From positions 1 through 64,000 of IMG/VR virus record IMGVR_UViG_3300043446_003193: a stretch of DNA of 64,000 nucleotides. One strand, given 5' to 3'. This document shows, piece by piece, positions 1 through 64,000 of the stretch. Origin of the DNA: a virus. Each line of letters starts with the position of its first letter. Position 1 is the stretch's first letter. The notes beneath the pieces were generated by a model. It was not told the DNA's origin, did no database searches, and saw only the letters and a list, made by a program, of their open reading frames with translations. The position numbers and the translations under genes are program-made.

Positions 1-357
1 TACCATCCAATTTAGGTTGTGAGAATATTGGGTAACTAATCTTATCCTTACTATCTTCCCACTTACTCGCCAACATTGGTTCAAAGTATTGTGTTTTGTT
101 TATGTGTTTGATATTCTCAAAGTAACCACTCTCTAACTTCTTTGTTCGCTTTGCAACTGCTTCTTTCATACATTGTTCGTTATCGGTAGTTGCGTTTGCT
201 TTACCTTCATTCTTACCATACACGATCGTCCATTCATTTGTAGTTATGATACCACCAACTTGCCCACTATGTGTTCGGTATTTGTTACCCACTACTTCAA
301 TTGTCCACTCTTGTGTTGCACCTGTCTTTGTCTTTTTGTATATTGTTTCTAATTTCA
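1..357 (-). CDS. ATP-dependent DNA ligase, N-terminal ~119 aa; start codon at 357, gene continues past window edge
   Basis: Own translation of rc(1..357): MKLETIYKKTKTGATQEW...EPMLASKWEDSKDKISYPIFSQPKLDG. Contains the PMLA motif followed by the KxDG adenylation motif I of ATP-dependent ligases. Not in the ORF track because it is open at the edge. Confidence 0.6.
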
Positions 358-359
358 TA

Positions 360-569
360 TTAAAAGTATATTTTTCTTATTGTAAAAAAATCGTTTGGAT
401 TGTTTTTGTAATTATAGTTAGTTAATATATCACTTTCTGCTTCACTTAGTGTTGCAAAACATTTTATATTTTGATAATTTTTTGTAGTATCACTGTCCTC
501 AATCCAATGACCACTCCAATTAAACCAACAATTCGTTCTATGATTGTATATTGCGTAATACCCTTTCAT
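360..569 (-). CDS. hypothetical small protein (69 aa)
   Basis: ORF track; fits minus-strand gene packing. Confidence 0.35.
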   Translation of the reverse strand: MKGYYAIYNHRTNCWFNWSGHWIEDSDTTKNYQNIKCFATLSEAESDILTNYNYKNNPNDFFTIRKIYF

Positions 570-575
570 ATTATA

Positions 576-986
576 TTATTTTACTAATTCAATTCTAATA
601 CTACCATCTTCGTTAATCCAACCTTTCAACTTGAATTTTGGGTCACTTGGATGGCCACTTGCTAAGTAACCTTCTAAGTGTGGTCTAACCCCATCCCTAT
701 CACTATGTTGATATGATTGAAATTCTAAAGTATGTCTCATTACAATATTATTACCCATACCCAATGCGTTTCCCAATGGGGTAGTATCGTTTGTAATATC
801 AGTTTGCATTTTTCTAAATCCCATTAACTTCAAATGGCCTGCTCCAATTAAATCACCTAAACAATGTTGGTATGTATCATTAGTTACACCATCAACTTTT
901 GATTTTTTGAGTTTTCTTTCACTACGCATAATACGAACTTTATTTTTCGTATATTCGTTTCGTTTAGTTCCTATAAATCTTGCCAT
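576..986 (-). CDS. hypothetical protein (136 aa)
   Basis: ORF track; no recognisable motif. Confidence 0.5.
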   Translation of the reverse strand: MARFIGTKRNEYTKNKVRIMRSERKLKKSKVDGVTNDTYQHCLGDLIGAGHLKLMGFRKMQTDITNDTTPLGNALGMGNNIVMRHTLEFQSYQHSDRDGVRPHLEGYLASGHPSDPKFKLKGWINEDGSIRIELVK

Positions 987-992
987 ATTGTT

Positions 993-1310
993 TTATTTAT
1001 TTGTTATTATATCCCAATCATGTATCACATCATTCAAATATGCTAATAAACAAAATGGGTCTTTTACATTATACAATTCAAAATTATATTCCAATGGTGT
1101 ACTATTTATATTATCCCATAATTTCATTTTGTATGAATTGTTGTCACTTTTATTTGGATGTCTATTCATATGAACTTTGAAAGTTGTTGAATGAATATTA
1201 TCATGCTCAAATATAAACTCGTAAAAATCAGGTTCATAATCAAATCCCATCACATTAACTTTTTGTGAAGTGATTGATAATATCTTATCTATATTTTCTA
1301 TCTTTAGCAT
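993..1310 (-). CDS. hypothetical protein, member 1 of a tandem paralog triplet (N-term MLKIENIDK)
   Basis: ORF track; shares the N-terminal MLKI(E/K)NIDK motif with the next two genes. Confidence 0.5.
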   Translation of the reverse strand: MLKIENIDKILSITSQKVNVMGFDYEPDFYEFIFEHDNIHSTTFKVHMNRHPNKSDNNSYKMKLWDNINSTPLEYNFELYNVKDPFCLLAYLNDVIHDWDIITNK

Positions 1311-1311
1311 A

Positions 1312-1659
1312 TTATACTTTGTTTTTTAAATTTGAATTATCCCACCAGTATTTTGTCTTTCGTAAAACTTCTGATATTTCAACTAACAATGATGTCACGC
1401 ATTTTATTTCTGATATATCAACTTTACTTTCCGTTGCCATTTGTAATCCCATAGTAAATAATCGGTATGTTCCATTTTTTTCATTACGAATTAAATGAAC
1501 TTCTTGTGGTTTATTATAAAAGTTTGCATCACCTATTGCGTCAAATTCAAATACATACGAATGTTCACCTAGTTTATTTGTGTGACGACTTACATGATAA
1601 ATGTTTCTACCAAAACAAGTCATATTTATTACTTTATCTATATTTTTAATAGTCAACAT
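1312..1659 (-). CDS. hypothetical protein, paralog 2 (N-term MLTIKNIDK)
   Basis: ORF track; N-terminal motif shared with 993..1310. Confidence 0.5.
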   Translation of the reverse strand: MLTIKNIDKVINMTCFGRNIYHVSRHTNKLGEHSYVFEFDAIGDANFYNKPQEVHLIRNEKNGTYRLFTMGLQMATESKVDISEIKCVTSLLVEISEVLRKTKYWWDNSNLKNKV

Positions 1660-1660
1660 A

Positions 1661-1954
1661 CTATAAATCTTTTAATGCTTCATTAAATGTCCATTGAACA
1701 TTCTTAATTTTACTAAAAAAATCAACCGATATCCAATGATCGGTAAATCTACCATTATCAACTCTATATATATTTTTACCCATTTCATCATCCCATTTTG
1801 GTTGTCTAAAAATATCAATGATTGCCCAATTTGAATTGGTATCTACAAATGCAAAGGTATATCTATCACTATGTTCTTCTGCTTCCTTTAATTTATATTT
1901 ACCATCTACAAAATTCATTTCCAATATATCCGTTGGGTTTTTAATCTTTAACAT
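1661..1954 (-). CDS. hypothetical protein, paralog 3 (likely start at internal MLKIKNPTD)
   Basis: ORF 1661..1999 contains an internal Met followed by the same MLKIKN motif; start trimmed to avoid overlapping 1956..2324. Confidence 0.45.
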   Translation of the reverse strand: MLKIKNPTDILEMNFVDGKYKLKEAEEHSDRYTFAFVDTNSNWAIIDIFRQPKWDDEMGKNIYRVDNGRFTDHWISVDFFSKIKNVQWTFNEALKDL

Positions 1955-1955
1955 A

Positions 1956-2324
1956 TTACATCTTTTTTCCCATTTTATAAAATATTTGTTTAAGACCACC
2001 TAATGAACTTATATTTTGTTTTTTAGTAATTATTTTTGCCAAAGGCAAAGGACCACTATCCGCAACTTCAACCATATTTAGATTTGCAAGTTCACCATTA
2101 GCATCAGTAGTTGGTACAAATAAAGTCACTTCAATTTTTTCTGGAACATTATAACCATGTTCTTTAACTTCACTTAATGAAATAAAATAGGTTTTACCTC
2201 CGGATGCGGCTTCTAATTCATCCACATTAGTACATACATACATTTGTTTTTCTGCATTGAATACCGGAATATTAAAATTCATATTCACTAATACTTTTGG
2301 ACCTAATTTTGTTATCTTTTTCAT
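1956..2324 (-). CDS. hypothetical protein (122 aa)
   Basis: ORF track. Confidence 0.5.
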   Translation of the reverse strand: MKKITKLGPKVLVNMNFNIPVFNAEKQMYVCTNVDELEAASGGKTYFISLSEVKEHGYNVPEKIEVTLFVPTTDANGELANLNMVEVADSGPLPLAKIITKKQNISSLGGLKQIFYKMGKKM

Positions 2325-2845
2325 TATCTATTCAATTTTGTTATACATTCATCAATTTTATCTCTTAATCTACCACCCTGTCCAAAATCGCCATCAACTT
2401 GCACATGTCTCCATTGTGGAATACCCATCCATTTGAATTCTCTTTTAAGATTCAAATCATCAATAGCAATCCAATTGGAAATCTTATTATCTTTAACCCA
2501 CTTCTTAATTTCAGCAGCACGTTCCCAATCAATTGAAGGTCTACTCATCTTCATCCATAAGTCCTGATGTGTAGTTATATCAACCAAATTGTGTCCTGCA
2601 ATTCCGTAGTATTCAAATATTCTTTTCATTTGAATAAAACTAAAATGTTTTCTCCAATCCGAACTCAATACCATCTTAGCATTACTCTCATCCAAAATCT
2701 TTTTAAGAGCTTGGCAATCTTCTTCTACCCAAGGGTATGGCATTTTGAATGTGGATGAACCCGAACTTAGTTCAACTCTACCATCACCCCACGTTCCCCA
2801 TGCTAACGGGCCATCTACATCTATGAATATTATTTTCTTTCTCAT
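2324..2845 (-). CDS. HAD-superfamily phosphatase (nucleotidase/PNK-phosphatase-like)
   Basis: Start taken at the internal MRKKIIFIDVDGPL. HAD motif I DxDGxL, motif II-like VLSSDWR, motif IV IAIDD. Confidence 0.6.
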   Translation of the reverse strand: MRKKIIFIDVDGPLAWGTWGDGRVELSSGSSTFKMPYPWVEEDCQALKKILDESNAKMVLSSDWRKHFSFIQMKRIFEYYGIAGHNLVDITTHQDLWMKMSRPSIDWERAAEIKKWVKDNKISNWIAIDDLNLKREFKWMGIPQWRHVQVDGDFGQGGRLRDKIDECITKLNR

Positions 2846-2855
2846 AATTTTATTT

Positions 2856-3110
2856 TTATTCTTCAAATAAATGCCAAACAAACGGGCCATCCTGATAAGT
2901 TCCAATATATTTCATATTAGTATCATCAAAACTATGACCTGTTCCAATTATTACAAATTTTCTTTTTTCTAATTCATTTTCCGGATTTACTTTTACCCAA
3001 ATACACGCATTGAACATCTGTCCATTTTGAATTTGAACGGATAGTATTTCTGCTCCTTTCGGCATTTCAATTATGTTTTCTACTTTGTATTTCCAAATTT
3101 GCTTTATCAT
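2856..3110 (-). CDS. hypothetical protein (84 aa)
   Basis: ORF track. Confidence 0.4.
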   Translation of the reverse strand: MIKQIWKYKVENIIEMPKGAEILSVQIQNGQMFNACIWVKVNPENELEKRKFVIIGTGHSFDDTNMKYIGTYQDGPFVWHLFEE

Positions 3111-3113
3111 AAC

Positions 3114-3380
3114 TTAAAATTTTTGTATTACTAACATTGCATCGGTAACATCTTCTTCTCTTAAGTAACCAACTACGTCACCTTGTGCAACTGGGTTATC
3201 ATAATGGATTTCACCATTACTATCTAATACTGCCAATTCATATAATCCATTCTTTCCACCATACGAAAATTCATGCTTCACTACCGAAGCACCAAATCCG
3301 TTATCAAACATAATACGAGAAACAATTCCATCAACGTGGAATGGATGTTTTTTAAATTCTAAATCTTTAAATGTTTTCAT
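3114..3380 (-). CDS. hypothetical protein (88 aa)
   Basis: ORF track. Confidence 0.45.
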   Translation of the reverse strand: MKTFKDLEFKKHPFHVDGIVSRIMFDNGFGASVVKHEFSYGGKNGLYELAVLDSNGEIHYDNPVAQGDVVGYLREEDVTDAMLVIQKF

Positions 3381-3391
3381 TTTATTTTAAT

Positions 3392-3436
3392 TTTAATGAG
3401 AAGATAGCAGGGGAATTGAACCCCTGTATATTCCAA
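3392..3436 (-). ncRNA. tRNA-like minihelix: acceptor-like stem AGATAG/CTATCT plus T-arm CAGGGG-TTCAATT-CCCCTG, no D or anticodon arm
   Basis: Intergenic 3381..3442. rc reads AGATAGTTTGGAATATACAGGGGTTCAATTCCCCTGCTATCT. The T-loop matches the T(psi)CRANY-type consensus. Confidence 0.4.
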
Positions 3437-3442
3437 ACTATC

Positions 3443-4366
3443 TTATTGAATGTTCTTAAACAATGTAGGTATTTGACCATACACCGGTAACTTACCATCC
3501 CACTTATTAACATATTCCATTTGAATAAGTAATGGTGTCAATGTTTGTTGTTTCATTCTATTTGCTTCTGCTTCAGCTTTAGCAGATGTAAGTAAAGCCT
3601 GCGCGTTACCCTCTGCAGTTGCAATCTTAATCTTAGCTTGTGCTTCTGCTGTTTTCACTTCGTTCTCTGCTCTTAATGCCGCTTGAACTGCGTTGTTCTT
3701 AGCTTCAATAGATTTCTTAAAAGTTTCAGGATAAACTAAGTTAGATGTAAACTGATTGATTACAAATCCTTCTTTCAATAATGAGTTATCCAATAATCTA
3801 CGAACTTCCACTTCAAATACAGCACGATTACTAATCAATTCATCAGCCGTATATTTGTTAGTTGCTAATCTAAATGCGTCATATACTGCTGTTTTTAAGA
3901 AACCTTCTTCAATATCTTCTAACGGTCTACGATACTTGCTAAATATTGCAGGTACTTTCTCTCTTTGAACAGAGTAGTTCATAATAGGTGAAACTGCAAA
4001 TTCCGAACCATCTTTTGAGTTTACAATAAATGAATTTTCATCCTTGTACTCTTTGTGTTGAATAAAGGTAGGGAACTCATAAATCTTTGTAGTAAACGGA
4101 TTAAAGAATACCATACCCGTAACTGCTACTACATTATCAACACCTTTGTTATCACCATATTGGTTTACTTTAACACCAACATGTCCTGCGTCAATTCTTT
4201 CACAAGACATAAATAAGAAAATTAAAGTAATAAATCCTAACACCCCAGCCGTAATTGTTTTTGCCATTTTTTTAAATTTTAAATCTTGTTCTAATTTTAA
4301 TTGTTTTCTTTCTTCTTCCATTTCAGCTTGTCTTCTTTGCCAAGCATCTAAATTGTCATATGCCAT
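3443..4366 (-). CDS. SPFH/band-7 (stomatin/prohibitin-like) membrane protein
   Basis: N-terminal coiled coil plus TM helix, then an SPFH-like core (GHVGVKVNQYGDNKGV...) and a C-terminal Ala/Glu-rich coiled coil. Confidence 0.7.
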   Translation of the reverse strand: MAYDNLDAWQRRQAEMEEERKQLKLEQDLKFKKMAKTITAGVLGFITLIFLFMSCERIDAGHVGVKVNQYGDNKGVDNVVAVTGMVFFNPFTTKIYEFPTFIQHKEYKDENSFIVNSKDGSEFAVSPIMNYSVQREKVPAIFSKYRRPLEDIEEGFLKTAVYDAFRLATNKYTADELISNRAVFEVEVRRLLDNSLLKEGFVINQFTSNLVYPETFKKSIEAKNNAVQAALRAENEVKTAEAQAKIKIATAEGNAQALLTSAKAEAEANRMKQQTLTPLLIQMEYVNKWDGKLPVYGQIPTLFKNIQ

Positions 4367-4367
4367 A

Positions 4368-4682
4368 TTATTTTGTTTTATTTGTTTTCTTTCTTGTTTT
4401 TACAAAAGGTTTATCACTTTCAACACCATCCATTTGTTTAGGATTTGATTTCTTCATATTTTTTAAATCTTCTATAACTGCTTCTTCAATTCGGGAAGGT
4501 TGTTTAACCAATTCATATAATTCTATTCCTAACCATAGGAGTAAAACTCCCAACCCAATACCACCTACAATATTTGCAAATGTATTAGCCATTGTTAAAC
4601 ACGGAAATATTCCAAATTGTAACAATAATAAAATTGTAATAAATGTGAATATTTGTTTTTGATACTTTTTTATTTTTTGCAT
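4368..4682 (-). CDS. small membrane protein (104 aa)
   Basis: Hydrophobic helices (ILLLLQFGIFPCL, GIGLGVLLLWLGI). Confidence 0.45.
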   Translation of the reverse strand: MQKIKKYQKQIFTFITILLLLQFGIFPCLTMANTFANIVGGIGLGVLLLWLGIELYELVKQPSRIEEAVIEDLKNMKKSNPKQMDGVESDKPFVKTRKKTNKTK

Positions 4683-4797
4683 TTCATTTCATTTTGAATT
4701 TTTCTTAATTTTATTTGCCACCTTCTTTCCATTCTCTTTTCCATTGGAGACATTGGGTCAAAAAGGTTTATTAAACATTCTATAAATTTTCCCATAA

Positions 4798-5391
4798 TTA
4801 AATGTTTTGTTCTTTATATAATTTCAACAATCGTTCACTCATTTCTTTATATCTCATATTGAATTTGTTACTCATCTTTGATATAATGTTTGGATTGCTG
4901 TATGGTGAATTGTCAGGTGAACTCCATTTACGACTGTGATACAAATAATTGTAAAACATTACATACGCATTTGCTTTTCTAATGTATTCATCTATGTCAA
5001 TCTTTAATCCCCACTTCTTCATTAATTGAACTGATCTCTTCTCATTATCCAATTCTAAGTCTCTAGATTTGGCAAGTGCCGATTTAATACCTCTTACATT
5101 TTTACCTTCTAACCATTCTTCTACTTTTATTAAACCATCACATCCATCTGTCCAAACTTTAACACTATCTAACCATTGAGTCATATGACAATATTCATGT
5201 ACCAATATACCCAACCAATCAGGTCTATTCATAGCTACTACCAATTCTTTACTTTCTTCATCAAAGTAACCACTACATTTAATATTACCACTTAATCTTA
5301 AATACGTCACTTTACGCAAATCACATTTAACACCATTCTCTTTACATTGTTTTTTAACCCATTGTATAAATCTTTTTTCTTTTGCTCTCAT
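4798..5391 (-). CDS. putative zinc metallopeptidase (HExxH; SprT/WLM-like?)
   Basis: VHEYCHM matches an HExxH zinc site; no further support. Confidence 0.35.
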   Translation of the reverse strand: MRAKEKRFIQWVKKQCKENGVKCDLRKVTYLRLSGNIKCSGYFDEESKELVVAMNRPDWLGILVHEYCHMTQWLDSVKVWTDGCDGLIKVEEWLEGKNVRGIKSALAKSRDLELDNEKRSVQLMKKWGLKIDIDEYIRKANAYVMFYNYLYHSRKWSSPDNSPYSNPNIISKMSNKFNMRYKEMSERLLKLYKEQNI

Positions 5392-5476
5392 ATAATTTTT
5401 TTTGTTAGAAAATCCATATAATACGATAGGGGATAGAAATTAATCTACCCCCTTTTCGTACTCACCATTAAAACTA

Positions 5477-6751
5477 CTACCAAACGATAGTTTCTTCATC
5501 AGTTACATTGTCCTCAACCTCATTGAAAAGTTGAGTTTCTTCATCTGATTTAATATATTTTTGTAGCAATTGAGTCATAAATACTCTCTCACTATCCAAC
5601 CCACCATCATTACTGAAATAAGGTAAGATTGCGATTTGTGCAGCTTCAAACAAACTGAAACCGTCGTAAACCAATCCAGCAGCTTCTACATTCACACGAG
5701 TAGAAACGATAGTTGAAATCTTACTTGCATCAGTTTTGATTAACTGGCGAGTCGTATCGGCAATCTCTGCCAATGCGTTTAATGAATACTCATCAGCTTC
5801 AGGGAACTTAAACTTCAATAACGCAAGTTCGTTTTCCTTATCTAGCAAGTCCATTTCAATTTGAACAAAACGGTCCATCAATGCTCTATCCATTACACGA
5901 GTTGCAGTGTACTCACCACCGATATTCGCGGTTGCGATAAATGTAACACCACTTGCTACTTTAACGATTGGTGAACCTTCGGCCTCATCTAATCGTAAAT
6001 ATCTTTGACCCTGATCTAACACAGTCATTAAGATATTAGCGGCTTCTGGGTGAGCTCTACTCAATTCATCCAATAGGATAATTGCGTTTGGAGTTTTGAT
6101 TGCTTTAACGAATGCCGATTCACTAAAGAAAGTACCATTCTCTTTGTTAAAGTGAGTGTTACCGATTAAGGTTGCTCTAGCATCTTGCGTAGCACCTAAG
6201 TTAAAGTAGAAATCAGGTCGTTTCAATGATTTAACCAACGATTGAGCGGCTAATGTTTTACCACAACCGGTCGGTCCTGTCATTAAGATATTCTTACCTC
6301 TAACTGCTGAACGGAGTAAATACTTCCACTTCAATTCTTCAATGAACAATCCATTAGGTTTTAATTCTTTACCTTTTGTATGGATAAATTCTTTTAAAGC
6401 ATCGTGAGTTTCAAATGATTCACTTACACTATCACATGCTTCATCCGATATTGTAGCAGAATGTTTTTTGAACTCATCAATTTCAACTAACTTATAAGAT
6501 AGTTTACCATTTTTACTTATGTACGCTTGGATAGCTTTGTTTTCAGCTTCTGCTTGTTTCATCTTAGCTGAACTAATACCCGCAACTTTTGTTACAGGTT
6601 GATTTTGTGTTGTCAACATACCGAATGTACGTCCCAACTTAATTACTTTATAGATTTCATTTGTGAAACCTACATTAAAGTCCTTGACTTTAGTTGATTT
6701 TCTTTTTACCATAGTAGTAGTTTTACTTTTGTTACTTTGATTTCTACGCAT
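5477..6751 (-). CDS. AAA+ ATPase, MoxR/CobS-like
   Basis: Walker A GPTGCGKT, Walker B ILLDE, sensor region; about 150 aa basic N-terminal extension; sits immediately downstream of the vWA gene. Confidence 0.8.
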   Translation of the reverse strand: MRRNQSNKSKTTTMVKRKSTKVKDFNVGFTNEIYKVIKLGRTFGMLTTQNQPVTKVAGISSAKMKQAEAENKAIQAYISKNGKLSYKLVEIDEFKKHSATISDEACDSVSESFETHDALKEFIHTKGKELKPNGLFIEELKWKYLLRSAVRGKNILMTGPTGCGKTLAAQSLVKSLKRPDFYFNLGATQDARATLIGNTHFNKENGTFFSESAFVKAIKTPNAIILLDELSRAHPEAANILMTVLDQGQRYLRLDEAEGSPIVKVASGVTFIATANIGGEYTATRVMDRALMDRFVQIEMDLLDKENELALLKFKFPEADEYSLNALAEIADTTRQLIKTDASKISTIVSTRVNVEAAGLVYDGFSLFEAAQIAILPYFSNDGGLDSERVFMTQLLQKYIKSDEETQLFNEVEDNVTDEETIVW

Positions 6752-6780
6752 AACTTTATTGTTTATTTATTGGTGATTTG

Positions 6781-6822
6781 ATACTCAAATATACGACTTT
6801 TTTTTGATACTACCAAATCTAT
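6781..6822 (-). promoter_or_regulatory. promoter upstream of AAA+ gene: -33 TTTG, 20 nt spacer, -7 TATATTTG (minus orientation)
   Basis: rc reads TTTGGTAGTATCAAAAAAAAGTCGTATATTTG, matching the Bacteroidota sigma-A consensus TTTG-N19-21-TAnnTTTG; part of a repeated cassette. Confidence 0.6.
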
Positions 6823-6855
6823 TTATAATTGATTGATTTCTAATGACTTATAGGC

Positions 6856-6884
6856 ATAAAAAAAGGGTAATATATAACCCTTTG
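6856..6884 (-). terminator. intrinsic terminator hairpin AAAGGGTTATATATTACCCTTT plus T-run after the vWA gene
   Basis: Minus-strand reading: GC-stem hairpin followed by TTTTTTTATGCC. Confidence 0.55.
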
Positions 6885-6944
6885 ATTATCAATAAGTTAT
6901 GAAAGGGGACCAGAAAGTCCCCATTTCATTGGGGCTTTCCGAGC

Positions 6945-9236
6945 CTATTTTTTGTTTTTTGATAGGAATAACTCGTTCATAGTTTTGGCAACTTCAAACA
7001 TATTTTCCACATTCACGTACTTAGCATCATTTCCATACATTTTTTTGAAAATTTGCCAATCGGATGAATGTTCAAAATTACTACCATAATCAGTAATAAA
7101 GTAAGAAAGTACATCTATACCATTATCTTTGATTTTGGTCACTTGCTTTTTTGTGTGAACTGCTGCAGGTTCACCCGAATAATGCATATCATCACTACCT
7201 CTACTGATTGAGTAAGAAGGTTGTCCGTCAGAAAAGTTTAAGAAATAACTTTGACTATCATTTGTTGATGGAACTAAGTTTTTCAATATTGCTTCAAAAC
7301 ACAAACCTTCTGGTGTAGTATTACTTGCTTGCAATATACCCATATATTTTGCGAATTGTTTAAATGAGTCTCTACGAGAATCGTGGATAATTGCAACATA
7401 TGGTAAACAATTACCACCACTATCGGTAGAACGAATTGAAACTTGTACATTGATATTACGAGCCATTTCACATGCTTTTACAATAGCGACGGTTGATACA
7501 ATACACTTTCTTAACTTATCACCTTGCATTGAACCGGAATAGTCAATTGATATGTGTAAGTTTGCTTTCTTAAACTGGTCAACTTCATTTGTATAAAACA
7601 CGTTCTCATTATCATAACCTAATGAAGCAACCATTCTACCGTCAATCTTACCACGTTTCAATCTACTGAATATCGTTTCACGACTTTCACTACGAACTTG
7701 CAGTTTCTTACCCAATAGAGTACCTAACATTGTACCCTTACGAACTTCCTCTTCTGCCCATATCTTTGGCTCACCTGTTCTCCAATCGTTATTAGAGAAC
7801 GGAAAGTCTTCGGATTTTAATAGATTTTCTGTCAATCGTTTTACTACGATACAGTCTACACCTTTCATTTGTGTACCATATCTATCCATACCATTACCTA
7901 CACGAACCAATTCGGTATCTGATTCTTGAATGTCTTTTAGTTTTTCCAACTCGCTCTTTTGAACATTCTTCTTTTTGATATTACCATTGATGAAGTCCTT
8001 TTGCTTTTGGATTTTCTTATCCAATTGTTTTTTAGCAGTATCGGATAACTTCACTTTAGTATTACCTTGCTGACCCTGTCCATCATCAGTATTACCCAAT
8101 TTAGCAGTCGCTTGTCCACTAACATTTCCATTTCCACCGCCCATTTCACTGCCATTATCTTCACTATCACCATCTTCAATTTCAGTAATCTCTACTTCGT
8201 TCTCATCTCCATCACCACTTTGTCCTTTACCCAATCCTTTACCTTTCATCATCTCTGCGTTTTCGTAAGGAACGGTTTTAAGTATCTCAGCAAGAATGTC
8301 AATAGATAATTGGAAACTATCTTTGGTTGATGTCAAACGGCTAATATCTTTTAGGTTTACCATACGATATATGGCTCTCAAACCTTTTAACTTAGATAGG
8401 TCAGTTTTTTCGTTCATCAAGTTGATAATACGGAACATATAGGCTTCAAACGTCTCATCCGTATATTCATCACTTGCGATACCTTTGGTAACGATTTTAT
8501 CATTGAAATAGTTATCATACATTTGAGTATAATAATCTCTATAACCAGGTGCTGATTTGAAAATATACATATCAATACGTCTATCTTCTACCCAATTAGT
8601 AAGAGAACTGATGATACCGAATATTTCTTCATTCATTGAACCTTTACTACCAATCACACCGGTAGACAAATACATCTCATTGAATAGATTTTCGTATTTT
8701 GGGTATTGTTTAGTATATCCTTTGATAGTATCATCTATTTTATCAATAGTCCAACTCGGTGTTGTGATACCATTTGCAATTTCATTTGCAGTATCACTCA
8801 TAATCTTTCGTTGTAATCTTTGATAGTTACTAAACATTTCGTTCATATTAGATAACAGATCAAAGTCAGATAATAGAATGTGTGAACCTTCGTGCAATGC
8901 TAAACCAACTGAAACGTCAAATTTATCATCTACATCTGCAGAAAGGATAACTTTTTTACCATCCGTTTTACTATCACTTTTTGTAGCGAATGTAACAGGT
9001 ATATTCTTTTGTGTAACGATTTGAACGAAATTGGCAATAGCTCGTCTTACGGATGCCAACTTATAAAGGTTATTAGTTTTTTTGAAAAGGTCTAAATCCT
9101 TCTTTTGGAAACCACCATAGGTTTCTAATACATCATACGAAGTATCGTAATCATCATACCAAAATGATGATACTTTACTTTTCGCGTTGACTAGGTAATC
9201 TTTTGTACCCGTCTTAAAATTCTCATACCAACTCAT
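6945..9236 (-). CDS. von Willebrand factor A domain protein, CobT-like partner of the AAA+ ATPase
   Basis: C-terminal vWA domain with MIDAS DxSxS (IDYSGSM); Gly/Asp/Glu-rich acidic linker; 763 aa. Confidence 0.75.
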   Translation of the reverse strand: MSWYENFKTGTKDYLVNAKSKVSSFWYDDYDTSYDVLETYGGFQKKDLDLFKKTNNLYKLASVRRAIANFVQIVTQKNIPVTFATKSDSKTDGKKVILSADVDDKFDVSVGLALHEGSHILLSDFDLLSNMNEMFSNYQRLQRKIMSDTANEIANGITTPSWTIDKIDDTIKGYTKQYPKYENLFNEMYLSTGVIGSKGSMNEEIFGIISSLTNWVEDRRIDMYIFKSAPGYRDYYTQMYDNYFNDKIVTKGIASDEYTDETFEAYMFRIINLMNEKTDLSKLKGLRAIYRMVNLKDISRLTSTKDSFQLSIDILAEILKTVPYENAEMMKGKGLGKGQSGDGDENEVEITEIEDGDSEDNGSEMGGGNGNVSGQATAKLGNTDDGQGQQGNTKVKLSDTAKKQLDKKIQKQKDFINGNIKKKNVQKSELEKLKDIQESDTELVRVGNGMDRYGTQMKGVDCIVVKRLTENLLKSEDFPFSNNDWRTGEPKIWAEEEVRKGTMLGTLLGKKLQVRSESRETIFSRLKRGKIDGRMVASLGYDNENVFYTNEVDQFKKANLHISIDYSGSMQGDKLRKCIVSTVAIVKACEMARNINVQVSIRSTDSGGNCLPYVAIIHDSRRDSFKQFAKYMGILQASNTTPEGLCFEAILKNLVPSTNDSQSYFLNFSDGQPSYSISRGSDDMHYSGEPAAVHTKKQVTKIKDNGIDVLSYFITDYGSNFEHSSDWQIFKKMYGNDAKYVNVENMFEVAKTMNELFLSKNKK

Positions 9237-9280
9237 AGCTCGGAAATTTATGTGTTTTGTTAATTAATTTTGTGAATATA

Positions 9281-9325
9281 CCACAATATACGACTTTTTT
9301 TTGATACTACCAAATATTTATTAAA
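9281..9325 (-). promoter_or_regulatory. promoter upstream of vWA gene (same motif as 6781..6822)
   Basis: rc reads TTTGGTAGTATCAAAAAAAAAGTCGTATATTGTGG. Confidence 0.55.
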
Positions 9326-9360
9326 ATTTTTTATAATATGTTGATAGTCAATGATTTAGG

Positions 9361-9391
9361 CATAAAAAAAGACCTATATACATAAGTCTTT
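9361..9391 (-). terminator. intrinsic terminator hairpin AAAGACTTATGTATATAGGTCTTT plus T-run
   Basis: Minus orientation; paralogous to the hairpin at 6856..6884. Confidence 0.5.
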
Positions 9392-9580
9392 GATTATCAA
9401 TCAGTTGTAAAAATACTATATTATAGGGTAAAATCGTCAGTATTTTGTAAACCTTTTGGATTTGTTTTCGGTTTGCTACCAACGACTGTAATTTTTGTAC
9501 TACTTTGTTGGTTTTCTTTTAAGAGTTCTTTTATTTCTTCTAAAAGATTCTTGATAATTGTAAATTGTTCTACGTCCATA

Positions 9581-9898
9581 TTATTCAGTTTCATTTGAAA
9601 TTATATCACCATATTGTTTTGCACCTTTTGGATTTCTTTCCAAGAAAATTTCATAAGCAATCTCATGTCTATTTAACTCAACTTTCAAAGGCCACATTTC
9701 TGTTTCCAACGAGTCAATCTTATGTTGTAATGAGTCAATCGTTTGAGCTTTAGAAATGTCACCACTACCTAAAACTTCAATCTTTTGTTCAGATCTTAAC
9801 TTACTTAATTCCTTTTGCTGTAAATAGCAAATTAACAATACGGATACTGCACCAGTTCCTACAATTGCTTTCTGATATTTTGCGATAAATTCTTTCAT
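9581..9898 (-). CDS. hypothetical membrane-anchored coiled-coil protein (start at internal MKEFIAKYQ)
   Basis: ORF 9581..10006 trimmed to avoid overlap with 9921..10127; TM AIVGTGAVSVLLICYL. Confidence 0.45.
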   Translation of the reverse strand: MKEFIAKYQKAIVGTGAVSVLLICYLQQKELSKLRSEQKIEVLGSGDISKAQTIDSLQHKIDSLETEMWPLKVELNRHEIAYEIFLERNPKGAKQYGDIISNETE

Positions 9899-9920
9899 AA
9901 CTTTTTCTTTTATATAAATA

Positions 9921-10127
9921 TTAAAAATCTCCTTCGTAATGAGCATTTTCTTCATCATACTCATCCCATAAATCCCTACCCGAAGCAGTGTGAACAAAAT
10001 CGTCACCTAAAAAATCTTCACCCTTATAATTTGGGTGATTTTCTTTCATATAATCAATTCCTCTTACCCACGACCAAGAGATAAGAGCGGTAACAATAAA
10101 CATAACTAAAAAAACAACAAACAACAT
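9921..10127 (-). CDS. small membrane protein (68 aa)
   Basis: N-terminal TM helix MLFVVFLVMFIVTALISW. Confidence 0.4.
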   Translation of the reverse strand: MLFVVFLVMFIVTALISWSWVRGIDYMKENHPNYKGEDFLGDDFVHTASGRDLWDEYDEENAHYEGDF

Positions 10128-10158
10128 AAAAATATATAATAAAGGGTTAATAATCCTT

Positions 10159-10671
10159 TTAATCCCACCAGCCTCTCATTCCACGATTTTTGTTACCTTT
10201 GAAAATCTTCCACAATTCTTTCCAATTGGACTCTTCTATTTCATGTGCCCTTTTGAATACTTTTGCATTGTGTTCTCTTTCTTCTGGCGTATCATCTCTA
10301 TCCCAGTCAGTATTTTTTAACTCACCTAACTCTAATTCTGCTTGGTTTATATAATCCGCTTCTCTAAGGTTATCAATCAATTGAATTGCTCGTTTGATAT
10401 CATTTACCTTTTTCATTCTACTATCCTCAACTTCCCAACCATAAAATTCTAGAGTGTGAGCAAGTTTAGTCAAAGAACGTCTTAACATCGCCAACGAGTA
10501 TGAATAATCCCAACTACGATGCTCCCATAATTCTTTTCTAAAATACCAAATGTTCTCAAAGAAATAAGGTATTTTATATCTAAACAATTCGTAAGTTTTA
10601 TACCACCAAGTTTGGTGTCTACTCATTGTTTTTAAACTTTCCCAGAAACTATCTGCAAATTCTACTTTCAT
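10159..10671 (-). CDS. hypothetical protein (170 aa)
   Basis: ORF track. Confidence 0.5.
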   Translation of the reverse strand: MKVEFADSFWESLKTMSRHQTWWYKTYELFRYKIPYFFENIWYFRKELWEHRSWDYSYSLAMLRRSLTKLAHTLEFYGWEVEDSRMKKVNDIKRAIQLIDNLREADYINQAELELGELKNTDWDRDDTPEEREHNAKVFKRAHEIEESNWKELWKIFKGNKNRGMRGWWD

Positions 10672-10853
10672 AACTATTGAGTTTTATTTTTTTTCTTAAA
10701 TAAGTCCGAAAATTTCTTCTCTTTTTTAATCGTGACCCAGCTGCCATCAGGTTTTTGTTCTAAAAGTGGAGCTTTCCAGATTTCAAAGCACATCCATAAT
10801 GTGCTTAATGTGATTATAATTCCTATAATTGTTGTTGCTGTATACATAAAATT

Positions 10854-11333
10854 TTATTTATACTTTTTCATTAAATTCCATCTATTGTGTCTTTCTTCTT
10901 CACTTAACTCCTGTGTAAAAGTGTGTTCAATATCTACTTTGACACATACTTCTGGTAATTTACAATTTTTAAGGTAATTGTTTATATATCCAATAATATT
11001 TGCCGCTCCTATCGGATTTGCAGAATGAACATATATTGTTGGTAGTGGTATTCCACTATTCATTGATTCTGCTACTAAAAATCTTGCACAATCCATTCCT
11101 GTTTTTTCAGGTATACGATTGTAGTCCAATTCGTAGTTTTGTTTTGTGTGAGTATAGTATTCAATCAATGCTCCCTCACCCAAATCATGATCCAAACTGA
11201 TTACTTCATATGCACCCAATCCTTTTAATTTGATATGTGATACAAACTCATCATAGTTTCTTACTACTTCCCAATTATCAGTTTTTGGTATTCGGACATC
11301 ATCTAAATATAACCATATTTTATCTTTTCTCAT
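10854..11333 (-). CDS. hypothetical protein, possibly a receiver-like alpha/beta domain
   Basis: LYLDDVR ... SLDHDLG ... VHSANP pattern resembles the acidic pocket of REC/Toprim-like folds; speculative. Confidence 0.45.
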   Translation of the reverse strand: MRKDKIWLYLDDVRIPKTDNWEVVRNYDEFVSHIKLKGLGAYEVISLDHDLGEGALIEYYTHTKQNYELDYNRIPEKTGMDCARFLVAESMNSGIPLPTIYVHSANPIGAANIIGYINNYLKNCKLPEVCVKVDIEHTFTQELSEEERHNRWNLMKKYK

Positions 11334-12108
11334 TATCTATAAATTCTAATTGTCTACTAATAAAATCATAATCAAAGGTAATTGGTTCATTATATACTTC
11401 ATATCTTAAATTACAAGAGCATCCATTAAACGCATAACAATCTCCCCAACTATCTTTATAAGGTATAGTTCCATACCCATACGCTTCGTGAATATGTCCG
11501 CTGAAATGTAAGTGTGGTTTTATTTCATGTATTCTATGATACAAGTCAGCACAACCTACATTTTGGTTTGTATTTGCAGCTCTATCACAATATCCATAAA
11601 TAGGTCCGTGTGTAATTACAATATCAGTATCATCTGGTATACCATTCCACACTTCGTTTATAGCATGCCCTCTATCTTTATTGAAAGCCCAACCATACCC
11701 AAATGAAGGTGTAATTGGAGACCCCCAAATTTTAATGTTATCTAAAGTAACAAAACTATTTTCTAAATAAAAAACATTTGGATTTAAACCACTTTCTAAT
11801 AAAAGACACAACCATTCTGGTTTACCTATAACAGGTGGTTCAAAATATTGTTTTCTATCAAAGTGGACAGATTTATCTCTATACAAAACTTCGGAATCAA
11901 ATATCGTATCGTGATTTCCTGCTATGAATATTTTGTACATGTAATTATCAATATCATTAAACCATTTAATGAAATCCTTAACTTCATGTTCTCTACCTAT
12001 TGATGAAATATCTCCACTATGAATGAGAATATCACCACCTGGCAACTTTCCATTTAGTTGCTTATGTTTATTGTGTGTATCGCTAATGTGCGTTATTCTC
12101 ATTTTCAT
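11320..12108 (-). CDS. calcineurin-like metallophosphoesterase
   Basis: Motifs HISDTH, GD (ILIHSGDIS), GNHD, GHIH. Confidence 0.75.
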   Translation of the reverse strand: MKMRITHISDTHNKHKQLNGKLPGGDILIHSGDISSIGREHEVKDFIKWFNDIDNYMYKIFIAGNHDTIFDSEVLYRDKSVHFDRKQYFEPPVIGKPEWLCLLLESGLNPNVFYLENSFVTLDNIKIWGSPITPSFGYGWAFNKDRGHAINEVWNGIPDDTDIVITHGPIYGYCDRAANTNQNVGCADLYHRIHEIKPHLHFSGHIHEAYGYGTIPYKDSWGDCYAFNGCSCNLRYEVYNEPITFDYDFISRQLEFIDNEKR

Positions 12109-12111
12109 AAC

Positions 12112-12432
12112 TTATTTTTTTAAATAATGTATTATATCTTTAATCTTATTTATATCTTTTGGATTAATAATAAACTCATCAAATGCACCATACATGCATT
12201 GATAACCAAAAATGTATTTAATTCCATATTTCAATCTTTGCCAAAATGGTCTTTTATTCAAATGAGTATGAATATAAACCATAGGGTATTTTGTACCATC
12301 TGGATATTCATCTTCGGAATAGTGAACAACCATTTGGTGTTCGGTTGAATGACAATCACATATTAAGATATCATGTGATTCATAAGGGGTTTTCTTTTCT
12401 CTAAAATTCTTTTTTTGTTTCTCTGATGACAT
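12112..12432 (-). CDS. hypothetical protein (106 aa)
   Basis: ORF track. Confidence 0.5.
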   Translation of the reverse strand: MSSEKQKKNFREKKTPYESHDILICDCHSTEHQMVVHYSEDEYPDGTKYPMVYIHTHLNKRPFWQRLKYGIKYIFGYQCMYGAFDEFIINPKDINKIKDIIHYLKK

Positions 12433-12675
12433 CCGATACTGATTTTTCTGGGCTTTCTTTCATATGTCTAATAGCCCTGATTATAAACTCTGCTAATTTA
12501 TCTTTCTTTTCCAATTTTTTAATCAACTCATTTAATGTGATTAAATCTTCATAGAATTTTCCCATATAGTTGTTTTCTATTAGATATTAAAGATACGAAA
12601 AAAACCCCAAATTACCAAAACTATTTTTAGTAACATTGGGGTCAATGACTTACATATATTATTTTTTTATATATG

Positions 12676-13305
12676 TTATGCTATCTTTGGAAATAAGATA
12701 TTTTCCATAAAGTATTTAGCTCTTTCTTCGCCTAATTTTGCCTTCAATACATTATAAGTTCTTTCGTTCTTTTGTTGGTTTTCACAATATCGGTTTTGAG
12801 CTGCTATAATATATTCAGTTCTACTTGCTTTTGGTTCTGCGTTTACTAAAATATCCATATATGCTGTAAAATTCTCAATAACTACTTCACTTAATTTATC
12901 CATTTCACTATCATTTGGTATAATTGCTAATGGTGTTGGTGAAAATATAATCTTTGCCCAATCAGGTAATGGATATTCTTTTTCAAATTTATGTGTTATT
13001 CTCATACCCAAAGAATTATCAACAGGCGACCAATCTAAAAATGCTGCCAATGGTTTCTTATCGGTAGTAATAATATCAAATCCAAAAATAGGAGTTTGGT
13101 ATATTGCATCTGGGAAACATGTAAAGTGTAATACTTCTAAATTATTATCACTATATCTTTCAATATGCGCAACTCTAAATTTATTACCTACATATCTTTT
13201 ATTCTTCCACCCAAAATCATCAGTATGTATTTCTATGCCATCATTTTCTTGTATCAAGACATGTAATTGACTTGCTATATTATCCAGTATTTTTTTGTAA
13301 CTCAT
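12676..13305 (-). CDS. hypothetical protein (209 aa)
   Basis: ORF track. Confidence 0.5.
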   Translation of the reverse strand: MSYKKILDNIASQLHVLIQENDGIEIHTDDFGWKNKRYVGNKFRVAHIERYSDNNLEVLHFTCFPDAIYQTPIFGFDIITTDKKPLAAFLDWSPVDNSLGMRITHKFEKEYPLPDWAKIIFSPTPLAIIPNDSEMDKLSEVVIENFTAYMDILVNAEPKASRTEYIIAAQNRYCENQQKNERTYNVLKAKLGEERAKYFMENILFPKIA

Positions 13306-13789
13306 CTAATATGTTTATAATGTAATTAAATCCCTTATTAACTTCATCAGCCCATTCATCTTTTTGAATACTTCTTATACTACCAATCAATTCCATCATA
13401 TCACCATCAAACTCATACATCTTACCACTACCTGGAACTTTTGATTTCATCATTTGTCCACCAAACATAATTGCTAAATAGTTTAAGTAGATATGCGCAT
13501 TTAATTCATTTTGATTTAAATCACCTAAATAAACAAAATAATCTGTTGTTGATTTTAATATTGGAAATTTATATCCACCCAATTCGTTTATATCTTCCTG
13601 AATTTTAGATAGTCTTTTCAAACTATCATGTGGTAAATTTCTATTTTCTATTTCTTGGAAAATGTAAGATTGTTGAATTAGATAGTTTAAGTATTCATCA
13701 TTACTCAATTTACCCGCAAACATTCTTTGATTAAAATCCATCTTTTCTGCCTTACTATGTAATTCGGCAGTTGCTTCTCTTAAATTCAT
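13280..13789 (-). CDS. hypothetical protein (169 aa)
   Basis: ORF track. Confidence 0.5.
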   Translation of the reverse strand: MNLREATAELHSKAEKMDFNQRMFAGKLSNDEYLNYLIQQSYIFQEIENRNLPHDSLKRLSKIQEDINELGGYKFPILKSTTDYFVYLGDLNQNELNAHIYLNYLAIMFGGQMMKSKVPGSGKMYEFDGDMMELIGSIRSIQKDEWADEVNKGFNYIINILDELQKNTG

Positions 13790-13802
13790 ATTTTTAATTT
13801 TG

Positions 13803-13959
13803 CTGAAAGGGAAGGAGTTGAACCTTCAAAGGGAGATTCGGAAAGTAACACAATGCTTGCAAGCTGGTGGTCAACCCCATATTACTTTTCTATTTCTTTA
13901 TCCCCGCCCACGAGACGAGTGGGTGTGTCTGCCGTGCTTAAGCTTTTCACCACCTTTCA
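13803..13959 (-). ncRNA. aberrant ~157 nt tRNA-like element: acceptor pairing TGAAAGG/CCTTTCA and T-arm GAAGG-TTCAACT-CCTTC, oversized body
   Basis: rc ends ...GAAGGTTCAACTCCTTCCCTTTCAGCA with matching TGAAAGG at the 5' side; internal hairpin CCCACTCGTCTCGTGGG; no canonical anticodon arm found by eye. Confidence 0.3.
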
Positions 13960-13965
13960 ATTTTG

Positions 13966-14053
13966 CGGAGAGTCAGGGATTTGAACCCCAGATACCTTTC
14001 GGGTATGCCAATTTTCAAGATTGGTGCGATAAACCAGACTCTGCCAACTCTCC
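13966..14053 (-). tRNA. tRNA-Ser(TGA), class II with long variable arm
   Basis: rc: GGAGAGT...CACCAATCTTGAAAATTGG...GGGGTTCAAATCCCTGACTCTCCG; anticodon loop CTTGAAA. Confidence 0.8.
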
Positions 14054-14058
14054 TAATA

Positions 14059-14328
14059 CTAATAGATATGTGTTTCTTCGTTTCTGAAGTCTTTCGTATC
14101 TATTTCCATTTTATTTTGTCTTATTCTAGCTTCTTCTGCTCTTTTGACCATTCTTATCCAAGTTATAGATGCGTCAACAGGTGCCAAAACCCATGCCATC
14201 ATTAATACCATAATGGCATCTAATTCAGGAGATTGCCCAGTTGGATCAGGAGAATATCGTTTCTTATAAGTTTTAAATAACTGATAAAAACAATAAATAA
14301 CACAAAGTACATAATAAGTAACTAACAT
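14059..14328 (-). CDS. small membrane protein (89 aa)
   Basis: ORF track; hydrophobic N-terminus. Confidence 0.4.
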   Translation of the reverse strand: MLVTYYVLCVIYCFYQLFKTYKKRYSPDPTGQSPELDAIMVLMMAWVLAPVDASITWIRMVKRAEEARIRQNKMEIDTKDFRNEETHIY

Positions 14329-14560
14329 AACTTTTATTTTTATTTTTAAAATGAGTTTGTGAGGAATGAATCCAATTAAAAAAGGTTATCCAAATTTCAA
14401 AGAGGTTTGAGTTTATTGAAATAGCTGACAAGAGACCCTAATATTATTGAAGTTTGTTAATAATTCATTTATCTTATTCGTTCATCCGCTTGGTTGCTCA
14501 CAAGTAGTATTGCAAGAATAAACTAATCAATCAGTTTCAAACCCCACTCACTCAATATTT

Positions 14561-14989
14561 TTATATTTGTGTGTTTGCATTGTGAATATCCAATTCGTTT
14601 TGCAACTCTTCAATTCTTTCACTTAACACATCCACTTTGTTTTGAATATCCACCACATTCAATTCCACTTCTTTTACCGAAATAACACTTCCATATCTTT
14701 CAGCCACTTTACCTTCTTCGGTTGGAACTTTCTTTAATTCCTTTACCAATCCTTTCAATTCTGCTAATTCAAATATTTTAGCATATACCGGTTGATTTGC
14801 TTTATGGATTTTTGCTTTCAACTCAACTAACTCCAATTGAATCGTTTCAATTACCGTCAATGTAACGGACATTGAATATCTACGTGGGTTTCCTTCTTCA
14901 ATTGAGTTATACTTTTTCAAAATCTCATATTGAGCTTTCAAATCAGTAACCAATTTGTTTTTTTGTTTTAATGCTTGTTTTACATTCAT
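14561..14989 (-). CDS. coiled-coil protein (142 aa)
   Basis: Heptad-rich K/E/L sequence; promoter motif at 15011..15055 upstream. Confidence 0.5.
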   Translation of the reverse strand: MNVKQALKQKNKLVTDLKAQYEILKKYNSIEEGNPRRYSMSVTLTVIETIQLELVELKAKIHKANQPVYAKIFELAELKGLVKELKKVPTEEGKVAERYGSVISVKEVELNVVDIQNKVDVLSERIEELQNELDIHNANTQI

Positions 14990-15010
14990 TTTTTTAGGTT
15001 TTAATATTTT

Positions 15011-15055
15011 AAATATACAAATAATTTTTCAAATTACCAAATAAAAATAAGCAGG
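15011..15055 (-). promoter_or_regulatory. promoter: TTTG, 20 nt spacer, TATATTTA
   Basis: rc reads TTTGGTAATTTGAAAAATTATTTGTATATTTA about 25 nt upstream of the ATG at 14989. Confidence 0.5.
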
Positions 15056-15132
15056 TGTGGAGTCACCTACTTATTTTAGTGAATGAGAAACATCTGAATC
15101 TCTTTGTGGCTGTATCACCAAAGCCCATTCGG

Positions 15133-15239
15133 TGCCAGAGGAGGGTCTGGTTACCCACACGGTGTCCATTTCGGATTCACCACCCACCTAGGAAGGGAAC
15201 GTCTAATAGTTGTACACACTATCATTCCGCCACTCTGGC
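15133..15239 (-). ncRNA. degenerate tRNA-like element: 5' GCCAGAGTGGCGGAATGATAG..., 3' ...CCTCTGGCA, aberrant interior
   Basis: The 5' end resembles a class II tRNA acceptor/D-arm and the 3' CTCTGGC pairs with it, but no canonical anticodon or T arm is found. Confidence 0.3.
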
Positions 15240-15243
15240 ATAT

Positions 15244-15331
15244 GTGCCCCGAGCAGGATTTGAACCTGCACCCGTATTTTCGCCGGACAGCATTTTAAGT
15301 GCTGCGAGTCTACCAATTTCTCCATCGGGGC
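15244..15331 (-). tRNA. tRNA-Leu(TAA), class II
   Basis: rc: GCCCCGATGGAGAAATTGGTAGACTCGCAGCACTTAAAATGCTGTCCGGCGAAAATACGGGTGCAGGTTCAAATCCTGCTCGGGGCA. Confidence 0.85.
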
Positions 15332-15336
15332 AAACT

Positions 15337-15777
15337 CTATTTTATATTTCTCGCTCTATATGTGTTAGTTTGCGAATGACAATTAGGACAAATTATTCTT
15401 AAATTTTCTAATCTATGATTTGTTCTATCACCATCAATATGGTCTAATTCAAATGAAACTGGTTTATTGTTCCATTTTAGTATACCACACACTTCACATT
15501 TTTCCTGTTTAATACTTTCTTTAATCAATCTAATTCTTAATTTATTAGTTTGATATTGTGGATGTTTTCCATCTAGTATTTCAGAAAGAGCTATTTTATC
15601 AAATCCATCTTTTTTTGGTTTTTTTATTCCTTTTCCAGATTGATTTATTTTATAACATCCCAATTTAACAGCTCTATTTTTTAGAGTATTAAAATGAATA
15701 CCAAGTTCAGCTGCAGCTTTTGCCATTGAAATTGATTTTTTACACATTTTAATTATTTCATCATCATTTACTTTCAT
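15337..15777 (-). CDS. HNH homing-type endonuclease with N-terminal HTH
   Basis: HNH core ELDHIDGDRTNHRLENLRIICPNCH; HTH AAAELGIHFNTLKNRAVKLG; start trimmed to MKVNDDEII. Confidence 0.75.
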   Translation of the reverse strand: MKVNDDEIIKMCKKSISMAKAAAELGIHFNTLKNRAVKLGCYKINQSGKGIKKPKKDGFDKIALSEILDGKHPQYQTNKLRIRLIKESIKQEKCEVCGILKWNNKPVSFELDHIDGDRTNHRLENLRIICPNCHSQTNTYRARNIK

Positions 15778-15818
15778 ATTGATTTTAATAATAAGTATAT
15801 GACATGATAGAAAAACAA

Positions 15819-16383
15819 TCAATTGTGTATAACTATCTCAATTGGTTTTCCCAAATAATCAATATCACATTCAGTCCAAAGTTGTTCTGACATAGATATT
15901 GAAATTTTTGCAGAATATGGTAGATTATTATTCTTACCTACCCAACCGGTTAGTTTTCCTTTTTTAGAAAATGTTTCAATCCAATTTAATTTTGAATAAT
16001 CAATTAGTGACGAATCAAACTGAATTAAATAGTATTTTCTAATTCCTTTTTTCCACTCTCCTTTATTCCTACCCAACATTATATATGTATCACAATGTTT
16101 TTTAGAAATAAAATTTATTTTATCTTTTATAGTTTCATGTGAAGTAGTTCTATGACCACTCCAAGTTATACTACCTTTCTTATGATTTATATCCCCACTT
16201 TTGTTTTGATAATTCGTTCCATCTGCTTCCGATACAACATCCGTTCCAACATCATGTCCACCTACATTCCAATTTGAATCCATCCCATTTATACATTGGT
16301 CAAAAATATCTTCCCACAATTCCGCTTTGACAGGAAATCGGTATAACTGATGATGTAACTTTATCTTTTCTTCTATCTTCTTA
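15819..16383 (-). CDS. hypothetical protein (188 aa; start trimmed to MIKKDIV to clear tRNA-Arg)
   Basis: ORF 15819..16436 would overlap tRNA-Arg at 16398; the internal ATG at 16383 avoids this. Confidence 0.5.
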
Positions 16384-16397
16384 ACAATATCTTTCTT

Positions 16398-16471
16398 TAT
16401 CATATATAAACCGTTTGTGATTCGGAATGGATTCAAACCATTGACCCACAGCTTAGAAGGCTGTTGCTCTA
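16398..16471 (-). tRNA. tRNA-Arg(TCT)
   Basis: rc: GGTTCGGTAGCTCAGTTGAATAGAGCAACAGCCTTCTAAGCTGTGGGTCAATGGTTTGAATCCATTCCGAATCA. Confidence 0.8.
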
Positions 16472-16571
16472 TTCAACTGAGCTACCGAACCTAATAAAAC
16501 ACAATCATCTCACAATCTTCAGATGCTAGCGGTTGCCGAGCTAATTGCATATACAACCGAATTGTGTTTTG

Positions 16572-16645
16572 CGGAACGTAGGGGACTTGAACCCCTGGCC
16601 TCTGCCGTGACAGGGCAGCGTTATAACCAACTTAACTAACGTTCC
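16572..16645 (-). tRNA. tRNA-Asp(GTC)
   Basis: rc: GGAACGTTAGTTAAGTTGGTTATAACGCTGCCCTGTCACGGCAGAGGCCAGGGGTTCAAGTCCCCTACGTTCCG. Confidence 0.85.
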
Positions 16646-16704
16646 AATTTGTAGGTGGGACTAACCTACTTCGGTTTTGTACTTCAACCATTTAAGTCCT
16701 TTTG

Positions 16705-16777
16705 AGCCTCCGGTCAGACTTGAACTGACGACCTGCTGATTACAAATCAGCTGCTCTACCAACTGAGCTACAAAGGC
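16705..16777 (-). tRNA. tRNA-Thr(TGT)
   Basis: rc: GCCTTTGTAGCTCAGTTGGTAGAGCAGCTGATTTGTAATCAGCAGGTCGTCAGTTCAAGTCTGACCGGAGGCT. Confidence 0.8.
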
Positions 16778-17001
16778 ATTTAGGAAAGTAGAGGATGGGT
16801 GCGTGGACAACTACTTTTATGATTGGCTTTACTAACCGATAGTAGCGTATTAGATTTTCACTAACTCGTTTTAGCGGGCTACTTTTGTTCCCAATCAACC
16901 TATATGGTCGGTAAGAGGTAGTCACGGCTACTTCTATTCCCTCTTACCTATTCATACACTAACGGCTAAATGTAGCACGACCGAGTGTGATGTATGATGT
17001 G

Positions 17002-17073
17002 TACTCCCAACGGGATTTGAACCCGTGCTACCACTGTGAAAGAGTGGTGACCTAACCCCTAGTCCATGGGAGC
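17002..17073 (-). tRNA. tRNA-Glu(TTC)
   Basis: rc: GCTCCCATGGACTAGGGGTTAGGTCACCACTCTTTCACAGTGGTAGCACGGGTTCAAATCCCGTTGGGAGTA; G1:U72 wobble. Confidence 0.75.
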
Positions 17074-17122
17074 GACTGATAAATCAAATATACAACTAAT
17101 ATTTTACTTTACCAAATATTTG

Positions 17123-17204
17123 TACCCAAAGAGAGATTTGAACTCTCAAGCCTTTCGGCACTGGTTTCTAAGACCAGCGTGTCTGCCAGTTCCACCATTC
17201 GGGT
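17123..17204 (-). tRNA. tRNA-Leu(TAG), class II
   Basis: rc: ACCCGAATGGTGGAACTGGCAGACACGCTGGTCTTAGAAACCAGTGCCGAAAGGCTTGAGAGTTCAAATCTCTCTTTGGGTA. Confidence 0.8.
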
Positions 17205-17209
17205 TGATG

Positions 17210-17298
17210 CGGAAAGTGTAAGATTTGAACTTACGATACAATTTGATTCGTATGGCAGTTTAGCAAACTGCTGGTTTCAGCCACTCACCCAACTTTCC
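17210..17298 (-). tRNA. tRNA-Ser(GCT), class II
   Basis: rc: GGAAAGTTGGGTGAGTGGCTGAAACCAGCAGTTTGCTAAACTGCCATACGAATCAAATTGTATCGTAAGTTCAAATCTTACACTTTCCG. Confidence 0.8.
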
Positions 17299-17381
17299 GA
17301 TTGGGGTGTTAGAACGGTACTGCCCCGTCTTATCTAGCTCCACAAACTAGCGCATCACTTTAATGCTTCAAACACCATTTG

Positions 17382-17451
17382 AGGTTAGTGTTAGAATTGA
17401 ACTAACTCCGTGAGATTTGCAGTTTCACCGGCCGCCACGACCTAACTAACC
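17382..17451 (-). tRNA. tRNA-Cys(GCA) (short D-loop, one A-C mismatch in anticodon stem)
   Basis: rc: GGTTAGTTAGGTCGTGGCGGCCGGTGAAACTGCAAATCTCACGGAGTTAGTTCAATTCTAACACTAACCT; anticodon loop CTGCAAA. Confidence 0.55.
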
Positions 17452-17457
17452 ATTTTG

Positions 17458-17529
17458 TAGCCCCTAAAGGATTTGAACCCTTACTAAAACATCCGTAGTG
17501 TTTCGTGCTGTCCGTTACACCAAAGAGCT
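17458..17529 (-). tRNA. tRNA-Arg(ACG)
   Basis: rc: AGCTCTTTGGTGTAACGGACAGCACGAAACACTACGGATGTTTTAGTAAGGGTTCAAATCCTTTAGGGGCTA. Confidence 0.75.
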
Positions 17530-17534
17530 ATTTG

Positions 17535-17605
17535 CACCCATCGTAGGATTTGAACCCACATCAACGGTTTTGGAGACCGGTATGCTACCATTGCACCAGA
17601 CGGAT
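17535..17605 (-). tRNA. tRNA-Trp(CCA)
   Basis: rc: ATCCGTCTGGTGCAATGGTAGCATACCGGTCTCCAAAACCGTTGATGTGGGTTCAAATCCTACGATGGGTG; two G-U pairs in the acceptor stem. Confidence 0.7.
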
Positions 17606-17666
17606 GTATTATATTTTATAGTTTCTATGTCAGTTTTAACCTTACATCATTACTATAAAACATGTG

Positions 17667-17739
17667 TAGGAATAATAGGACTTGAACCTATGACTTTTGA
17701 CGTATCAGATCAACGCTCTACCAACTGAGCTATATTCCT
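17667..17739 (-). tRNA. tRNA-Ile(GAT)
   Basis: rc: AGGAATATAGCTCAGTTGGTAGAGCGTTGATCTGATACGTCAAAAGTCATAGGTTCAAGTCCTATTATTCCTA. Confidence 0.85.
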
Positions 17740-17744
17740 ATTTG

Positions 17745-17818
17745 TTGGGAATGCAGGATTTGAACCTACGGCCTCTTGCTCCCAAAGCAAGCGCGATACC
17801 TGACTACGCTAATTCCCA
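17745..17818 (-). tRNA. tRNA-Pro(TGG)
   Basis: rc: TGGGAATTAGCGTAGTCAGGTATCGCGCTTGCTTTGGGAGCAAGAGGCCGTAGGTTCAAATCCTGCATTCCCAA. Confidence 0.8.
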
Positions 17819-17823
17819 ATATG

Positions 17824-17894
17824 TTGCTCCTCATGGATTTGAACCACAACTAGATGCTCCAAAAACACCTGTGCTACCGTTACACCAAAGAGCA
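17824..17894 (-). tRNA. tRNA-Gln(TTG) (weak T-stem; 5' half paralogous to tRNA-Arg(ACG))
   Basis: rc: TGCTCTTTGGTGTAACGGTAGCACAGGTGTTTTTGGAGCATCTAGTTGTGGTTCAAATCCATGAGGAGCAA; anticodon loop TTTTGGA. Confidence 0.6.
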
Positions 17895-17900
17895 ATTTTG

Positions 17901-17972
17901 AGCGGGTGAGAGGAATCAAACCTCCGTCTCCTACTTGGAAGGAAGGAGTAATAATCATTATACGACACCCGC
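17901..17972 (-). tRNA. tRNA-Gly(TCC) (one mismatch in anticodon stem; T-loop TTTGATT)
   Basis: rc: GCGGGTGTCGTATAATGATTATTACTCCTTCCTTCCAAGTAGGAGACGGAGGTTTGATTCCTCTCACCCGCT; perfect 7 bp acceptor stem; loop CTTCCAA. Confidence 0.6.
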
Positions 17973-17982
17973 TTATGTTTTG

Positions 17983-18054
17983 CGCTTTCCGAGAATTACG
18001 ATATCTCGCCCCCATCGTTAACAGCGATGTGCTCTGCCTCTGAGCTAGGAAAGC
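17983..18054 (-). tRNA. tRNA-Asn(GTT) with atypical 9 nt T-loop
   Basis: rc: GCTTTCCTAGCTCAGAGGCAGAGCACATCGCTGTTAACGATGGGGGCGAGATATCGTAATTCTCGGAAAGCG; the 5' acceptor overlaps the last 3 codons of the HNH gene at 18045..18401. Confidence 0.7.
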
Positions 18055-18401
18055 TTTTGTTTTTCTATTTCATCATGTATTTCCATGTGACAATTACAAC
18101 ATACTAAAATACATTTATCTAATTCTTTTTTCATTTTTTCCCAACTTATACTAGGTCTTGATAAAGAATATTCTTTTTCACTTGGTTCTAAATGATGGAA
18201 TGCTAATGCTCTATTACATTTATCATATCCACATTTTTCACATTTACCACCTTTGTATTCAATCGCTTTGATTTTCATTTTATCTCTACGATTAGATACT
18301 GAAATAGATGCACATTTTTTACATCTATACGCACCATCTACTCTTAATACAAATTCAGTTTTTCCATGTGTTTTACATTCTTTAATTTCTGTCTTATTCA
18401 T
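18045..18401 (-). CDS. HNH endonuclease (Cys-rich, CCNCH)
   Basis: Multiple CxxC pairs and the HNH signature LVCCNCHMEIH; embedded in the tRNA array, 3' end overlapping tRNA-Asn by about 7 nt. Confidence 0.65.
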   Translation of the reverse strand: MNKTEIKECKTHGKTEFVLRVDGAYRCKKCASISVSNRRDKMKIKAIEYKGGKCEKCGYDKCNRALAFHHLEPSEKEYSLSRPSISWEKMKKELDKCILVCCNCHMEIHDEIEKQKLS

Positions 18402-18461
18402 AATATTCTTTATTATAAATATATTTGATTAACATTTTAAGTTAATCATTTATAGTTTTTG

Positions 18462-18542
18462 TGGGAGCAGAAGGACTTGAACCTACGAACTCAATGAGGG
18501 CGGATTTACAGTCCGCTGCAATTGCCACTATGCGATGCTCCC
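18462..18542 (-). tRNA. tRNA-Tyr(GTA), class II
   Basis: rc: GGGAGCATCGCATAGTGGCAATTGCAGCGGACTGTAAATCCGCCCTCATTGAGTTCGTAGGTTCAAGTCCTTCTGCTCCCA. Confidence 0.85.
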
Positions 18543-18974
18543 AAAACAAAAAACCCCAACTTAATTAAAAGTCAGGGTTTTCCATAAATTATTTAAAATA
18601 GACGTTCCTAACTTTACATACGAATACCACCCCAAATCTGATTCGGTGTACTACAAAGTGTATGTAATGTTAAGTTTTTCATTTTTATTTTTTTTTAAGT
18701 AATTCAATTTCAAAATACGCCATCCAAGTCATGCTCTGGTTATTATCAGCCTCATCAAATTACTTTGTACACAAGCAGAGTTTAGAGGGAGGCGGTAACT
18801 CTTTGTAGTGTACTGCTACTAATCCGGCAATCTTTTATCGTCTCTGATTGCATTTTTATTGTGAAAATCCTCCCTAAAACACTTATTACCAATTTTATTA
18901 TATCGTTCTATCTTTTAGGTCATTTAAACGAACCGACTGTTGAATAAGAAACAGCCAAAAGGTTGACCACGAAA

Positions 18975-19047
18975 GAGCGAATGTGGGAATTGAACCCTAT
19001 CTTCCACCCCGTTAAGAGTGGTGTGCTTCCGTTACACTATATTCACT
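18975..19047 (-). ncRNA. tRNA-like gene with probable 8 nt anticodon loop (CTTAACGG) and weak T-stem: candidate suppressor/frameshift tRNA or pseudogene
   Basis: rc: AGTGAATATAGTGTAACGGAAGCACACCACTCTTAACGGGGTGGAAGATAGGGTTCAATTCCCACATTCGCTC. Acceptor AGTGAAT/ATTCGCT pairs 7/7 (one G-U); D-arm paralogous to the Arg(ACG)/Gln tRNAs. Confidence 0.4.
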
Positions 19048-19954
19048 TAAAATGAGTGAGATTACCTCATTGGGAGTACCAACTTTAGAAAGATTATTTG
19101 TTTCCTTTCCTATCCACTACCTTTTGAGTAGTACCGATACAATGTGGATGATTTGAGACTATCAGTCTTTGAGTTACGTCTTACTCTCTTTATACTCCGC
19201 TTCTTCAAATCTGCCGACCTGATTAAACCTTGCGGGTTTAGAAGTTTTTCCAAAGAATCACAGACCTCTTGCGGAGGTATCGTGGCAAGGAACAGCTCCC
19301 TACTATGTACACACCTTTCGTCCGTAACTGGCAAACACTTATGCTTTTATTTAAATTGAATAATCAAATCCGCATTTGATAAAAGGGTTGGTTTGTAGAT
19401 GGGTTCAGGTAGCGGTTTGCCAACCAGCTCCCTCAACTTTTGGCCGAGAGAATACTGAACTACCCGATGTGTTATCGTCAACACCATTTTTCAAGTCATC
19501 TTCATTAATAGGGATTGGTGTCCCACATTAAAGGTTAGTAACAACACCACTTGTACACCAACATACCTTACGTCCTTTCGGATAGCTTGGTTTTAAGACC
19601 ACTCTTAAATTGAATACCGCAATAGTGTAAAGTGATTAGCCTTACATTTCTTACAGGTATTCTATGGGTTATTCTTATTGTTCTTCCGAACTCAACCGAA
19701 GTATCTACTTACCCCGGTTATTCAAACTCTTCCGATATAGTGTTACCCTTTCGTACAAAGCTCAAATAATATCCCACTTGCATACTTAAGTTATTCTCTC
19801 CTTACGGGGAGAGTAACCGCAGATTGTGTAAACCTAACAATCCACTTTATCCTACTTTCGTAGTTTATTTGACGACCATATGCGGCCGTTGTTTACTATG
19901 TAGAAAAATCTACTATGTAAAATATTTTCAATCTTTTAAAGAACTATTCGTTTT

Positions 19955-19995
19955 AATAAATATAACAATAATTTTTTTTATTACCAAATATTTTT
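19955..19995 (-). promoter_or_regulatory. promoter (copy 1 of 4 in tandem): TTTG, 20 nt spacer, TATATTTA
   Basis: rc reads TTTGGTAATAAAAAAAATTATTGTTATATTTATT. Confidence 0.45.
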
Positions 19996-20060
19996 AAAAC
20001 TTTTTTTGTAAACTTGATAACGAGTATCTTTCATCACCTATTGTTTCTCATTTACTTATG

Positions 20061-20092
20061 TAATATACGATAATTTTTTTAAACTACCAAAT
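20061..20092 (-). promoter_or_regulatory. promoter (tandem copy 2)
   Basis: rc reads TTTGGTAGTTTAAAAAAATTATCGTATATTAC. Confidence 0.5.
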
Positions 20093-20202
20093 ATATTTTC
20101 AAAAAACTTTTAAGATGTTTGGTATCCGGCTTTCTTCCCTATTGGATAGGTCACTCAATCGGTTTTATTATTTGATGGCTTCAACCAATCATCTTAAATG
20201 TA

Positions 20203-20232
20203 AGATACGATAATTTTTTCAAACTACCAAAT
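20203..20232 (-). promoter_or_regulatory. promoter (tandem copy 3)
   Basis: rc reads TTTGGTAGTTTGAAAAAATTATCGTATCTTAC. Confidence 0.5.
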
Positions 20233-20313
20233 CTTTTTTATTTTTTTGTTGAACATTTTCGGCTGTGTTTACTTACACCATTTAATACTTCCTACTTCTG
20301 AACAACTTTGTAA

Positions 20314-20343
20314 AGATACGAAAACTTTTTCAAATTTCCAAAT
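20314..20343 (-). promoter_or_regulatory. promoter (tandem copy 4), immediately downstream of initiator tRNA
   Basis: rc reads TTTGGAAATTTGAAAAAGTTTTCGTATCTTT. Confidence 0.5.
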
Positions 20344-20350
20344 CTTTTTT

Positions 20351-20424
<74 letters not shown>

Positions 20425-20432
20425 ATATTATG

Positions 20433-20832
20433 TGGAGATGAGGGGATTTGAACCCCTGTCTTACAAAGAACTAATAATACCAGCATATCACACGTTTATT
20501 TCAGTTTCTACTGAAAAAATATTTAATTTAGTTAAAGTGAGTTTAAGGGTTCAAATTAAAAAATAACTCTTCATAACGGAGTCTCACTGTCCTATACTTT
20601 TAGGTGTATTAAACCTTTGTAGACACTTCTGTTACTAGGCGTATGTGTACCGGCCCTATTGTTGTGATTAGGCTGCTACAGCGTAATCAGCACCTACAAA
20701 CGCCATTAAATCGTTGTAAGTCATTGTTGACATTTCGTCATTTATTGTTTTGTACATAGTTTAAAGAGGTATAGTACATATCTCTACGTGTGGTACTACT
20801 ATTTGCATTGCAATCAATTCCATAGCATCCCC
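20433..20832 (-). ncRNA. ssrA: tmRNA (ssrA-like), about 400 nt; candidate tag ORF ...G-A-D-Y-A-V-A-A-stop
   Basis: 3' end rc AGACAGGGGTTCAAATCCCCTCATCTCCACA resembles the tmRNA 3' consensus GGACGGGGGTTCAAATCCCCCCGGCTCCACCA. A 5' GGGGATG about 400 nt upstream (rc of 20826..20832) pairs with 3' CATCTCC. Internal frame GGT GCT GAT TAC GCT GTA GCA GCC TAA encodes an ssrA-like tag. Promoter motif at 20881..20912 gives a ~35 nt leader. Confidence 0.6.
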
Positions 20833-20880
20833 ATTCAAAGAACTACACAATAATTATATATTTTTGTGATTTGAATATCA

Positions 20881-20912
20881 AATATACGACAAATATTCCA
20901 AATTACCAAATA
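20881..20912 (-). promoter_or_regulatory. promoter upstream of tmRNA: TTTG, spacer, TATATTTG
   Basis: rc reads TTTGGTAATTTGGAATATTTGTCGTATATTTGA. Confidence 0.5.
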
Positions 20913-20947
20913 ATTTTTAAAAAAAGTTATAAATAATTGAAAATCAA

Positions 20948-21379
20948 TCACTTATATATTAACTTAAATCCTAATGCTTTTGCTACTTTTTGTGATTTTA
21001 TGTTCCAATCATCTATTTCAATCTGTATTTTACCCCTTGTATGTTCCTTTATAACCAAATACAACAAATCTATAACTCCCAGTTTTCTTAAAGATGTAGG
21101 TTTTTTAGAAAATACATTATATAGGTAATATTCAGTATTACTATCTTCCCTTAACCAACAATAACAAAATGGATTTTCGTTTTTATATCCAACAAACATT
21201 TTTTCACCTTTTTGGATTCTATTCATAGCTTCTCCAACATCAAACATCCCATCCCAAACTATTTCTGAATTAAACAAATCTATACATTTTTGTATTTCGT
21301 TTTGATCAGTTGTTTCCTTTATTTGTATATCCGTTTTTCTATCAACCAATTCCGAATGATTTAATAAAAACTCTTTCAT
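20948..21379 (-). CDS. hypothetical protein (143 aa), possibly GNAT-like
   Basis: ORF track; weak resemblance only. Confidence 0.4.
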   Translation of the reverse strand: MKEFLLNHSELVDRKTDIQIKETTDQNEIQKCIDLFNSEIVWDGMFDVGEAMNRIQKGEKMFVGYKNENPFCYCWLREDSNTEYYLYNVFSKKPTSLRKLGVIDLLYLVIKEHTRGKIQIEIDDWNIKSQKVAKALGFKLIYK

Positions 21380-22110
21380 TATAAAAATGTTTTTACTGAT
21401 TTTGTAATATCAAACCTGTCGTAAATTTTATTGTATTTTTCAATAAAATTATCGGTTAGTTTTAAATTACATTCAAAGTGTTGACTTGAATTTATCTTTT
21501 CCAATTTAAAATCTATTCCCAATTTATCACTCACCCATTCTTCCATTTCGGACATCTTATTAAAATCAAACCATTTTATTTTAGGATTATGATTGTGATA
21601 TGCAGAATGTGGTAACAATAATACACCAAGTATTCTTTTCAAATAATCATTATCGGCTGTAAGTCCGAATCGGTTTATAAACTCCGTTACAGTTTTATCT
21701 ATTTCATCTCTATCATTAATACTATATACATCATTTGAATTATAAAATAAAATATCATTTTCATTCAATTCTTTCATAATATGGAAAGAATGTATATCAC
21801 CCGACATATACACTTCATCTAAACAATGTTTCCACATAGAAATAAATCTTTCATGTCTATTCCTGTTTACTGCAATTATATCATAGTTGTAACCAAATTT
21901 TTCTTCTAAAAATACTATGGATTCATGTCCATGCACTAACATATCGGCAATATCTTCATTATTTATATTTGGATCGTAAACAAATTCCTTATTATCCAAT
22001 CTAGGTGTTATATGGTTTATAGAAATTCCTCTTTTGATACAAGAAATTACAAATGATGTTGAAGCACATCGCGGTAAATTAATATAAATAAATTTATTAC
22101 CAACTAACAT
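21379..22110 (-). CDS. putative sulfotransferase-family protein
   Basis: N-terminal INLPRCASTSF resembles the PAPS-binding 5'-PSB loop of sulfotransferase families; moderate. Confidence 0.4.
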   Translation of the reverse strand: MLVGNKFIYINLPRCASTSFVISCIKRGISINHITPRLDNKEFVYDPNINNEDIADMLVHGHESIVFLEEKFGYNYDIIAVNRNRHERFISMWKHCLDEVYMSGDIHSFHIMKELNENDILFYNSNDVYSINDRDEIDKTVTEFINRFGLTADNDYLKRILGVLLLPHSAYHNHNPKIKWFDFNKMSEMEEWVSDKLGIDFKLEKINSSQHFECNLKLTDNFIEKYNKIYDRFDITKSVKTFL

Positions 22111-22218
22111 ATAACCTTTTTTTAACTATTAAGAATTTGCAGAAACTATCAAAGCTCCAATGTTTGCCATTGTTTGATTAATTAAATTCTTTTCATTTAT
22201 TTCTATCATAAAATAATT

Positions 22219-23742
22219 TTAACGAAGTGGACATTGTGGACCACATCCTGATTTACAAAGTCCTTCTGGTTCGCAACAATATGGGTATGATTTTGTGCAA
22301 GAGAAGCTTGAATAACAACTTCCATAATAACTATACGCACATCCAGGTAGGACGTTATGTTCAATTGCTACAAAAGAGGTACTATCTTCTGCAGAACCTC
22401 TGGTTAAAAATAAGTGTTCTCTTTCCACCGTTATTTCCCATCCACCAAAAAATTCTTGTACATTTTCTATACTTTGAACCTCTTTTTGAATAAAGGACGG
22501 AGTTTCGGAATTTGATGTGTCTAATAGGATAACACTATCACCCACTTTTAATCCCGTTTCTTCTGGTGATGGTGATTTAATTGTTAAAAATCTAACCTCT
22601 CCATTTTTAATACAAAGATATTTTGAATTTTCAGTATCTAACCAATCCGTACCATCTGTAAAAATTATCTTTGTAACATTACACCACATATCAACTCTTT
22701 CTTTATTCAAAACCGTGTTTGTTGAATATGTAGTACCCGCTTCTAACTCAGAAAAATTTATTTTATAATTTGCAAGTTCTACATCATTGTTTACTTCAAA
22801 TGGATTTGGTATATCAATCGTTTTAATAACATCACCCACTTCTAATTCTTGAGCAGTTTTTAAACTACCATCCCCCATTACCACATAATCACTATCCTGT
22901 AATTTAGGAATTTTTATGGAATCATCAGATGTTAGATATTTTCTTCTACCTTCAATCAATTCAAAAGTGGTTGGGTCATAAGTTGGAAGCGTTTCTAGGG
23001 AATCATTACAAAAAACCGTATAACCTCCTATTGATATTGATTCTAAATTTGGTGGAAATAATATATTTAGACTTCTTTTTAATTGTAAGTGTCCATTATA
23101 TAACTTATCTGGATTATACAAAAACTCCATTAAAAAATAATCTTCTGTTACATTTTGTAAAATAGTATCCAGTTCATCGCGAGTTGTTACTTTATAAAAT
23201 TTTGGATACTCCGCTTTGTTATAATCAGGGTATCTATATTTTAGAATAAAGTTTGGATGTCCACCATTATCATTGATATTTGTAATATTGTGTAATAGGA
23301 CACCAACTTGGTTTCTATAAGCAAATTGACACGCATATTCCTGATTTTGTATCAATTTCATATATCCAACCTTATCTCTACAATATTCATCATCCACCAC
23401 TGCACTCATATCATAAGCACTTCTAATGATTAGGATATCATCACTATCTTCAATGAAAGGGATTGTTGTAGCACCTAAATCAATACGAACAAATTCATAT
23501 TCTAATCCTAAATCATCGGTCAATATTCTAAGTTCATTATCTAAATAAGTAAAAGAACCGAGATATGTGATTTTATTAAAACACTTTTGAATGACAAATT
23601 CTTTCAAATCCGTTAAATCCAAAGAAGAATCGTTACTTTCTAATTTATATCTATGCCACCCAATACCAGTGTTGATTTCAATGGGTCTTAATCCTCCATC
23701 TTTATCGTACATAAAATCCGATCCAACTAATACGGTTCTCAT
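22219..23742 (-). CDS. multidomain protein: N-terminal alpha/beta domain, Hint-like segment, C-terminal 42 aa tail with 11 Cys
   Basis: Middle VVMGDGSLKTAQELEVGDVIKT resembles Hint/intein block A but lacks Cys1; C-terminus PGCAYSYYGSCYSSFSCTKSYPYCCEPEGLCKSGCGPQCPLR. Confidence 0.5.
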   Translation of the reverse strand: MRTVLVGSDFMYDKDGGLRPIEINTGIGWHRYKLESNDSSLDLTDLKEFVIQKCFNKITYLGSFTYLDNELRILTDDLGLEYEFVRIDLGATTIPFIEDSDDILIIRSAYDMSAVVDDEYCRDKVGYMKLIQNQEYACQFAYRNQVGVLLHNITNINDNGGHPNFILKYRYPDYNKAEYPKFYKVTTRDELDTILQNVTEDYFLMEFLYNPDKLYNGHLQLKRSLNILFPPNLESISIGGYTVFCNDSLETLPTYDPTTFELIEGRRKYLTSDDSIKIPKLQDSDYVVMGDGSLKTAQELEVGDVIKTIDIPNPFEVNNDVELANYKINFSELEAGTTYSTNTVLNKERVDMWCNVTKIIFTDGTDWLDTENSKYLCIKNGEVRFLTIKSPSPEETGLKVGDSVILLDTSNSETPSFIQKEVQSIENVQEFFGGWEITVEREHLFLTRGSAEDSTSFVAIEHNVLPGCAYSYYGSCYSSFSCTKSYPYCCEPEGLCKSGCGPQCPLR

Positions 23743-23743
23743 C

Positions 23744-24007
23744 TTATATTAAAGATTTTTTCTTTTTTAAATTAAGGAACTTTTCATCTACCGAATCCCA
23801 TTTACCTTTAGGACATGCACCCGTTACTGGTGAAAACACTTTTGCCTTTAGAGCACATCCACAAACGGTACACTTATTAAATGGTTTTGATTCTTTAAAC
23901 TCACAACCATTACAAATTTGGATTCTTTCAGATGCAAGTTCGGCTTGAGAATCATTAGGGTTAAATGAAATTCCCCAAGCAGTAAATATTTCTACTATCT
24001 TATTCAT
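23744..24007 (-). CDS. zinc-ribbon protein (87 aa)
   Basis: CNGC...CTVCGC...C pattern. Confidence 0.5.
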   Translation of the reverse strand: MNKIVEIFTAWGISFNPNDSQAELASERIQICNGCEFKESKPFNKCTVCGCALKAKVFSPVTGACPKGKWDSVDEKFLNLKKKKSLI

Positions 24008-24030
24008 ATTATATAACTATTTGTATTTAT

Positions 24031-24060
24031 AAATATACGGAAAATAATTAAGATTTCCAA
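24031..24060 (-). promoter_or_regulatory. promoter-like motif
   Basis: rc reads CATTGGAAATCTTAATTATTTTCCGTATATTT. Confidence 0.35.
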
Positions 24061-24569
24061 TGTTTATTAGGTCGTTCCCACCAAAAGGTCAAGTCCTCAT
24101 TCGTAGCATCATAATAATCACCTACAAAATCAGATTTAAAACGAGAGTGGATGTTTTCGTATAGAGCAAGTGTAATCAACTTCTTAGATGGTTCTAATCT
24201 TTTTCTAACCCAATCTATAATGTGTGAATAGTTTCCACCTCTAATCACCCCAGCTTCAACAAATATAATGGATTTAAATTGAAAGTATTTTGCATGTAAT
24301 TTAAAATTCTCATACATTTCATCCATATACTTTTTATTCCAAACTTCATCCGGATATGGAACTTCAATACCAAATCCATCACATACTTCACCATCCCACG
24401 ATAAATGGTGTCTTAACCACATACCCACATGGGCAGAATAATCGGTAGATACGGTAACTATAACCGAATTAGATGCATTGAAGCCGGCAGCCAATAATTC
24501 ATCCCCTAACTTATTTGTTAGTGATATCTCATTCTCAATCGTAATTAATTTTTCTGGAAGCACTATCAA
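24048..24569 (-). CDS. hypothetical protein (173 aa)
   Basis: ORF track; faint PRTase-like FVEAGVIRGG segment. Confidence 0.45.
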   Translation of the reverse strand: MIVLPEKLITIENEISLTNKLGDELLAAGFNASNSVIVTVSTDYSAHVGMWLRHHLSWDGEVCDGFGIEVPYPDEVWNKKYMDEMYENFKLHAKYFQFKSIIFVEAGVIRGGNYSHIIDWVRKRLEPSKKLITLALYENIHSRFKSDFVGDYYDATNEDLTFWWERPNKHWKS

Positions 24570-24604
24570 AAATTTTTAGGTTTACGACTATTTTACCCCA
24601 GCCC

Positions 24605-25240
24605 CTATTTAAATTTTAATCCTGTAAGTTTTTCTATATCCTCTCTCAAAACTTCATGCGATTTCAATCCTGATGGTTTGTCTGCCACATTATCAAATGA
24701 AAAGAAAAACCATTCACCTGTTTTTTTAATATGTACAACTTTCCAACACTCTTTTGGAACTGCTACTTTACCTATTCTTTTAATCTCACCAACATTCCCC
24801 GCCCAAATGTGAACTGAATCATCTTTGACTGCCCATTCTCTTGTTGCAGTTTCCAATGATTTCCAATCTCCTGCATTTAATGAATGATATTGAGCTGCCA
24901 TATTACTCATATAGAAACATTCAATTTGAACGTCTGCAGTTTGACATTGATTAGATGCCGCAGGAGACATATGTCCTCTATCAAATCCACTTCCTACATA
25001 ATCTGCTTTAATATCAGTTAATTCAACCGCTTGTGGGTCTGGTTGGAATGCATCTTTTCTTGGTAATGGATTTGGACAACCAACTTTTGCTTTGGTTTCC
25101 CACCACTCTACCATTACTGGATATCTTTTTGATTTACTGAAATGTGATGTGTAGTTTGTATGTTTTAATACTACGATGTCTTGAGAGAATGTAACTACAA
25201 ATAAAAATAACAATGTAGTCAATAACAATAATTTTTTCAT
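24605..25240 (-). CDS. secreted DNA/RNA non-specific endonuclease (NucA/Serratia nuclease family)
   Basis: Signal peptide MKKLLLLTTLLFLFVVTFSQ; active-site DRGHMSPAA motif. Confidence 0.7.
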   Translation of the reverse strand: MKKLLLLTTLLFLFVVTFSQDIVVLKHTNYTSHFSKSKRYPVMVEWWETKAKVGCPNPLPRKDAFQPDPQAVELTDIKADYVGSGFDRGHMSPAASNQCQTADVQIECFYMSNMAAQYHSLNAGDWKSLETATREWAVKDDSVHIWAGNVGEIKRIGKVAVPKECWKVVHIKKTGEWFFFSFDNVADKPSGLKSHEVLREDIEKLTGLKFK

Positions 25241-25244
25241 AAAT

Positions 25245-25661
25245 TTAGAAGATTATAATTACACCCAATAGGATTGCAATTTTGATTAATAATGATGTAT
25301 ATTCGGGTTTAATATGTATAATTTTTGCCACTTTTCTAATAAATAAATCAGTACCTGCTGTCATTCCAACCGATAACCAATCTCTTTTCAATACAATTTT
25401 ATTTACAAACAAATCAAATGCAGCCCAAAATAAAACTGCAAATATCATCATCCATTTAAAACCAAATCCAAAATATAAAAACCCATAAACGGTTAAGTGA
25501 TTTATACCTTTCCATTTGTGCCATCCTTTATTGTGTATATGATATGCTGTTTGTGGATCAGAATTAACTAAATCTCTTTCTAAGAATTGATGTTTTTGAT
25601 AAACTACCCAAGATATTAAATGAACAATCATCAATACAACTAAAGCAATGGATGTTAGCAT
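25245..25661 (-). CDS. polytopic membrane protein (138 aa)
   Basis: About 4 hydrophobic helices. Confidence 0.5.
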   Translation of the reverse strand: MLTSIALVVLMIVHLISWVVYQKHQFLERDLVNSDPQTAYHIHNKGWHKWKGINHLTVYGFLYFGFGFKWMMIFAVLFWAAFDLFVNKIVLKRDWLSVGMTAGTDLFIRKVAKIIHIKPEYTSLLIKIAILLGVIIIF

Positions 25662-25697
25662 GGTAATTAATTTAAGAATAAATATATCAAAATTATA

Positions 25698-27182
25698 TTA
25701 TAATACCATTCTACTACCTATAAGGAAATTATGTAAAATTGGTGTACCAGGTTGTGTGTTTACACTTGCTCTATAATTGAAACTAAATCCAAATCTTTTA
25801 CTAATTTTATAATCAAACGAACTACCCAACATAAACCCATAATGTCGTGTAACTAATGTATTTCCAGTTTTTGCATTATATGATATTGGTGAGTTCATTC
25901 CAAATACCTGTGGTGATATTGTAAGTTTTCTACTATATTGATAAGGTTTAGTCCAAAACGCCACAACAGAAGTCATTAAGTTGTAATTATACTTACCATC
26001 TGCATCTTTCATCAATAGGTTTATTAATCCCACATTATAACCATAAGTTCCTCTTTTCATATCAGGTTTAATCCAAGTATAACCCAACATATTCATATAA
26101 GTTCCTTTGAGGTATGCAAATGTAGTTCCGTATGAATGTATTGCTTTTAATTGTCCTTCTTCAAATTCCATTTTAGTATATCCACCACTTAATGCGTATT
26201 GGTCCAAAGAACTCCATATCATTCCGTTTACTGATACACTACTTTCTCCGGTCATACTTGCTCTACTCCAACCCAATCCTAATATTGCGTTATATTTTCT
26301 ATCTGGTCCTTCCGATGTTGTTAAATCCGATGAAACTAATTGTGGGTTAAGATTGATTTTCTTTTCTTTTTTCTTTTCATCTTTTTTATCATCCTTCTTT
26401 TCTTCTTTTTTGTCCTCTTTCTTATCTTCCTTTTTTTCTTCTTTCTTTTCATCGGACTTTTTCTCTTCCTTTTTTTCCTCACTCTTACTTTCGGATTTCT
26501 TTTCTTCAGTTTTGCTCTCCGATTTACTCTCACTCTTTGACTCAGATGATGAAGAACTACCCTCACTCTTTGTTTCGGTTTTACTCTCCGAAGATGAAGA
26601 TGAAGAACTGCTTGAGCTTGAAGATGATGAACTACTACTGCTACTACTTCCAGATGATGATGAACTACTACTTGCAGGTGGTGTAGAAGATGTTGATGAT
26701 GTAGATGCGGTTGCTCCACTACTTGCCGCAGAACTACTTGCCGTAGATGCCGATGAACTTGCTGCCGAACTTGCACTACTACTTGCTGCGGTTGATGCCG
26801 ATGAACTCGCTGCGGAAGAAGCTGCTGAACTTGCCGCGGATGATGCAGCTGCTGCGGCTGCTGTTGATGCTGCTTGATTTACTGTCGTTTGGACTGTTTG
26901 TGTTACTACTTGATTTGTAGGACACCCCATTGTTTGATACTTTGTATAAGTTGCGTTTAACCACAACTGGGTTGCGCCTGATTGAACTTCAAATGGTGTG
27001 AATGTCTTTACCTCATTGTAGAAAGAAACGGTGGCATTTCCGTTTATAATCGTTGTAGTCGCTATTTTTGCTTCACCGGTACACTTATCTATAAAAGTTT
27101 GAGTATAAATCTGCCCTTCGGCTTTATTTGCCGTTAGGATTGTAACAATTAATATCGTAAGAGTAACAATCCATTTTTTCAT
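25698..27182 (-). CDS. secreted outer-membrane beta-barrel-like protein with long low-complexity Ala/Ser, poly-Ser and (K/E)-rich charged repeats
   Basis: Signal peptide; about 190 aa low complexity; C-terminal roughly 230 aa with alternating-hydrophobic strands typical of OM beta-barrels. Confidence 0.6.
   Translation of the reverse strand: MKKWIVTLTILIVTILTANKAEGQIYTQTFIDKCTGEAKIATTTIINGNATVSFYNEVKTFTPFEVQSGATQLWLNATYTKYQTMGCPTNQVVTQTVQTTVNQAASTAAAAAASSAASSAASSAASSSASTAASSSASSAASSSASTASSSAASSGATASTSSTSSTPPASSSSSSSGSSSSSSSSSSSSSSSSSSSSESKTETKSEGSSSSSESKSESKSESKTEEKKSESKSEEKKEEKKSDEKKEEKKEDKKEDKKEEKKDDKKDEKKKEKKINLNPQLVSSDLTTSEGPDRKYNAILGLGWSRASMTGESSVSVNGMIWSSLDQYALSGGYTKMEFEEGQLKAIHSYGTTFAYLKGTYMNMLGYTWIKPDMKRGTYGYNVGLINLLMKDADGKYNYNLMTSVVAFWTKPYQYSRKLTISPQVFGMNSPISYNAKTGNTLVTRHYGFMLGSSFDYKISKRFGFSFNYRASVNTQPGTPILHNFLIGSRMVL
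26340..26900. repeat. low-complexity DNA: GCTGC/AGAAG-type triplet repeats encoding the A/S and KE-rich tracts
   Basis: Visible simple-sequence periodicity; generates long spurious ORFs on both strands. Confidence 0.7.
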
Positions 27183-27184
27183 TT

Positions 27185-27481
27185 TTAACGTCTGCCTCCT
27201 CTTGGCATGTATTTAGGCATTGGTCTTGGTGATGGTTGAATACGAACAGGAGGTGTAGGTCTAATAGGAACTACAATTCTAGGTGAATAGTTAAATCTAT
27301 AATATGGAGAACCCCAATAGTTAAAATATAAAGGTGTGTGTAAATATGTATCATCATAAATTACTCTCTTTCTAATTTCTACTAATTTTGTAGAGTCTTT
27401 AGGGTCAATCATTACATATCTAACTGGAGTACAACTTGCTATTCCCAATAACAACATTGCTGCTAATAATAAATTTTTCAT
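27185..27481 (-). CDS. small secreted protein with Pro/Arg-rich C-terminus
   Basis: Signal peptide with lipobox-like LLLGIASC. Confidence 0.45.
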   Translation of the reverse strand: MKNLLLAAMLLLGIASCTPVRYVMIDPKDSTKLVEIRKRVIYDDTYLHTPLYFNYWGSPYYRFNYSPRIVVPIRPTPPVRIQPSPRPMPKYMPRGGRR

Positions 27482-27483
27482 AA

Positions 27484-27843
27484 TTACTTTAATTCGTTAT
27501 GTTTAATAATTAATTCACCTAAAACTTCAATTAAACCAACAAGTTCTTGAAATCCTATTTGGTCCATTTTTACTTTTCCTCCACATAATTCTTCCATATA
27601 TCCTCTTAATTCTTTTTTTGCAGAGTCTATATCAAACTCACCATTTTTTGCCTTTTCGTAATATGGTAATTTAACTTTAAAATGATGATATGTAAGAATT
27701 GCATCACCACCTTTTTCTTTTGCATCTTTTGTAATTTTAGTTGCACCTTCCCATCTATTTCCTGCAAAATCTAAAAATGGATCAAACTCACCACCATCAC
27801 TTTCTTCTTCTTTTAATAAATCTTTTAACTTTAACATTGGCAC
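27484..27843 (-). CDS. hypothetical protein (119 aa)
   Basis: ORF track. Confidence 0.45.
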   Translation of the reverse strand: MPMLKLKDLLKEEESDGGEFDPFLDFAGNRWEGATKITKDAKEKGGDAILTYHHFKVKLPYYEKAKNGEFDIDSAKKELRGYMEELCGGKVKMDQIGFQELVGLIEVLGELIIKHNELK

Positions 27844-28034
27844 ATTTTTAAAAATTCATCTTTATCAAATATAACATCTTCATTTCTGAATTTTGCCATC
27901 ATTGCAACTGCTATATCTTTTCTATTGTCTAAATCTTTTACCATTTTAATTATTTCCGCAACACCTACTACCATATCTCTATCGTTTGAATGGTCTGGAC
28001 TTGCTTCCTTAATTAACTTACTTAACTTTACCAC
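27831..28034 (-). CDS. hypothetical small protein (67 aa)
   Basis: ORF track; possible GTG start. Confidence 0.35.
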   Translation of the reverse strand: MVKLSKLIKEASPDHSNDRDMVVGVAEIIKMVKDLDNRKDIAVAMMAKFRNEDVIFDKDEFLKMCQC

Positions 28035-28143
28035 TTTCTAATTTTTTTAAGATTGCTAAATTTGCATCTACTAATTTTTTCTTCTTTACGCCACTTCTTC
28101 TACTTCTCATTGCTCTTGGTTTTTTTGCTGCACTTCCCATAAT

Positions 28144-28866
28144 CTATTTAGTGAATACACCTTTTTTAATCATTTTATCTAATATATTTGCACATGCAAT
28201 ATCTAATGCCTTTTTAGTTGAGATACTAATTGTAGATTGATTGAATTTAATCGGGTCTATTGATGCATCAGAAACTAATGTTAATTGTCTATTTGTTTTA
28301 GCTTCACCTAAACCAGATGCTGCGATAATAGTTCCGTTCTCTGCATTTGTGAATCTAACTTGTAAACCTAAACGAGTTACTAAGTTATCTTTGATACCAT
28401 CTTTTAAATTAATTGTTTCATCTTCTGATACTGAATAATCATATACTTCAATTTCAACAAAGTAATGTGCTAATTTAATCTTTCCTCTACCATCTAATTT
28501 GTTTTCGGAAATTCCAGCTGCTGATGCCTGATATTGCTTTACCATTCTATTCTTAATCTCAGTCTTATCTTCGGTAAATTCAAATCTATTAAGGTTGTCC
28601 AAATATTCTAATACGATATTTGCAACACCCAATCCAACTCTCTTTTCTTTTAATTCAGGGTACATTTCGTACACTTCCTCACCAATACCACATTTTAAGA
28701 TTTGGATGTTCTTTTTAGGTCCATCATAATCCATAAAAGCGGATATATCTTTTTTCTTTTCAAAATCTGCTTTAAACTCTTCTGTTTTTGTTACTCCTAT
28801 TGTTTGTGCAACACCCACAACACTGCTTAACAAAAAGAAACCTAATAATACTAATAAATTTTTCAT
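28144..28866 (-). CDS. secreted protein (240 aa)
   Basis: Signal peptide MKNLLVLLGFFLLSSVVGVAQ. Confidence 0.5.
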   Translation of the reverse strand: MKNLLVLLGFFLLSSVVGVAQTIGVTKTEEFKADFEKKKDISAFMDYDGPKKNIQILKCGIGEEVYEMYPELKEKRVGLGVANIVLEYLDNLNRFEFTEDKTEIKNRMVKQYQASAAGISENKLDGRGKIKLAHYFVEIEVYDYSVSEDETINLKDGIKDNLVTRLGLQVRFTNAENGTIIAASGLGEAKTNRQLTLVSDASIDPIKFNQSTISISTKKALDIACANILDKMIKKGVFTK

Positions 28867-28890
28867 ACATAAATGTTTTCTTATAAATAT

Positions 28891-28922
28891 AAAAAAAGGG
28901 AGTAAAACTCCCTTTCTTTTTT
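28891..28922 (-). terminator. bidirectional-type terminator hairpin AAGGGAGT-AAAA-CTCCCTT flanked by A/T runs
   Basis: Read directly from sequence; near-identical hairpin recurs at 39712..39745. Confidence 0.55.
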
Positions 28923-30123
28923 AATTACCTTTTGATGGAAATCTAGTCCATCCATTAGACCATATTGGTTTGGATAGTGTTTCCATTTCAGCTTTTGTAT
29001 AAGATACCTCTTTGTTACCTTGTGATAAAGCTTTTGTTTTCATATCTGCTGCAGTAAATACAGTAGAAGTAGATTTGAAGTTTAACAATGGGTCAAATGC
29101 CTGAATTTCATTGTTTTCAAATTTAGAAACCCCATCTTTGTAAGCTTGTGCAGTTTCGTTACTTTCAATTGAAAACCCACCTTTTTGATAACCAATGATT
29201 TTTGAGTTAGTCATTGTAAATTGAGTTGCACGTCTCCATCTTAAACCTAAATTATGGTTTGCTAAAGAAGCTGCATCAAATGGTCCAACTAAAATCATAT
29301 TATCCAATTTAGGATGTGTGAATGGCTGTGCGGTTGTACCTGTTCCATCATTATCACACTCCACACCATTTCCAGCATCACCAGCATCTACGAATTGTGG
29401 GTCTCTCTTTGATACTGAATAAGATACCGAACCTCTATATCCAAAATCAAAATCGTAATCATCATCAGCAGTTGCGTATGCGTATAAGTTTTTAGCGTTT
29501 ACAGTTCCACCAAAGAATTCAAATGCATCATCGTTAGCGTAAACAGTTTGGATATACTCTAAAGTTGTTCCACTACCTACACCACCTAATGTTAATCCAT
29601 TGATTTCAGAGTTTGGCATTGCTGCAATTCCTGCATATTCAATTCTAACATATTTTAGGATACCACTATTATCCAAATCGTTAGTTCCACCATAAGGTCT
29701 ACCAATACCACCTTCAATTGTTGGTTCAGAAGTTCTATTGGTAGTTGCTCTACCTAATATAACTACACCACCCCAATCACCAGGCAATCTTTCACCAACA
29801 GCTTTACCAGATGTAAATACGATTGGTTTTGCTGCAGTTCCTTCTGCGATTATTTGTGCACCTCTTTCAATAATTAATGCACCTTTCTCAGCGATATCGG
29901 ATACGATTGTTGTACCTGGCTGAATGATAAGTTTTGCACCATCAATTACATAAACATATCCTTTTAAGGTCCATGTTTTATCTGATGTTAAAGTTGTTGT
30001 TGTGTTAATGTTACCACTCAAAATTGTTGATGATGGTACATTTACAGGAATATCAGTTCCACCTAATTCTTTTTTGCAACTGAATAATCCCAATACTAAA
30101 ATAATTCCTAATAGTTTTTTCAT
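28921..30123 (-). CDS. lipoprotein (400 aa), beta-rich; possible right-handed beta-helix
   Basis: Lipobox LGLFSC; immediately downstream of the TonB-dependent-receptor-like gene with a 4 nt overlap. Confidence 0.55.
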   Translation of the reverse strand: MKKLLGIILVLGLFSCKKELGGTDIPVNVPSSTILSGNINTTTTLTSDKTWTLKGYVYVIDGAKLIIQPGTTIVSDIAEKGALIIERGAQIIAEGTAAKPIVFTSGKAVGERLPGDWGGVVILGRATTNRTSEPTIEGGIGRPYGGTNDLDNSGILKYVRIEYAGIAAMPNSEINGLTLGGVGSGTTLEYIQTVYANDDAFEFFGGTVNAKNLYAYATADDDYDFDFGYRGSVSYSVSKRDPQFVDAGDAGNGVECDNDGTGTTAQPFTHPKLDNMILVGPFDAASLANHNLGLRWRRATQFTMTNSKIIGYQKGGFSIESNETAQAYKDGVSKFENNEIQAFDPLLNFKSTSTVFTAADMKTKALSQGNKEVSYTKAEMETLSKPIWSNGWTRFPSKGN

Positions 30124-32372
30124 AAATTCAAATTTAATGTTAATGAAATTGTTTGTTCGTTGTTTGTTTTTATAAGATTTCTCTTTGTTTGTAACTTTTG
30201 ATAATAGATTGATGGTTGCGCAAATACATCGCCTATTGCCAATTTTATTTCCCCTTTATTTAATTTATGTAAAAGAGTTATATCCAATACATCTCTGCTG
30301 TTTTCAAAAATGTCTGGATAACCCTGAAATCCTATTGCTGATATTCTATCACCTACTCTATTGTAAGTTATGTTAATTGTATTTTTCTTTTTGTGAATAT
30401 TAAATCCACTATTTAATACATAATTTGATTGTCCCTGTAATTGTCTTTTAACTCCTTTAACATTTACTTCAGAATTCATCACAGAAGCGTTTGTGTAAAC
30501 ATCAAACCAATCATTTAATTTTTTACGAAATTCCAATTCAACACCATAAAGATATGCGTTATTGGGATTTGAATAAGTTAATAATAGATTAGATGGAACT
30601 GAACCATCTGCTACTATTTGCTCAATTGGTTTTATAAAGTTTTTACCAAAAAAAGATACTGAAATATTTTCTCCCGCGTTTGGATATAATTCCCATTTCA
30701 AATCTAAATTGTATATGTCAGATTTTTCCAATTTAGGATTACCCAATAATTGTGCATTTCTTACAAAATCATAATAAGCAAAATTAGCTACTTCTCTAAA
30801 CTCAGGTCTTGCTAATGTTTTACTTAATGAAAATCTATATTTTGTTTTTTCTAAATTGTAAGAAAGATTTAGTGATGGTAATACATCCAAATATTCTCTA
30901 TTAACTTTAACTTTACTTCCACTAAAATCTGCAGTAGATACATCAAATAGATTATATTCAGTTCTAACGCCTGTATTTAATTTCCATAAACCAAATTCTT
31001 TGTCCAACATTACATACCCACTACCTAAATCAAAATCAGCAGTATATTTGTCTGTGTTGTTTGTTATCTCATCTAACATATCAGTTGAAAGATAACGAAA
31101 TATTCTTGCATTAAATCCTCTAATCTTTTTTAAGTATCCACCACCAATCTTAATATCACCAAACGATTTATTAACATTACCATTAAAACTATTTTCATCC
31201 ATTACACTCCAAAAACGATATGTATCTCTCCATGCAGTTGTATATGGTTCGTTTACTCCTAATGATTTTGTAATTGGATTAACTCTATAATCAGGTTGTT
31301 CTCTGAATATAAAATTGTATCCTAAATTAAAATCCCAAGTTTTAAGTTTACCATCAAATTGAGAATTAACTACAACATTGTTTATATGGTTAGATGAATT
31401 ACTATGAACATTTTGAACATTATCATAGTTTTCACCATTTCTATTCATATAAGAATCATCGGCTTGATAGTTCACCAATGTTTTCCAACTATATCGGTTC
31501 TCACCTAAATAAGTTAAATTCAATAAACCATTTGCGGAAAATCTTTTTGAGAATAAAGTATCTCTATAATCGTATGCTAATTCAGTTGAAGATTGATAAT
31601 CTATTCTATCTATATAATTCAGTCCATAAGAATTTCTAATTGTTGAACTGAATAAAGCGTTGAATTTGTTTTTCTTTACACCAAATGATAGGCCACCATT
31701 TAAGTTTGGAGATGATGTAAACCCTTCTATGATTGGATTACTTAATTGTTTTGTGTATAACCTCTTATCACCATTACTACTAATACGATATCCGTAAGTA
31801 GATGGGAATGTGGAAGGGAATTCAGTAGCTTGAACTAACTTAAAATCTTTAAGAGATGAAACTGAGCCCCAACCACTTCCCAATGAGATATTAAAAAAGT
31901 TATCGGATACTTCTTTTGTTGAAACTTGCACCAATCCACCACTCCAATCGCCAGGTAGATTTGCCGATGCCGATTTAGATACTATAATATTATCAATTAA
32001 TGCCGTTGGAATTAAATCAAAAGAAAATGCTCTCTTATCAGGTTCAGTTGATGGTAGAAGGGTTTTGTTTAACATAGCAGAATTATAACGGTCTGCTAAT
32101 CCTCTTACTAATACAAACTTATCGTTTTGTATAGTAACACCACTTACTCTTTTAAGTGCATCCCCAACATTTCTATCAGGTGTTTTTTTAATAAAATCAA
32201 TGGATACACCATCCGAAACTACTGATGCGTTACGAATGGTTGATATTACAGCTACTTCAGTAGATTTTTTACCTGCTGAACGGACTGTAACCGTTGATAA
32301 TTGTTTGGAAAATAATGTGTCTTGGGAATATGTTACAAATGGAAGTAACAATAACAATAAAAAAATCCTCAT
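30120..32372 (-). CDS. TonB-dependent-receptor-like outer membrane protein (750 aa)
   Basis: Signal peptide; TonB-box-like STVTV; plug motifs DALKRVSGVTIQ...FVLVRGL...RYN; beta-rich C-terminus. Confidence 0.65.
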   Translation of the reverse strand: MRIFLLLLLLPFVTYSQDTLFSKQLSTVTVRSAGKKSTEVAVISTIRNASVVSDGVSIDFIKKTPDRNVGDALKRVSGVTIQNDKFVLVRGLADRYNSAMLNKTLLPSTEPDKRAFSFDLIPTALIDNIIVSKSASANLPGDWSGGLVQVSTKEVSDNFFNISLGSGWGSVSSLKDFKLVQATEFPSTFPSTYGYRISSNGDKRLYTKQLSNPIIEGFTSSPNLNGGLSFGVKKNKFNALFSSTIRNSYGLNYIDRIDYQSSTELAYDYRDTLFSKRFSANGLLNLTYLGENRYSWKTLVNYQADDSYMNRNGENYDNVQNVHSNSSNHINNVVVNSQFDGKLKTWDFNLGYNFIFREQPDYRVNPITKSLGVNEPYTTAWRDTYRFWSVMDENSFNGNVNKSFGDIKIGGGYLKKIRGFNARIFRYLSTDMLDEITNNTDKYTADFDLGSGYVMLDKEFGLWKLNTGVRTEYNLFDVSTADFSGSKVKVNREYLDVLPSLNLSYNLEKTKYRFSLSKTLARPEFREVANFAYYDFVRNAQLLGNPKLEKSDIYNLDLKWELYPNAGENISVSFFGKNFIKPIEQIVADGSVPSNLLLTYSNPNNAYLYGVELEFRKKLNDWFDVYTNASVMNSEVNVKGVKRQLQGQSNYVLNSGFNIHKKKNTINITYNRVGDRISAIGFQGYPDIFENSRDVLDITLLHKLNKGEIKLAIGDVFAQPSIYYQKLQTKRNLIKTNNEQTISLTLNLNL

Positions 32373-32453
32373 AAATTATTTAAGTTAGTTCCCAAATAAT
32401 TATGAGGATTTTTTACAATATTTACCGATTTAATATTATCAAATCGTTATCTA

Positions 32454-32723
32454 TTATCCTTCTTGTTCAGCGTCTAATTTAGCCGCATCATGTTCTGCTT
32501 TTCTATTGATGTACTTATCAACCGAAGCAATACCAAATGAACCCAAAGTGATTACCAAAAATCCGTTAAAGATATACTCATTAATCAATAATGGTTTACC
32601 CATCCAACCTGTGATAAGGTCAACTGCTAATGCAATTACCATACAACCGAATGATAAGAAACCAACTACTGATTTTTCGTTGATGTCGTTGTTGTCTTTA
32701 AATAATTCTTTAAAAAATCCCAT
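32454..32723 (-). CDS. small membrane protein (89 aa)
   Basis: Two TM helices. Confidence 0.45.
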   Translation of the reverse strand: MGFFKELFKDNNDINEKSVVGFLSFGCMVIALAVDLITGWMGKPLLINEYIFNGFLVITLGSFGIASVDKYINRKAEHDAAKLDAEQEG

Positions 32724-32762
32724 AGTTTTAAATTTTAAATGTGAATAACTATGTAACCGATT

Positions 32763-33335
32763 TTATCCTTTGTACTCTTCTTGTAAAAGTCCACAATTTT
32801 GACACTCCATATGTCCATCACCATCAGCATCTCCCCATACATGTTCACATTGTCTATGTGCATGGTGTTCAAATTCTAACTTCTCCATTTCTTGATCATG
32901 TTCTTGTTGGTCTTTTGCCAATTCAAAGTTTTGTAGGTTTTCTACTACTGCTAATTTGCTAGCTGCAGCAGCTCCTTGAACAAATGCATCTGGAATAATT
33001 GGAGTTGGAATTGCGTTAGTTTCCTTCATATCATTTGTATGTGAAAGTGTAACACCATCTTCTTCATCCATTTTCTGAACTAACATCTTATCCTTATCGG
33101 TATCACTAAACCAATAGTCAATGATTTTACCATAAGAACCAATGAAAGCACCTAACAACAACATTAATAATTCTTTCCATGCTGCCGCCATTGGGGTTTG
33201 TAAACTAATTGCAGTAAAGATACCTGCAATAATTACCATAAACCCACCTAATACCATAGCGGTAATATACCATCTACGGCTCATCATTTTATTTAACAGG
33301 TCTCTAAACCCGCTTGGTGGTTGTTGATTACTCAT
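32763..33335 (-). CDS. membrane protein with C-terminal Cys/His-rich metal-binding tail
   Basis: TM helices; EFEHHAHRQCEHVWGDADGDGHMECQNCG. Confidence 0.5.
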   Translation of the reverse strand: MSNQQPPSGFRDLLNKMMSRRWYITAMVLGGFMVIIAGIFTAISLQTPMAAAWKELLMLLLGAFIGSYGKIIDYWFSDTDKDKMLVQKMDEEDGVTLSHTNDMKETNAIPTPIIPDAFVQGAAAASKLAVVENLQNFELAKDQQEHDQEMEKLEFEHHAHRQCEHVWGDADGDGHMECQNCGLLQEEYKG

Positions 33336-33435
33336 TTTCTTTTTCTTTTTTAATTCTTTCGTTATTTGCGTGGTTCATAGCCCACAAAAAGAAAGCTATG
33401 AAAACTAATGTAACTCCTATTTTGTATCCCATATA

Positions 33436-33741
33436 TTACCAAGCTGCTGGCTTCTCTTTGAATTCATCACCTTCTTTTTTCTTAACTGGAGCTGCTGGTT
33501 TAGCTGCTTCACCACCTTTATTGATGATTACAGTTTTACCGCCACCTGCTTGTTGAGTTTGGTTGTTCTGAATGTTGATTACAGGAGCCGCTTGTTGAGT
33601 TGGTGTTGCTTCTTTTTCATCACCACCTGTTAATTTTGTTGTTACCCATCCACCTACACCTAAAGTGATTGTAGATACGAAACCGATGATTACATTCTTA
33701 ATAGATGAACCACCACCTTGTTGTTCTTGTTCTTCTGCCAT
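33436..33741 (-). CDS. small Gly-rich membrane protein
   Basis: ORF track. Confidence 0.45.
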   Translation of the reverse strand: MAEEQEQQGGGSSIKNVIIGFVSTITLGVGGWVTTKLTGGDEKEATPTQQAAPVINIQNNQTQQAGGGKTVIINKGGEAAKPAAPVKKKEGDEFKEKPAAW

Positions 33742-33752
33742 ATACTTAATTT

Positions 33753-34121
33753 TTATAATTTGTTAAAATCTGTTATACCTAATTGTTTTCCGTTTACGTC
33801 ATATAAACCAATTCTATATGCTGATGATGGAAGTGCTGATGTATATACTTTTAAGATATTATCACCACTATTTACCCATGCTGTTTCTTTTGATACTACT
33901 CTGTTTGCAATATCAAATATCTTTATTGTCACATTTTGCCCTGCTTCAACTTTTACATTCATTGCTACTTCTGTTGTCACAAATGGTGATTGTAATTTAA
34001 TACCAACGGATTGTGTAATTGTAAGACCGTTGTCAACCGCAACTGGTGGGGTTACAAATGGGTCTTTTCTACATCCTGCTATAACCATAATTCCGAATAA
34101 TACGAATAATAGTTTTTTCAT
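33753..34121 (-). CDS. small lipoprotein (paralog of 34123..34467)
   Basis: MKKLLFVLFGIMVIAGC lipobox. Confidence 0.5.
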   Translation of the reverse strand: MKKLLFVLFGIMVIAGCRKDPFVTPPVAVDNGLTITQSVGIKLQSPFVTTEVAMNVKVEAGQNVTIKIFDIANRVVSKETAWVNSGDNILKVYTSALPSSAYRIGLYDVNGKQLGITDFNKL

Positions 34122-34122
34122 C

Positions 34123-34467
34123 TTAATTTATTGTTATTTTAGTTTTTCCAATTTCTTTGTTACTCTCGTCCGTTAGGTATAAATATAAACTTTTTTGTGA
34201 TAATGATTTAGTATATATTTTTTTTGTGTTATCTCCCACAATTCCAGTAAATTTTTCCTTTGTTATTACCTGCGTTTGTGTTGAATCCATTAAAGTAAGT
34301 ATATATTTACCTGCTGATGTAAGTTTAATTTGTATATCTTGTCCGTCTTTAACCACTACTTCCGATTTTGAAAATATATCGGTTGTTGTTGGTTGTGGTG
34401 TTGGTATAACTTCTACTTTTCTACAAGCTACCAAACTTAAAAATAATATGAATAGTAATTTTTTCAT
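34123..34467 (-). CDS. small lipoprotein (paralog of 33753..34121)
   Basis: MKKLLFILFLSLVAC lipobox. Confidence 0.5.
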   Translation of the reverse strand: MKKLLFILFLSLVACRKVEVIPTPQPTTTDIFSKSEVVVKDGQDIQIKLTSAGKYILTLMDSTQTQVITKEKFTGIVGDNTKKIYTKSLSQKSLYLYLTDESNKEIGKTKITIN

Positions 34468-37127
34468 TATTGTATTTTTACTCCTAATGATTTTCCATCT
34501 TTATTAACTGCTTCCGAGTTACCCATGCTCACCAATCCCAATCCACCATTCAATTTTTGTGTAGTAGTGAATAGAACTTTATAAGTTGCTGATGTAATTT
34601 GTGAACCATCGGTATTTAAAGAACCCACATTAATAAAAGTTCCTTTGTTTGCGGAATAGTTAGTTGGTGAACCATTTACGATATATTCCGTTTTATTATA
34701 TTTTAACAAAGAGTTATCATAGTTTAATTGGAATTGAGTTCCTACTATGTTGTTATCTCCTGGGTTAAATACGATTTCTACATATACACTATCACCACTC
34801 AATTCAGTCATTATACTTGCATTCATTGGAATACTTACACTTGTGGATTTTATTCTTTCACCAAAGTTTGCTGACATATTTGTTATACCATTTGCCGGCG
34901 GTGTTGCTGAATGTGATAAGTTTACATCACCTTTCCAAGTTACTGCTAAATTGTATGAATAGTTTGTTTTTCCTTCTAATAAACTAAAACTATATTCCTT
35001 TCCTAAATAAGATGGGAATTGTTGCCAATTAGATTTTCCAATAGTTCCGTATGTAGAGTCCAACACAATTTTCATAGTGCTATCCAAAACATACTTATTT
35101 ACTAAATCTCTTGCACCAGTTAGATATTGTAACAATCTAAAGCAATCTCTTTCATCAAATACATTATTACCATCTACGTCTGCGTTTTTGAATTGAATAC
35201 CATATCCAAATTGTGTTCCACTTCCACCACCAAACAAACCACCTGCTTCTGAATATTCTTTGAATGCTAAATAAACATCCGATACAGTCACAATACTATT
35301 ATAAAGTGTTTTAAGTTGTGTAGAGTCATAGTCTTGGAATACAAATTTGTGTTGTTTGTATGTACCTTGTTGTGTAAGTGTAATTGTACTTTGGAAAGCG
35401 TAATCCGTATTCCAATTATTTACATTTCTAATGTATGAATTTGATGCTGAAGTTCCATCTGTTATTTTTGTTAGTGGTGATGGGACTGTGTATATTGCCC
35501 AACCATTTGCATCATGTGAAGTATATGTCATAGGGCCATCATATGCATCAAATATTTTTGTATGTGTGATTTTGGTAGGGTCAATACTACCAACTTGTCT
35601 CATATCAATTAATAATCTACTTTTACCACTACCCAACCAACTTGCGTTTGGATTTGTATAAGACCATTCAACTTGACCCGGTGTAATTGTTGCTTTATAT
35701 GCAGTTGGATTGGCAACAAATTGATAACTCAATCCCCACGCACCCCACACATCCGATGTTACTCCGTTTTGTGTTGTTGATGGATAATCGTTTTGCCCTT
35801 CAACTATTTTAATGTAAACTTCTTTTGTTTGTCCGGCAGTTACTATTCCTGCATGCACCGCTGCTTTTGGAATATATGAGTCGTTAGTGTATATGTTTGT
35901 TCCCCAAATTGCACCACCACCAGTGTTACCTGTTATGGTCATTTTATATATCTTACCAATATCACTTTCACTATATTGAGTCATATCATTTGCTGCTGCT
36001 ATTGATATTGCAGATGAAAATACCTTTGCCGTATCTAATTGAGTTGATAGAGTTACCCTTCCCACTCCATTTAATGCCACATTTGAATTTGCAGTCCAAG
36101 CTGATGTTGCATCATTTCTTTTATGTAATGCTGCTGAAAATTTAGTTTCATCAATATTACCACCAAAGTTAATTGTAAATTGTGATTTTAAATTATTGTT
36201 TACACCATTATAATGCACCACACTATTATTATAAAAATCAGTAAAAGTTTGGTCATCAGGATTACTCCAAGTTCCAAACTCAATTACATATCCACCCAAT
36301 CCACCAGGGAACGCCGTTGCTTCGGGTCCAAAATCATTCCATTGTGAACCATTCCATTTTGTTACAACATAATCCTCACCAGGTCCCCAGTTGTTTGGTT
36401 CACCACTTGCCCAGTTATTATATTGCCCTGTTTGATTTGTTGAATTTATTCTTACGACAGTTCCATTTTCAGGTCCTGCATCAATTACAAATCTACCTTC
36501 GGTTACATTATCCGTAAGTGCGAATATAATATTATTCCCAGGTACATTGTTTACAACAAAGTTATCTTCATCCGATGATGTGATTGTCATTAAATAACCC
36601 GTTTGTCCTTTGAATGATTGTTGAGTACAATAGGTTTTAAGATTATTATATGCAGTTACAGAAGTTCCACTAAATGCGGTTACCCCGGTAAACCCACTCA
36701 TAGGTCTATAAAAGTGTCCGTTTGTTGGTAAGTAATAATATCCCGTTGGGTTGACAGTTGCTGATACTGAAATACTAATATCACCCGCTGTTCCCGTTGT
36801 GTTTATTTTCATTGATGCTAATACATTGTTAATATTAGCCATTGTTCCGGTGAATGAAATACGAGTTTTATTACCACTCATTGTGTAACCGGTTGATGCA
36901 GTTACGCCGGATGTTGTTGAGAAATAAAATGTAGTTCCGCTTGGTGCTGTGGGTAAACCAATTGCACAAAGTAAAGTTGCAGTAGAGTTGAACCCACTCA
37001 ATGTAAATCCACTTGCATCTTGTCCTGATGTATTGACAGTAAATTCTTTAGGGTCTGGTGCATTTACCTGCTGACCAAACCCTAAAAATGATATAAATAA
37101 GAATAGTGTAACTAATAATTTTTTCAT
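34467..37127 (-). CDS. very large secreted beta-rich protein (886 aa); adhesin, lectin or receptor-binding candidate
   Basis: Signal peptide ending FGQ; Thr/Ser/Gly/Asn-rich beta composition. Confidence 0.55.
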   Translation of the reverse strand: MKKLLVTLFLFISFLGFGQQVNAPDPKEFTVNTSGQDASGFTLSGFNSTATLLCAIGLPTAPSGTTFYFSTTSGVTASTGYTMSGNKTRISFTGTMANINNVLASMKINTTGTAGDISISVSATVNPTGYYYLPTNGHFYRPMSGFTGVTAFSGTSVTAYNNLKTYCTQQSFKGQTGYLMTITSSDEDNFVVNNVPGNNIIFALTDNVTEGRFVIDAGPENGTVVRINSTNQTGQYNNWASGEPNNWGPGEDYVVTKWNGSQWNDFGPEATAFPGGLGGYVIEFGTWSNPDDQTFTDFYNNSVVHYNGVNNNLKSQFTINFGGNIDETKFSAALHKRNDATSAWTANSNVALNGVGRVTLSTQLDTAKVFSSAISIAAANDMTQYSESDIGKIYKMTITGNTGGGAIWGTNIYTNDSYIPKAAVHAGIVTAGQTKEVYIKIVEGQNDYPSTTQNGVTSDVWGAWGLSYQFVANPTAYKATITPGQVEWSYTNPNASWLGSGKSRLLIDMRQVGSIDPTKITHTKIFDAYDGPMTYTSHDANGWAIYTVPSPLTKITDGTSASNSYIRNVNNWNTDYAFQSTITLTQQGTYKQHKFVFQDYDSTQLKTLYNSIVTVSDVYLAFKEYSEAGGLFGGGSGTQFGYGIQFKNADVDGNNVFDERDCFRLLQYLTGARDLVNKYVLDSTMKIVLDSTYGTIGKSNWQQFPSYLGKEYSFSLLEGKTNYSYNLAVTWKGDVNLSHSATPPANGITNMSANFGERIKSTSVSIPMNASIMTELSGDSVYVEIVFNPGDNNIVGTQFQLNYDNSLLKYNKTEYIVNGSPTNYSANKGTFINVGSLNTDGSQITSATYKVLFTTTQKLNGGLGLVSMGNSEAVNKDGKSLGVKIQ

Positions 37128-37130
37128 TTA

Positions 37131-38780
37131 TTATTCTATGTTTAGATTTAGTTTGTTTCCGTTTCCGTCAACTGCATCTGCTAATACGAAATAGAATAAA
37201 CCTGCTGTATTTTGTAATGTCTCTTTTGGAGTAAATATCAATTTGTATGGAGTTCCAACTTTTATTCTTGCAGTTTTTAATTGGTCAATAGAACCAAATG
37301 TTAATCTACCATCTGCTTTTGTTGAGAAGTTAGTCATTGTTGAACCCGTATTGAATATTACATTATCTAAAGTTAATTTTGTGCTATCGTATTGCATTAT
37401 CACTTGTAAACCTGCTAAACCTTCTTTTGTTAAGTTAGTATAAATTACAACTTTACCACCTTCCAATTTAGAAGTTACACCCAATGATATACTTTCAATT
37501 GTTGGTGCTGAATAAGCCATAGAACTTACTGCCATTGAACGGATGCCATCTACTTTTAATCCGTTTGTTGCATTTGTATAAACACCTGCAGTTATTCTTG
37601 CTGCGATTGTATCAGGGAAAGATGAATGTGACCAGTCTAAATCACCACCCCATGCAAATACTGCTTCTGCTGTTTGTTGAGGTGCGGTTACATACACTCT
37701 ATTTGTAGGTGTTCCGTTTAACCAACTTTGATTTAATAAACCACTATGCCATCTCCACGAAGTTGAAGTTTGTGTTGGAATATATGCATTTGCGGAAACA
37801 TCTTGTCCCATTACATAAGCAAATAAGTTATATGCATCTGCTTCTGTAAAGTCCATATCGTTTTTAGTTACATTACCAATTCTTTTTTCTAATGCAGGTC
37901 TTTGAAAATATGTTGGAGTTCCTGCTAAATCAGTTTGAGTAATACCCAAAAATGCTTTATATGCATCAGAGACTGTTATTACATTATTCATCCAAGCTTT
38001 TGATGATGCGTTTGAAACAAATACACCAATACTATCACCGACTTTGATACCAGATGTGAATAGAGCTTCACCACTTGCATCTAATGCTTTTTGTGCTATT
38101 GGTTGTTTTGTCCAATCTATACCACCACTACCATCAGTTTTTAAATACATTAATTGAACATTGTGGTCAGTAATTGAATATCCTGATGGATATAATACTC
38201 TTACTTTAAAATAAGATGTGTTACCCGTTACACCAGTTATTGATAAAGGACCTGATGTTGTTTTGATGTATGGGATGTATGCACCACTTGCACTATCCGT
38301 TGCGTATGAAAGGTCTAATTTGTGGAAGTTTTCGTATGCGTTTTGGTCTTTGATAACATACTTTTGAGTTGCTAATACGCCATCTATACTTTTATCTGCT
38401 CTTTGAACTGCTAATTGTCCAACATTCCAATCCGCATTCGCTGCATATCCCCAAGGTGTAGAACCATATTGTGCATATAAAGAAGTATCTGCTATATTTG
38501 CGTTTGGAGTGAATTTATAGCTTGACCAACCTGTATAGTATGTTTGTGATGAACTACCTTGTGAGAATGTAGTTGAAAGATAAGTTAACGCCTTATTGTT
38601 ATATTGATATCTTAACCAAAAATAACGAGGTTTGGTTTCACCTTTATTGACAGTATATGTTATTGTTATTGTATCGCCAACCTTGTATGGTCCAGATGAT
38701 ACCGATTGATTAACAACAATTTGTCCAAATGATAATATAGTTACAAACAAAGCTGCAACTAACAAAGATAGTTTTTTCAT
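37131..38780 (-). CDS. large secreted beta-rich protein (549 aa)
   Basis: Signal peptide MKKLSLLVAALFVTILSFGQ. Confidence 0.55.
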   Translation of the reverse strand: MKKLSLLVAALFVTILSFGQIVVNQSVSSGPYKVGDTITITYTVNKGETKPRYFWLRYQYNNKALTYLSTTFSQGSSSQTYYTGWSSYKFTPNANIADTSLYAQYGSTPWGYAANADWNVGQLAVQRADKSIDGVLATQKYVIKDQNAYENFHKLDLSYATDSASGAYIPYIKTTSGPLSITGVTGNTSYFKVRVLYPSGYSITDHNVQLMYLKTDGSGGIDWTKQPIAQKALDASGEALFTSGIKVGDSIGVFVSNASSKAWMNNVITVSDAYKAFLGITQTDLAGTPTYFQRPALEKRIGNVTKNDMDFTEADAYNLFAYVMGQDVSANAYIPTQTSTSWRWHSGLLNQSWLNGTPTNRVYVTAPQQTAEAVFAWGGDLDWSHSSFPDTIAARITAGVYTNATNGLKVDGIRSMAVSSMAYSAPTIESISLGVTSKLEGGKVVIYTNLTKEGLAGLQVIMQYDSTKLTLDNVIFNTGSTMTNFSTKADGRLTFGSIDQLKTARIKVGTPYKLIFTPKETLQNTAGLFYFVLADAVDGNGNKLNLNIE

Positions 38781-38782
38781 AT

Positions 38783-39430
38783 TTACTCAAATAGTTTGGT
38801 GATAAGTTTAATAGAACCTTTCTTCAATGCATTACTCAATGAAGTTTGGTTAAACTTACCACCCTCATCTACTATGAGAGTTGACATTGAGATTTCTGCT
38901 GAACTTTCTTCTACAATAACCTCTTTGTCTTTTTTGCCATCTTTGTAAAGTGTTCCTCTAAGGCGAATGACTACCTCTTCTTCTCCTTTGTGAAATACGG
39001 AGATATTTGATTTTGTTGTTAAAACATCTAAATAGATAATTTCAACTTTTAATTTTTGTGTTGCTGATGGTGCTAAATCCAATCCTTTTTCTTGTAATGC
39101 TTCTTCCAAAACATTTTTAACACCAAATGCTAAATTTCTGTTTCCAGCTAATTTACCAACTTTAACTTTATTTTCTACACTTTCTACCCAAATGTGTTCT
39201 TCGGCATTGTACCAAATATTTTCTGGTGAGTTTTTGAATGTACCATCAAATTTCCAACTAAACCAATTTGCAATGTTTGTTTCTAATTCAGTTTTACCTG
39301 CAAAATGTATACCAACCATTGTAAGTTGAAATAATAATGCAAATACAATCCATATACCTACTAAAGTTAAAAACCCTCTAAATAGATAATCTCCTAAATT
39401 TTGTTTTAAATGTAATAACTTTGCTTTCAT
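38783..39430 (-). CDS. membrane-anchored protein (215 aa)
   Basis: N-terminal TM helix pair. Confidence 0.45.
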   Translation of the reverse strand: MKAKLLHLKQNLGDYLFRGFLTLVGIWIVFALLFQLTMVGIHFAGKTELETNIANWFSWKFDGTFKNSPENIWYNAEEHIWVESVENKVKVGKLAGNRNLAFGVKNVLEEALQEKGLDLAPSATQKLKVEIIYLDVLTTKSNISVFHKGEEEVVIRLRGTLYKDGKKDKEVIVEESSAEISMSTLIVDEGGKFNQTSLSNALKKGSIKLITKLFE

Positions 39431-39485
39431 AATATATCCGTTTTACTTTACGGATATAAATATAATAAAATGATTATAACCATCT

Positions 39486-39674
39486 TTAATCTAAGTTATC
39501 TTTTTCAAAACTACCTAAAAAGTGATGAATAGGTGTCCAAAGGCAATATATACCAACTGCTTCTAAAAAAGATAGTTTTGGTAATACTGTTATTAATTGA
39601 GTTAAATACGATATTGCCAATCCTATAACACAAGTTACAACTATTACATTTAATGTTATTTTAATTTTTTCCAT
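39486..39674 (-). CDS. small two-TM membrane protein; holin candidate
   Basis: 62 aa, two hydrophobic helices, directly downstream of the endolysin gene. Confidence 0.4.
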   Translation of the reverse strand: MEKIKITLNVIVVTCVIGLAISYLTQLITVLPKLSFLEAVGIYCLWTPIHHFLGSFEKDNLD

Positions 39675-39711
39675 AAAACTAATATACGAATTAATTTTGA
39701 AAATACAAAAT

Positions 39712-39745
39712 AAAAAAGGGAGTATTTAACTCCCTTTCTTTTTAT
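39712..39745 (-). terminator. terminator hairpin AAGGGAGT-ATTTA-ACTCCCTT flanked by A/T runs
   Basis: Paralogous to the hairpin at 28891..28922. Confidence 0.5.
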
Positions 39746-40578
39746 GCTAATAAAGAATAATATTCTTTAAAATGCTTAATTCTATCTGGCAATCCAATTG
39801 TACCACCATTTACTCTTTTAGTAATTGATGTTACAACTGCATCGGTTGCACCACCATCTGCCATTTTGTGTAAACCATTCTTATTAAAGAACCATGCTGC
39901 TGATAATAATGCATATTTTTCAGCTACTACTTGTGGATTTGCTGTTACATCTTCACCAATTGATTTACCAAATGCAGTGTAGTTATCTCTACCTGTTAAT
40001 TGGATAAAACCACGACCACAAAACTTTGCACCATCACCACTACTTTCAGGTCCATTACCCATTCTACCACCATATACTTTGTTTGCAATCTTTTCAGGTT
40101 GTCTAGCATATTGATTTGCCAATGCTTCTGTTGGGAAATACTTTTTGAATATACCCATCAAACCTTTTGCTGAATAATTTAAGTTTTCTTTTGTAAGTCT
40201 AAATCCACCACTTTCATGTCCACATTGTGCTAAAAAGTGTGCTAATCTCAATGCAGAGTCAATTTGAAACTTTTGTGCTACTGCAGGAATCATTGCGATT
40301 ACTGAATCTGGAATATGTCCTTTTAATTTATCTAATTTTAAACCAGTTGAATTAGCTACTGCTACTGCTTGTTGTTTTACTTCTGGATGTTCTTCTTCAC
40401 CCATAATCATTGCCCAAGTCTTGTCACCTACAATGCCATCTGCGGTTAAACCATGAGCTGCTTGCCATAATTTTACTGCTTCTTCGGTTTTCGGTCCAAA
40501 GTTACCAACTGGCTCTAAGTGTAATTTCTTTTGTAATAATTTTACGTTTTCGTTATTATCGCCTTTTCTTAACAACAT
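39742..40578 (-). CDS. endolysin: N-terminal peptidoglycan-binding domain plus GH19 chitinase/lysozyme-like catalytic domain
   Basis: PG_binding_1-like LLQKKLHLEPVGNFGPKTEEAVKLWQAAHGLTADGIVGDKTW; GH19-like AHFLAQCGHESGGF. Confidence 0.75.
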   Translation of the reverse strand: MLLRKGDNNENVKLLQKKLHLEPVGNFGPKTEEAVKLWQAAHGLTADGIVGDKTWAMIMGEEEHPEVKQQAVAVANSTGLKLDKLKGHIPDSVIAMIPAVAQKFQIDSALRLAHFLAQCGHESGGFRLTKENLNYSAKGLMGIFKKYFPTEALANQYARQPEKIANKVYGGRMGNGPESSGDGAKFCGRGFIQLTGRDNYTAFGKSIGEDVTANPQVVAEKYALLSAAWFFNKNGLHKMADGGATDAVVTSITKRVNGGTIGLPDRIKHFKEYYSLLA

Positions 40579-40610
40579 AATTTATAGTTTTATTTTCTAT
40601 AAATATAAAA

Positions 40611-41729
40611 CTATTTAGTAATCGGTTGAGGACCACCCGATGCTCCTGTATCTGCTTTTTTAGCTTTAATACCCATTGCTTCAGCGAATGCGTTTGAACG
40701 TTTTACTAATGGAACAATTGGTTCATCAATTACTCTAACATTCATTGGGATTTGATTATTTGGATTTGCTGCATTATGTGCCACGATTGCGGCCCATCTA
40801 TGATGTCCATCCAACACATATCCATCATTTGAAACATATATAGGTGCAGTGATTTTTTCATATGCCGGATGATTTGGGTCATCTAATACTTTGCTCATTC
40901 CTGCAACTTTAACACCAACAAGTTCACTTTGTGTTGCTTTTAAACGATCCGCGGGAACTGCTGTTGGTTCTGAAACTTTGATACCTTGCTTATTCAGCAT
41001 TTCTTTAAAAAATTCTTCGGTATCTGCTTCACCATTTTCATCCTTTGGAAGTTTGTCTGCAGGTGATCCTGGTTCAGGTGTTCCTTTAAATTGTGGCATA
41101 TCTTCTCTTGGAATGCCTTTGTTTCCATCACAATATAAGTTGGTACCTGGAACAGTTACTTGACATAGATTAAAGTTAGGTGCTTTTTCACCTTTCTCTT
41201 TTGCTTGCTTACCTAATTCGGCAAGTTTATCTATAATTGTGGAAATCTGCTGTCTTTCAATTGGTTCAACAGCTGATAAAGGTTTTCTGTCAAAATTTGC
41301 ATTTGGCATCAAATCCTTTAATTTAGGAATATCTGATTTTGTATTTGTTGACTTTTCTGCTGATGATTTAAAATCAGTACCACCTAATTTTTGTCCTTTT
41401 TGTGGTTGTTCTTGTCCTCCTTGCGGTTGTGGTTGTGGTTTTGATGGTTGTTCACCTTTTGGAATCTGACCTCCGTTTGCTGCTTTAGTTTTTTCAATTT
41501 CAGCAGGGGTTGGTTTATCATGTTTAGAAGGGTCAAATTGTTTTACAACATAGACATTACCTGTCTTTTTGTTTTTAACAATATCTTCTTCTTTTAAAAG
41601 GTCTTTTAACTTTATCATATTATCTACCTTGTCCGCGGTATTTTTTTGGTCTTGGAGTATGTTTGTTATAACTCTTTGTACCAGAACCTGGGCCAGTTTT
41701 TCTCTTACCAAATGATACTTTGGCAGCAC
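40611..41729 (-). CDS. ParB-like nuclease domain protein with Gly/Gln/Pro-rich low-complexity N-region
   Basis: C-terminal VLDGHHRWAAI ParB/Srx DGHHR motif. Confidence 0.6.
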   Translation of the reverse strand: MLPKYHLVREKLAQVLVQRVITNILQDQKNTADKVDNMIKLKDLLKEEDIVKNKKTGNVYVVKQFDPSKHDKPTPAEIEKTKAANGGQIPKGEQPSKPQPQPQGGQEQPQKGQKLGGTDFKSSAEKSTNTKSDIPKLKDLMPNANFDRKPLSAVEPIERQQISTIIDKLAELGKQAKEKGEKAPNFNLCQVTVPGTNLYCDGNKGIPREDMPQFKGTPEPGSPADKLPKDENGEADTEEFFKEMLNKQGIKVSEPTAVPADRLKATQSELVGVKVAGMSKVLDDPNHPAYEKITAPIYVSNDGYVLDGHHRWAAIVAHNAANPNNQIPMNVRVIDEPIVPLVKRSNAFAEAMGIKAKKADTGASGGPQPITK

Positions 41730-41785
41730 TAGCTGATTTTCCTTTTGCCATTATTTTGGTTATTTTCCGATTTACTTTACTTTAC

Positions 41786-42055
41786 TTACTTTTTTGTTGC
41801 TTTAGTTGTTGCTTTTTTAGTTGCTGGTTTTTTTACTTTCTCAGCTACTTTTACAACATCTGCTACAACAGCTTTAGTTTTTTCAACTTTAGCCTTTGCT
41901 TTTTTAACTACAACTTTCACTTCTTCTACTTTCTCTTCAATAGCATCAGGAATGTTGTTGTTGTTTGCATCTTGGATTTTACCTTTTTTCATTAAAAGGA
42001 AAGTTACTCCACTAGCTACAGCCAATAAAATAACTACAATTGCGAATGTGCTCAT
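41786..42055 (-). CDS. histone H1-like Lys/Ala-rich DNA-binding protein with N-terminal TM helix
   Basis: KKAKAKVEKTKAVVADVVKVAEKVKKPATKKATTKATKK. Confidence 0.5.
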   Translation of the reverse strand: MSTFAIVVILLAVASGVTFLLMKKGKIQDANNNNIPDAIEEKVEEVKVVVKKAKAKVEKTKAVVADVVKVAEKVKKPATKKATTKATKK

Positions 42056-42108
42056 GTTTTTTGTTTTTGTTTAGAATTAAATATAAATATAAAAAATTTT
42101 TAGTTAAA

Positions 42109-42357
42109 TTAATCTTCTCCGTATAAAGAAAATCTTTTCACAGGCACTTCTACTTCTTCTTCTCTTATAATTTCAACTGTTCCTTTCCTAGCTTCAATAT
42201 AAAAATTAGTATCACCATTGTATTGATACCAAGCTTCTAAAGCATCCGTAAGAGATGGATAAATATTTTTTTGACTACCTTCTGCAAATACCCATCTATC
42301 TCCTGGCGGAACTCTTTTAAGGACAAGTTCTTTTTGTTCTTTTATTTCCTTTTCCAT
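42109..42357 (-). CDS. hypothetical small protein (82 aa)
   Basis: ORF track. Confidence 0.45.
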   Translation of the reverse strand: MEKEIKEQKELVLKRVPPGDRWVFAEGSQKNIYPSLTDALEAWYQYNGDTNFYIEARKGTVEIIREEEVEVPVKRFSLYGED

Positions 42358-42359
42358 AA

Positions 42360-42566
42360 TTAAAATACTTCAATAATATTTGTTTCTGATACTTTAATTA
42401 CTTCGTATTCTAACTTAACAGCTTCAGCGGTAAATTTGTTTACCAACTTTGTTTCTGCTTCCGTAACTGATAAAGCATCTACTAAATAATTCTCTTTTTG
42501 TTTTTTGATTTTACCTTTTGCATCTTCTACTTCAATTGCAACGGTTACTGAATAAAACTTTGCCAT
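42360..42566 (-). CDS. hypothetical small protein (68 aa)
   Basis: ORF track; promoter motif at 42595..42625 upstream. Confidence 0.45.
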   Translation of the reverse strand: MAKFYSVTVAIEVEDAKGKIKKQKENYLVDALSVTEAETKLVNKFTAEAVKLEYEVIKVSETNIIEVF

Positions 42567-42594
42567 AATTTTTGTTTTTTGTTTGTTAATACTC

Positions 42595-42625
42595 TAATAT
42601 ACGAAAAATATTTTAATCTACCAAA
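42595..42625 (-). promoter_or_regulatory. promoter motif
   Basis: rc reads TTTGGTAGATTAAAATATTTTTCGTATATT. Confidence 0.5.
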
Positions 42626-42626
42626 T

Positions 42627-42660
42627 AAAAAAATCCCCCACTTTTAAGGTGAGGGATTAA
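42627..42660 (-). terminator. terminator-like hairpin after TonB-dependent receptor gene
   Basis: AATCCCCCAC...GTGAGGGATT adjacent to an A-run. Confidence 0.4.
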
Positions 42661-42685
42661 ATTAGAGCTTATTTGACTGCGTATA

Positions 42686-45600
42686 TTATTTACCGAAAAT
42701 GTATCTGATACCAAATTGTGCTGTCCACACATCAAATACTGATGAGTTTTTGCTATAAGTATCTTTCAACAATACAGTTGAGCCATCTAACAATCTTTGT
42801 GTTGCAAATTTGTAAACTGGCTCGTTATTAACTACTGATGAATAAGTTAAAATTGCCGGATTTGTAAATCTTTGAGATACACCCCAATCTTCATTAACCA
42901 TATTACCAAAGTTAAGAATATCAAAACGTAATTGAATTGTGTTTCTATCGCCCTTAACATTTACATAGAAATCTTGAACTACTGAAAGGTCAAATCTATG
43001 TAACCAAGGTAAGAATGAACCATTACGTTCTGCGTACTGTCCTTTACGAGTTGATAGGTAATCATCTTGATTAATGTAATTCCAAAATGCTGCTTGTTGT
43101 TCAGCTTCGGTGTAAGTTTTTGTACCTACAACCAATGGTGCGAATTTAACTTCTGTCATTGATTTTGGAACATATATTAATTCATTATTATTAACTCTAT
43201 CTCCGTTCAAATCACCTGCAACAAAGTAAGATGTACTACCACTTCTTTGTCCAACATATCCTATTGTTACTGAAGTTGCTGCACCGTATCCTTTCTTACC
43301 ATATTCAATTCTATATCCCAATAAACCTACTGCTCTATCAGGAACTACGAAATCTGAATTTGAAAGAATTGGGTTGTTGTTACCATTGATACTTCTAATT
43401 GATTGCCATGTTCCACTTGCGATAGAACCTGCACTCATAAAGTCTTCAGCGTTTGATTTAGTGTAAGCAATACTACCGAAGAAACCTTTTGAATATGGTT
43501 TTTCTAATTTAACTGAAAGTGCATTGTAGAATGACTCATCGTTATTAGTTAAAACCGCACCCATAGATACATTATCGTTTACTCTTACACCAGCATCAGT
43601 TCTTGCATACAATGCTCTTTGGTCTGCTCCACTAAATTTACCAATTGGTGCATCCAAGTTTGCGTTGTAGTAATGAACTGCATTAAGTGTTTTGTTGTAT
43701 AAATACTCTACACTACCTACTAAACCTAATGGTAATTTTTGGTCTACTGCTAAATTAGTTTTCCAAACTTGTGGAAACTTATAGTTAGGGTCAGTAAATG
43801 CTAAATCAAATGTTGAAGGAAGGGTTGGAGTAGAAGGGATGAAATATTTTTCAGGGTTAGCAGTAAAACCATATTGAGATGCTGCTGCACCACTTACATC
43901 AATAAATCCTGTCAATACACCATTGTTACCAACTTGGTTAGATACGAATACATACGGAGGTCTACCGGTGAATACACCTGTACCACCTCTAACTTGTGTT
44001 TTCTTATCGTTCTTAACATCCCAGTTGAAACCAAATCTTGGTTCCCACAATAATTGTGTTTTAGGTAAAGTTGCTGTATTGAATTTCTCACCACCTGCAA
44101 ATGTCATAGCAGTTACTGCTTTATTTTCCAATGCTGTGTTTTCAAATCCAATAATAGCAGTTCTTAAACCAAATGTTAATTTTAAGTTTTGAAGTGCTTG
44201 GTATTCATCTTGTCCGTATAAATCCAATCTTTGAGTTTTCAACACTTGCATTGGGTCAACTGCCCCAGGTAATGCTGAATATCTGTATTGAAATCTATAT
44301 GGTGCCGTTGTAGATGGTTTACCACCATTTGCCAAACTCTCATTTGCTGCTTTATAGAAGTCAGCCAAAGAGTTGAAAATATAAACACCATTTGATGCAG
44401 GATAGAATAAGTTGTTAGATTGGTATTTCTCATAATTGAAACCTAATGTGAAAGTGTGCTTATCTGCATACTTTGTTAAGTTATCGGTAATGTGGAAAGT
44501 ATTGTAATCTAATTTATTTCCTGGAGTGAATGGGTCAAAACCTGTTGAAATATAGTTTACTCTTGCAGAAGTTCCATCAGCAATATCAATTGTTGGGAAC
44601 ACACCTGTCATATATGCTCTATCTTCAATTTGTTTATCATAACCAACGATTAAGTTGTTATGTAATGTGTTTGAAAATTTAGAGTTTAATTCAACAACTG
44701 CTGAACGAGTATTATCCATAATGATATAACCACTATTCTTATAACTCATAGAATTAAAGATAGTAGTTCTATTACCTGCACCTGCTGATTGAGAGTTAGA
44801 AATGTTAATCTCTGCATCAGAATTGTGGTGAACATAACGAGCAGTTAATTTATGCTTATCGTTGATGTTCCAGTCTACTCTTACTAAGAATTTCTTACTT
44901 GCATTTGTATTAGAATATCCTTCCCATGGGCCAGTTACATAATTGAATTTATCTTTCATAAAATCAGAAAGAGTTTTCAAATCATCATACTTAACTCTTG
45001 TTGGTTGAGCACCACCCAACGGAGAACCTGCAGATGTCCAAGTTGTACCTGGCTCTGTTTTCTCTAATTGTTCGTAGTTACCAAAAATGAATAATTTGTT
45101 TTTGATAATTGGTGCACCTAAACGGAAACCAGTAACTTTCTCATCAAATTTAGATGCGGTTACAGGAACTCCTGCTGCTGAATTACCAACATAACGAGAA
45201 CTATTATCTCTTTGTGTTTGATAATAAGAACCTTCAACTTTGTTTGTACCTGAACGTGTAACTGCATTGATACCTGCGCCAGTAAACCCACTCTGACGAA
45301 TATCAAATGGAGCAACATTCACTTGTAATTGTTCAATCGCATCTAATGATATTGCAGATGAACCTGTTCTACCACCAGCTTGTGCCGAACTACCCAATCC
45401 AAAATTGTTATTGAATTGAGAACCATCAATTGTGAAGTTATTCAAACGAGAGTCTTGTGCTCCGAATGAAGAACCATCACCCAATGGATTGTACTTTGTA
45501 ATTCCGTTGATTGTTCTTGCTCCTGTAATAGGAATAGAAGTCAATTCTCTTCTACTAAATACTTGTGCAGCACCAGTTCTATCCTTAGAGAATAGATTGT

Positions 45601-45967
45601 TTTTGGTTCCTGTCACAACTACATCTTTCAAAGAAGTTGCTTCACTTAATAACTTAAAGTCTACGTTTGATGTAACACCTAATTGAGTGTTTACATCTTT
45701 CTCTTCTCCTTTTCTAAATCCTACAAACGAAGCATGGATTGTATATGGTCCACCTACTCTTACGGCAGGTAAAACATAAACACCATTTTTGTTTGTAACC
45801 GATTTGTACTCTGTACCTGTCGGTGTATGTGTAGCGTGAATTGTTGCACCTACTAACACCTCATTTTTTTCGTTCTTAACAACACCAGAAATAGTAGAAG
45901 TGGTAACTTGACCAAATCCAATTAAAACTGATACTGAAAGGAACAACGATAGAATCGCTTTTTTCAT
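42686..45967 (-). CDS. TonB-dependent receptor with N-terminal carboxypeptidase-regulatory-like domain (SusC/RagA-type architecture, 1093 aa)
   Basis: Signal peptide ending FGQ; CarbD-like ISGVVKNEKNEVLVGATI; plug DVVVTG...RRELTSIPITGARTINGITKYNPLG; long beta-barrel. Confidence 0.75.
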   Translation of the reverse strand: MKKAILSLFLSVSVLIGFGQVTTSTISGVVKNEKNEVLVGATIHATHTPTGTEYKSVTNKNGVYVLPAVRVGGPYTIHASFVGFRKGEEKDVNTQLGVTSNVDFKLLSEATSLKDVVVTGTKNNLFSKDRTGAAQVFSRRELTSIPITGARTINGITKYNPLGDGSSFGAQDSRLNNFTIDGSQFNNNFGLGSSAQAGGRTGSSAISLDAIEQLQVNVAPFDIRQSGFTGAGINAVTRSGTNKVEGSYYQTQRDNSSRYVGNSAAGVPVTASKFDEKVTGFRLGAPIIKNKLFIFGNYEQLEKTEPGTTWTSAGSPLGGAQPTRVKYDDLKTLSDFMKDKFNYVTGPWEGYSNTNASKKFLVRVDWNINDKHKLTARYVHHNSDAEINISNSQSAGAGNRTTIFNSMSYKNSGYIIMDNTRSAVVELNSKFSNTLHNNLIVGYDKQIEDRAYMTGVFPTIDIADGTSARVNYISTGFDPFTPGNKLDYNTFHITDNLTKYADKHTFTLGFNYEKYQSNNLFYPASNGVYIFNSLADFYKAANESLANGGKPSTTAPYRFQYRYSALPGAVDPMQVLKTQRLDLYGQDEYQALQNLKLTFGLRTAIIGFENTALENKAVTAMTFAGGEKFNTATLPKTQLLWEPRFGFNWDVKNDKKTQVRGGTGVFTGRPPYVFVSNQVGNNGVLTGFIDVSGAAASQYGFTANPEKYFIPSTPTLPSTFDLAFTDPNYKFPQVWKTNLAVDQKLPLGLVGSVEYLYNKTLNAVHYYNANLDAPIGKFSGADQRALYARTDAGVRVNDNVSMGAVLTNNDESFYNALSVKLEKPYSKGFFGSIAYTKSNAEDFMSAGSIASGTWQSIRSINGNNNPILSNSDFVVPDRAVGLLGYRIEYGKKGYGAATSVTIGYVGQRSGSTSYFVAGDLNGDRVNNNELIYVPKSMTEVKFAPLVVGTKTYTEAEQQAAFWNYINQDDYLSTRKGQYAERNGSFLPWLHRFDLSVVQDFYVNVKGDRNTIQLRFDILNFGNMVNEDWGVSQRFTNPAILTYSSVVNNEPVYKFATQRLLDGSTVLLKDTYSKNSSVFDVWTAQFGIRYIFGK

Positions 45968-45991
45968 GTTTGTTTGTTTTTGTTAAAAAAT

Positions 45992-46024
45992 AAAAGGGGT
46001 GGAGATATTACTTTCCACCCCATT
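45992..46024 (-). terminator. terminator hairpin GGGGTGGA...TCCACCCC
   Basis: Read from sequence between 46029..46211 and the TonB-dependent receptor gene start. Confidence 0.5.
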
Positions 46025-46028
46025 GGGT

Positions 46029-46211
46029 TTATTGACTGCTTTTAGTTTCTTCTACTGAGGCCTGGCGATAATCCGTCACAACTTTTTTCAAGTCGCCGAT
46101 TAAAGTACGGGCGTTTTTTTGTGATACTTTTGTTGTCTTGTTGTGTTCTACTTCAAATTGTTCCCACAATTGTTTCATTGTTTGGAATAATTGTTCTTTT
46201 TTACTAGCCAT
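46029..46211 (-). CDS. hypothetical small protein (60 aa)
   Basis: ORF track. Confidence 0.35.
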   Translation of the reverse strand: MASKKEQLFQTMKQLWEQFEVEHNKTTKVSQKNARTLIGDLKKVVTDYRQASVEETKSSQ

Positions 46212-46236
46212 AATTGCTGTTTTTTGTTTGTTAACT

Positions 46237-46268
46237 AAATATACGGAAAATATTTGATATTACCAAAT
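46237..46268 (-). promoter_or_regulatory. promoter motif
   Basis: rc reads ATTTGGTAATATCAAATATTTTCCGTATATTTA. Confidence 0.45.
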
Positions 46269-46468
46269 TATCTTCCTCTTCTTCTACGAAGTTCTACTTC
46301 TTTTAGATATGATGATTTCCACTTATATTCAACCGAAACGGGCCCATTTGGGAATTTGTTTAAATCATATTTCCAAATTGAAGTACTTTCTTCATCTTCA
46401 AATATGTATTCAAATTTTGTTGGTTTTTCCGTTTTACTTAAGTTTTCTTTAGAAGGTTTTAGACCCAT
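46268..46468 (-). CDS. hypothetical small protein (66 aa)
   Basis: ORF track. Confidence 0.35.
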   Translation of the reverse strand: MGLKPSKENLSKTEKPTKFEYIFEDEESTSIWKYDLNKFPNGPVSVEYKWKSSYLKEVELRRRRGR

Positions 46469-46472
46469 AACT

Positions 46473-47033
46473 TTAACTTACTTTATAATCTTCTTTTAGT
46501 TTTTCTAAAAATAATTCAATTCCTTTATTATGATTTTCTGTCCAATCTTTATGATTACCACTATCACTTATATATTTGTATGCTGTAAAATCAAATCCGT
46601 AAATTTTACATACTTTTGCAATTGAGTATGCCTCCATATCACATATTCTATTTGGTGATTTTTCAAATTTGTCCTGTGTGTGACAAGTATAATATCCTAA
46701 TCCGTTAAAATCAATAGATTCATTTACTAAATTTAATTTATTCCAAACAATTTCATCAAATGGTGTAATTGTTTTTTTAGCAAATGGCCTTGCATCCATA
46801 TCTCTTTGAACAAAAGTCTTACACTTAAATAATTTATTAAACATAGTACTGTGCCCACCTGCCGAACCATAGTTAATAACGATTGTATCTGCTGGTGATA
46901 AATCTTTAAGAACCTCAGTAGCTTTTATAGCTGAATTAATTTTACCAACTCCCGTATAGATAATATCAACCCCTAAAGGTGCTTTTTCTTTTGGAAACTC
47001 ACTTGGTAATGCTACAAATAATTTTATTCTCAT
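46473..47033 (-). CDS. mtnN: 5'-methylthioadenosine/S-adenosylhomocysteine nucleosidase (MtnN/Pfs-like)
   Basis: Collinear with E. coli Pfs: YTGVGKINSAIKATEVL, INYGSAGG, DMEAYSIAKVC, YISDSG. Start trimmed to MRIKLF. Confidence 0.7.
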   Translation of the reverse strand: MRIKLFVALPSEFPKEKAPLGVDIIYTGVGKINSAIKATEVLKDLSPADTIVINYGSAGGHSTMFNKLFKCKTFVQRDMDARPFAKKTITPFDEIVWNKLNLVNESIDFNGLGYYTCHTQDKFEKSPNRICDMEAYSIAKVCKIYGFDFTAYKYISDSGNHKDWTENHNKGIELFLEKLKEDYKVS

Positions 47034-47362
47034 AATGCAAAACTTTCTCCACAACCACAAGTTCTACTTGCGTTGGGATTTACCCATTGAAAACCTTTAC
47101 CATTTAAACCATCCGAATATTGTAATTCAGTTCCATATAGGTACAACATTGATTTTCTATCTATTACCACTTTTAATCCACCTTCAAATTCAAACCAATC
47201 ATCCATTTCGGTAATCTTATCATCAAAGTCCATTGTATAAGTAAGACCGGAGCAACCACCACCTTTTACACCAACTCTTAAGTTATGAGTATCTGGTGTA
47301 ATATCACTTTCTACCATTAATTGTAGAATATGATTTAGTGCTTTTTCGTTTACTTCTATCAT
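47030..47362 (-). CDS. iscA: Fe-S cluster insertion protein IscA/HesB family
   Basis: GGGCSGLTY ... C-terminal CGCGESF motif. Confidence 0.7.
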   Translation of the reverse strand: MIEVNEKALNHILQLMVESDITPDTHNLRVGVKGGGCSGLTYTMDFDDKITEMDDWFEFEGGLKVVIDRKSMLYLYGTELQYSDGLNGKGFQWVNPNASRTCGCGESFAL

Positions 47363-47769
47363 ATGTGTGATTCTTCAAAAATTAATTCTTCTAATCCTTG
47401 TTTCTTTCTATAATCGTTGATTGCTGATTTGATTGCATCTTCTGCCAAAACTGAACAATGGATTTTTACTGGAGGTAAATTTAATTCCTCTACTAAATCC
47501 ATATTATCAATGGTAACGGCTTCATCCAAACTCTTTCCTTTTAACCATTCAGTTGCCAAAGAACTAGCTGCGATTGCCGAACCACATCCAAAGGTTTTGA
47601 ACTTAGCATCAGTTATGATACCATCGTTCACTTCAATTTGTAATCTCATTACATCACCACACTCTGGAGCACCTACTAATCCCGTTCCCACATTATTTTT
47701 AGATTTGTCCAAAGTTCCTACATTTTTAGGATTTGAATAGTGGTCTAAAACTTTATCACTATATGCCAT
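47359..47769 (-). CDS. iscU: Fe-S cluster scaffold IscU/NifU N-domain
   Basis: GAPECGDVMRLQIEV, GCGSAIAASS, HCSVLAEDAIKSAI conserved Cys motifs. Confidence 0.8.
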   Translation of the reverse strand: MAYSDKVLDHYSNPKNVGTLDKSKNNVGTGLVGAPECGDVMRLQIEVNDGIITDAKFKTFGCGSAIAASSLATEWLKGKSLDEAVTIDNMDLVEELNLPPVKIHCSVLAEDAIKSAINDYRKKQGLEELIFEESHI

Positions 47770-47820
47770 AATACTTCATTTACTCTTATAAATATAAATA
47801 AAAAACTTCAGTTTTCCAAA

Positions 47821-48366
47821 TTAATTTACATTCTTTCTTATAATCTTAAGTCTTACATCACCAACTAAAAGGAAATAACAATTATAACAAAGACTTCTGA
47901 TATTGTCTATTTTTCTATTTGTAGGGTCACCATCTATGAAATCAATTAATATAGGTGATTTGTTATCTGATATTCTTTTTTCTTCAAATCCACAACAAGA
48001 ACATGCTTCAGGAATTTGCCCACTATCAAATATTTTCTTTTTATATTTCCAAAGCGGATAATCAATATATTTGCCATCCAACAAATCTTCCAAATTGTAT
48101 TTACGATTGCGAATACCACCACCTTTATTAATACCAATTCCTTTTGGATTTTTTAGGTCTTCAAAAATACCATAAAGTTTTGCCCACTTTTTATAAGTGT
48201 TATATGATATACCTAATGTTCTCGCTGCTTCAAATGCAGAACGAGATGCAGCTTGAGCCGCTTTAATTTGTGATTCTAAAATAGGACGAGCTCCTAACCC
48301 TCTTTTTGTTATTTTCTCTCCAGCTTCTAAATTGGGAAAGAAACTTTCATTTTCTTCATTTTCCAT
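47821..48366 (-). CDS. HNH-family endonuclease paralog with substituted catalytic residues (His to Phe; terminal His to Tyr), N-terminal HTH
   Basis: LIDFIDGDPTNRKIDNIRSLCYNCY versus ELDHIDGDRTNHRLENLRIICPNCH in the 15337 HNH; HTH AARTLGISYNTYKKWAKLYG parallels the 15337 N-terminus. Confidence 0.55.
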   Translation of the reverse strand: MENEENESFFPNLEAGEKITKRGLGARPILESQIKAAQAASRSAFEAARTLGISYNTYKKWAKLYGIFEDLKNPKGIGINKGGGIRNRKYNLEDLLDGKYIDYPLWKYKKKIFDSGQIPEACSCCGFEEKRISDNKSPILIDFIDGDPTNRKIDNIRSLCYNCYFLLVGDVRLKIIRKNVN

Positions 48367-48399
48367 ATTAATAACTATTTTTTGTTACTAATAAGTATA

Positions 48400-48846
48400 T
48401 CAAATTAAAATTTTTATTAATTTTTTGAAAGTTTCATCTGGAGATTCTGATGTATCTAAATCTAAATAATATTTAACCGGTGGTTCATAATCTTCTACAA
48501 AAAATTGTTCTCTACCTCTCATTTTTTTAGTATGACAGTATATTTCTTGTACTTTACATTCTTCTTTAAACTTTTCTCTTAATTCTCTATAAGGTGATAC
48601 TAATGATACAACAACATCATGTCCAGTTGAATCCAAATATTTAGCAATATCCATTGCTTTTTGAATATTTTTTTCTCTACCTACTTTTGAATAATCTGTA
48701 TTTGGGAATAATTCTCTTAGTTGGTCACCGTCTATATGAAATACGGTTTTTCTCCAATTTTTTTTATCCGTTTGTAACCACATTTGTAACTTCTTAGCCA
48801 AAGTAGTTTTACCACTACCCGGTTGTCCAGTAAACCAATAAATCAT
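48400..48846 (-). CDS. P-loop kinase (polynucleotide kinase / dNMP kinase-like)
   Basis: Walker A GQPGSGKTTLAKKL; short 148 aa; adjacent to HAD phosphatase. Confidence 0.55.
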   Translation of the reverse strand: MIYWFTGQPGSGKTTLAKKLQMWLQTDKKNWRKTVFHIDGDQLRELFPNTDYSKVGREKNIQKAMDIAKYLDSTGHDVVVSLVSPYRELREKFKEECKVQEIYCHTKKMRGREQFFVEDYEPPVKYYLDLDTSESPDETFKKLIKILI

Positions 48847-48849
48847 AAC

Positions 48850-49695
48850 TTATTTATTTTTTAATGCGAACTGTGCCGCTTTATATGCTTTTGTATCTTT
48901 ATCGTATGCAAGTGCTGTTTTTATTTTAACCATATTACCTGTTTCTGGATTTTTAATTTTCTTATCCATATCTTTTGGTAACAATGATTTTAAACGCATA
49001 TCATTACCTTTTGGTGTTTCCTTTTTACTCACTTCTTTTTCTTTTTGAGTGTGATTGAATTTCTTTTCAGGAGCCTTTGGTATATCATGTTTTACATGAT
49101 TAACCTTCATTTTAATATTAGGATATTTTTCTTTTAATTTAGAAACTGCTGCTACATTTTTATGAGAATCGTCTATAAAAAATACATCATTGTATCCCTT
49201 CTTAATTTTATCTTCAATCCAATCTGCTTTCTTTTGTGGGTCAGAATCACCCAATGCAACTACATACATTCCTTCTAAACCAATATCGTGTAAATAATCT
49301 TTAACTGGTTTGTATGCACTTCTTGCTGTAAGAATTACAACCTTTCTTTCACCTTCTGCTCTTGCAATAGTTTTTAATAATTTTGTAACACCTTTAATTT
49401 CTTGTGGTTGATTTACTTTTTCAAAATCAGAGAAATCAAATTGATCATCTGATTTAGGTTCATATACTGCGTATTCACCAGGAGTTAATTTAGATTCTTT
49501 ACCATCACCATGCTTAACATAGATATGTGATTTTGTTTTAACTAATGTATCATCAAAATCAAATACTCTTAATTTTTTATTTGTATCCGCTTCATTCACA
49601 GGATTAAATGCAAATGCATTTAAATTTGAATATACTTTACCAAATTCAACCTTTAGGCCATTCCACATTCCTTCTATGAATCCGTTTTTACCCAT
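48850..49695 (-). CDS. HAD-superfamily phosphatase (PNK 3'-phosphatase-like)
   Basis: Motif I VFDFDDTLV; Lys-rich C-terminus. Confidence 0.55.
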   Translation of the reverse strand: MGKNGFIEGMWNGLKVEFGKVYSNLNAFAFNPVNEADTNKKLRVFDFDDTLVKTKSHIYVKHGDGKESKLTPGEYAVYEPKSDDQFDFSDFEKVNQPQEIKGVTKLLKTIARAEGERKVVILTARSAYKPVKDYLHDIGLEGMYVVALGDSDPQKKADWIEDKIKKGYNDVFFIDDSHKNVAAVSKLKEKYPNIKMKVNHVKHDIPKAPEKKFNHTQKEKEVSKKETPKGNDMRLKSLLPKDMDKKIKNPETGNMVKIKTALAYDKDTKAYKAAQFALKNK

Positions 49696-50002
49696 TCAAT
49701 AAAGTCTTTTTTGTTTTATTCTTTTTAGAAAGTTCTTCGTTTTCTTTTGTAAGATACTCTACCTTAACCGTCAATGCTGCTACTTGCTTTGTTAAATCTA
49801 AAATCATATTTCTCATTTCATCTTTTTCTTTAGATGACTGAGCCAATAAAGCTTCTAATTTTGCAATACGGTCTTTGCAATCGTGTCTGATAAATTCATC
49901 ATCTCTCTCCTTTCTCATTGCTCTCTTTTCATAGAAACGAAATGCAGTTGTACCACCTAATACTGTGATTGCTGTAATAATTACTGAATATATGTTTTCC
50001 AT
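49688..50002 (-). CDS. membrane-anchored coiled-coil protein (104 aa)
   Basis: N-terminal TM helix, then a heptad region. Confidence 0.45.
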   Translation of the reverse strand: MENIYSVIITAITVLGGTTAFRFYEKRAMRKERDDEFIRHDCKDRIAKLEALLAQSSKEKDEMRNMILDLTKQVAALTVKVEYLTKENEELSKKNKTKKTLLNG

Positions 50003-50382
50003 TATGCTTCTTTATCACCTAATTCATGATAGCCGGTGTTAGCTTGATTGATAAATTGCATTGCCTGTGAGATATGGTCTTGTATCCAACCTGGTAAATT
50101 CATTTCTTGTTCTCCGATTTTACCTTTAAGTTCGGTTGCATTTTTAATAATATCATCCAATTGACCTCCTGCCATAGATACTTCGTGATCATTGGTTTCT
50201 GGGCCTTCACTTATTTTATGTTTAAGTAATTCTGTCATTTTATTGAACACTTGTTCACCACCATTTTCACCTAAACGATATGCTCCACCTAATTTTTCGT
50301 AAATCTGAATTTTATTTTTCATTGGAATATCCTTTTCAGCAAGTTTATTCCAAATTTTTGGATGAGTTACTTCAAACTTCAT
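50002..50382 (-). CDS. hypothetical protein (126 aa)
   Basis: ORF track. Confidence 0.45.
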   Translation of the reverse strand: MKFEVTHPKIWNKLAEKDIPMKNKIQIYEKLGGAYRLGENGGEQVFNKMTELLKHKISEGPETNDHEVSMAGGQLDDIIKNATELKGKIGEQEMNLPGWIQDHISQAMQFINQANTGYHELGDKEA

Positions 50383-50419
50383 ATTATTTTGTTTTGTATA
50401 TACTCATATAAATATACTC

Positions 50420-51520
50420 TTATTTAAGTTTAATTAAATCCGATTGATATTCTTTCAAAGATTTTATGTTTATCTTAAAAATATCATATTCCATTTCACC
50501 AATTTCTCCACTTTCTTTTATTATTAACGGCAGTTGTAATAAAAAGTTTATATTTTGATTATTTAATTTATTGCAATCAAATTCTACAATTATATCATTA
50601 TTCAATTCAATACTATTATCAATTGAAATATCTGAACAATATGGCTCTAATATATTATAAACATCTTCTCTATTATTTATCAAATTAAATCCAATATTAT
50701 ATTTTGGTGCAGGTGTTGGTGTGTGGTTATAATCAAAAATTGGGTCTGTACCAAATTTCTTAACATAAATTCTTCTAGTCTTTTCCATCTGTTCTCTATA
50801 TCCATCATTTTCAATTCCAACTCCCTTTGTCCACTTATGTCCTCGTTGTGTAAAATGGTAAACCAATGCATCTCTACTCTGAATAAAGTTAAATCCAGCC
50901 AATGCCATTCTGGTAAACAAATCACTATCTTCATAACCATAAGGTGCGTATATAGGGTCGTGGCCACCAATCTTATCAAAGTATTCATCTTTCAATAAAA
51001 ACCAAGGTGCAAATATTCCATTGGTAGTTTTATCTTCAGATTGATATCTCATTTCGTATACAAAGTTATCAAATGAATCTTTTTTAAAATCTTCTGGATA
51101 CATTCCAAAATCTTCAATAATCTTTTCTCCACCTGGTGGGTGTAGTGGTGGCTCAATACATGTACCACATACTATATTTCCCATTCTAAGGTGTTTTAAG
51201 ATGTTTTCAAAGAAGTTTGAACCAACTACCATATCAGCATGTAAAATACCGATAATCTTCCCCGTTGCCTCTTTAAATCCCCTATCATAAAGAATAGTAT
51301 GCCCTACTCTTTCTTGTAAGATATGAATTATTAGATTTTTATCTTTTAAAGATAATAACCATTCTTTTGTACCATCATTACTACCATCTGAAAATATAAT
51401 TAATTCTACTTCATCCGATAAAACTCTTATTGAGGAGTATACCAATTTTAAGTATTCTAAATTATTATAGCTTGGTATTACTACTGATATATCTTTTAAT
51501 TCGTACATATTATTCTCCAT
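50420..51520 (-). CDS. glycosyltransferase family 2
   Basis: ISVVIPSYNNLEYLK...IIFSDGSNDGT GT-A N-terminal signature. Confidence 0.7.
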   Translation of the reverse strand: MENNMYELKDISVVIPSYNNLEYLKLVYSSIRVLSDEVELIIFSDGSNDGTKEWLLSLKDKNLIIHILQERVGHTILYDRGFKEATGKIIGILHADMVVGSNFFENILKHLRMGNIVCGTCIEPPLHPPGGEKIIEDFGMYPEDFKKDSFDNFVYEMRYQSEDKTTNGIFAPWFLLKDEYFDKIGGHDPIYAPYGYEDSDLFTRMALAGFNFIQSRDALVYHFTQRGHKWTKGVGIENDGYREQMEKTRRIYVKKFGTDPIFDYNHTPTPAPKYNIGFNLINNREDVYNILEPYCSDISIDNSIELNNDIIVEFDCNKLNNQNINFLLQLPLIIKESGEIGEMEYDIFKINIKSLKEYQSDLIKLK

Positions 51521-52199
51521 TTATTCCGTGAATGATGTGTCTATCCCAACCGATATGTTCAATGTATGAGTCTAGAAATCTCATAGCTATTCTACCTCTT
51601 TTTGCATATTCAACAGATATATCACATTCCAATGTAACACCACCACTTTTTTCTGCAGGAGTTATTCTTTCACACCCATCATATCCATTTGGTAATTCTT
51701 TCCAATCACTTAATCTTTTTAATCCAGGATTTAAACTAAATCCATTCCATATTCCAGTATATTTAACCAATACCATTTTTAAATTACCTAATTCATATAC
51801 ACCATCTTCCCAAGGGTGTGGTAATGTTTTATCATCTATGCCTCTCAACCATACCTGTAAAATATTGTCATCTGCTTCTAATACTTGAAGTGATGCTTCT
51901 ATGAATCCAGGTTTCAAAAATAACCAATCTTCTTCCATGTGAAAAATGTATTCAGTATCTACCATTGAATACGCTGCATCTATTGATTTTATTTGAAACA
52001 ATTTTGGGTCATTATATATTAATTCAATTGGAAATTCATATTTTGTTTTTACAAAATCATTGCACCCAAAATTCATACCATCATCTATGATAATAAATCT
52101 TTTAATTGGATATGTGTTCATTTCAAAAAAACTATCCAATGTTTTTTCTAATAAATCTGCTCTATTACAAGCCGTTAGTACTACCGTAACTTCTTTCAT
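51510..52199 (-). CDS. glycosyltransferase (GT2-like)
   Basis: VTVVLTACNRADLLEKTL...FIIIDDG. Confidence 0.55.
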   Translation of the reverse strand: MKEVTVVLTACNRADLLEKTLDSFFEMNTYPIKRFIIIDDGMNFGCNDFVKTKYEFPIELIYNDPKLFQIKSIDAAYSMVDTEYIFHMEEDWLFLKPGFIEASLQVLEADDNILQVWLRGIDDKTLPHPWEDGVYELGNLKMVLVKYTGIWNGFSLNPGLKRLSDWKELPNGYDGCERITPAEKSGGVTLECDISVEYAKRGRIAMRFLDSYIEHIGWDRHIIHGINGE

Positions 52200-53076
52200 A
52201 AAAATTTTTTAATTCGTTTGGAAAATTATCCGTTGCTATTTTTGTAAACTCTTGCTTTTTGCTTTTACTTGCTATGTATTTTTTAATAGTTTGGTTTGCT
52301 CTATTAATATAACTTTCTCCTATTATTAAATTTTCTAATACAAATTGAGAAACATTATCACCTTTTGATTTCATTATTTTAGAACATTCCGAAATAAAAG
52401 TATCCTCTAAACCATAATGACCTAAACTATCTGGTATACCCATTCTATCCAATAAAGTTTTTGGTAGTAATGTAAACCATCCTCCTGCAAATTTTATTGT
52501 TTCAATTTCTTTAACATTTACTTCCTGTATTTGTGGTAATCCATCTTTGTAAACATTTGATGATTCATGATAATTCAATGGATATGATAAATAATTTTCA
52601 TTTACTACAACATCCCAACTCGTATCCCATTGTTTTACAAATTGTGGAGTTACTATAAAATTATTTATTCCATTTTCGTTAATCATTTGATAAGCAGAAG
52701 TGATATAATATAAAGTTGTATCTTTGAATATAAAATCACAATCTAACCAAATAAAAAAATTGGCATCTGGATTATTATTTAAACTATATCTTCTTTGTGA
52801 TACACAACCTAATATTTCATTGGTATCATGTATTATTTCCCATTCACACCAATCTAAATATTTTTCACACAATTCAATTGAACGCTCTTTAATATATTCT
52901 TTTGGTAATTTAGAATTTTCCCAATCGGTTAATTCTTCTGATGTGCACAATGTAATTTCTACTTTGTACTTAACTGATGTATCAACAAATGCCGAATTTC
53001 TTTTCAACATATTTAAAGTTAATGCTAAATCTTCTAATTCTTGCGGCATTGCAAATATTGTTATAACTCCTTTCAT
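52165..53076 (-). CDS. putative glycosyltransferase / hypothetical
   Basis: DxD-like WLDCDF; weak. Confidence 0.35.
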   Translation of the reverse strand: MKGVITIFAMPQELEDLALTLNMLKRNSAFVDTSVKYKVEITLCTSEELTDWENSKLPKEYIKERSIELCEKYLDWCEWEIIHDTNEILGCVSQRRYSLNNNPDANFFIWLDCDFIFKDTTLYYITSAYQMINENGINNFIVTPQFVKQWDTSWDVVVNENYLSYPLNYHESSNVYKDGLPQIQEVNVKEIETIKFAGGWFTLLPKTLLDRMGIPDSLGHYGLEDTFISECSKIMKSKGDNVSQFVLENLIIGESYINRANQTIKKYIASKSKKQEFTKIATDNFPNELKNFYERSYGSTNGL

Positions 53077-53804
53077 TATCTTATAATTTGTCCGTCAGCA
53101 TGTTGCATTTCGGTGTTATGAATTTCTACATCTACATTAGATTGAGTTAAATGCCATCTTAACAAATATTCATTTCTCAAACCACTATCTTGTCCTGGCC
53201 AACCTCCACTTAAGAATTTTGGATAATCTCTATCGTAGTTTAGATACCAATCTATTTTTGAATAAACTGACGAATATATTCCCATATTAGTTTTGTTACC
53301 AATAGCAAATACATCATAGTACCCTCTATGCTTAACTCTTTCATCCGTATCCCAATTCCATACATGCAATTTATTTGGGTCTAATTTTTCCAAATCTAAA
53401 GTTGAATTTTCGTATCGTATATCAAAACGACTTCTAATATAAAAATCATATTCTCCATCTACTAGATTATATGCTTCTGAAATTGAATACCACATTGATT
53501 TAGAGTTTTGAAGTGGTTGCCTCCACATTGGGTCAACAATACCTTTATCATCAAATACAATTGGTTCTTCAAATTTATGTTGTGCAGGTTTAAACATCTG
53601 CTCAATATCGTTTAAATACGATTCACTATATTTGTAAATTTGTTTTGGCCTATCATAGAAAAATTGAGTGGCTTCAAAGTTACCACCTTTCCAAGTATGT
53701 AGATAAACATTGCAATCATATTTATCCAAATACGATTTTTTTAATTCATCATATCCTAAATAATAATTTCTAGGTTGTCCCGATAATAATATTGCTACTT
53801 TCAT
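53076..53804 (-). CDS. hypothetical polysaccharide-biosynthesis-associated protein
   Basis: N-terminal MKVAILLSGQPR resembles LPS/capsule modification enzymes; weak. Confidence 0.35.
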   Translation of the reverse strand: MKVAILLSGQPRNYYLGYDELKKSYLDKYDCNVYLHTWKGGNFEATQFFYDRPKQIYKYSESYLNDIEQMFKPAQHKFEEPIVFDDKGIVDPMWRQPLQNSKSMWYSISEAYNLVDGEYDFYIRSRFDIRYENSTLDLEKLDPNKLHVWNWDTDERVKHRGYYDVFAIGNKTNMGIYSSVYSKIDWYLNYDRDYPKFLSGGWPGQDSGLRNEYLLRWHLTQSNVDVEIHNTEMQHADGQIIR

Positions 53805-54232
53805 TTAAATCTTTTTATATAATCTGAACAAATACCTTTACATAGAAGTACATTATCGTTTTCCAATTCAGGCATAACTGCTATACTATCTTTTATTGGT
53901 TGTTTACCGGGATATGCCCAAACATAATTTTTAGATGTAAGAGTTACAGTGTCAGTTTCGTGCCAAAAATAATGCAATTTAGTTTCTCTAACCCAATACA
54001 ATGCTTCTATATTTTTACAATGTACCCATAATTTATCAACCTTATCTTTAAAATATTCCCAAGTTATTTCGTATTGAGGTTCATCATGACCTAAATACAA
54101 TTTATCATCTACAACCCACAAATCAATCTCAACTTCGTATCCCAACTCCAATGCGGCTTCTATATAATTTGGATTGTTTTCGTATTCAGGTATTTTACCA
54201 TCAATATTTCCTCTATGTGATATCAGTATCAT
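53801..54232 (-). CDS. glycerophosphodiester phosphodiesterase-like (short)
   Basis: ISHRGN...E.D GDPD-type HRG motif. Confidence 0.4.
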   Translation of the reverse strand: MILISHRGNIDGKIPEYENNPNYIEAALELGYEVEIDLWVVDDKLYLGHDEPQYEITWEYFKDKVDKLWVHCKNIEALYWVRETKLHYFWHETDTVTLTSKNYVWAYPGKQPIKDSIAVMPELENDNVLLCKGICSDYIKRFK

Positions 54233-54233
54233 A

Positions 54234-55103
54234 TTAATATTCTTCTCCTTCTATAATTTTTCTAGCATCGCCTCTTTCGTGATTATGATTTTTTGATTTA
54301 ATTGAATGGTACATATGTACACCAAATGCTCCTATTTCAGTTGATCTATTTACCTTTCCTTGATTAAAAGAAACATTAAATAAATCATGTGCACCTCCCC
54401 ATGTTGCATTTGGGTTTAATACCATACCAACTATCTGATTACAAAGAGTAAGTATGTCGTTTGTAAATACATGCAGATTATAATCATTTTGTATATTGTG
54501 TGATACAAACCTAATTGATGGGTCAGTATCTGGCTTTCCATTAAATGAAGATTCTATATATGGCTCTTCTAATGTACCAGGTGTTATTGGGTGATTGTTT
54601 CCACCTCTATAATATGTGTGTTCGGGTGTAACTTCAAATTTTTCCATTTTACACAATTCGTCTATTTCTGATTGCGGTACTTTTGATTTTGCATTATAAA
54701 TTGGTAAACTCCAAATGGTATTTACTTCTGTTTGTTTTTTAAATACTTTATTAAAGTTTATAGAAACACAATAATCAGATTTTAATAAAAGTGTTTTTCC
54801 AGGTTCATTCAATCCGTTTTCAATTAACATTGAAAATTGATTAATTAAGTCCTGTGTTAATGTTTTTGGACACTCAATTTCATCATATGGGAATATTGCC
54901 AAATTTTTAATATACCCATTTATATCCAATTCTCTTATTTTTGCATCTAACCAATCATTATCAATTGTTTCCGAATGAGTATTATAAATTATAAACCAAT
55001 CCCATATAATATCTTCCGATTGATTTATTAATAAAGAACGAAGTGAGTTTTCAGCATGTTCTTTTGTAAGTGTTGCATGTGTTGTAAATATACAATTATT
55101 CAT
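54234..55103 (-). CDS. hypothetical protein (289 aa)
   Basis: ORF track. Confidence 0.45.
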   Translation of the reverse strand: MNNCIFTTHATLTKEHAENSLRSLLINQSEDIIWDWFIIYNTHSETIDNDWLDAKIRELDINGYIKNLAIFPYDEIECPKTLTQDLINQFSMLIENGLNEPGKTLLLKSDYCVSINFNKVFKKQTEVNTIWSLPIYNAKSKVPQSEIDELCKMEKFEVTPEHTYYRGGNNHPITPGTLEEPYIESSFNGKPDTDPSIRFVSHNIQNDYNLHVFTNDILTLCNQIVGMVLNPNATWGGAHDLFNVSFNQGKVNRSTEIGAFGVHMYHSIKSKNHNHERGDARKIIEGEEY

Positions 55104-55704
55104 ATAAATAAAATTCGTTAGTAGTTAATATGTTTAATAATTCTTTTCTATTTTTTTCCAAAAACTCATATTCTAAATTATCTGGAATTTCTAACTTTAA
55201 TTCTTTTCCTTTTTCATTTTTTATTACACCCAATCCTTCATCCGCATCTATAACAAATATTTTGTATTTTAAATAAGAATTGTTTTTTCTAAATTTTACA
55301 ACTGATTTCCAAACATCTCCATTCCATCCATGTTCCCATATATCAAAATCAGCAGGTACTCTCTGTCTCATTTCGTTAATTGGATTGCAATCGTGTAGGA
55401 TAATAACACCATCGTCTTCCAAATATTTTAGAGAGTTTTGAATATCCTTATCTACTTGTTCGGTATGATGTAAACCATCTATAAAAATAACATCATATTT
55501 GTAATCTAAATTTGGTGCTATATTTTCAAAAAAGTCATCAGATGTTAAATGATATGTTGCCGGTGTTTTCTCATCCGGGTCTACCGAATCTTTTATAGCA
55601 GCCTTTACACCATCGTAACTATGACCCTTATAAACACCTATTTCAAGATATTTTTTAAAATCTTTCTTAGAAAGATAATGATTTATTAGTTCTATTCTAT
55701 TCAT
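55096..55704 (-). CDS. class I SAM-dependent methyltransferase (TylF/FkbM-like)
   Basis: LEIGVYKGHS glycine-rich SAM motif; IFIDGLH. Confidence 0.6.
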   Translation of the reverse strand: MNRIELINHYLSKKDFKKYLEIGVYKGHSYDGVKAAIKDSVDPDEKTPATYHLTSDDFFENIAPNLDYKYDVIFIDGLHHTEQVDKDIQNSLKYLEDDGVIILHDCNPINEMRQRVPADFDIWEHGWNGDVWKSVVKFRKNNSYLKYKIFVIDADEGLGVIKNEKGKELKLEIPDNLEYEFLEKNRKELLNILTTNEFYLYE

Positions 55705-56482
55705 TTAAGTAAATTTTTGAAAAATATTCTTTAATAGAACCTTTCATTTTTTCATTTAAATCATGCGGTTTACTATCTACAAAGTGAAATATTTTTACAT
55801 TGGAAACATTTTCTAATTTTAAATTATTAACCGCATCTACATCAAATAGTAAATAGTTATAATCTGAACTTAAATAGGTAACTATAATTGTGTTAGAACC
55901 AACAAAGTAATCTAATGCAGGTGTATCACTATTAAACCTTTTAATTTGCTTAGATGCTTCTCTAAAAAGAGAACTAATATTTTGGTCAAGATATTCGGAT
56001 ATATTGATTATTTGAAATCCTGCATTTGGAGAATGTTTATCAAATGGTTCATACCATTCAGGAGCTTCTGCTATTGATATAGCTAAATCACTCTCCAATT
56101 CTAATAAATCAAAATGAGAATTACATAATATATCCCCATCACACTTTATTGCGTAATCGTAATTTGATTTTAAATATTCCGGACCATCACAATACCAATA
56201 CATAGCATCTGGCCATCTACCTTTTTCTCCTTTTTCAGTAAATTGTATATCAGTATATTGGTTATAATTTTTTTTACAATCTCCTGTAATTAATTTAATT
56301 CCATTATCTTTACAAAGTTTTTCAACTTCTTTTAAATTTTGTTCATTTATATCAGTAAAATATACATAATCTAATTCATTACCAAAATGTTTTTGAAACG
56401 ATTTTAGCATTTTAATTGGTTCTCTATTTTCTGATAAAATGTATTCCGAATTACCTGCACAATATACTACCCACTTACCCAT
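55697..56482 (-). CDS. putative nucleotide-diphospho-sugar transferase
   Basis: GT-A-like pattern; weak. Confidence 0.35.
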   Translation of the reverse strand: MGKWVVYCAGNSEYILSENREPIKMLKSFQKHFGNELDYVYFTDINEQNLKEVEKLCKDNGIKLITGDCKKNYNQYTDIQFTEKGEKGRWPDAMYWYCDGPEYLKSNYDYAIKCDGDILCNSHFDLLELESDLAISIAEAPEWYEPFDKHSPNAGFQIINISEYLDQNISSLFREASKQIKRFNSDTPALDYFVGSNTIIVTYLSSDYNYLLFDVDAVNNLKLENVSNVKIFHFVDSKPHDLNEKMKGSIKEYFSKIYLNE

Positions 56483-57852
56483 TATTTCTTATAATTTTCT
56501 AAATAATGTTTTAAATCCTCAGGCGTACCTAATCCCCACATATTTTCAGCAGGTATATGATAGTTGTATATTTTTTTACCATTTAATATCGCTTCATTGT
56601 ATACAGGACAAACATAAAATTCATTATTTGTTCTAATATTTTTTTCAATCATTTGTTCAGCAGATGCTACAAAATCAGAACCATGTTTAAAATAATAAAC
56701 ACCAGCAGTAGCTTGATTTGAAATTGGATTTTTTTCTGCAACTTCGGTAATTAACCCATCTTCATTTGTTTTAGCAAATGACCATTTTGGATGAGTTGAT
56801 TCAAAACACATTATTGCACCATCAAAATCTTTTTCATTCATTTGATACATAAATTCAGTAGAATCCCATTGAATAAATTGGTCAGAATTTGTTAATATTA
56901 ATTGATTTTCATTATTAATATGTTCCTTTGCCAATAAGACCGTACATGCTGCTCCCTGCGTCATTCCATCAACTTCTACAATTTTACAATTAGGAGTGAT
57001 TAAGTTTAATAGAGTATCTAAATTGTATTTTTCTCTATGAGATTTTTGAACAATATAAATAAATGTAGCCTCAATGTTCATACTTTCAACTACAACCTGT
57101 ATCATAGGTTTACCATTAACATCAATTAGTGGTTTAGGAAATGTATATCCTGCTTTTTCAAATCGGCTTCCGGCTCCTGCCATTGGGATAACTACATTTA
57201 ATTTTTCATCATGCCATTTATTCATAATATTTTGTTTTGTGTTATGTAACTTACTAAAAATTTTTGAATATTCCAAATCTTTTGAATTTTTAACTCTAAG
57301 TACGATTGCCTTAGAACGATGTGCCGATAACAAACCTTGTGGAGAATCTTCTATAATTAAAGTTTCTTCTGGTAAACAACTCATCATTGACATTGCTTTC
57401 CAATAAATTTCAGGATGCGGCTTTGGGTTTTTAATATCATCATTTGTAACTATCACATCCAAATATTCAATTACACCCGTTTTTGCTAATGCAACTAATG
57501 CTGTTCTTCGTATACAATTTGTACAACATCCAAGCATATAACCCTCTTGTTTTAATTTTTTAAATATACTTAAAATATTATCATCCGGTGTTATATGTGC
57601 AAACTCTTCTAATGTTAGTTTTTGTTTTTTATCATATATTTGTTTATGGGATGTGGTTGGAAGTCCTTTATCTTGCGTAAGCATATTTAATTTTGTAATG
57701 GTTTTTAATCCATCATATCTAGTAACATGCTCATGCTCTGTAATTATGTACTTAGGGTCTATTTCTGAAATAGCATTATTTAATGTTCTATAATGTATTT
57801 CTTTCGTATCGGTTATTACACCATCTAAATCAAATAGTATTAATTTCGTCAT
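56482..57852 (-). CDS. bifunctional HAD phosphatase / sugar-phosphate nucleotidyltransferase
   Basis: N-terminal ILFDLDGVITDT (HAD motif I); central VVIPMAGAGSRFEKAGYTFPKPLIDVNGKPMI (NTP-transferase G-x-G-x-R loop). Confidence 0.65.
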   Translation of the reverse strand: MTKLILFDLDGVITDTKEIHYRTLNNAISEIDPKYIITEHEHVTRYDGLKTITKLNMLTQDKGLPTTSHKQIYDKKQKLTLEEFAHITPDDNILSIFKKLKQEGYMLGCCTNCIRRTALVALAKTGVIEYLDVIVTNDDIKNPKPHPEIYWKAMSMMSCLPEETLIIEDSPQGLLSAHRSKAIVLRVKNSKDLEYSKIFSKLHNTKQNIMNKWHDEKLNVVIPMAGAGSRFEKAGYTFPKPLIDVNGKPMIQVVVESMNIEATFIYIVQKSHREKYNLDTLLNLITPNCKIVEVDGMTQGAACTVLLAKEHINNENQLILTNSDQFIQWDSTEFMYQMNEKDFDGAIMCFESTHPKWSFAKTNEDGLITEVAEKNPISNQATAGVYYFKHGSDFVASAEQMIEKNIRTNNEFYVCPVYNEAILNGKKIYNYHIPAENMWGLGTPEDLKHYLENYKK

Positions 57853-58462
57853 AGTAACTGTTTTGTTTTTCTTGTCTTTGAATTGTTTTAGGATGTTTTA
57901 TGCAGTATACTTCTTCAAATGGAAAATTTGTATAAGATTCAAATCCACCTATTCTTTCATGAACTTTACCAGCCCACCCTATTGTTTCTTTATTTTTATA
58001 TATTCTAGTTTGAACATCTGGAAAATTTACCCAACCTTTTTCATCTACTTTCCAACCCCACTTTTGTATGTGTGCTTCTGTTAATCCTTCAACCGTATTT
58101 ATACGAGGAACTAATATAAGGTCTTTACCATCATTATTTGATAATATATCTTCTAAATTATAAATTAAATCATTTTCTAAAAATTCGTCTGCATCTAATT
58201 GAAAAATCCATTCACCATTACAATGTGAATTTAAAAAGTTTTTCCATTGTGCAAAATCTCCTGCAAATTCGGATTCTATAAGATGTATGTAATCTTCCTT
58301 TGCTTGAATTTCTAAATATTCAATTAATTCGGTTGGTGCTTTTGGAGTATCTAAAAGAACTACAATTTCAGAATTTTCTCCTTTATAGTTTAATAGTTGT
58401 GTAACCAATCTTATTGTTTCTTCTACCTCATTACAGGCAGTAATTGCGTAACTTATTTTCAT
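57830..58462 (-). CDS. glycosyltransferase family 2
   Basis: MKISYAITACNEVEE...LDAD. Confidence 0.6.
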   Translation of the reverse strand: MKISYAITACNEVEETIRLVTQLLNYKGENSEIVVLLDTPKAPTELIEYLEIQAKEDYIHLIESEFAGDFAQWKNFLNSHCNGEWIFQLDADEFLENDLIYNLEDILSNNDGKDLILVPRINTVEGLTEAHIQKWGWKVDEKGWVNFPDVQTRIYKNKETIGWAGKVHERIGGFESYTNFPFEEVYCIKHPKTIQRQEKQNSYYDEINTI

Positions 58463-58875
58463 TATAATATTTTATCGTTAGATGTTGTATAACTCCAAGC
58501 AGAACCACTTGGGTATCCGTATGTAGTTGATGATGGATTATACGAACCACTACTAAATGATACTATATTTGGATTGGCAATTGTAATAAATCCGGTAGTT
58601 CCAGGTGTTGTTGTAACTTGAAATCCAGGTGATGTTGTTCCTGGTGTGCAAGTTATTTTGTATGGATTATATGGGTCTGTCGGTGGTGGTGTAATATGTG
58701 GTGAACCATTTGGTATTCCCCATCCACCTACCCCAATTGGAGTTCCTATCGTTGGTTCATCACTAACTTCTGCCAATTTTTCTTTTAAGTAATCCCATTG
58801 TTTTGGAGTTACATTAAATTCATGTACTCCATCTGTAAATCCTTTTAACCAAATAACAAATTCTTTTGATGTCAT
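58462..58875 (-). CDS. Thr/Pro/Gly-rich protein (137 aa)
   Basis: Low-complexity TPGTT repeats. Confidence 0.4.
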   Translation of the reverse strand: MTSKEFVIWLKGFTDGVHEFNVTPKQWDYLKEKLAEVSDEPTIGTPIGVGGWGIPNGSPHITPPPTDPYNPYKITCTPGTTSPGFQVTTTPGTTGFITIANPNIVSFSSGSYNPSSTTYGYPSGSAWSYTTSNDKIL

Positions 58876-58877
58876 AA

Positions 58878-59348
58878 TTATCTATTTTTTAATTGAGACC
58901 TTTTATCTATACCAGTTACAGTTACACTTTTTGGAGTAATTTCATTTACATCCATTGTTAATTCAATCACTTGTTGTAATCCGCTCATTTTATAAGTTCT
59001 ATATGCTTCATTTGTAATTATTGGTACTTTTGAAACAACTTTTGAATAAAAATTCTTTGCAGAACCTCTCATTTGTAAGCTCTCAGTATCTTCATTTACA
59101 AATTTTCCAAAAAATCTTTTAATAAGATTTGGATTTACATCTGATACTTTTACACAATGTATTATATCTTTTGCTTTAGATACAAATAGTGTAAATATAA
59201 TTGGTGCAGTTGTTTCTGTAAATCTTCCTTTTGTACCATCAATATATTCGTATTTTTTTATTAGATAAAAATTTCCTCTTGTCATTTTTGCAGGAGTTAT
59301 TTGATTTCTATCATCAATAAATTTACGATATATTGGATTGTAATTCAT
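58878..59348 (-). CDS. hypothetical protein (156 aa)
   Basis: ORF track. Confidence 0.45.
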   Translation of the reverse strand: MNYNPIYRKFIDDRNQITPAKMTRGNFYLIKKYEYIDGTKGRFTETTAPIIFTLFVSKAKDIIHCVKVSDVNPNLIKRFFGKFVNEDTESLQMRGSAKNFYSKVVSKVPIITNEAYRTYKMSGLQQVIELTMDVNEITPKSVTVTGIDKRSQLKNR

Positions 59349-59349
59349 A

Positions 59350-60621
59350 TTATTTACTTACCATTTTTAATTTAGGTAATTGCATTGGTTGAAACTTAGG
59401 TTGTTTCTTATTATAAATACCATATTGGTTTAAAATAACATCAAACAATTTAGTCATTTTTTGTAATCCAAAATTTTGTTTATTTTGTTTTCCTAATTGA
59501 AATGCAGATGTTTTGTATTTGTTGTAATTTTTATAAACATCTTTTATTATACCTAATGCTTTTGAAATATTTACATTAAACCATTTTGCTTCTTTTAGTA
59601 AGAAATCATCAGCTGCTGATTCATGTACTTCTTTCAATTCACCTTCTAATAATACTGCTCCTTCTTTTAAGAAATCTAAATGTCCTGACCAATTAGATAC
59701 AATTACAGGTTTTCCTGTCAAACTAAATTCTAATAATGGTCTACCATAACCTTCACCTTTCGTAAAGTTCAACATTGCTTTTACTTTTGGATGTTCGTAT
59801 AACCCATTCATTTGAGCAGGTGTTAAATCACCATGCAATAAGTAAACAGGAACTTTGCCATAATCCTTACCTAATGCTGATTTAATTTTTTTAACAATCG
59901 CTTCTCTATCTCTTACAGAAAATCCTGCAGATGATGTTTTTAGAATCAATGCTGGTTTTACTTTTTCTCCTTTGAATGCCATTCCAAAAGTTTTAATCAT
60001 CATTCCTACATTCTTTCTATCCTCACCTAAATCACCTTTTAACCAATGTCCTACAAATAAGAATGCGAAATCTTCTTTGATTTGGTCTAATTCAGTTATA
60101 TGTGCAACATACTCTGTTCCAAAATCTTCTTCATTGAATCCTTCAAACAAAACTTCAACCGGTTTTTCAATTCTGATTTGCCTAATAACCTGTCCATTTT
60201 GTTTATTTGTTTCATTATAAACTGTACCAATTAAACTCAATTTTGAATGTTCAGATGGTGCTATAATTAAATCCATTCGGTTACACCCTTCAATCCAATT
60301 CATAGGACAAGCAGTTGTTTCAATCGCTGCAGTAATTCCAATATTATAATGTCCAATTGGTTGAAATTCATTTGGAACTGTTACCTGAATATACACATCT
60401 GGTTTTTCTGTAATTTGTGGTATGATACTATCTACAATCCATTTATGAAATTCATTATCATAATTCAATGCATCCATCGGAGTTGCTCCCCAACGGGTAC
60501 TAATTACTTTGATTTCAAACTTATCTAAATCGTATAAAGATTTTAAAAGGTCTCTTGCGTGGTCACCGTATCCACTTCTAGTTGATACAGGTGCCTGAAA
60601 TATTAATGTTGGTTTGCTCAT
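59350..60621 (-). CDS. GT-B glycosyltransferase (GT4-like)
   Basis: C-terminal TKGEGYGRPLLEFSLTGKPVIV EX7E motif. Confidence 0.6.
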   Translation of the reverse strand: MSKPTLIFQAPVSTRSGYGDHARDLLKSLYDLDKFEIKVISTRWGATPMDALNYDNEFHKWIVDSIIPQITEKPDVYIQVTVPNEFQPIGHYNIGITAAIETTACPMNWIEGCNRMDLIIAPSEHSKLSLIGTVYNETNKQNGQVIRQIRIEKPVEVLFEGFNEEDFGTEYVAHITELDQIKEDFAFLFVGHWLKGDLGEDRKNVGMMIKTFGMAFKGEKVKPALILKTSSAGFSVRDREAIVKKIKSALGKDYGKVPVYLLHGDLTPAQMNGLYEHPKVKAMLNFTKGEGYGRPLLEFSLTGKPVIVSNWSGHLDFLKEGAVLLEGELKEVHESAADDFLLKEAKWFNVNISKALGIIKDVYKNYNKYKTSAFQLGKQNKQNFGLQKMTKLFDVILNQYGIYNKKQPKFQPMQLPKLKMVSK

Positions 60622-60622
60622 A

Positions 60623-62005
60623 CTATAACTCTATTAATTTAAATTTTTGTCTTGGTTTCCAATTTTCAAATGCTCCTTCCATACCATCTACCAATGCTTC
60701 ACACATTGCTTCTCTACTTAACTTACCATCTCCTAAAAAGAATTTTCTACCTTTTAATCCTGCTGCTTCCCTATCTTCTTTTGGTGTTTTATACCAATCC
60801 ATAATCAAAGGTGTTACATCTTCAAAATCAACTCTATCATCAAAGATATATGGAGTAGGAACTGAACCCGTTGTTGAACGAACTGGCCAAATTGGTTTAA
60901 CCCAATCACCCCAAACTACACCTGCTTTTTTATGTCTATCATGTAAAGAACCAATCTCAACATAATCTTCTGCAGTTAATAATTTACCACTTCCTCTTTC
61001 TCTAAATCCACATTGGTCCTGTAAACCACCGGTAACTGTTACAATAATTGGTGTTCCCGCCATTACTGATTCTGCAGTTGCTAATCCAAATCCTTCATTA
61101 GATGCAATGTTGATTGTCACATCTGCCATATTATATAACCAATTCAATTGTTCTTCGGAATATCTATTTGAAGCAAACACTACATTTGTTTCTGGAGAAC
61201 AACAATGTTCAATAGTAGTATATAAATCAGTTCCATGTTCTTCAACAGGATTTGTATGCATTAATAAACAAACTTTTTCTCTTTCCTCTGGTCTCAATGC
61301 TTCTACAAATGCATTAAAAGCCAAAATAACATCTATTGGTTGTTTTCTACGAATGTTTCTATTATTCCAATAAAGAACAAAATCATATTCTTTATCACCG
61401 AATATACTTTGTTTAAAGTCTTCGGGTACATCAACTGGTTTGTACAATTCGGAATTGATACCATGCGGTACATAACTTATTTGCCAATCTTTTGCAGTGT
61501 TCCAATGTTTTTCTTTATCCCACCCATATACTCTTTTGGTAATACCATATGTTTGTTTTGAAATACATCCAATCCAATCACAACTTTCGTAATAATCTCT
61601 ATTGTATTTTGGGTCTGGCAAATCATCCCAAATATGATAAAAGAAAAGGGGTACTGATTGGCGAATTTCATGCTCAATATCATATAACCAAATCCAATAA
61701 CGAGGGTCGGTAAAGTGTAGAATTGCATCTGGTTTTTCAATCATTAATAATTGACGAATCACATCTGGATTACCATATCCATCATACGGATATATTTTTA
61801 CACATGCATCAGCAACACCTGTTCTTGATCTAACATCATCATTTAAATCAAATACTTTTCCAGCTTCTGGATGTTTGATTGCAGCTCCTAATTGTACCCA
61901 ATCATACTTATCAACTGTCCCTAGTACTAATTGTTTGGAAACATTGGCTATACCACTAGCCATTCGTAAGTCATCTGAAAGTAACAGAATCTTCTTTTTT
62001 GCCAT
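60623..62005 (-). CDS. GT-B glycosyltransferase (GT4-like)
   Basis: ASNEGFGLATAESVMAGTPII EX7E motif. Confidence 0.65.
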   Translation of the reverse strand: MAKKKILLLSDDLRMASGIANVSKQLVLGTVDKYDWVQLGAAIKHPEAGKVFDLNDDVRSRTGVADACVKIYPYDGYGNPDVIRQLLMIEKPDAILHFTDPRYWIWLYDIEHEIRQSVPLFFYHIWDDLPDPKYNRDYYESCDWIGCISKQTYGITKRVYGWDKEKHWNTAKDWQISYVPHGINSELYKPVDVPEDFKQSIFGDKEYDFVLYWNNRNIRRKQPIDVILAFNAFVEALRPEEREKVCLLMHTNPVEEHGTDLYTTIEHCCSPETNVVFASNRYSEEQLNWLYNMADVTINIASNEGFGLATAESVMAGTPIIVTVTGGLQDQCGFRERGSGKLLTAEDYVEIGSLHDRHKKAGVVWGDWVKPIWPVRSTTGSVPTPYIFDDRVDFEDVTPLIMDWYKTPKEDREAAGLKGRKFFLGDGKLSREAMCEALVDGMEGAFENWKPRQKFKLIEL

Positions 62006-62022
62006 AACTTATTATTCTTTTA

Positions 62023-62304
62023 TTAAAATTGTGAACCACTTACTTGTAGTACCGTGTATTCGTTTAATTGTTTTCTAAATTCTTTGTTTTTTGTGTAAAG
62101 GTCTAATGTTCTATTTACTAATTTTTGAAAATTTATACCACCCTGTATTGATGTTATTTTAAAATCTTCATCATATAACTTTTGTATAACCTTAACAGTT
62201 GTTAATTTTAATTCTGCCATAATTGTTGATAATTTATATATACATATATATGATATAAAATTATTTTCCATTACAATATTTTCCGTAGAACTCACACCAT
62301 CCAC
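62023..62304 (-). CDS. hypothetical protein (93 aa)
   Basis: ORF track. Confidence 0.4.
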   Translation of the reverse strand: MDGVSSTENIVMENNFISYICIYKLSTIMAELKLTTVKVIQKLYDEDFKITSIQGGINFQKLVNRTLDLYTKNKEFRKQLNEYTVLQVSGSQF

Positions 62305-63127
62305 ATAATTTTGACGGTTTTGTTATATATTCAATATCCGTTCTATAATTACCATCTTTATCAAACACAGTTTCTACAAATTCAGTAAATCCTTTCCATG
62401 CTTTGTTTATAGACGGTTTACCATTGGCAGGAACATGTCTACTCATTCTATGTGTTGGTATATCTTCAACTACTTCAACTTTTCTTTTTAAGATAATAAA
62501 TTCAACATCAATCATATCTTCAGAAATACCAATTAATTCTGCATAAAATTTCTTATACAAAAGTATTTGTGAATTTTTAACAGCATCCGATTTTTGATAT
62601 TTACTCCAACCTCTTGTAGATGTTTTAAAATCTATAATTTTATACTTTCCGGTAAATGTATCTCTAATAATTAAATCTATAAAACCCATAAAGTTTACAT
62701 TCTCTGCAATCTTTGTGTTTATAGGTTGTTCAATCGCTACTAATTCATCGTGCTTTAACGAAAAGAATTTATTAAAGTTTTTAGGTTTTTGAAACCAATC
62801 TAATAGAACATTTCCATCTTCTAAAAACTCTACCATTTCTTCTTTTGTACAAATTGTAGTGTTTCCAATTTCTCCGCCGGATTCTTTTAAGTATGCATCT
62901 CTCATTCTTTCTTTTAGATATACTTTTAAGTCAATCATTTTATCCGCTTGGGATTTTGATATTCTTAAACATTTCTCTAAATAGTTTTGTAGAGTTTCGT
63001 GCATTGCTGTTCCGAAAATACTATGGATGTTTGAACTAGATTCGGATAATCCATCTATATAACTTAATTTGTATTGTTGTGGACATGTATGCCACATACT
63101 ATATTGTGAAAATGATACTCTTGCCAT
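62261..63127 (-). CDS. PD-(D/E)xK nuclease, Cas4/RecB-like with C-terminal Cys cluster
   Basis: IDLIIRD...IIDFKTS core (D...D/E.K); C-terminal CGWCEFYGKYC plus an upstream Cys, consistent with a Cas4-type Fe-S site. Confidence 0.6.
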   Translation of the reverse strand: MARVSFSQYSMWHTCPQQYKLSYIDGLSESSSNIHSIFGTAMHETLQNYLEKCLRISKSQADKMIDLKVYLKERMRDAYLKESGGEIGNTTICTKEEMVEFLEDGNVLLDWFQKPKNFNKFFSLKHDELVAIEQPINTKIAENVNFMGFIDLIIRDTFTGKYKIIDFKTSTRGWSKYQKSDAVKNSQILLYKKFYAELIGISEDMIDVEFIILKRKVEVVEDIPTHRMSRHVPANGKPSINKAWKGFTEFVETVFDKDGNYRTDIEYITKPSKLCGWCEFYGKYCNGK

Positions 63128-63163
63128 AGATGTAATATAACTAAATTATTTGGATTTACCAAA

Positions 63164-63616
63164 TTATATCTTAAGTTTTAATTTAGTTACTTGCTTCTTA
63201 TCTACTGCATATTTTTCACAAACATATTTGATATATTCTCTACCTTCTCTGGTTGAATAAAGAATTTCTATATAATCGTTTGCTTGAACTTCCGAACAAT
63301 CGTATTCCTTTTTAATTAAATCAACTAAAAAAGATTCATACTTATCTTCTGATTTTCCTTTAATATATTTTAAATAATATTTACCTTTTGGTATGACACT
63401 AATATACAACTTATACATTTCCTTTGGTTGTAGTGTTTGCGTTAAAGGAAGTAAAGTTGCAATCAGTTCAACCCATTCAGGTTTCATAGAAAGAAAACGA
63501 TTAATCATAAAATTACTCCATGATTTTAAATCTTCTTCCGTTAGTTTATCAAAGTACTTTGGGTCTTGTTCGGTTGTTACTGCATTAATATGGTCAAATA
63601 ACTTTTTGGCTGCCAT
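63164..63616 (-). CDS. hypothetical protein (150 aa)
   Basis: ORF track. Confidence 0.45.
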   Translation of the reverse strand: MAAKKLFDHINAVTTEQDPKYFDKLTEEDLKSWSNFMINRFLSMKPEWVELIATLLPLTQTLQPKEMYKLYISVIPKGKYYLKYIKGKSEDKYESFLVDLIKKEYDCSEVQANDYIEILYSTREGREYIKYVCEKYAVDKKQVTKLKLKI

Positions 63617-63858
63617 TATTCAATGATTTTTGTTTCTTGTAATTCTTGTGGTAATAACTCATTTAAAGGTTTACCACAACTCGCACAAAGATATAATTCA
63701 ATTGGCATTACTGAATCTTTTGCTCCACCTGTCAATAGACGTGATATTTTTTTAAATCTATATCCTGGCATAAATACTTTTCCACCACAATCACATTCCA
63801 TGTCTCTTGCATCATTTAAGTTAAAATTAGGTGGTAATTGGTTCATTTGCTCTTGCAT
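63616..63858 (-). CDS. zinc-ribbon protein (80 aa)
   Basis: CDCGGK...CASCGKP. Confidence 0.45.
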   Translation of the reverse strand: MQEQMNQLPPNFNLNDARDMECDCGGKVFMPGYRFKKISRLLTGGAKDSVMPIELYLCASCGKPLNELLPQELQETKIIE

Positions 63859-64000
63859 AATTTTTTATTTTATAATGTTTAATATTTGTATAATTGTTGA
63901 AGTGAATACGATTTCTTTATCCACCACTAATGCATCTTTTGATAATCCTTCTGCAATTGTAACTATCACATTTGCTGTATTTCCACTTGCATAATCATCA

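Follow-up and report, generated by a model that had tools for sequence, protein, structure and literature searches.

GOLLD is among the largest RNAs of bacteria and phages and forms a cage made up of 14 subunits. We know of no function for this RNA. The consensus of Bacteroidota sigma-A promoters has a TTTG sequence at -33 as one of its elements. In flavobacteria, these promoters also carry a TAnnTTTG box at -12 to -5 (PMC9723704; PMC7641319). As regards the genes encoding GOLLD, that of env-38 specifies an RNA of 833 nt, with a 5' domain (nucleotides 1-420) followed by a 3' domain (421-833), and occupies a tRNA island of a phage, where a Met-tRNA precedes it (PMC12286853). Neither that study nor PMC5737381 mentions promoter-flanked small RNAs ahead of GOLLD. 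Finally, T4-like phages possess PeSL (promoter-early stem-loop) cassettes, in which a repeated promoter accompanies small variable modules (PMC2839356, PMC4122927).

The locus described here belongs to a window of 64,000 nt, positions 1 to 64,000 of the IMG/VR virus record IMGVR_UViG_3300043446_003193. It was read on both strands from 18800 to 20900, and its features are listed in Table 1. We consider it probable that this region heads a large phage's cluster of non-coding RNA genes, in which three short units (A, B, and C) and GOLLD would be separately promoted and would be carried by promoter-plus-RNA cassettes that shuffle. This arrangement would vary known themes, namely phage RNA-gene islands and repeated promoter cassettes, and would include two RNA motifs that are new to Rfam.

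Table 1. Features of the locus, given in the direction of transcription; promoters, start sites, and units are predictions.
Feature	Position	Strand	Description
Promoter copy 5	20879..20910	-	-33 TTTG to -7 TATATTTG, upstream of tmRNA; the sole copy with the full TAnnTTTG
tmRNA gene	20430..20832	-	ARAGORN; Rfam RF00023, 79.6 bits
tRNA-Met (CAT), initiator-like	20351..20424	-	C1xA72 mismatch and A73
Promoter copy 1	20311..20342	-	TTTG-N20-TATCTTTA; predicted start site 20306
Unit A	20248..20306	-	59-nt small RNA candidate; terminal helix GUUG...CAAC
Promoter copy 2	20200..20231	-	TTTG-N20-TATCTTAC; predicted start site 20195
Unit B	20112..20195	-	84-nt putative three-way-junction RNA; P1, 20195-20184 with 20123-20112; P2 loop UAAUAAAACCGA; P3, variable hairpin
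Promoter copy 3	20060..20091	-	TTTG-N20-TATATTAC; predicted start site 20055
Unit C	20008..20055	-	48-nt putative hairpin RNA; conserved 22-nt loop AAUAGGUGAUGAAAGAUACUCG
Promoter copy 4	19957..19988	-	TTTG-N20-TATATTTA; predicted start near 19952, before GOLLD
GOLLD RNA	19053..19952	-	about 900 nt; 3' domain 19053-19467, 5' domain 19468 to about 19952
Atypical tRNA-like gene	18975..19046	-	6 nt past the GOLLD 3' end; opens the tRNA array

The preliminary description of the locus had placed four tandem promoter copies at about 19955, 20061, 20203, and 20314. A repeat search recovers them, within a few bases of these coordinates, as a 41-nt direct-repeat family starting, on the plus strand, at 19959, 20062, 20202, and 20313 (spacings of 103, 140, and 111 nt), with 66-100% identity to the reference copy. 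A fifth member, at 20881, lies 5' of the tmRNA gene. Neither this copy nor the presence of the motif along the whole genome had been reported. Read on the minus strand, the motif consists of an A/T-rich tract followed by TTTG-N20-TAnnTT (aligned form ATTTGGTAnTTTgAAAAAnTTnTCGTATnTT) and is co-directional with the tmRNA, tRNA, and GOLLD genes, the minus strand carrying all genes of this part of the window. Scored with a weight matrix made from the same five copies, these reach 46-59 bits, against 18 for the best of 20 shuffled windows. The lowest score, 46 bits, is that of copy 4, which does not match the skeleton TTTGGNA-N16-GTATNTT; for this skeleton, 11 exact matches occur in the window, all 11 on the coding (minus) strand, where 100 shuffles give an expectation of 0.04. 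Copy 4 is kept at the same position in the related loci L010, L021, L024, L060, L077, L081, L085, and L093. Weaker matrix matches are found at 6782, 9279, 12584, 15006, 46232, and 57242, again all on the minus strand. Several of the sites can be paired with the gene that follows: 6782 with the ORF at 6751, 9279 with that at 9236, 15006 with that at 14989, and 17087 with the tRNA-Glu gene at 17073. Wherever this was checked, the motif is co-oriented with the gene and located 14-43 nt upstream of the ORF or tRNA start. The distribution and the orientation of the repeat are far beyond chance, and the motif is a genome-wide type of putative promoter that is not peculiar to 19955-20343.

The sequence of the repeat comes near the Bacteroidota promoter consensus. 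TTTG is present in the five copies and is separated in all of them by exactly 20 nt from a TATNTT(T/A)N box, directly upstream of genes. The full TAnnTTTG is found only in the tmRNA copy (TATATTTG), whereas copies 1-4 (TATCTTTA, TATCTTAC, TATATTAC, and TATATTTA) end in TTTA or TTAC and therefore depart from the consensus by the final G, missing in four of five cases. Among relatives, the -7 box of many copies is TATCTTTG or TATATTTG. The -7 box was positioned after PMC9723704, the predicted start being the base 5 nt past it.

At least 119 IMG/VR contigs (26-39% GC) contain a strict 24-base form of the motif, and ATG codons, tRNA-Met genes, or units B, C, and D follow it there. In a search of 185,579 species, represented by one genome each, the same form gave seven matching contigs, six of which come from Bacteroidota assemblies. 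Several of these seven are phage-like fragments with a tmRNA, a tRNA-Met, and unit B; others are Prevotella or Bacteroidales contigs of 47-54% GC having the motif, in its exact extended form, upstream of ORFs. Among the proteins encoded in the window are TonB receptors of the SusC type that have a CarboxypepD_reg domain, a hallmark of Bacteroidota, and the host of the phage, assigned indirectly, is probably a member of this phylum. Comparison of the neighbouring ORFs with PHROGs and Pfam gave no candidate, whether sigma factor or RNA polymerase, to account for a phage-specific promoter. No close relative was found among deposited phages by blastn in distant mode or by tblastn, matches being limited to the tRNA level, to a weak GOLLD similarity in uncultured huge phages, and to one fragment with 33% identity.

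We conclude that the repeat is a near-consensus promoter of host type, predicted to be active and common to a group of large Bacteroidota phages; the preliminary description had likewise called the copies promoters. This reading derives from the -33/-7 architecture together with the co-oriented position just upstream of genes, here and in other viral contigs. In contrast with the published consensus, conservation of the spacer (GGTAnTTTnAAAnAnTTnTCG) and of the A/T tract upstream goes far beyond what such a promoter requires, and the conserved spacer could reflect an extra recognition factor, possibly encoded by the phage.

Behind the fourth copy, the preliminary description had seen a noncoding region of 0.9 kb, without ORFs until the tRNA-like gene at 19047. 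The stretch is indeed non-coding and contains only short mechanical ORFs, but it is not featureless: it is the gene of a known giant RNA, GOLLD (RF02032). The Rfam model, which covers the conserved 3' domain only, matches 19053-19467 on the minus strand over its full length (1-416 of 416) with 267.3 bits for a gathering score of 150 and an E value of 4e-75. In 25 related viral loci, the adjacent part, 19468-19958, has 72-86% identity and is always contiguous with the GOLLD 3' domain; hence, the gene spans about 19053-19952, a size in keeping with the 833 nt of env-38. The loci homologous to this GOLLD gene are IMG/VR viral contigs. As in known GOLLD loci, a conserved 3' domain is associated with a more variable 5' domain and, as for env-38, a Met-tRNA precedes the gene in a tRNA island of a phage: 18 tRNA genes, one of them atypical, are found downstream, and the tmRNA and tRNA-Met genes upstream.

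The three units share an arrangement with respect to the promoters. In each case, the predicted start is the first base of a helix in which the two ends of the body pair, GUUG...CAAC for A, AAGAUGAUUGGU...ACCAAACAUCUU for B, and GUAAAU...AGUUUAC for C, a coincidence between -7 box and helix that was read by hand. A cmscan search of 18900-20950 with Rfam 15 at E<=10 returned only GOLLD, tmRNA, tRNA, and chance-level matches, leaving units A, B, and C unmatched; one of the chance-level matches, tmRNA_permuted at 20219-20492, covers unit A with 12.8 bits for a gathering score of 47 (E 8.2). When the units are folded one by one, only B is modestly better than shuffled sequences (z -2.2). Unit A does no better than shuffles (z -0.97) and unit C is not exceptional (z -1.78), so that the structural case rests on covariation and not on energy. 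The idea, already present in the preliminary description, that each unit is a small RNA gains from the helices of B and C, which covary over 55 and 78 distinct sequences, respectively, and from the 94% conservation of A; for all three, a structured RNA is predicted. No terminator-like site occurs in 19950-20350, hence none after any unit, and discrete small RNAs would therefore need another way of forming their 3' ends. The units can also do without a promoter of their own, since in some relatives B follows tRNA-Met, or C runs into GOLLD, with no promoter between.

Unit B is the most informative. Its core, GTTGAAGCCANNANNWAATAAAACCGA, is present in at least 74 viral contigs and, using blastn, the unit is also found in 29 of the loci that had been gathered by the promoter pattern. 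Its structure was drawn by hand and tested on 55 distinct sequences. P1 is paired in 93% of cases, with both sides changed in seven of nine pairs and up to five pair types at one position. P2 is always paired and three of its four pairs covary (UCAA/UUGA, ACAA/UUGU, GUAG/CUAC, and others). P3 is absent in L010, L024, L062, and L083. The covariation score of the whole is 0.657, against 0.199 for shuffles, none of 500 reaching the observed value, and at most 0.197 when the partners are slid. Within P1, G-U pairs (about 37) exceed A-C oppositions (about 6), which therefore points to an RNA made from the minus strand. About 35 bases are invariant, in the junctions (UUGAAGCCA, GUG, AAGCCGGAYA) and in the 12-13-nt P2 loop (UAAUAAAACCGA), an invariance that is partly imposed, for the cores of both B and C, by the exact-match scans used to collect them.

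The genomic contexts of unit B are diverse. The GOLLD 3' domain follows it in 38 of the 62 instances with enough flanking sequence. In other phages, the unit sits in short gaps that separate protein genes preceded by Shine-Dalgarno sites, with neither GOLLD nor tRNA genes nearby; for example, it is found between the gene of a gp32-like SSB and that of a RecA-like protein, 16-17 nt before the start codon. Unit B is not tied to GOLLD. In several relatives, 3-5 nt separate it from the 3' end of the preceding tRNA-Met.

HDV-like "theta" ribozymes occur in the trailers of phage tRNA genes, and unit B likewise adjoins the 3' end of tRNA-Met in these relatives. In the window, by contrast, transcription is predicted to start at the first base of P1, so that no upstream segment would be there to cleave off. 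More generally, invariant junctions, variable peripheral stems, and scattered intergenic contexts are typical of self-cleaving ribozymes, and unit B has these three features, its contexts being varied intergenic regions of phages. No Rfam ribozyme model matches unit B at E<=10. The pattern fits self-cleaving ribozymes or RNAs that bind a universally conserved factor, both assignments being putative, and the unit could be either a new ribozyme or a decoy for a cellular factor. The junction strings UUAGAAGC, GUAAUA, and AAAGAAAGC also resemble the GTPase-associated centre of 23S rRNA. This likeness is probably a coincidence, the order of the elements and the base pairing being different.

For unit C, at least 119 viral contigs contain the core, TAGGNRATGAAAGATACTCG. 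The 10-bp stem of this unit, with one bulged A, was also drawn by hand before being tested for covariation. Over 78 distinct sequences, it is 81.8% paired, as compared with at most 47% in slid controls, and both sides have changed in each of the 10 pairs (covariation score 0.592 vs. 0.230). RNAalifold, applied to an ungapped alignment, predicted nothing, owing to the bulged base. The stem encloses a 21-23-nt loop, yUAUAGGnrAUGAAAGAUACUCG, which is identical also in at least 18 loci that were gathered via the promoter pattern and not via the loop. For units B and C, both conservation and covariation are thus established.

In 65 of the 92 instances of unit C with enough downstream sequence, the GOLLD 3' domain lies 455-803 nt downstream. 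Most relatives have a promoter upstream of C, and the unit then leads directly into the GOLLD start (GTTCTTTAAA), as in L069, L108, and L174; in such relatives, C is the 5'-terminal hairpin of the predicted GOLLD transcript. The subgroup to which the window belongs has an additional promoter copy separating C from GOLLD. In L226 and L245, unit C is located 15-18 nt after tmRNA and GOLLD is absent. Unit C is 98% identical where the adjacent GOLLD is 78-79% identical. A pairing of the C loop with GOLLD was also considered; complementary 6-8-mers are no commoner than for shuffled loops, and the idea was dropped on this ground.

Unit A has a narrower distribution. Beyond the window, it is known from three contigs only, L051, L235, and L271, and has its own promoter copy in each. 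In L051, the unit is 94% identical, the 5' half of GOLLD 72%, and tRNA-Met 81%. That A is kept at this level where the GOLLD 5' half is so much less conserved argues for selection on its sequence. Its homologues are too few and too similar for covariation to be evaluated, and ATGGTGTAA is kept in all four copies.

Comparison of the loci shows how the modules are combined. With P standing for a promoter copy, the order in the window is tmRNA, tRNA-Met, P-A, P-B, P-C, P-GOLLD. It becomes tRNA-Met, P-A, P-C, P-GOLLD in L051; tmRNA, P-tRNA, P-A, P-C, GOLLD in L235; tRNA-Met, P-B, P-A, P-D, GOLLD in L271; tRNA-Met, P-B, P-C, P-GOLLD in L077; and P-tRNA-Met, B, P-C, P-GOLLD in L081, L085, and L024. 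Module content or order differs from that of the window in L051, L235, L271, L077, L081, and L069, and the breaks fall at promoter copies. Relatives have between one and four promoter modules at this site, and those of L235 are nearly identical to each other. Unit D, present in L007, L039, L090, L094, L269, and L271, stands in for C in some relatives, and a unit E follows tRNA-Met in L021, L039, and L094.

This behaviour recalls the PeSL cassettes of T4-like phages. In both systems, a short promoter repeated many times flanks small variable genes, and its copies coincide with the points of insertion, deletion, and reordering between related phages. There are also differences. The cargo consists here of non-coding RNA genes, as opposed to the small ORFs of PeSL; the repeat has no terminator stem-loop, only an A/T tract preceding each copy; and the promoter is of the Bacteroidota type and not of the E. 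coli sigma-70 type. Moreover, recombination at the repeats is deduced here from module order.

The following model can be proposed. The RNA polymerase holoenzyme of the host would recognise the repeat through its A/T-rich upstream tract, the -33 TTTG, the conserved 20-nt spacer, and the -7 TAnnTT(T/A)N. On the minus strand, successive promoters would command the tmRNA with the initiator-like tRNA-Met behind it, then A, B, C, and finally GOLLD, with the tRNA array beyond. Each copy would start transcription at the first base of a terminal helix, giving separate primary transcripts of 59, 84, and 48 nt and the GOLLD RNA of about 900 nt. No terminators being seen, read-through would probably also yield nested longer transcripts extending into the tRNA array, which would need processing by nucleases. 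Finally, the repeated promoter would probably serve as the recombination point of the cassettes.

Other explanations have to be weighed against this model. The most serious one, although we regard it as unlikely, is that the whole cluster is made as a single long precursor from the copy upstream of tmRNA, the four downstream copies being inactive A/U-rich linkers or entry sites for nucleases. Such a precursor would be consistent with the lack of any terminator-like site within 19950-20350 and with the loss of the final G of the -7 consensus in four of five copies; in addition, units abut tRNA-Met or GOLLD in relatives with no promoter between, and co-transcription followed by processing clearly works there. 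Yet the motif is found elsewhere in the window in the same orientation, 14-43 nt before protein genes and a tRNA gene, and it precedes ATG codons in many unrelated contigs, where a linker would make no sense. It also fits a host-type promoter architecture, and the helix of each unit opens exactly at the predicted +1. A still less probable view accepts the promoters and denies the units: the copies would be stacked purely to boost GOLLD and the tRNA array, the bodies being spacers devoid of function. The preliminary description had entertained a related possibility, a very strong transcription of the tRNA array. Head-to-tail copies free of terminators would each add to downstream transcription, so that a boost may exist as a side effect, and the folding energies of A and C (z -0.97 and -1.78) are unexceptional. 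However, this leaves the conservation of the bodies between the promoters unexplained. B occurs in at least 74 contigs and C in at least 119, and every helix shows compensatory changes; the units outlast the adjacent GOLLD (98% vs. 78-79% for C, 94% vs. 72% for A); and B is also found far from any GOLLD or tRNA gene.

Two further possibilities appear very improbable to us, to a similar degree. Four direct repeats of about 40 bp, spaced by 103-140 bp in an A/T-rich non-coding stretch, could be taken for iterons or operators bound by a phage protein at a replication origin, a partition site, or a regulatory array. Against this stand the single copies found before genes over 40 kb, always co-oriented, a spacing that follows from how long the inserted RNA units are, a copy number at the site that varies from 1 to 4 among relatives, and the occurrence of the motif upstream of ORFs in Bacteroidales genome contigs. 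As for micropeptides, the candidates would be MKDTRYQVYKKSFKNIW, whose ATG lies in the unit C loop, and, in unit A, the Met-Val-stop mini-ORF. The ATG of unit C and the next 12 bases are kept in all family members, and ATGGTGTAA is common to the four copies of A. But the frame of unit C ends after five codons in many members (…CTCGGTAG…), on which ground peptide coding in this unit was rejected; in other members the frame runs on, with variable length and sequence, and the conserved stretch shows no synonymous variation while the flanking stem covaries. The reading in which A, B, C, and GOLLD are separately promoted RNA genes therefore remains the one that we favour.

With respect to function, the neighbours of the units, namely tmRNA, the initiator tRNA, GOLLD, and tRNAs, suggest by association a role of A, B, and C around translation or GOLLD. 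Somewhat short of even odds, in our opinion, is the broader proposal that B and C are undescribed, widespread structured RNAs of phages which, together with A, would form shuffled cassettes serving a GOLLD/tmRNA/initiator-tRNA module; unit B would then occur in phages of hosts of the Bacteroidota type as well as of hosts using Shine-Dalgarno sequences, either standing alone or between ORFs. It is also conceivable that the units associate with the GOLLD nanocage, as partners or as cargo. The cores of units B and C are missing from the supplementary sequences of PMC12286853.

Several consequences follow for the biology of these phages. A near-consensus and highly portable promoter of Bacteroidota phages is defined, which would be useful for genome annotation and for synthetic biology. 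Two RNA motifs supported by covariation have no Rfam family, and one of them spans phages of very different hosts. If the cassettes do recombine at promoter copies, T4-like phages, with their promoter-mediated shuffling of modules, would have here a counterpart built on non-coding RNA. Finally, GOLLD appears to be preceded, in a large group of phages, by a fixed set of short structured RNAs predicted to be strongly promoted, and units A-C may thereby provide concrete candidates for GOLLD partners.

Candidate small RNAs that lie between predicted promoter copies upstream of the giant RNA GOLLD in the window also occur at other kinds of loci. Unit B, a three-way junction of 84 nt, is also found in Shine-Dalgarno-using phages (L126, L130, and L133; also L129, L164, L134, L150, L124, and L152), where it is housed in the short spacers that separate protein-coding genes; one such spacer has a gp32-like SSB gene on one side and a RecA-like gene on the other. 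Its 3' end is located 16-52 nt upstream of the next start codon. In these phages, neither GOLLD nor a tRNA is present in the neighborhood of unit B. Unit C, a hairpin of 48 nt, is also carried by contigs L226 and L245, corresponding to phages of higher GC, and GOLLD is not detectable in these two loci.

Other small modules are observed among the relatives. Unit D occupies the place of unit C upstream of GOLLD, and unit E follows the tRNA-Met gene directly (see table). In L090, a small insert containing an ORF and bounded by two promoter copies is found at the site filled by an RNA unit in other relatives. In L156, a tRNA gene (667-739) is located within the linker of GOLLD (591-1692), another tRNA and a copy of unit B being present 3' of GOLLD. 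Finally, three promoter modules of one locus in L235 are almost identical to one another across about 50 nt and this similarity suggests recent duplication or homogenization inside one genome.

Features of the window and of other viral contigs
Feature	Contig and position	Strand	Description
Atypical tRNA-like gene	window 18975-19046	-	ARAGORN; Rfam tRNA score only 31.6 bits
HNH endonuclease ORF	window 18045-18401	-	PHROG 2255, E 2e-28
tmRNA	window 20430-20832	-	
GTTCTTTRA	window 20843	-	11 nt upstream of mature tmRNA 5' end
GTTCTTTRA	window 19944	-	conserved GOLLD 5' start
TonB-dependent receptor-like ORF	window 42686-45967	-	OMP beta-barrel, CarboxypepD_reg domain
TonB-dependent receptor-like ORF	window 30120-32372	-	Plug domain, beta-barrel
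Glycosyltransferase and HAD/nucleotidyltransferase ORFs	window 56482-62005		
AAA ATPase and 763-aa protein	window 5477-9236	-	PHROG matches
Unit C	L226 8759-8810		15-18 nt 3' of tmRNA
Unit C	L245 2174-2225		15-18 nt 3' of tmRNA
Unit D	L007, L039, L090, L094, L269, L271		~65 nt, non-coding; closing helix AAGAUUC...GAGAAUCUU
Unit E	L021, L039, L094		~100 nt, non-coding; immediately 3' of tRNA-Met
ORF-containing insert	L090 13358-13659		

Downstream of GOLLD in the window, 6 nt separate its 3' end from the atypical tRNA-like gene, to which ARAGORN assigns a 2-nt "anticodon" (aa) and of which L024 has a copy, 81% identical, at the equivalent position. The tRNA array is interrupted by the HNH endonuclease ORF, flanked by tRNA-Tyr and tRNA-Asn.

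Among the protein-coding genes of the window, two large ORFs are similar to TonB-dependent receptors of the outer membrane, an unusual cargo in phage. The AAA ATPase matches a PHROG annotated "porphyrin biosynthesis" and the 763-aa protein weakly matches a "cobalamin biosynthesis protein" PHROG; together they look like a CobS/CobT-like pair. A copy of the predicted promoter motif lies upstream of each of the two genes.

The predicted tag of the window tmRNA is unusually long (DEMSTMTYNDLMAFVGADYAVAA), and nearly identical tags are found in relatives (L027, L265). The GTTCTTTRA string, represented by a small sample of five copies on the whole minus strand of the window, is located both near the tmRNA and at GOLLD; in L051 and L144 it is also present immediately upstream of tRNA-Met. 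GTTCTTTRA may act as a common leader or processing signal.

Follow-up and report, generated by a model that had tools for sequence, protein, structure and literature searches.

A phage tmRNA gene with a long tag peptide, probably functional, belongs to a widespread viral family

To our knowledge, the tmRNAs borne by phages have been catalogued and are functionally unstudied; cluster C mycobacteriophages, for example, encode them. In a survey of 18,146 isolate phage genomes, 402 (2.3%) carried a tmRNA, among them methylophage Melnitz, whose tmRNA is two-piece (PMC9004378); tmRNAs are also documented in huge phages (PMC7162821). In Bacteroides, the native tag is GETNYALAA (bioRxiv 10.1101/2025.03.18.644028). 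The gene described here lies in 64,000 nt of viral DNA (IMG/VR record IMGVR_UViG_3300043446_003193, positions 1 to 64,000), and this whole stretch is called the window throughout. Like the known phage tmRNAs, it is a complete ssrA gene in the genome of a large phage that also encodes many tRNAs and other translation-related genes, and its presumed role is likewise the support of translation during infection. It differs from them in being one-piece and not permuted, in the conserved length of its tag (23–25 amino acids), and in its place in a module with an initiator tRNA-Met and a GOLLD RNA.

When compared with the one-piece ssrA of bacteria (RF00023), the gene shares the acceptor stem with the G3·U70 pair, the T-arm, the long helix 2, PK1, and a resume codon starting with G, as well as a tag ending in YA-V-AA, a stop codon beside a small hairpin, and, behind these, PK2 and putative further pseudoknots. 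On the other hand, it is encoded by a phage, its tag has 23 residues instead of about 9–11, its PK4 region is AU-rich and divergent, its CCA is incompletely encoded, and no cognate smpB lies nearby.

The first-pass annotation, made from the sequence alone, had proposed a phage-encoded tmRNA-like gene beside a tRNA array, to be checked with ARAGORN and the Rfam tmRNA models. Both of them call it. ARAGORN reported a one-piece tmRNA of 401 nt on the minus strand, at 20432..20832, with the tag DEMSTMTYNDLMAFVGADYAVAA*. Independently, Rfam model RF00023 matched 20430..20832 of the same strand over its entire length (model positions 1–374 of 374), scoring 79.6 bits where the gathering threshold is 47 (E=3e-29), which is far above chance. 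All the strings quoted in the first-pass annotation are on this strand, within 20431..20912. The mature RNA begins with the G at 20832, and its discriminator A (A400) is at 20433. Of the CCA, the window encodes only the first C, at 20432; about half of the family members encode the complete triplet. No ORF of at least 50 amino acids was found over the gene on either strand.

Relatives of the gene were retrieved from IMG/VR with two patterns. The exact 21-mer of the tag end (GATTACGCTGTAGCAGCCTAA) was present in 103 contigs, and a pattern from the 5' end (GGGGATGCTNTGGAATTGATTGC) in 28 contigs, 15 of them new. On the retrieved loci, ARAGORN called 91 tmRNAs, 64 of which are distinct when the window's own is counted. 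More than 100 IMG/VR contigs carry a tmRNA of this family, with tags of 23–25 residues. Another scan of viral contigs, with a 25-mer of the T-arm and acceptor, returned a single contig with a permuted tmRNA, which is unrelated to this family and was set aside. No relative of the tmRNA sequence was found among 50,697 GenBank phage records, and the locus with its surrounding 25 kb gave tRNA-level matches only when compared with GenBank phages by near and distant BLAST. The tmRNA of the window belongs to a widespread and undescribed viral family. A 507-aa protein encoded upstream of the tmRNA has homologues (44–58% identity) at 37 IMG/VR loci, on contigs of up to 335 kb, and just one of these 37 loci, L006, contains a tmRNA, so the gene is not fixed in that phage lineage.

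The two ends of the RNA can form a tRNA-like domain, as had been anticipated. The 3' T-arm/acceptor motif AGACAGGGGTTCAAATCCCCTCATCTCCACA is at 20431..20461, and the 5' strand of the acceptor stem, GGGGAUG (gene positions 1–7, 20826..20832), lies 401 nt upstream, close to the 400 nt or so first estimated. It pairs with CAUCUCC at 20434..20440, including the G3·U70 wobble, and the family shows compensatory changes at pairs 5 and 6 of this stem. The T-arm, AGGGG-UUCAAAU-CCCCU, occupies 20441..20457; its stem is paired in 100% of the family, with double-sided changes in four of the five pairs. The 3' strand of the long helix 2 (gene positions 338–372) is at 20461..20495, and its 5' partner (positions 20–47) is at 20786..20813. 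The three segments of this helix, H2a, H2b, and H2c, are paired in 86–98% of the family, with many compensatory changes. The G3·U70 pair, which is the alanine identity element, is present in all 51 distinct family members aligned, the window included.

The domain was tested in the alignment A2 of these 51 distinct members; the pairs counted were those of the acceptor stem, of H2a, H2b, and H2c, of the T-arm, and of a small hairpin over the last tag codons. Standard pairs filled 92.8% of the cells, against 40–54% when the partners were slid by one to three columns, and the covariation score was 0.373, against 0.05–0.12 for the slid partners. Both sides had changed in 22 of the 38 pairs. For four of the five measures, none of 500 shuffles matched the observed values. 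When helices were sought without bias in the MAFFT alignment, and likewise with RNAalifold, the tRNA-like domain alone was recovered, the pseudoknot regions being misaligned.

Because MAFFT misaligned the pseudoknots, the best H-type pseudoknot was searched for in each sequence separately, for PK1 and PK2. PK1 (gene positions 48–82, minus strand, 20751..20785) is formed in the window by the stems S1, AGAG/CUCU, and S2, UGUAC/GUACA, and its Rfam alignment has a high posterior probability. Nearly every distinct sequence, in 45 unique regions, contains an H-type PK1, whose stems are specific to each clade and nevertheless complementary: examples of S1 are AGAG/CUCU, AGACA/UGUCU, AGUGG/CCACU, and CGGGUU/AAUCCG, and examples of S2 are UGUAC/GUACA, GUGC/GCAC, GUAAG/CUUAC, and UGAUAC/GUAUCG. 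In the window, the linker AAAACAAUAAAU separates PK1 from the resume codon, GAC. The context of PK1 and resume codon looked for by the first-pass annotation is in place, both in the Rfam alignment and, for PK1, across the family.

The other pseudoknots are less uniform. PK2 (gene positions 175–214, minus strand, 20619..20658) was folded by hand, with S1 UAGG(g)C/GCCUA and S2 GUACAC/GUGU(cu)AC. Two architectures with compensatory changes were found in the family; the window has the rarer one, in common with L145, L117, and L041, and most other members have the second. The mean score of the PK2 pseudoknots was 24.9, a modest excess over the 21.0 of mononucleotide shuffles (sd 5.3), and the support for PK2 comes from the compensatory changes in its stems and not from the score. 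A PK3-like element (20594..20616) and an AU-rich, divergent PK4 region (20500..20593), which ends in the hairpin UUCAGU-AGAA-ACUGAA, were also folded by hand from the minus-strand sequence. In this part of the gene the Rfam posterior probability is low, there is a 48-nt insert, and the MAFFT alignment is poor, so that the two folds, obtained only by hand, are uncertain. Of the four pseudoknots listed for checking at the outset, PK1 and PK2 thus have compensatory stems, and PK3 and PK4 are hand-folded proposals. In the tmRNA of E. coli, PK2 to PK4 tolerate replacement, and for this reason the uncertain folds of PK3 and PK4 are no argument against function. Given two independent detectors, the covariation of the tRNA-like domain across the family, the evidence for PK1 and PK2, and the phage context described below, we consider that the gene is a genuine, complete, and functional phage tmRNA, with a probability of roughly 0.88.

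The similarity of the gene to cellular tmRNAs bears on whether it could be a fragment derived from the host or a recent capture, such as an ssrA integration remnant or the product of an imprecise prophage excision, without function in the phage. Integration into ssrA is common, and fragments of the gene occur in prophages (PMC9004378). The comparison was made with Bacteroidota-type tmRNAs, obtained by a metagenome scan for GE-x-NYALAA followed by a stop, which gave at least 120 loci, with 101 tmRNAs among the matches listed. About 90 of these 101 had the tag GE[NTYDS]NYALAA, mostly GENNYALAA, with a length of about 392–400 nt and a tag start at 94–97. The layout of the window's gene (401 nt, tag start 94) is like theirs, a resemblance that would fit a capture; the tags end in xYA[LV]AA in both groups, and the tRNA-like-domain motifs GGUUUUGACAG and UUUGGACGAGGGUUCGA...CUCCAC are common to these tmRNAs and some of the phage clades. 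The promoters of the family are also of the Bacteroidota type.

BLAST similarity between the GExNYALAA-type tmRNAs and the family is confined to 47–70 nt of the 3' tRNA-like domain, at 77–89% identity, which is little above the similarity to E. coli ssrA, and the window's clade is much more AU-rich than the Bacteroidota-type genes. When one genome from each of 185,579 species of bacteria and archaea was scanned for DNA encoding ADYAVAA and a stop, there were six chance hits, none of them in a tmRNA. Besides, the gene is full-length and sits within a block of phage genes and tRNAs of the same strand, it has relatives with compensatory changes in more than 100 viral contigs, and no integrase was seen among the scanned ORFs. 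A host fragment or recent capture is, on this evidence, very improbable; as the similarity to cellular tmRNAs is confined to the 3' tRNA-like domain, the gene represents an old viral lineage instead of a recent capture or an att remnant.

The tag reading frame of the window comprises the 23 codons of DEMSTMTYNDLMAFVGADYAVAA and a stop codon (minus strand, 20668..20739), as indicated by ARAGORN, by the Rfam alignment of the resume region, and by the codon-position test described below. It is a short internal frame that has no start codon and ends in ...ADYAVAA-UAA, and it is longer than usual. The first-pass annotation had recognized the GGT...GCC TAA string and read it as a (G)ADYAVAA tag; the string is there, ending at 20668, but the frame starts 15 codons further upstream, and the tag therefore has 23 residues and not seven or eight. 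In the window, the resume codon GAC is at 20737..20739 and the stop UAA at 20668..20670, beside the small hairpin GCUG-UAG-CAGC (20672..20682). Depending on the clade, the resume codon is GAC, GCA, or GGC, always with an initial G, and it is preceded by the conserved AACAAUAA-NN. It aligns with the consensus resume codon of Rfam; having been placed by this alignment and by the heuristics of ARAGORN, it may be off by one codon.

With the frame set by the stop codon, each of the 64 distinct tmRNAs encodes a version of the same peptide, 22–25 residues long (23–25 in all but one), such as DEMSTMTFEDLMAFVGADYAVAA, DVELSTWTFDDVMAFVGADYAVAA, and GEEKSSFTWEDAMAFIGADYAVAA. The tags VNKPEHYLSAP and EQPQLYLSAV, returned by ARAGORN for some genes, are miscalls; the genes concerned contain DVELSTWNFEDAMAFVGAYDYAVAA. 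Searches for the window's tag elsewhere gave nothing: the peptide had no match in Pfam or the PDB, nor in GenBank phages by tblastn, and DYAVAA as a tag is absent from the searchable literature.

As part of the family was retrieved by the exact 21-mer of the tag end, the conservation of the last seven codons is biased by ascertainment, and these codons were excluded from the test for coding. The test covered the 13 codons S-T-M-T-F-E-D-L-M-A-F-V-G, which lie outside the 21-mer, in 35 distinct DNA versions. Column entropy was 0.42 at the first codon position, 0.34 at the second, and 0.89 at the third, and pN/pS was 0.34 in the tag frame, against 1.14 and 1.45 in the other two frames. In 10 of the 13 columns, two or more synonymous codons were used for the same residue, for example TCA/TCT, ACT/ACC, TTC/TTT, TTA/CTT, GCT/GCA/GCG/GCC, and GTA/GTT/GTC. 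This coding-type variation upstream of the degron indicates, at the level of sequence, that the long tag is translated as a whole and is under purifying selection.

The same variation bears on the idea that the RNA serves mainly as a decoy or competitor, sequestering SmpB, AlaRS, or stalled ribosomes of the host and thereby blocking its trans-translation (for example a defence or a lysis-timing signal that depends on it), with no productive tagging. A tblastn search with E. coli SmpB revealed no similar ORF, either in the window or in the loci fetched, so that the RNA has to compete for the host protein, as a decoy would, and the divergence of the PK4 region would also suit such a role. A decoy, however, needs no translated tag, and the constraint on the 13 upstream codons is found within the frame and not outside it; the stop codon and the C-terminal AA are likewise kept, and there is conservation of both PK1 and the context of the resume codon, on which the selection of the frame depends. 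Since a selected reading frame would be pointless for it, a pure decoy is quite unlikely, and we continue with a tmRNA that would tag proteins.

What distinguishes this tag is the segment in front of the degron. With 23–25 residues, against the nine of the Bacteroidota type, the family tag is 14–16 residues longer, and the 16 residues before the degron have the consensus D-E/V-x-S-T-M/W-T-F-E/D-D-L/A-M-A-F-V-G. An acidic start rich in S and T is followed by F, L, M, F, and V at positions i, i+3, i+4, i+6, and i+7, and then by Gly. The spacing of these aromatic and hydrophobic residues is as along one face of a helix. By its composition and constraint, the extension may be a second recognition element, for instance a segment that binds an adaptor or a protease. 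The long ssrA tags of Mycoplasma (about 27 amino acids), whose degradation is reportedly Lon-dependent, offer a parallel, being extended and containing internal hydrophobic and aromatic residues, which suggests that determinants beyond the C-terminal dipeptide are used. Their sequence is unrelated, though, and the phage tag keeps the canonical YAxAA end; a protease specificity of the phage tag is putative.

From this follows a further reading, in which the long tag redirects the tagged polypeptides to another protease (of the Lon or FtsH type, which would recognize the hydrophobic and aromatic segment), to a binding partner encoded by the phage, or to the recycling of amino acids from host proteins for phage synthesis. 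The length of the tag, the purifying selection on its extension, the regular pattern of residues, and the switch to Lon that is said to have occurred in Mycoplasma all speak for it. It is more a refinement of the functional tmRNA proposed above than an alternative to it, however, and neither a candidate partner nor a candidate protease was found in the window, where the AAA+ protein at 5477..6751 looks to be of the CobS/MoxR type; the peptide's failure to match Pfam or PDB entries gives no lead, and the canonical YAVAA end suggests that ordinary targeting to ClpXP is retained. We regard such a redirected fate as a tentative possibility. The bolder version, that the 16-residue extension is a phage-specific signal placed on stalled polypeptides of both host and phage and read outside canonical ClpXP by a protease, an adaptor, or a phage protein, is doubtful at present.

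A promoter had been proposed about 35 nt upstream of the gene, and a match of the sigma-70 type, TTGATA-17-TATAAT (11 of 12 positions), is indeed found on the minus strand at 20853..20881, with its −10 hexamer ending 20 nt before the 5' end. As the main promoter it was rejected: it is deleted in L006, the closest relative, and is not conserved in the family, and five such matches were found in the region, against 5.4 expected from shuffles. This match is probably not a functional element. The more likely promoter of the tmRNA is of the Bacteroidota −33/−7 type (minus strand, 20879..20910), with TTTG at −33 (20907..20910), a 20-nt spacer, and TATATTTG at −7 (20879..20886). TTTG and TAnnTTTG are reportedly the consensus of these two elements in Bacteroidota. 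In the window, 46 nt separate the end of TTTG-N20-TATATTTG from the start of the mature RNA, and the element is identical in L006. The motif TTTG-N17-22-TAnnTTTG occurs in 25 of the 57 distinct upstream regions, whereas 0.0105 would be expected per 110 nt of the same loci (about 40-fold). Its distance from G1 is 13 nt in most members and 38–46 nt in the window's clade.

Between promoter and gene lies the leader GUAGUUCUUUGAAU (minus strand, 20833..20846), which contains a conserved proximal motif and has U at −1. Among the 57 unique members, U(−1) was found in 54 and A(−2) in 44, and the proximal motif GTTC[TA]TT[GA]AA..TAT precedes G1 in 26. Cleavage by RNase P at the 5' end is plausible, as U at −1 fits it.

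Immediately downstream of the tmRNA, after 7 nt, ARAGORN called a tRNA-Met(CAU) at 20351..20424 on the minus strand, with the C1xA72 mismatch that is a hallmark of initiators. Enough downstream sequence is available for 46 unique members, and in 21 of these the tmRNA is likewise followed by a tRNA-Met. There is no terminator-like site between the two genes in the window, and they are probably co-transcribed, judging from their arrangement. Downstream of the tmRNA, between 13965 and 20424, are 19 tRNA genes on the strand of the tmRNA, and among them, at 19053..19467 of the minus strand, a GOLLD RNA (RF02032, 267 bits). At 22 loci or more, a GOLLD RNA is found 0.8–1.5 kb downstream of the tmRNA on the same strand, and in L006 the order of tmRNA, tRNA-Met, GOLLD, and tRNA array is syntenic with that of the window. 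By gene order, the tmRNA heads a conserved RNA module made up of the initiator-type tRNA-Met, GOLLD, and the tRNA array. GOLLD was already known from tRNA clusters in which a pseudo-tRNA and an HNH endonuclease are also present (PMC6582537).

The rest of the window is consistent with a phage. With the exception of a handful of overlapping ones, all ORFs of at least 120 amino acids are on the minus strand, and the G+C content is about 31%. The window encodes an endolysin (phrog_181, 1e-69), an exonuclease, a polynucleotide-kinase-like protein, glycosyltransferases, a pair of AAA+/vWA proteins similar to CobS/CobT, an HNH endonuclease, and a DNA/RNA non-specific endonuclease. When its 1093-aa protein was compared by tblastn with GenBank phages, two fragments of gut 'Bacteriophage sp.' were the only matches. 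One of the proteins of the window is also encoded by a JGI contig of 56 kb and by a contig of 0.2–1 Mb. Shine-Dalgarno-like 4-mers precede three of 55 ORFs, while 8% of random 16-mers contain one. The best explanation for these features is that the gene is carried by a large phage of lytic type, with expression signals that look like those of Bacteroidota.

In its scarce Shine-Dalgarno sequences, G+C content, and tRNA load, the window resembles the freshwater Bacteroidetes phages of 293–331 kb (PMC9723584), and a link to them is suggested by these likenesses; the paper that describes them does not mention tmRNA. From the promoter and the Shine-Dalgarno statistics, which are its sole basis, the phage probably infects Bacteroidota. 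The Flavobacteriia host put forward in the first-pass annotation is accordingly supported by these expression signals at the level of Bacteroidota and no finer.

For the functional tmRNA that we favour, the following course of events can be proposed. The tmRNA and the tRNA-Met would be made as one precursor, which RNase P would cut between U(−1) and G1 and at the 5' end of the tRNA, and host enzymes would trim the 3' trailer and complete the CCA. The AlaRS of the host would then charge the RNA with alanine, in keeping with the invariant G3·U70 pair, and SmpB and EF-Tu, also of the host, would bring it to ribosomes that have stalled on mRNAs which are broken or lack a stop codon. As no SmpB of the phage was found in the window or the related loci, the function of the RNA depends on its compatibility with that of the host. 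Translation would resume at GAC, the 23 residues ending in YAVAA, a C-terminal degron of the ClpXP type, would be appended, the ribosome would be released, and the tagged products would then be proteolysed. The phage would benefit by having free ribosomes at its disposal at a time when the mRNAs of the host are being degraded and transcription by the host is falling. Many tRNAs and a non-specific endonuclease are also encoded by this phage.

Phage-encoded tmRNAs as such were already known. What is new is the size of this family in environmental viral contigs, a tag end that was not found in the tmRNAs of the scanned cellular reference genomes, selection at the peptide level on a tag whose length is more than double that presumed for the host tag, and the conserved linkage of a tmRNA with an initiator-type tRNA-Met and GOLLD. 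If the extension were indeed a signal, the phage would be re-programming the outcome of ribosome rescue and not merely boosting it, and the module of tmRNA, initiator tRNA, and GOLLD would point to a co-ordinated unit by which the phage takes over translation. The long, selected tag offers a concrete and testable handle on what a phage gains from an ssrA gene of its own, and the linkage to an initiator-type tRNA and the GOLLD RNA gives a lead on the function of GOLLD.

The RNA genes surrounding the tmRNA include a GOLLD RNA, found at 19053..19467 on the minus strand of the window as a full-model match (RF02032, 267 bits), which shares its strand with the tmRNA and begins 965 nt downstream of it. 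The syntenic relative L006 carries its GOLLD RNA at 14073..14487. In at least 22 IMG/VR loci, nhmmer placed GOLLD 0.8–1.5 kb downstream of a family tmRNA. Therefore, the tmRNA, tRNA-fMet, GOLLD and the tRNA array form a conserved module. Clusters of tRNAs containing GOLLD were already known (PMC6582537). Within the accessible portions of the literature naming both terms, no GOLLD–tmRNA linkage was found.

The tRNA-fMet gene of this module, a tRNA-Met(CAU), is located at 20351..20424 on the minus strand, 7 nt downstream of the tmRNA. It presents a C1xA72 mismatch, a hallmark of the bacterial initiator tRNA, and the base of its anticodon stem has only two G-C pairs, not three. The phage thus appears to encode an initiator-type tRNA of its own that is coupled to the tmRNA. 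The tRNA array itself (13965..18542, minus strand) comprises 17 genes with 17 different anticodons, some of them separated by spacers of just 4–10 nt, and an ORF for an HNH endonuclease is located within it (15337..15822). Between the array and GOLLD, starting 6 nt past the GOLLD 3' end, is a tRNA-like element (18975..19046, minus strand; 31.6 bits against the Rfam tRNA model) with an anticodon loop of 6 nt, labeled 'tRNA-?(Leu|Val)(aa)' by ARAGORN, which is similar to the pseudo-tRNA reported inside or beside GOLLD genes.

Other host-takeover or RNA-related genes of the window, all on the minus strand, are those for a polynucleotide-kinase-like protein (phrog_415; 48850..49695), a DNA/RNA non-specific endonuclease (PF01223, 4e-33; 24605..25240) and a CobS/CobT-like pair consisting of an AAA+ protein and a 763-aa protein (5477..9236).

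On the 5' side of the tmRNA, a conserved leader motif, GTTC[TA]TT[GA]AA..TAT, is present in the window (20833..20846, minus strand) and in upstream regions of the family, directly abutting the mature 5' end in 26 of the 57 distinct members. The motif also occurs in members whose upstream sequence is coding and that lack a -33/-7 promoter (the Bacteroidota-type element) nearby. In the window, its core, UAGUUCUUUG, recurs in the 3' strand of helix 2, at gene positions 360–369. Candidate roles for the motif are processing determinant, proximal promoter and alternative pairing partner.

An unrelated viral contig (IMGVR_UViG_3300014501_000061) has a permuted, two-piece tmRNA at 8366..8543 on the minus strand (RF04321, 78 bits), for which ARAGORN made no call; this contig and the window tmRNA have an identical 25-nt T-arm/acceptor sequence. 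Within the family, alignment of 51 distinct tmRNAs showed that the 5' part and PK1 of the window tmRNA are nearest to those of L152, whose PK2 is of type A, but its own PK2 is of the rarer type B, common to L145 and L117. This mosaic appearance, as read from the alignment, suggests recombination among family members.

What the first reader, a model, noticed from the sequence alone, without database searches (positions are those of the whole stretch)
30120..45967. Two TonB-dependent-receptor-like genes, lipoproteins and very large secreted beta-rich proteins inside a phage-like gene array
A 1093 aa CarbD plus plug plus barrel receptor (42686..45967) and a 750 aa receptor-like protein (30120..32372) with an adjacent lipoprotein form a SusC/SusD-like pair. 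Also present are 886 aa and 549 aa secreted proteins with FGQ-type signal peptides, paralogous small lipoproteins, and the OM barrel at 25698..27182. If this is a phage, it encodes host outer-membrane transporters (auxiliary nutrient uptake or receptor masking/superinfection exclusion). Alternatively the large secreted proteins are virion fibers using a host-like secretion signal, or the window spans a phage-host junction.
Basis: partly seen in the sequence, partly recalled or inferred. Interest (0 to 1): 0.65.

Follow-up and report, generated by a model that had tools for sequence, protein, structure and literature searches.

The report
Huge phage carries host phosphorus-uptake receptors
A widespread group of very large freshwater phages, probably infecting Aquirufa-like Bacteroidota, carries intact copies of host outer-membrane nutrient receptors, one of them a receptor plus surface lipoprotein taken from the host's phosphate-starvation locus, so the phage probably improves its host's phosphorus scavenging while it replicates.

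Summary
42686-45967(-) encodes a 1093 aa CarboxypepD_reg + OMP_b-brl_4 receptor. 30120-32372(-) encodes a 750 aa Plug + OMP_b-brl_3 receptor, followed by a 400 aa lipoprotein.

The window is phage. It has a one-strand gene array, 19 tRNAs plus a tmRNA and an endolysin. T4-type DNA polymerase and clamp-loader genes lie just outside it. About 160 IMG/VR contigs, up to 326 kb, carry the same genes. In one of them the receptor-lipoprotein cassette sits between the tail sheath and tail tube genes.

The cassette is host-derived. Aquirufa chromosomes carry the same adjacent pair at 68-73% identity. In Bacteroidota the pair lies among PHO4, PhoU, OprP-type porin and phosphatase-family genes. By domain content, gene order, neighbours and fold it matches the phosphate-starvation-induced Fjoh_0545/0546 pair of Flavobacterium johnsoniae.

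The closest cellular relative of the 1093 aa receptor sits in a receptor-fasciclin-PhoD cluster. Its commonest annotated phage neighbour, level with a GroEL-like gene, is a signal-peptide nuclease.

All these genes are under purifying selection and match phage codon usage. The best reading is a phage-encoded phosphorus-acquisition module. Superinfection exclusion is not excluded. The function of the large secreted proteins is unresolved.

The parts
42686..45967 (-). 1093 aa TonB-dependent-receptor-like protein: signal peptide ..GFGQ, CarboxypepD_reg domain, TonB-box-like LKDVVVTG, inferred plug, then a large barrel.
   Evidence: Pfam, (OMP_b-brl_4 210 bits; CarboxypepD_reg 65.6 bits). The Plug HMM is not detected. 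78 viral loci carry it: about 70 at 68-84% identity and 8 at 36-37%. Cellular relatives are 43-58% identical. dN/dS ~0.14.
45996..46021 (-). Terminator-like hairpin with a T-run immediately upstream of the 1093 aa gene.
   Evidence: Together with the site at 42632-42658 it brackets the gene as its own transcription unit, as in a moron.
42632..42658 (-). Terminator-like hairpin with a T-run immediately downstream of the 1093 aa gene.
30120..32372 (-). 750 aa TonB-dependent receptor (Plug + OMP_b-brl_3). This is the short form, which lacks the N-terminal CarboxypepD_reg domain present in bacterial homologs and in most phage homologs.
   Evidence: 80 viral loci at 67-93% identity. Aquirufa homolog 68-69% identical. 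Length classes of ~750 aa (25 loci) and ~825 aa (41 loci). dN/dS ~0.13.
28921..30123 (-). 400 aa lipoprotein (lipobox LFSC), right-handed parallel beta-helix. It is the putative surface 'lid' or substrate-capturing partner of the 750 aa receptor.
28891..28919 (-). Terminator-like hairpin ending the receptor-lipoprotein operon.
28144..28866 (-). 240 aa signal-peptide protein conserved next to the receptor-lipoprotein pair. Function unknown.
   Evidence: 30 loci at 72-99% identity. Synteny. dN/dS ~0.10. No family hit.
25698..27182 (-). 494 aa signal-peptide protein with a Ser/Lys/Glu-rich low-complexity middle and a conserved beta-rich C-terminal ~215 aa domain. The 'OM barrel' call is unverified.
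   Evidence: Conserved downstream of the pair in 25 loci. No family, PDB or OprP relation.
24605..25240 (-). 211 aa DNA/RNA non-specific endonuclease with a signal peptide (..TFSQ), so predicted periplasmic or secreted.
   Evidence: Pfam Endonuclease_NS 115 bits. PHROG nuclease. It lies first or second downstream of the 1093 aa receptor in 14 of 78 loci, tied with a GroEL-like gene as the commonest neighbour.
34467..37127 (-). 886 aa secreted protein: LCCL domain, weak C-type lectin hit, dockerin-like motif and C-terminal cohesin-like domain.
   Evidence: LCCL 52 bits. (Cohesin 27.8 bits when the C-terminus is scanned alone; Dockerin_1 E 0.047). 34 loci. dN/dS ~0.26.
37131..38780 (-). 549 aa secreted protein. 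Its C-terminal ~290 aa is paralogous to that of the 886 aa protein.
   Evidence: E 7e-9. Weak Cohesin hit. 38 loci.
33753..34467 (-). Two paralogous small lipoproteins, 122 aa and 114 aa.
   Evidence: E 2e-11. Lipoboxes AGC|R and VAC|R are visible. Conserved in 26-27 loci.
38783..39430 (-). 215 aa membrane-anchored protein that scores just above the Pfam cut-off for Lipoprotein_16. It starts the conserved module.
   Evidence: 25.8 bits, cut-off 25. Synteny.
39742..40578 (-). Endolysin (PG_binding_1 + GH19 muramidase/chitinase-like), followed by a terminator at 39712-39740.
32454..33741 (-). Three small conserved proteins (89, 190 and 101 aa) between the secreted-protein genes and the receptor operon. 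By eye, the 89 aa and 190 aa proteins have membrane-spanning stretches. Function unknown.
   Evidence: No family hits.
46473..47769 (-). Nucleoside-phosphorylase-superfamily protein (46473-47060), IscA-like protein (47030-47362) and NifU-like protein (47359-47769), just upstream of the 1093 aa receptor.
   Evidence: (PNP_UDP_1 31.9 bits, cut-off 25.1). Linked to the receptor in only a few loci.

Best explanation
The window is part of the accessory region of a huge (roughly 200-330 kb), T4-like, lytic-type myovirus of freshwater Bacteroidota. The most likely hosts are Aquirufa and related Cytophagales.

The phage has captured and kept host outer-membrane genes:
1. A two-gene operon encoding a TonB-dependent receptor and a surface beta-helix lipoprotein. 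It was copied from the host's phosphate-starvation locus. It is the same kind of pair as Fjoh_0545/0546 of F. johnsoniae and BT4055/4056 of B. thetaiotaomicron.
2. A separate 1093 aa receptor in its own terminator-bracketed unit.
3. A signal-peptide non-specific nuclease.
4. Several secreted and lipoprotein genes.

Proposed mechanism (inferred). During a long infection these proteins are exported by the host Sec, Lol and BAM machinery, as their Bacteroidota-type signal peptides and lipoboxes suggest. The receptors insert into the outer membrane and are energised by host TonB. The lipoprotein captures, or possibly processes, a phosphorus-containing substrate at the cell surface and hands it to the receptor. 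The nuclease releases nucleotides from extracellular or periplasmic nucleic acid. The result is more phosphorus for making many large genomes in phosphorus-poor lake water, comparable to pstS and phoA in cyanophages.

Shown here: the identity of the genes, their phage location, their host origin, the Pho-locus context of the bacterial homologs, the fold of the lipoprotein, and purifying selection.

Inferred: expression, localisation, the substrate, and the benefit to the phage.
For: Phage identity:
- All genes on one strand, with 19 tRNAs plus a tmRNA.
- An endolysin.
- DNA polymerase B, Phage_clamp_A, a clamp loader and a DNA ligase within 10 kb outside the window.
- The polymerase is 48.7% identical to that of Microcystis myophage Mel-JY01 and about 30% identical to T4-like phages.
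- About 160 IMG/VR contigs up to 326 kb carry the genes.
- In L130 the cassette lies between tail sheath (PHROG E 2.8e-55) and tail tube (E 1.7e-21).

Host origin:
- The same adjacent pair is on Aquirufa isolate chromosomes (704 kb and 604 kb contigs) at 68-73% identity, with no other window gene nearby.
- Phage and Aquirufa lipoproteins form one clade that excludes other Bacteroidota.
- Phage contig L018 and an Aquirufa MAG (L166) both carry metagenome number 3300044630 in their names.
- All the signal peptides read end in Q at the predicted cleavage site.

Phosphorus link:
- The Aquirufa locus reads receptor, lipoprotein, phosphatase-superfamily enzyme, PHO4, DAO-family oxidoreductase, PHO4, OprP-type porin.
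- PHO4 lies near the pair in 27 of 80 loci across families.
- An unbiased Pfam census of 143 neighbours in 31 non-redundant loci is topped by PhoU_div (10), HATPase_c (8), PHO4 (7), HD (6) and Porin_O_P (5).
- In F. johnsoniae a receptor with the same three Pfam domains (Fjoh_0545) and a downstream pectin-lyase-fold lipoprotein (Fjoh_0546) lie in the phoBR/OprP cluster and are strongly induced by phosphate depletion (PMC8115612).
- Price and Arkin propose this lipoprotein family as a receptor lid (bioRxiv 10.1101/2023.03.17.533168).
- The phage lipoprotein models as a beta-helix.
- The closest cellular relative of the 1093 aa receptor (58% identical) sits in a receptor-fasciclin-PhoD cluster. 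Another (43%) lies next to nucleoside-catabolism genes.
- The secreted nuclease ties with a GroEL-like gene as the commonest neighbour of the 1093 aa receptor in phages.

Retained function:
- dN/dS is 0.10-0.14 for the receptors and the 240 aa protein.
- The TonB-box region aligns with bacterial homologs.
- 86 residues are invariant between phage and bacterial lipoproteins.
- GC3 is 0.17-0.24, against a phage mean of 0.19 and 0.34-0.36 in Aquirufa.
Against: - No substrate is known for this receptor-lipoprotein family even in bacteria. The phosphorus link rests on gene neighbourhood and on published expression data for a homolog whose sequence I could not compare directly.
- Contexts of the cellular relatives of the 1093 aa receptor are mixed. 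One has PhoD and one has nucleoside genes, but four show no phosphorus genes.
- The Plug HMM does not detect a plug in the 1093 aa protein.
- The window's 750 aa receptor has lost the N-terminal CarboxypepD_reg domain. It also ends in ..LNLNL, where Aquirufa has ..NYNF, so it lacks the C-terminal aromatic residue.
- Beta-helix folds are typical of polysaccharide-active enzymes, so a carbohydrate substrate is possible.
- Iron-related genes are also in the window: NifU, IscA and heme oxygenase.
- There are no expression or localisation data.
- dS is near saturation, so the dN/dS values are rough.
Confidence: 0.55

Rival explanations
1. Superinfection exclusion or receptor remodelling. The phage replaces or covers host surface receptors so that competing phages, or its own progeny, cannot adsorb or inject. 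It would use its own receptor variants and the lid lipoprotein, and a periplasmic nuclease would destroy incoming DNA.
For: - TonB-dependent receptors are classical phage receptors (established knowledge).
- The window's receptor is a modified version of the host protein, with the N-terminal domain lost and the C-terminus changed.
- A signal-peptide nuclease recurs next to the 1093 aa receptor.
- The same genome has a large surface-polysaccharide glycosyltransferase cluster. Chen et al. interpreted similar genes in related phages as surface remodelling against superinfection (PMC9723584).
Against: - Adding a receptor copy does not remove the host's own copies.
- Strong purifying selection covers the whole receptor, including the TonB-box region and plug, and 86 residues are invariant between phage and bacterial lipoproteins. 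This fits retained transport better than mere masking.
- Most phage homologs keep the full bacterial architecture.
Confidence: 0.2
2. Iron or heme acquisition. The receptors import siderophore-bound iron or heme to supply phage-encoded iron-sulfur and heme-handling enzymes.
For: - NifU-like and IscA-like genes lie about 1 kb upstream of the 1093 aa receptor.
- Heme oxygenase and a bilin reductase are at 12676-13789.
- Iron uptake is the archetypal role of these receptors.
- Prophages of ammonia oxidisers are reported to encode siderophore and heme receptors (bioRxiv 10.64898/2026.05.02.722434).
Against: - NifU and IscA are linked to the receptor in only 4-5 of the 83 loci that carry it.
- No siderophore, heme (HmuY) or FecR/FecI-type genes were seen next to any phage or bacterial homolog.
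- In the census, the neighbours of the 750 aa pair are dominated by phosphate genes, not iron genes.
- In F. johnsoniae the low-phosphate-inducible loci, the set that includes the homologous pair, are reported as tightly repressed under iron limitation (PMC8115612).
Confidence: 0.1
3. Glycan capture and uptake, working like a PUL. The beta-helix lipoprotein and the lectin, LCCL and cohesin-type secreted proteins bind or cut polysaccharide, and the receptors import the oligosaccharides for carbon and energy.
For: - The 886 aa protein has LCCL and lectin-like domains.
- The 750 aa receptor resembles TIGR01782, a subfamily that by general knowledge is linked to carbohydrate uptake (below cut-off).
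Against: - No glycoside hydrolase, polysaccharide lyase, SusD or sugar-catabolism genes accompany the pair in the bacterial neighbourhoods sampled.
- No SusC signature.
- Sequence identity to the beta-helix enzymes is only 8-14%. Catalytic residues were not compared.
Confidence: 0.1
4. Artefact: a chimeric assembly, a mis-binned bacterial fragment or a phage-host junction, so that the receptors are really host genes.
For: - Receptor genes of this type are typical bacterial genes.
- No PHROG family contains any of them.
- No GenBank phage matches the region at the DNA level. By protein search the 1093 aa receptor hits only two short unannotated 'Bacteriophage sp.' contigs.
Against: - The genes recur in about 160 independently assembled viral contigs from many samples, with phage neighbours.
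- One contig has the cassette between sheath and tube.
- Identity to the nearest bacterial genes is only 68-73%.
- GC3 matches the phage, not the host.
- Phage genes lie on both sides of the region.
Confidence: 0.02

Closest known systems
Fjoh_0545 (TonB-dependent transporter) and Fjoh_0546 ('FII' lipoprotein) of Flavobacterium johnsoniae, the 'PUSIV' cluster in the phoBR/OprP locus (Lidbury et al. 2021, PMC8115612)
   Same: - The receptor is followed directly by a lipoprotein.
- The receptor domains are Plug + CarbopepD_reg_2 + OMP_b-brl_3, as in the bacterial homologs and the long-form phage homologs.
- The lipoprotein has a pectin-lyase-type beta-helix.
- The neighbourhood contains an OprP porin, phosphate transporters and sensor kinases.
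   Different: - The phage copy is in a virus, outside any Pho regulon.
- The window's receptor lacks the CarbopepD_reg domain.
- Sequence homology to the Fjoh proteins could not be tested directly.
- The substrate is unknown in both.
BT4055/BT4056 of Bacteroides thetaiotaomicron, a non-SusC transporter with a putative 'lid' lipoprotein (Price and Arkin 2023, bioRxiv 10.1101/2023.03.17.533168)
   Same: - It is a non-SusC TonB-dependent transporter with a downstream pectin-lyase-superfamily lipoprotein.
- BT4056 is reported 40% identical to Fjoh_0546 and distantly related to Caulobacter ElpS.
- It is predicted to sit on the outer face of the barrel.
   Different: - The phage pair was not compared with BT4055/4056 at the sequence level.
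- No complex model was made here.
- The lid role is itself only predicted.
SusC/SusD (and PusC/PusD) outer-membrane complexes of Bacteroidota
   Same: The working principle is the same: a TonB-dependent barrel plus a surface lipoprotein that captures the substrate. PusCD variants are also induced by phosphate starvation.
   Different: - No SusC (TIGR04056) or SusD Pfam signatures.
- The lipoprotein is a beta-helix, not an alpha-helical TPR-like SusD.
- The pair is not a family member.
Phage phosphorus-acquisition auxiliary genes (pstS, phoA, phoD, phoH in cyanophages, pelagiphages and soil phages; e.g. PMC10987575)
   Same: These are host-derived genes in lytic phage genomes, thought to relieve phosphorus limitation during replication. 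PhoH homologs also occur in this phage clade.
   Different: The known examples are periplasmic binding proteins, phosphatases or cytoplasmic ATPases. I found no report of an outer-membrane TonB-dependent receptor plus lid.
TonB-dependent transporters reported in phages of ammonia-oxidising bacteria (bioRxiv 10.64898/2026.05.02.722434), and the 'host-interface island' of Flavobacterium jumbophages (PMC13573597)
   Same: They are precedents for phage-borne receptor genes, and for syntenic islands of secreted and lipoprotein genes in freshwater Bacteroidota jumbophages.
   Different: - The first set are siderophore- and heme-type receptors in phages of a different host group.
- The flavobacterial island is described without any receptor.
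- Neither shows a Pho-locus origin.

Membership tests
TonB-dependent receptor/transporter superfamily | C-terminal outer-membrane beta-barrel domain recognised by curated models | tested here: met
   1093 aa: PF25183 at 210 bits (cut-off 30). 750 aa: PF14905 at 88 bits (cut-off 27). A subset of 1093 aa homologs also carry PF00593.
TonB-dependent receptor/transporter superfamily | N-terminal plug domain | tested here: inconclusive
   750 aa: Plug PF07715 at 35.1 bits (cut-off 23.9), so met. 1093 aa: no Plug hit even at E<=1 on residues 100-340. A segment of about 125 aa between the TonB-box-like motif and the start of the barrel is the right size and aligns with bacterial homologs.
TonB-dependent receptor/transporter superfamily | TonB box near the mature N-terminus | tested here: inconclusive
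   Motifs LKDVVVTG (1093 aa) and LSTVTVRS (750 aa) align with the LxEVVVT and LADVVVKT motifs of bacterial homologs. This is by inspection only. Interaction with TonB cannot be tested here.
SusC/SusD pair | SusC/RagA signature (TIGR04056) | tested here: not met
   NCBIfam scan: no hit for the 1093 aa protein, and only TIGR01782 for the 750 aa protein.
SusC/SusD pair | SusD-family lipoprotein (Pfam SusD models; alpha-helical TPR-like fold) | tested here: not met
Fjoh_0545/0546 - BT4055/4056 type receptor plus pectin-lyase-fold lid | Receptor with Plug + CarbopepD_reg_2 + OMP_b-brl_3, directly followed by a lipoprotein gene | tested here: met
   The Aquirufa (L163) and Sediminibacterium (L182) homologs have all three domains. 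41 phage homologs are of the long (~825 aa) form, whose N-terminal extension resembles the bacterial CarboxypepD_reg region (by inspection). The window's copy lacks CarbopepD_reg. The pair is adjacent in 71 of 81 phage loci and 73 of 80 bacterial loci.
Fjoh_0545/0546 - BT4055/4056 type receptor plus pectin-lyase-fold lid | Lipoprotein with a pectin-lyase-like right-handed beta-helix fold | tested here: met
Fjoh_0545/0546 - BT4055/4056 type receptor plus pectin-lyase-fold lid | Location in a phosphate-starvation (Pho) gene neighbourhood in bacteria | tested here: met
   PHO4, PhoU_div, Porin_O_P, HisKA/HATPase and phosphatase-superfamily genes are the commonest neighbours.
Fjoh_0545/0546 - BT4055/4056 type receptor plus pectin-lyase-fold lid | Direct sequence homology to Fjoh_0546 or BT4056 | not tested
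   Those sequences were not obtainable with the tools. The AlphaFold database library was unavailable.
Fjoh_0545/0546 - BT4055/4056 type receptor plus pectin-lyase-fold lid | Induction by phosphate depletion; surface exposure | not testable with these tools
   Known only for Fjoh_0545/0546 (PMC8115612). By general knowledge, acidic residues after the lipid-modified Cys are a Bacteroidota surface-export signal. They are clear in the bacterial homologs (C-SKDLGGD, C-TKDEDEDED) and weak in the phage copy (C-KKELGGTD) (by inspection).
T9SS cargo proteins | C-terminal sorting domain (TIGR04183 or TIGR04131) | tested here: not met
   No hit in the 886 aa or 549 aa proteins. There is only a sub-threshold hit (17 bits, cut-off 23) in the 122 aa lipoprotein.
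Cohesin/dockerin modules | Cohesin and dockerin HMMs above cut-off | tested here: inconclusive
   886 aa C-terminus scanned alone: Cohesin 27.8 bits (cut-off 24.1) and Dockerin_1 at E 0.047. 549 aa: Cohesin 16-22 bits, below cut-off.
Phage auxiliary (host-derived) gene | Located inside a real phage genome with phage genes on both sides, and with a cellular homolog | tested here: met
   for phage context. for the Aquirufa homologs.

The most novel reading that the evidence does not exclude
A cosmopolitan clade of lytic huge phages installs its own nutrient-scavenging surface on the infected cell. The set comprises two TonB-dependent transporters, a beta-helix lid lipoprotein, a secreted nuclease, and lectin and cohesin-dockerin-type surface proteins. 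In effect the phage rebuilds the outer membrane of an abundant lake bacterium to draw phosphorus from dissolved organic matter and extracellular DNA for virion production. This would be the first outer-membrane active-transport system shown to work as a phage auxiliary function. It would also add a virus-driven route in freshwater phosphorus cycling.
Probability: 0.3. Interest if true: 0.75.

Novelty: new variant of a known kind. Interest (0 to 1): 0.6.

Why it matters
Phage genes that relieve phosphorus limitation are a textbook example of viruses reprogramming host metabolism. The known cases act in the periplasm or cytoplasm.

Here a whole outer-membrane uptake device, a receptor plus its surface partner, has been copied from the host's phosphate-starvation locus. 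It is kept under purifying selection in about 80 related viral contigs that I retrieved, and thousands of close protein homologs exist in metagenomes. A second receptor and a secreted nuclease accompany it.

If the genes are functional, three things follow:
- Infected cells ('virocells') of an abundant freshwater genus would have a different nutrient-uptake surface from uninfected cells.
- The data provide a natural handle on the unknown substrate of the Fjoh_0545/0546-BT4055/4056 family.
- They give a strong host prediction (Aquirufa) for a group of huge phages that has no cultured member.

Tried and rejected
- DNA search of 28000-47000 against GenBank phages found no match.
- Protein search of the 1093 aa receptor against phages found only two short unannotated fecal contigs.
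- Sequence and profile searches of PDB chains with both receptors, the lipoprotein profile and the 494 aa C-terminal profile found nothing.
- A first AlphaFold2 run of the lipoprotein with a shallow phage-only alignment failed (pLDDT 40). It succeeded only after diverse bacterial homologs were added.
- Foldseek against PDB gave no significant match. The AlphaFold database library was unavailable.
- I tested whether the 494 aa protein is an OprP-type phosphate porin. hhalign probability was 1.3%, so I rejected this.
- I tested whether the 549 aa protein is homologous to the T9SS proteins that follow bacterial relatives of the 1093 aa receptor. There is no similarity.
- The 240 aa and 215 aa proteins are not detectable paralogs.
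- A scan for capsid homologs with the Mel-JY01 capsid returned more than 600 hits. None of the contig names I checked among the 80 kept matched the receptor-bearing contigs, so it was uninformative. A local tblastn with Mel-JY01 structural proteins then found the sheath and tube linkage.
- The supplement of the bS21-phage paper is truncated in the library. It shows only an unrelated TonB annotation, so I could not tell whether those authors listed these receptors.
- Sigma-70-type promoter matches are fewer than in shuffled sequence and are not meaningful for Bacteroidota.

Full report
**What is there**

All ORFs of 100 aa or more that matter here lie on the minus strand of a 31.8% GC window. 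The window also has 19 tRNA genes and a tmRNA at 13965-20832.

The two receptor calls are real.
- The 1093 aa product of 42686-45967 scores 65.6 bits on CarboxypepD_reg and 210 bits on OMP_b-brl_4.
- The 750 aa product of 30120-32372 scores 35.1 bits on Plug and 88.4 bits on OMP_b-brl_3. All four scores are above the curated cut-offs.
- NCBIfam adds a sub-threshold TIGR01782 match for the 750 aa protein, and finds no SusC/RagA signature in either protein.
- The Plug model does not detect a plug in the 1093 aa protein, even when that region is scanned alone.

The 400 aa product of 28921-30123 has a lipobox and no family hit in the local libraries. The 886 aa and 549 aa proteins have signal peptides. 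The 886 aa protein has an LCCL domain, a weak lectin hit and a C-terminal cohesin-like domain with a dockerin-like motif. The two proteins share their C-terminal ~290 residues. The 122 aa and 114 aa lipoproteins are paralogs. The proposed 'OM barrel' at 25698-27182 could not be confirmed by any method available.

**Is it a phage?**

Yes.
- The window holds an endolysin, CobS/CobT-like genes and many glycosyltransferases of kinds common in large phages.
- The 10 kb beyond its ends hold a family B DNA polymerase, a T4 gp62-type clamp-loader subunit, a clamp-loader ATPase, dUTPase, a PD-(D/E)XK nuclease and a DNA ligase.
- The polymerase is 48.7% identical to that of Microcystis myophage Mel-JY01 and about 30% identical to T4-like phages.
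- Mel-JY01 has a ribosomal protein S21 gene between its prohead protease and capsid genes. That is the arrangement described for the huge S21-encoding phages of freshwater Bacteroidetes, which reach 331 kb (PMC9723584). The present clade is probably related to those phages. This is inferred, not shown.
- IMG/VR holds 78 loci with the 1093 aa receptor. About 70 are 68-84% identical. A further eight, L072-L079, are only 36-37% identical. It also holds 80 loci with the 750 aa receptor at 67-93% identity. The contigs reach 326 kb.
- In contig L130 the receptor-lipoprotein cassette, 67% identical to the window's, lies directly between a tail sheath gene (PHROG E 2.8e-55) and a tail tube gene (E 1.7e-21).
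- The receptor genes have GC3 of 0.17-0.24. The phage mean is 0.19 and the closest bacterial copies have 0.34-0.36.

Chimerism, a bacterial chromosome and a phage-host junction are therefore rejected.

**Architecture in the phage clade**

The 750 aa receptor and the 400 aa lipoprotein are adjacent in 71 of 81 loci. In many genomes they are part of a longer syntenic block, given here by window start coordinates:
- 38783, the 215 aa protein
- 37131, the 549 aa protein
- 34467, the 886 aa protein
- 34123 and 33753, the two small lipoproteins
- 33436, 32763 and 32454, three small proteins
- 28144, the 240 aa protein
- 30120 and 28921, the receptor and its lipoprotein
- 25698, the 494 aa protein

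.

The 1093 aa receptor is more mobile. It sits by the endolysin block, or next to the 750 aa receptor (L021/L124), or elsewhere. Its most frequent neighbours are a signal-peptide Endonuclease_NS homolog and a GroEL-like gene, each in 14 of 78 loci. In the window, terminator-like hairpins bracket the 1093 aa gene and close the receptor-lipoprotein operon, so both look like self-contained units.

Among phage homologs of the 750 aa receptor, 41 loci have an ~825 aa form with an N-terminal extension that resembles the bacterial CarboxypepD_reg region. 25 loci, including the window, have lost that extension.

dN/dS is about 0.13-0.14 for both receptors, 0.10 for the 240 aa protein and 0.26-0.33 for the 886, 549 and 494 aa proteins. 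dS is near saturation, so these values are rough.

None of these proteins matches any PHROG family.

**Origin**

A scan of one genome per species, using the lipoprotein alignment, gave 80 bacterial loci, almost all titled as Bacteroidota. A few MAGs carry other names. The best are Aquirufa isolates and MAGs. Their lipoprotein is 71-73% identical, and the receptor directly upstream is 68-69% identical. These genes sit on 604-704 kb chromosomal contigs that share no other gene with the window. Chitinophagaceae and Sphingobacteriaceae follow, at 50-65% (lipoprotein) and 35-42% (receptor).

In a neighbour-joining tree the phage and Aquirufa/Cytophagaceae sequences form one clade that excludes all other Bacteroidota. 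An Aquirufa MAG (L166) and a phage contig (L018) both carry metagenome number 3300044630 in their names. Every signal peptide read ends with Q at the predicted cleavage site, the pattern known from Bacteroidota (own knowledge). The likely host is therefore Aquirufa or a close relative.

**What the pair does in bacteria**

In Aquirufa the gene order is:
- receptor (CarbopepD_reg + Plug + OMP_b-brl_3)
- lipoprotein
- phosphatase-superfamily metalloenzyme
- PHO4 transporter
- an oxidoreductase
- PHO4 transporter
- phosphate-selective porin

.

PHO4 lies within the flanks in 27 of 80 loci, and an OprP-type porin in 13, including distant families. A census of the three genes on each side in 31 non-redundant loci (143 proteins) is headed by PhoU_div (10), HATPase_c (8), PHO4 (7), HD (6), Porin_O_P (5) and HisKA (5).

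This is the arrangement Lidbury et al. describe in F. johnsoniae. Fjoh_0545, a transporter with the same three Pfam domains, and Fjoh_0546, a pectin-lyase-fold 'FII' lipoprotein, lie in the phoBR/OprP cluster. Both are induced 2^8- to 2^10-fold by phosphate depletion and are abundant in the exoproteome (PMC8115612). Price and Arkin list the homologous BT4055/BT4056 as a non-SusC transporter with a putative lid, distantly related to Caulobacter ElpS.

I could not align it directly with Fjoh_0546 or BT4056. Membership of that family therefore rests on architecture, gene order, neighbourhood and fold.

**The 1093 aa receptor**

Its cellular relatives are more distant, at 58, 52, 50 and 49% identity in Cytophagales and Chitinophagales.
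- The closest (58%) is in a receptor-fasciclin-PhoD cluster.
- A 43% relative follows a nucleoside-catabolism cluster.
- The others are tandem receptors, or are followed by T9SS proteins or a DUF4397 protein.

These contexts, the recurrent secreted nuclease neighbour and a nucleoside-phosphorylase-family gene just upstream hint at nucleic-acid-derived or organic phosphorus. This is weak evidence.

**Mechanism proposed**

Shown: host-derived, intact and conserved outer-membrane genes in a huge phage, and a Pho-locus origin for one cassette.

Inferred:
- The proteins are exported by the host machinery.
- The receptors are energised by host TonB.
- The lipoprotein captures a phosphorus-containing substrate at the surface.
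- The nuclease liberates nucleotides.
- The extra phosphorus supports synthesis of many ~300 kb genomes.

I put this at about 0.55. The rivals are superinfection exclusion or receptor remodelling (0.2), iron or heme uptake (0.1), glycan uptake (0.1) and artefact (0.02). The roles of the 886, 549, 494, 240 and 215 aa proteins and the small lipoproteins remain unknown. They are predicted envelope or secreted proteins that travel with the cassette.

**Novelty**

Phage phosphorus genes are well known (pstS, phoA, phoD, phoH; PMC10987575). A 2026 preprint reports siderophore- and heme-type receptors in phages of ammonia oxidisers. A 2026 paper describes a 'host-interface island' of secreted and lipoprotein genes in Flavobacterium jumbophages without mentioning receptors.

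My literature searches found no report of a Pho-locus receptor-plus-lid cassette in phages, nor of phages of Aquirufa. This is a new variant of a known kind of phage-host interaction.

Noticed in passing
window 12676-13789: Adjacent heme oxygenase (13280-13789) and ferredoxin-dependent bilin reductase (12676-13305) genes. This pair is known from cyanophages, but here it sits in a phage whose host signals point to non-photosynthetic Bacteroidota.
   Followed up: no
window 13965-20832: An array of 19 tRNA genes plus a tmRNA with tag peptide DEMSTMTYNDLMAFVGADYAVAA. One tRNA-like call at 18975-19046 has an abnormal two-base anticodon loop assignment.
   Followed up: no
window 22219-23742: A 507 aa ORF with no Pfam or PHROG match and a very Cys-rich C-terminus (..CAYSYYGSCYSSFSCTKSYPYCCEPEGLCKSGCGPQCPLR). 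It is found on only a few public contigs.
   Followed up: partly
window 25698-27182 (residues ~95-285): A low-complexity stretch of about 190 residues that runs from poly-Ala/Ser through poly-Ser to Lys/Glu repeats. It links a small N-terminal domain to the conserved beta-rich C-terminal domain.
   Followed up: partly
L130 2177-10447 (IMG/VR contig 3300005662_000797): In this relative the receptor-lipoprotein cassette is inserted between the tail sheath (1064 aa) and tail tube genes. That is a very different position from the window, which shows that the cassette moves as a unit.
   Followed up: yes
L251 (Microcystis phage Mel-JY01) 21029-26627: The nearest cultured relative by DNA polymerase has a ribosomal protein S21 gene between prohead protease and capsid. 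This matches the published S21-encoding huge phages of freshwater Bacteroidetes, although its host is a cyanobacterium.
   Followed up: partly
L072-L079 (e.g. contig 3300034104_003795, 274 kb): A second group of viral contigs carries a receptor only 36-37% identical to the 1093 aa one. One of these contigs also carries the 750 aa-type receptor at its end (L143). Receptor genes have therefore been acquired or diversified more than once in these phages.
   Followed up: no
window 5477-9236 and 10854-12108: A CobS-like AAA ATPase (5477-6751) with a 763 aa CobT-like partner (6945-9236), and a cREC_REC receiver-like protein (10854-11333) overlapping a calcineurin-like phosphoesterase (11320-12108).
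   Followed up: no
window 48400-62005: A long run of glycosyltransferases, a HAD/nucleotidyltransferase fusion, a methyltransferase and an APS-kinase-like gene. It looks like a surface-polysaccharide modification cluster next to the receptor region.
   Followed up: no
L163-L242 (bacterial loci): Chitinophagaceae and Sphingobacteriaceae homologs of the lipoprotein are about 45 residues longer at the C-terminus than the Aquirufa and phage forms. NCBI and UniRef label some of them 'T9SS C-terminal target domain-containing protein', although they have lipoboxes.
   Followed up: no
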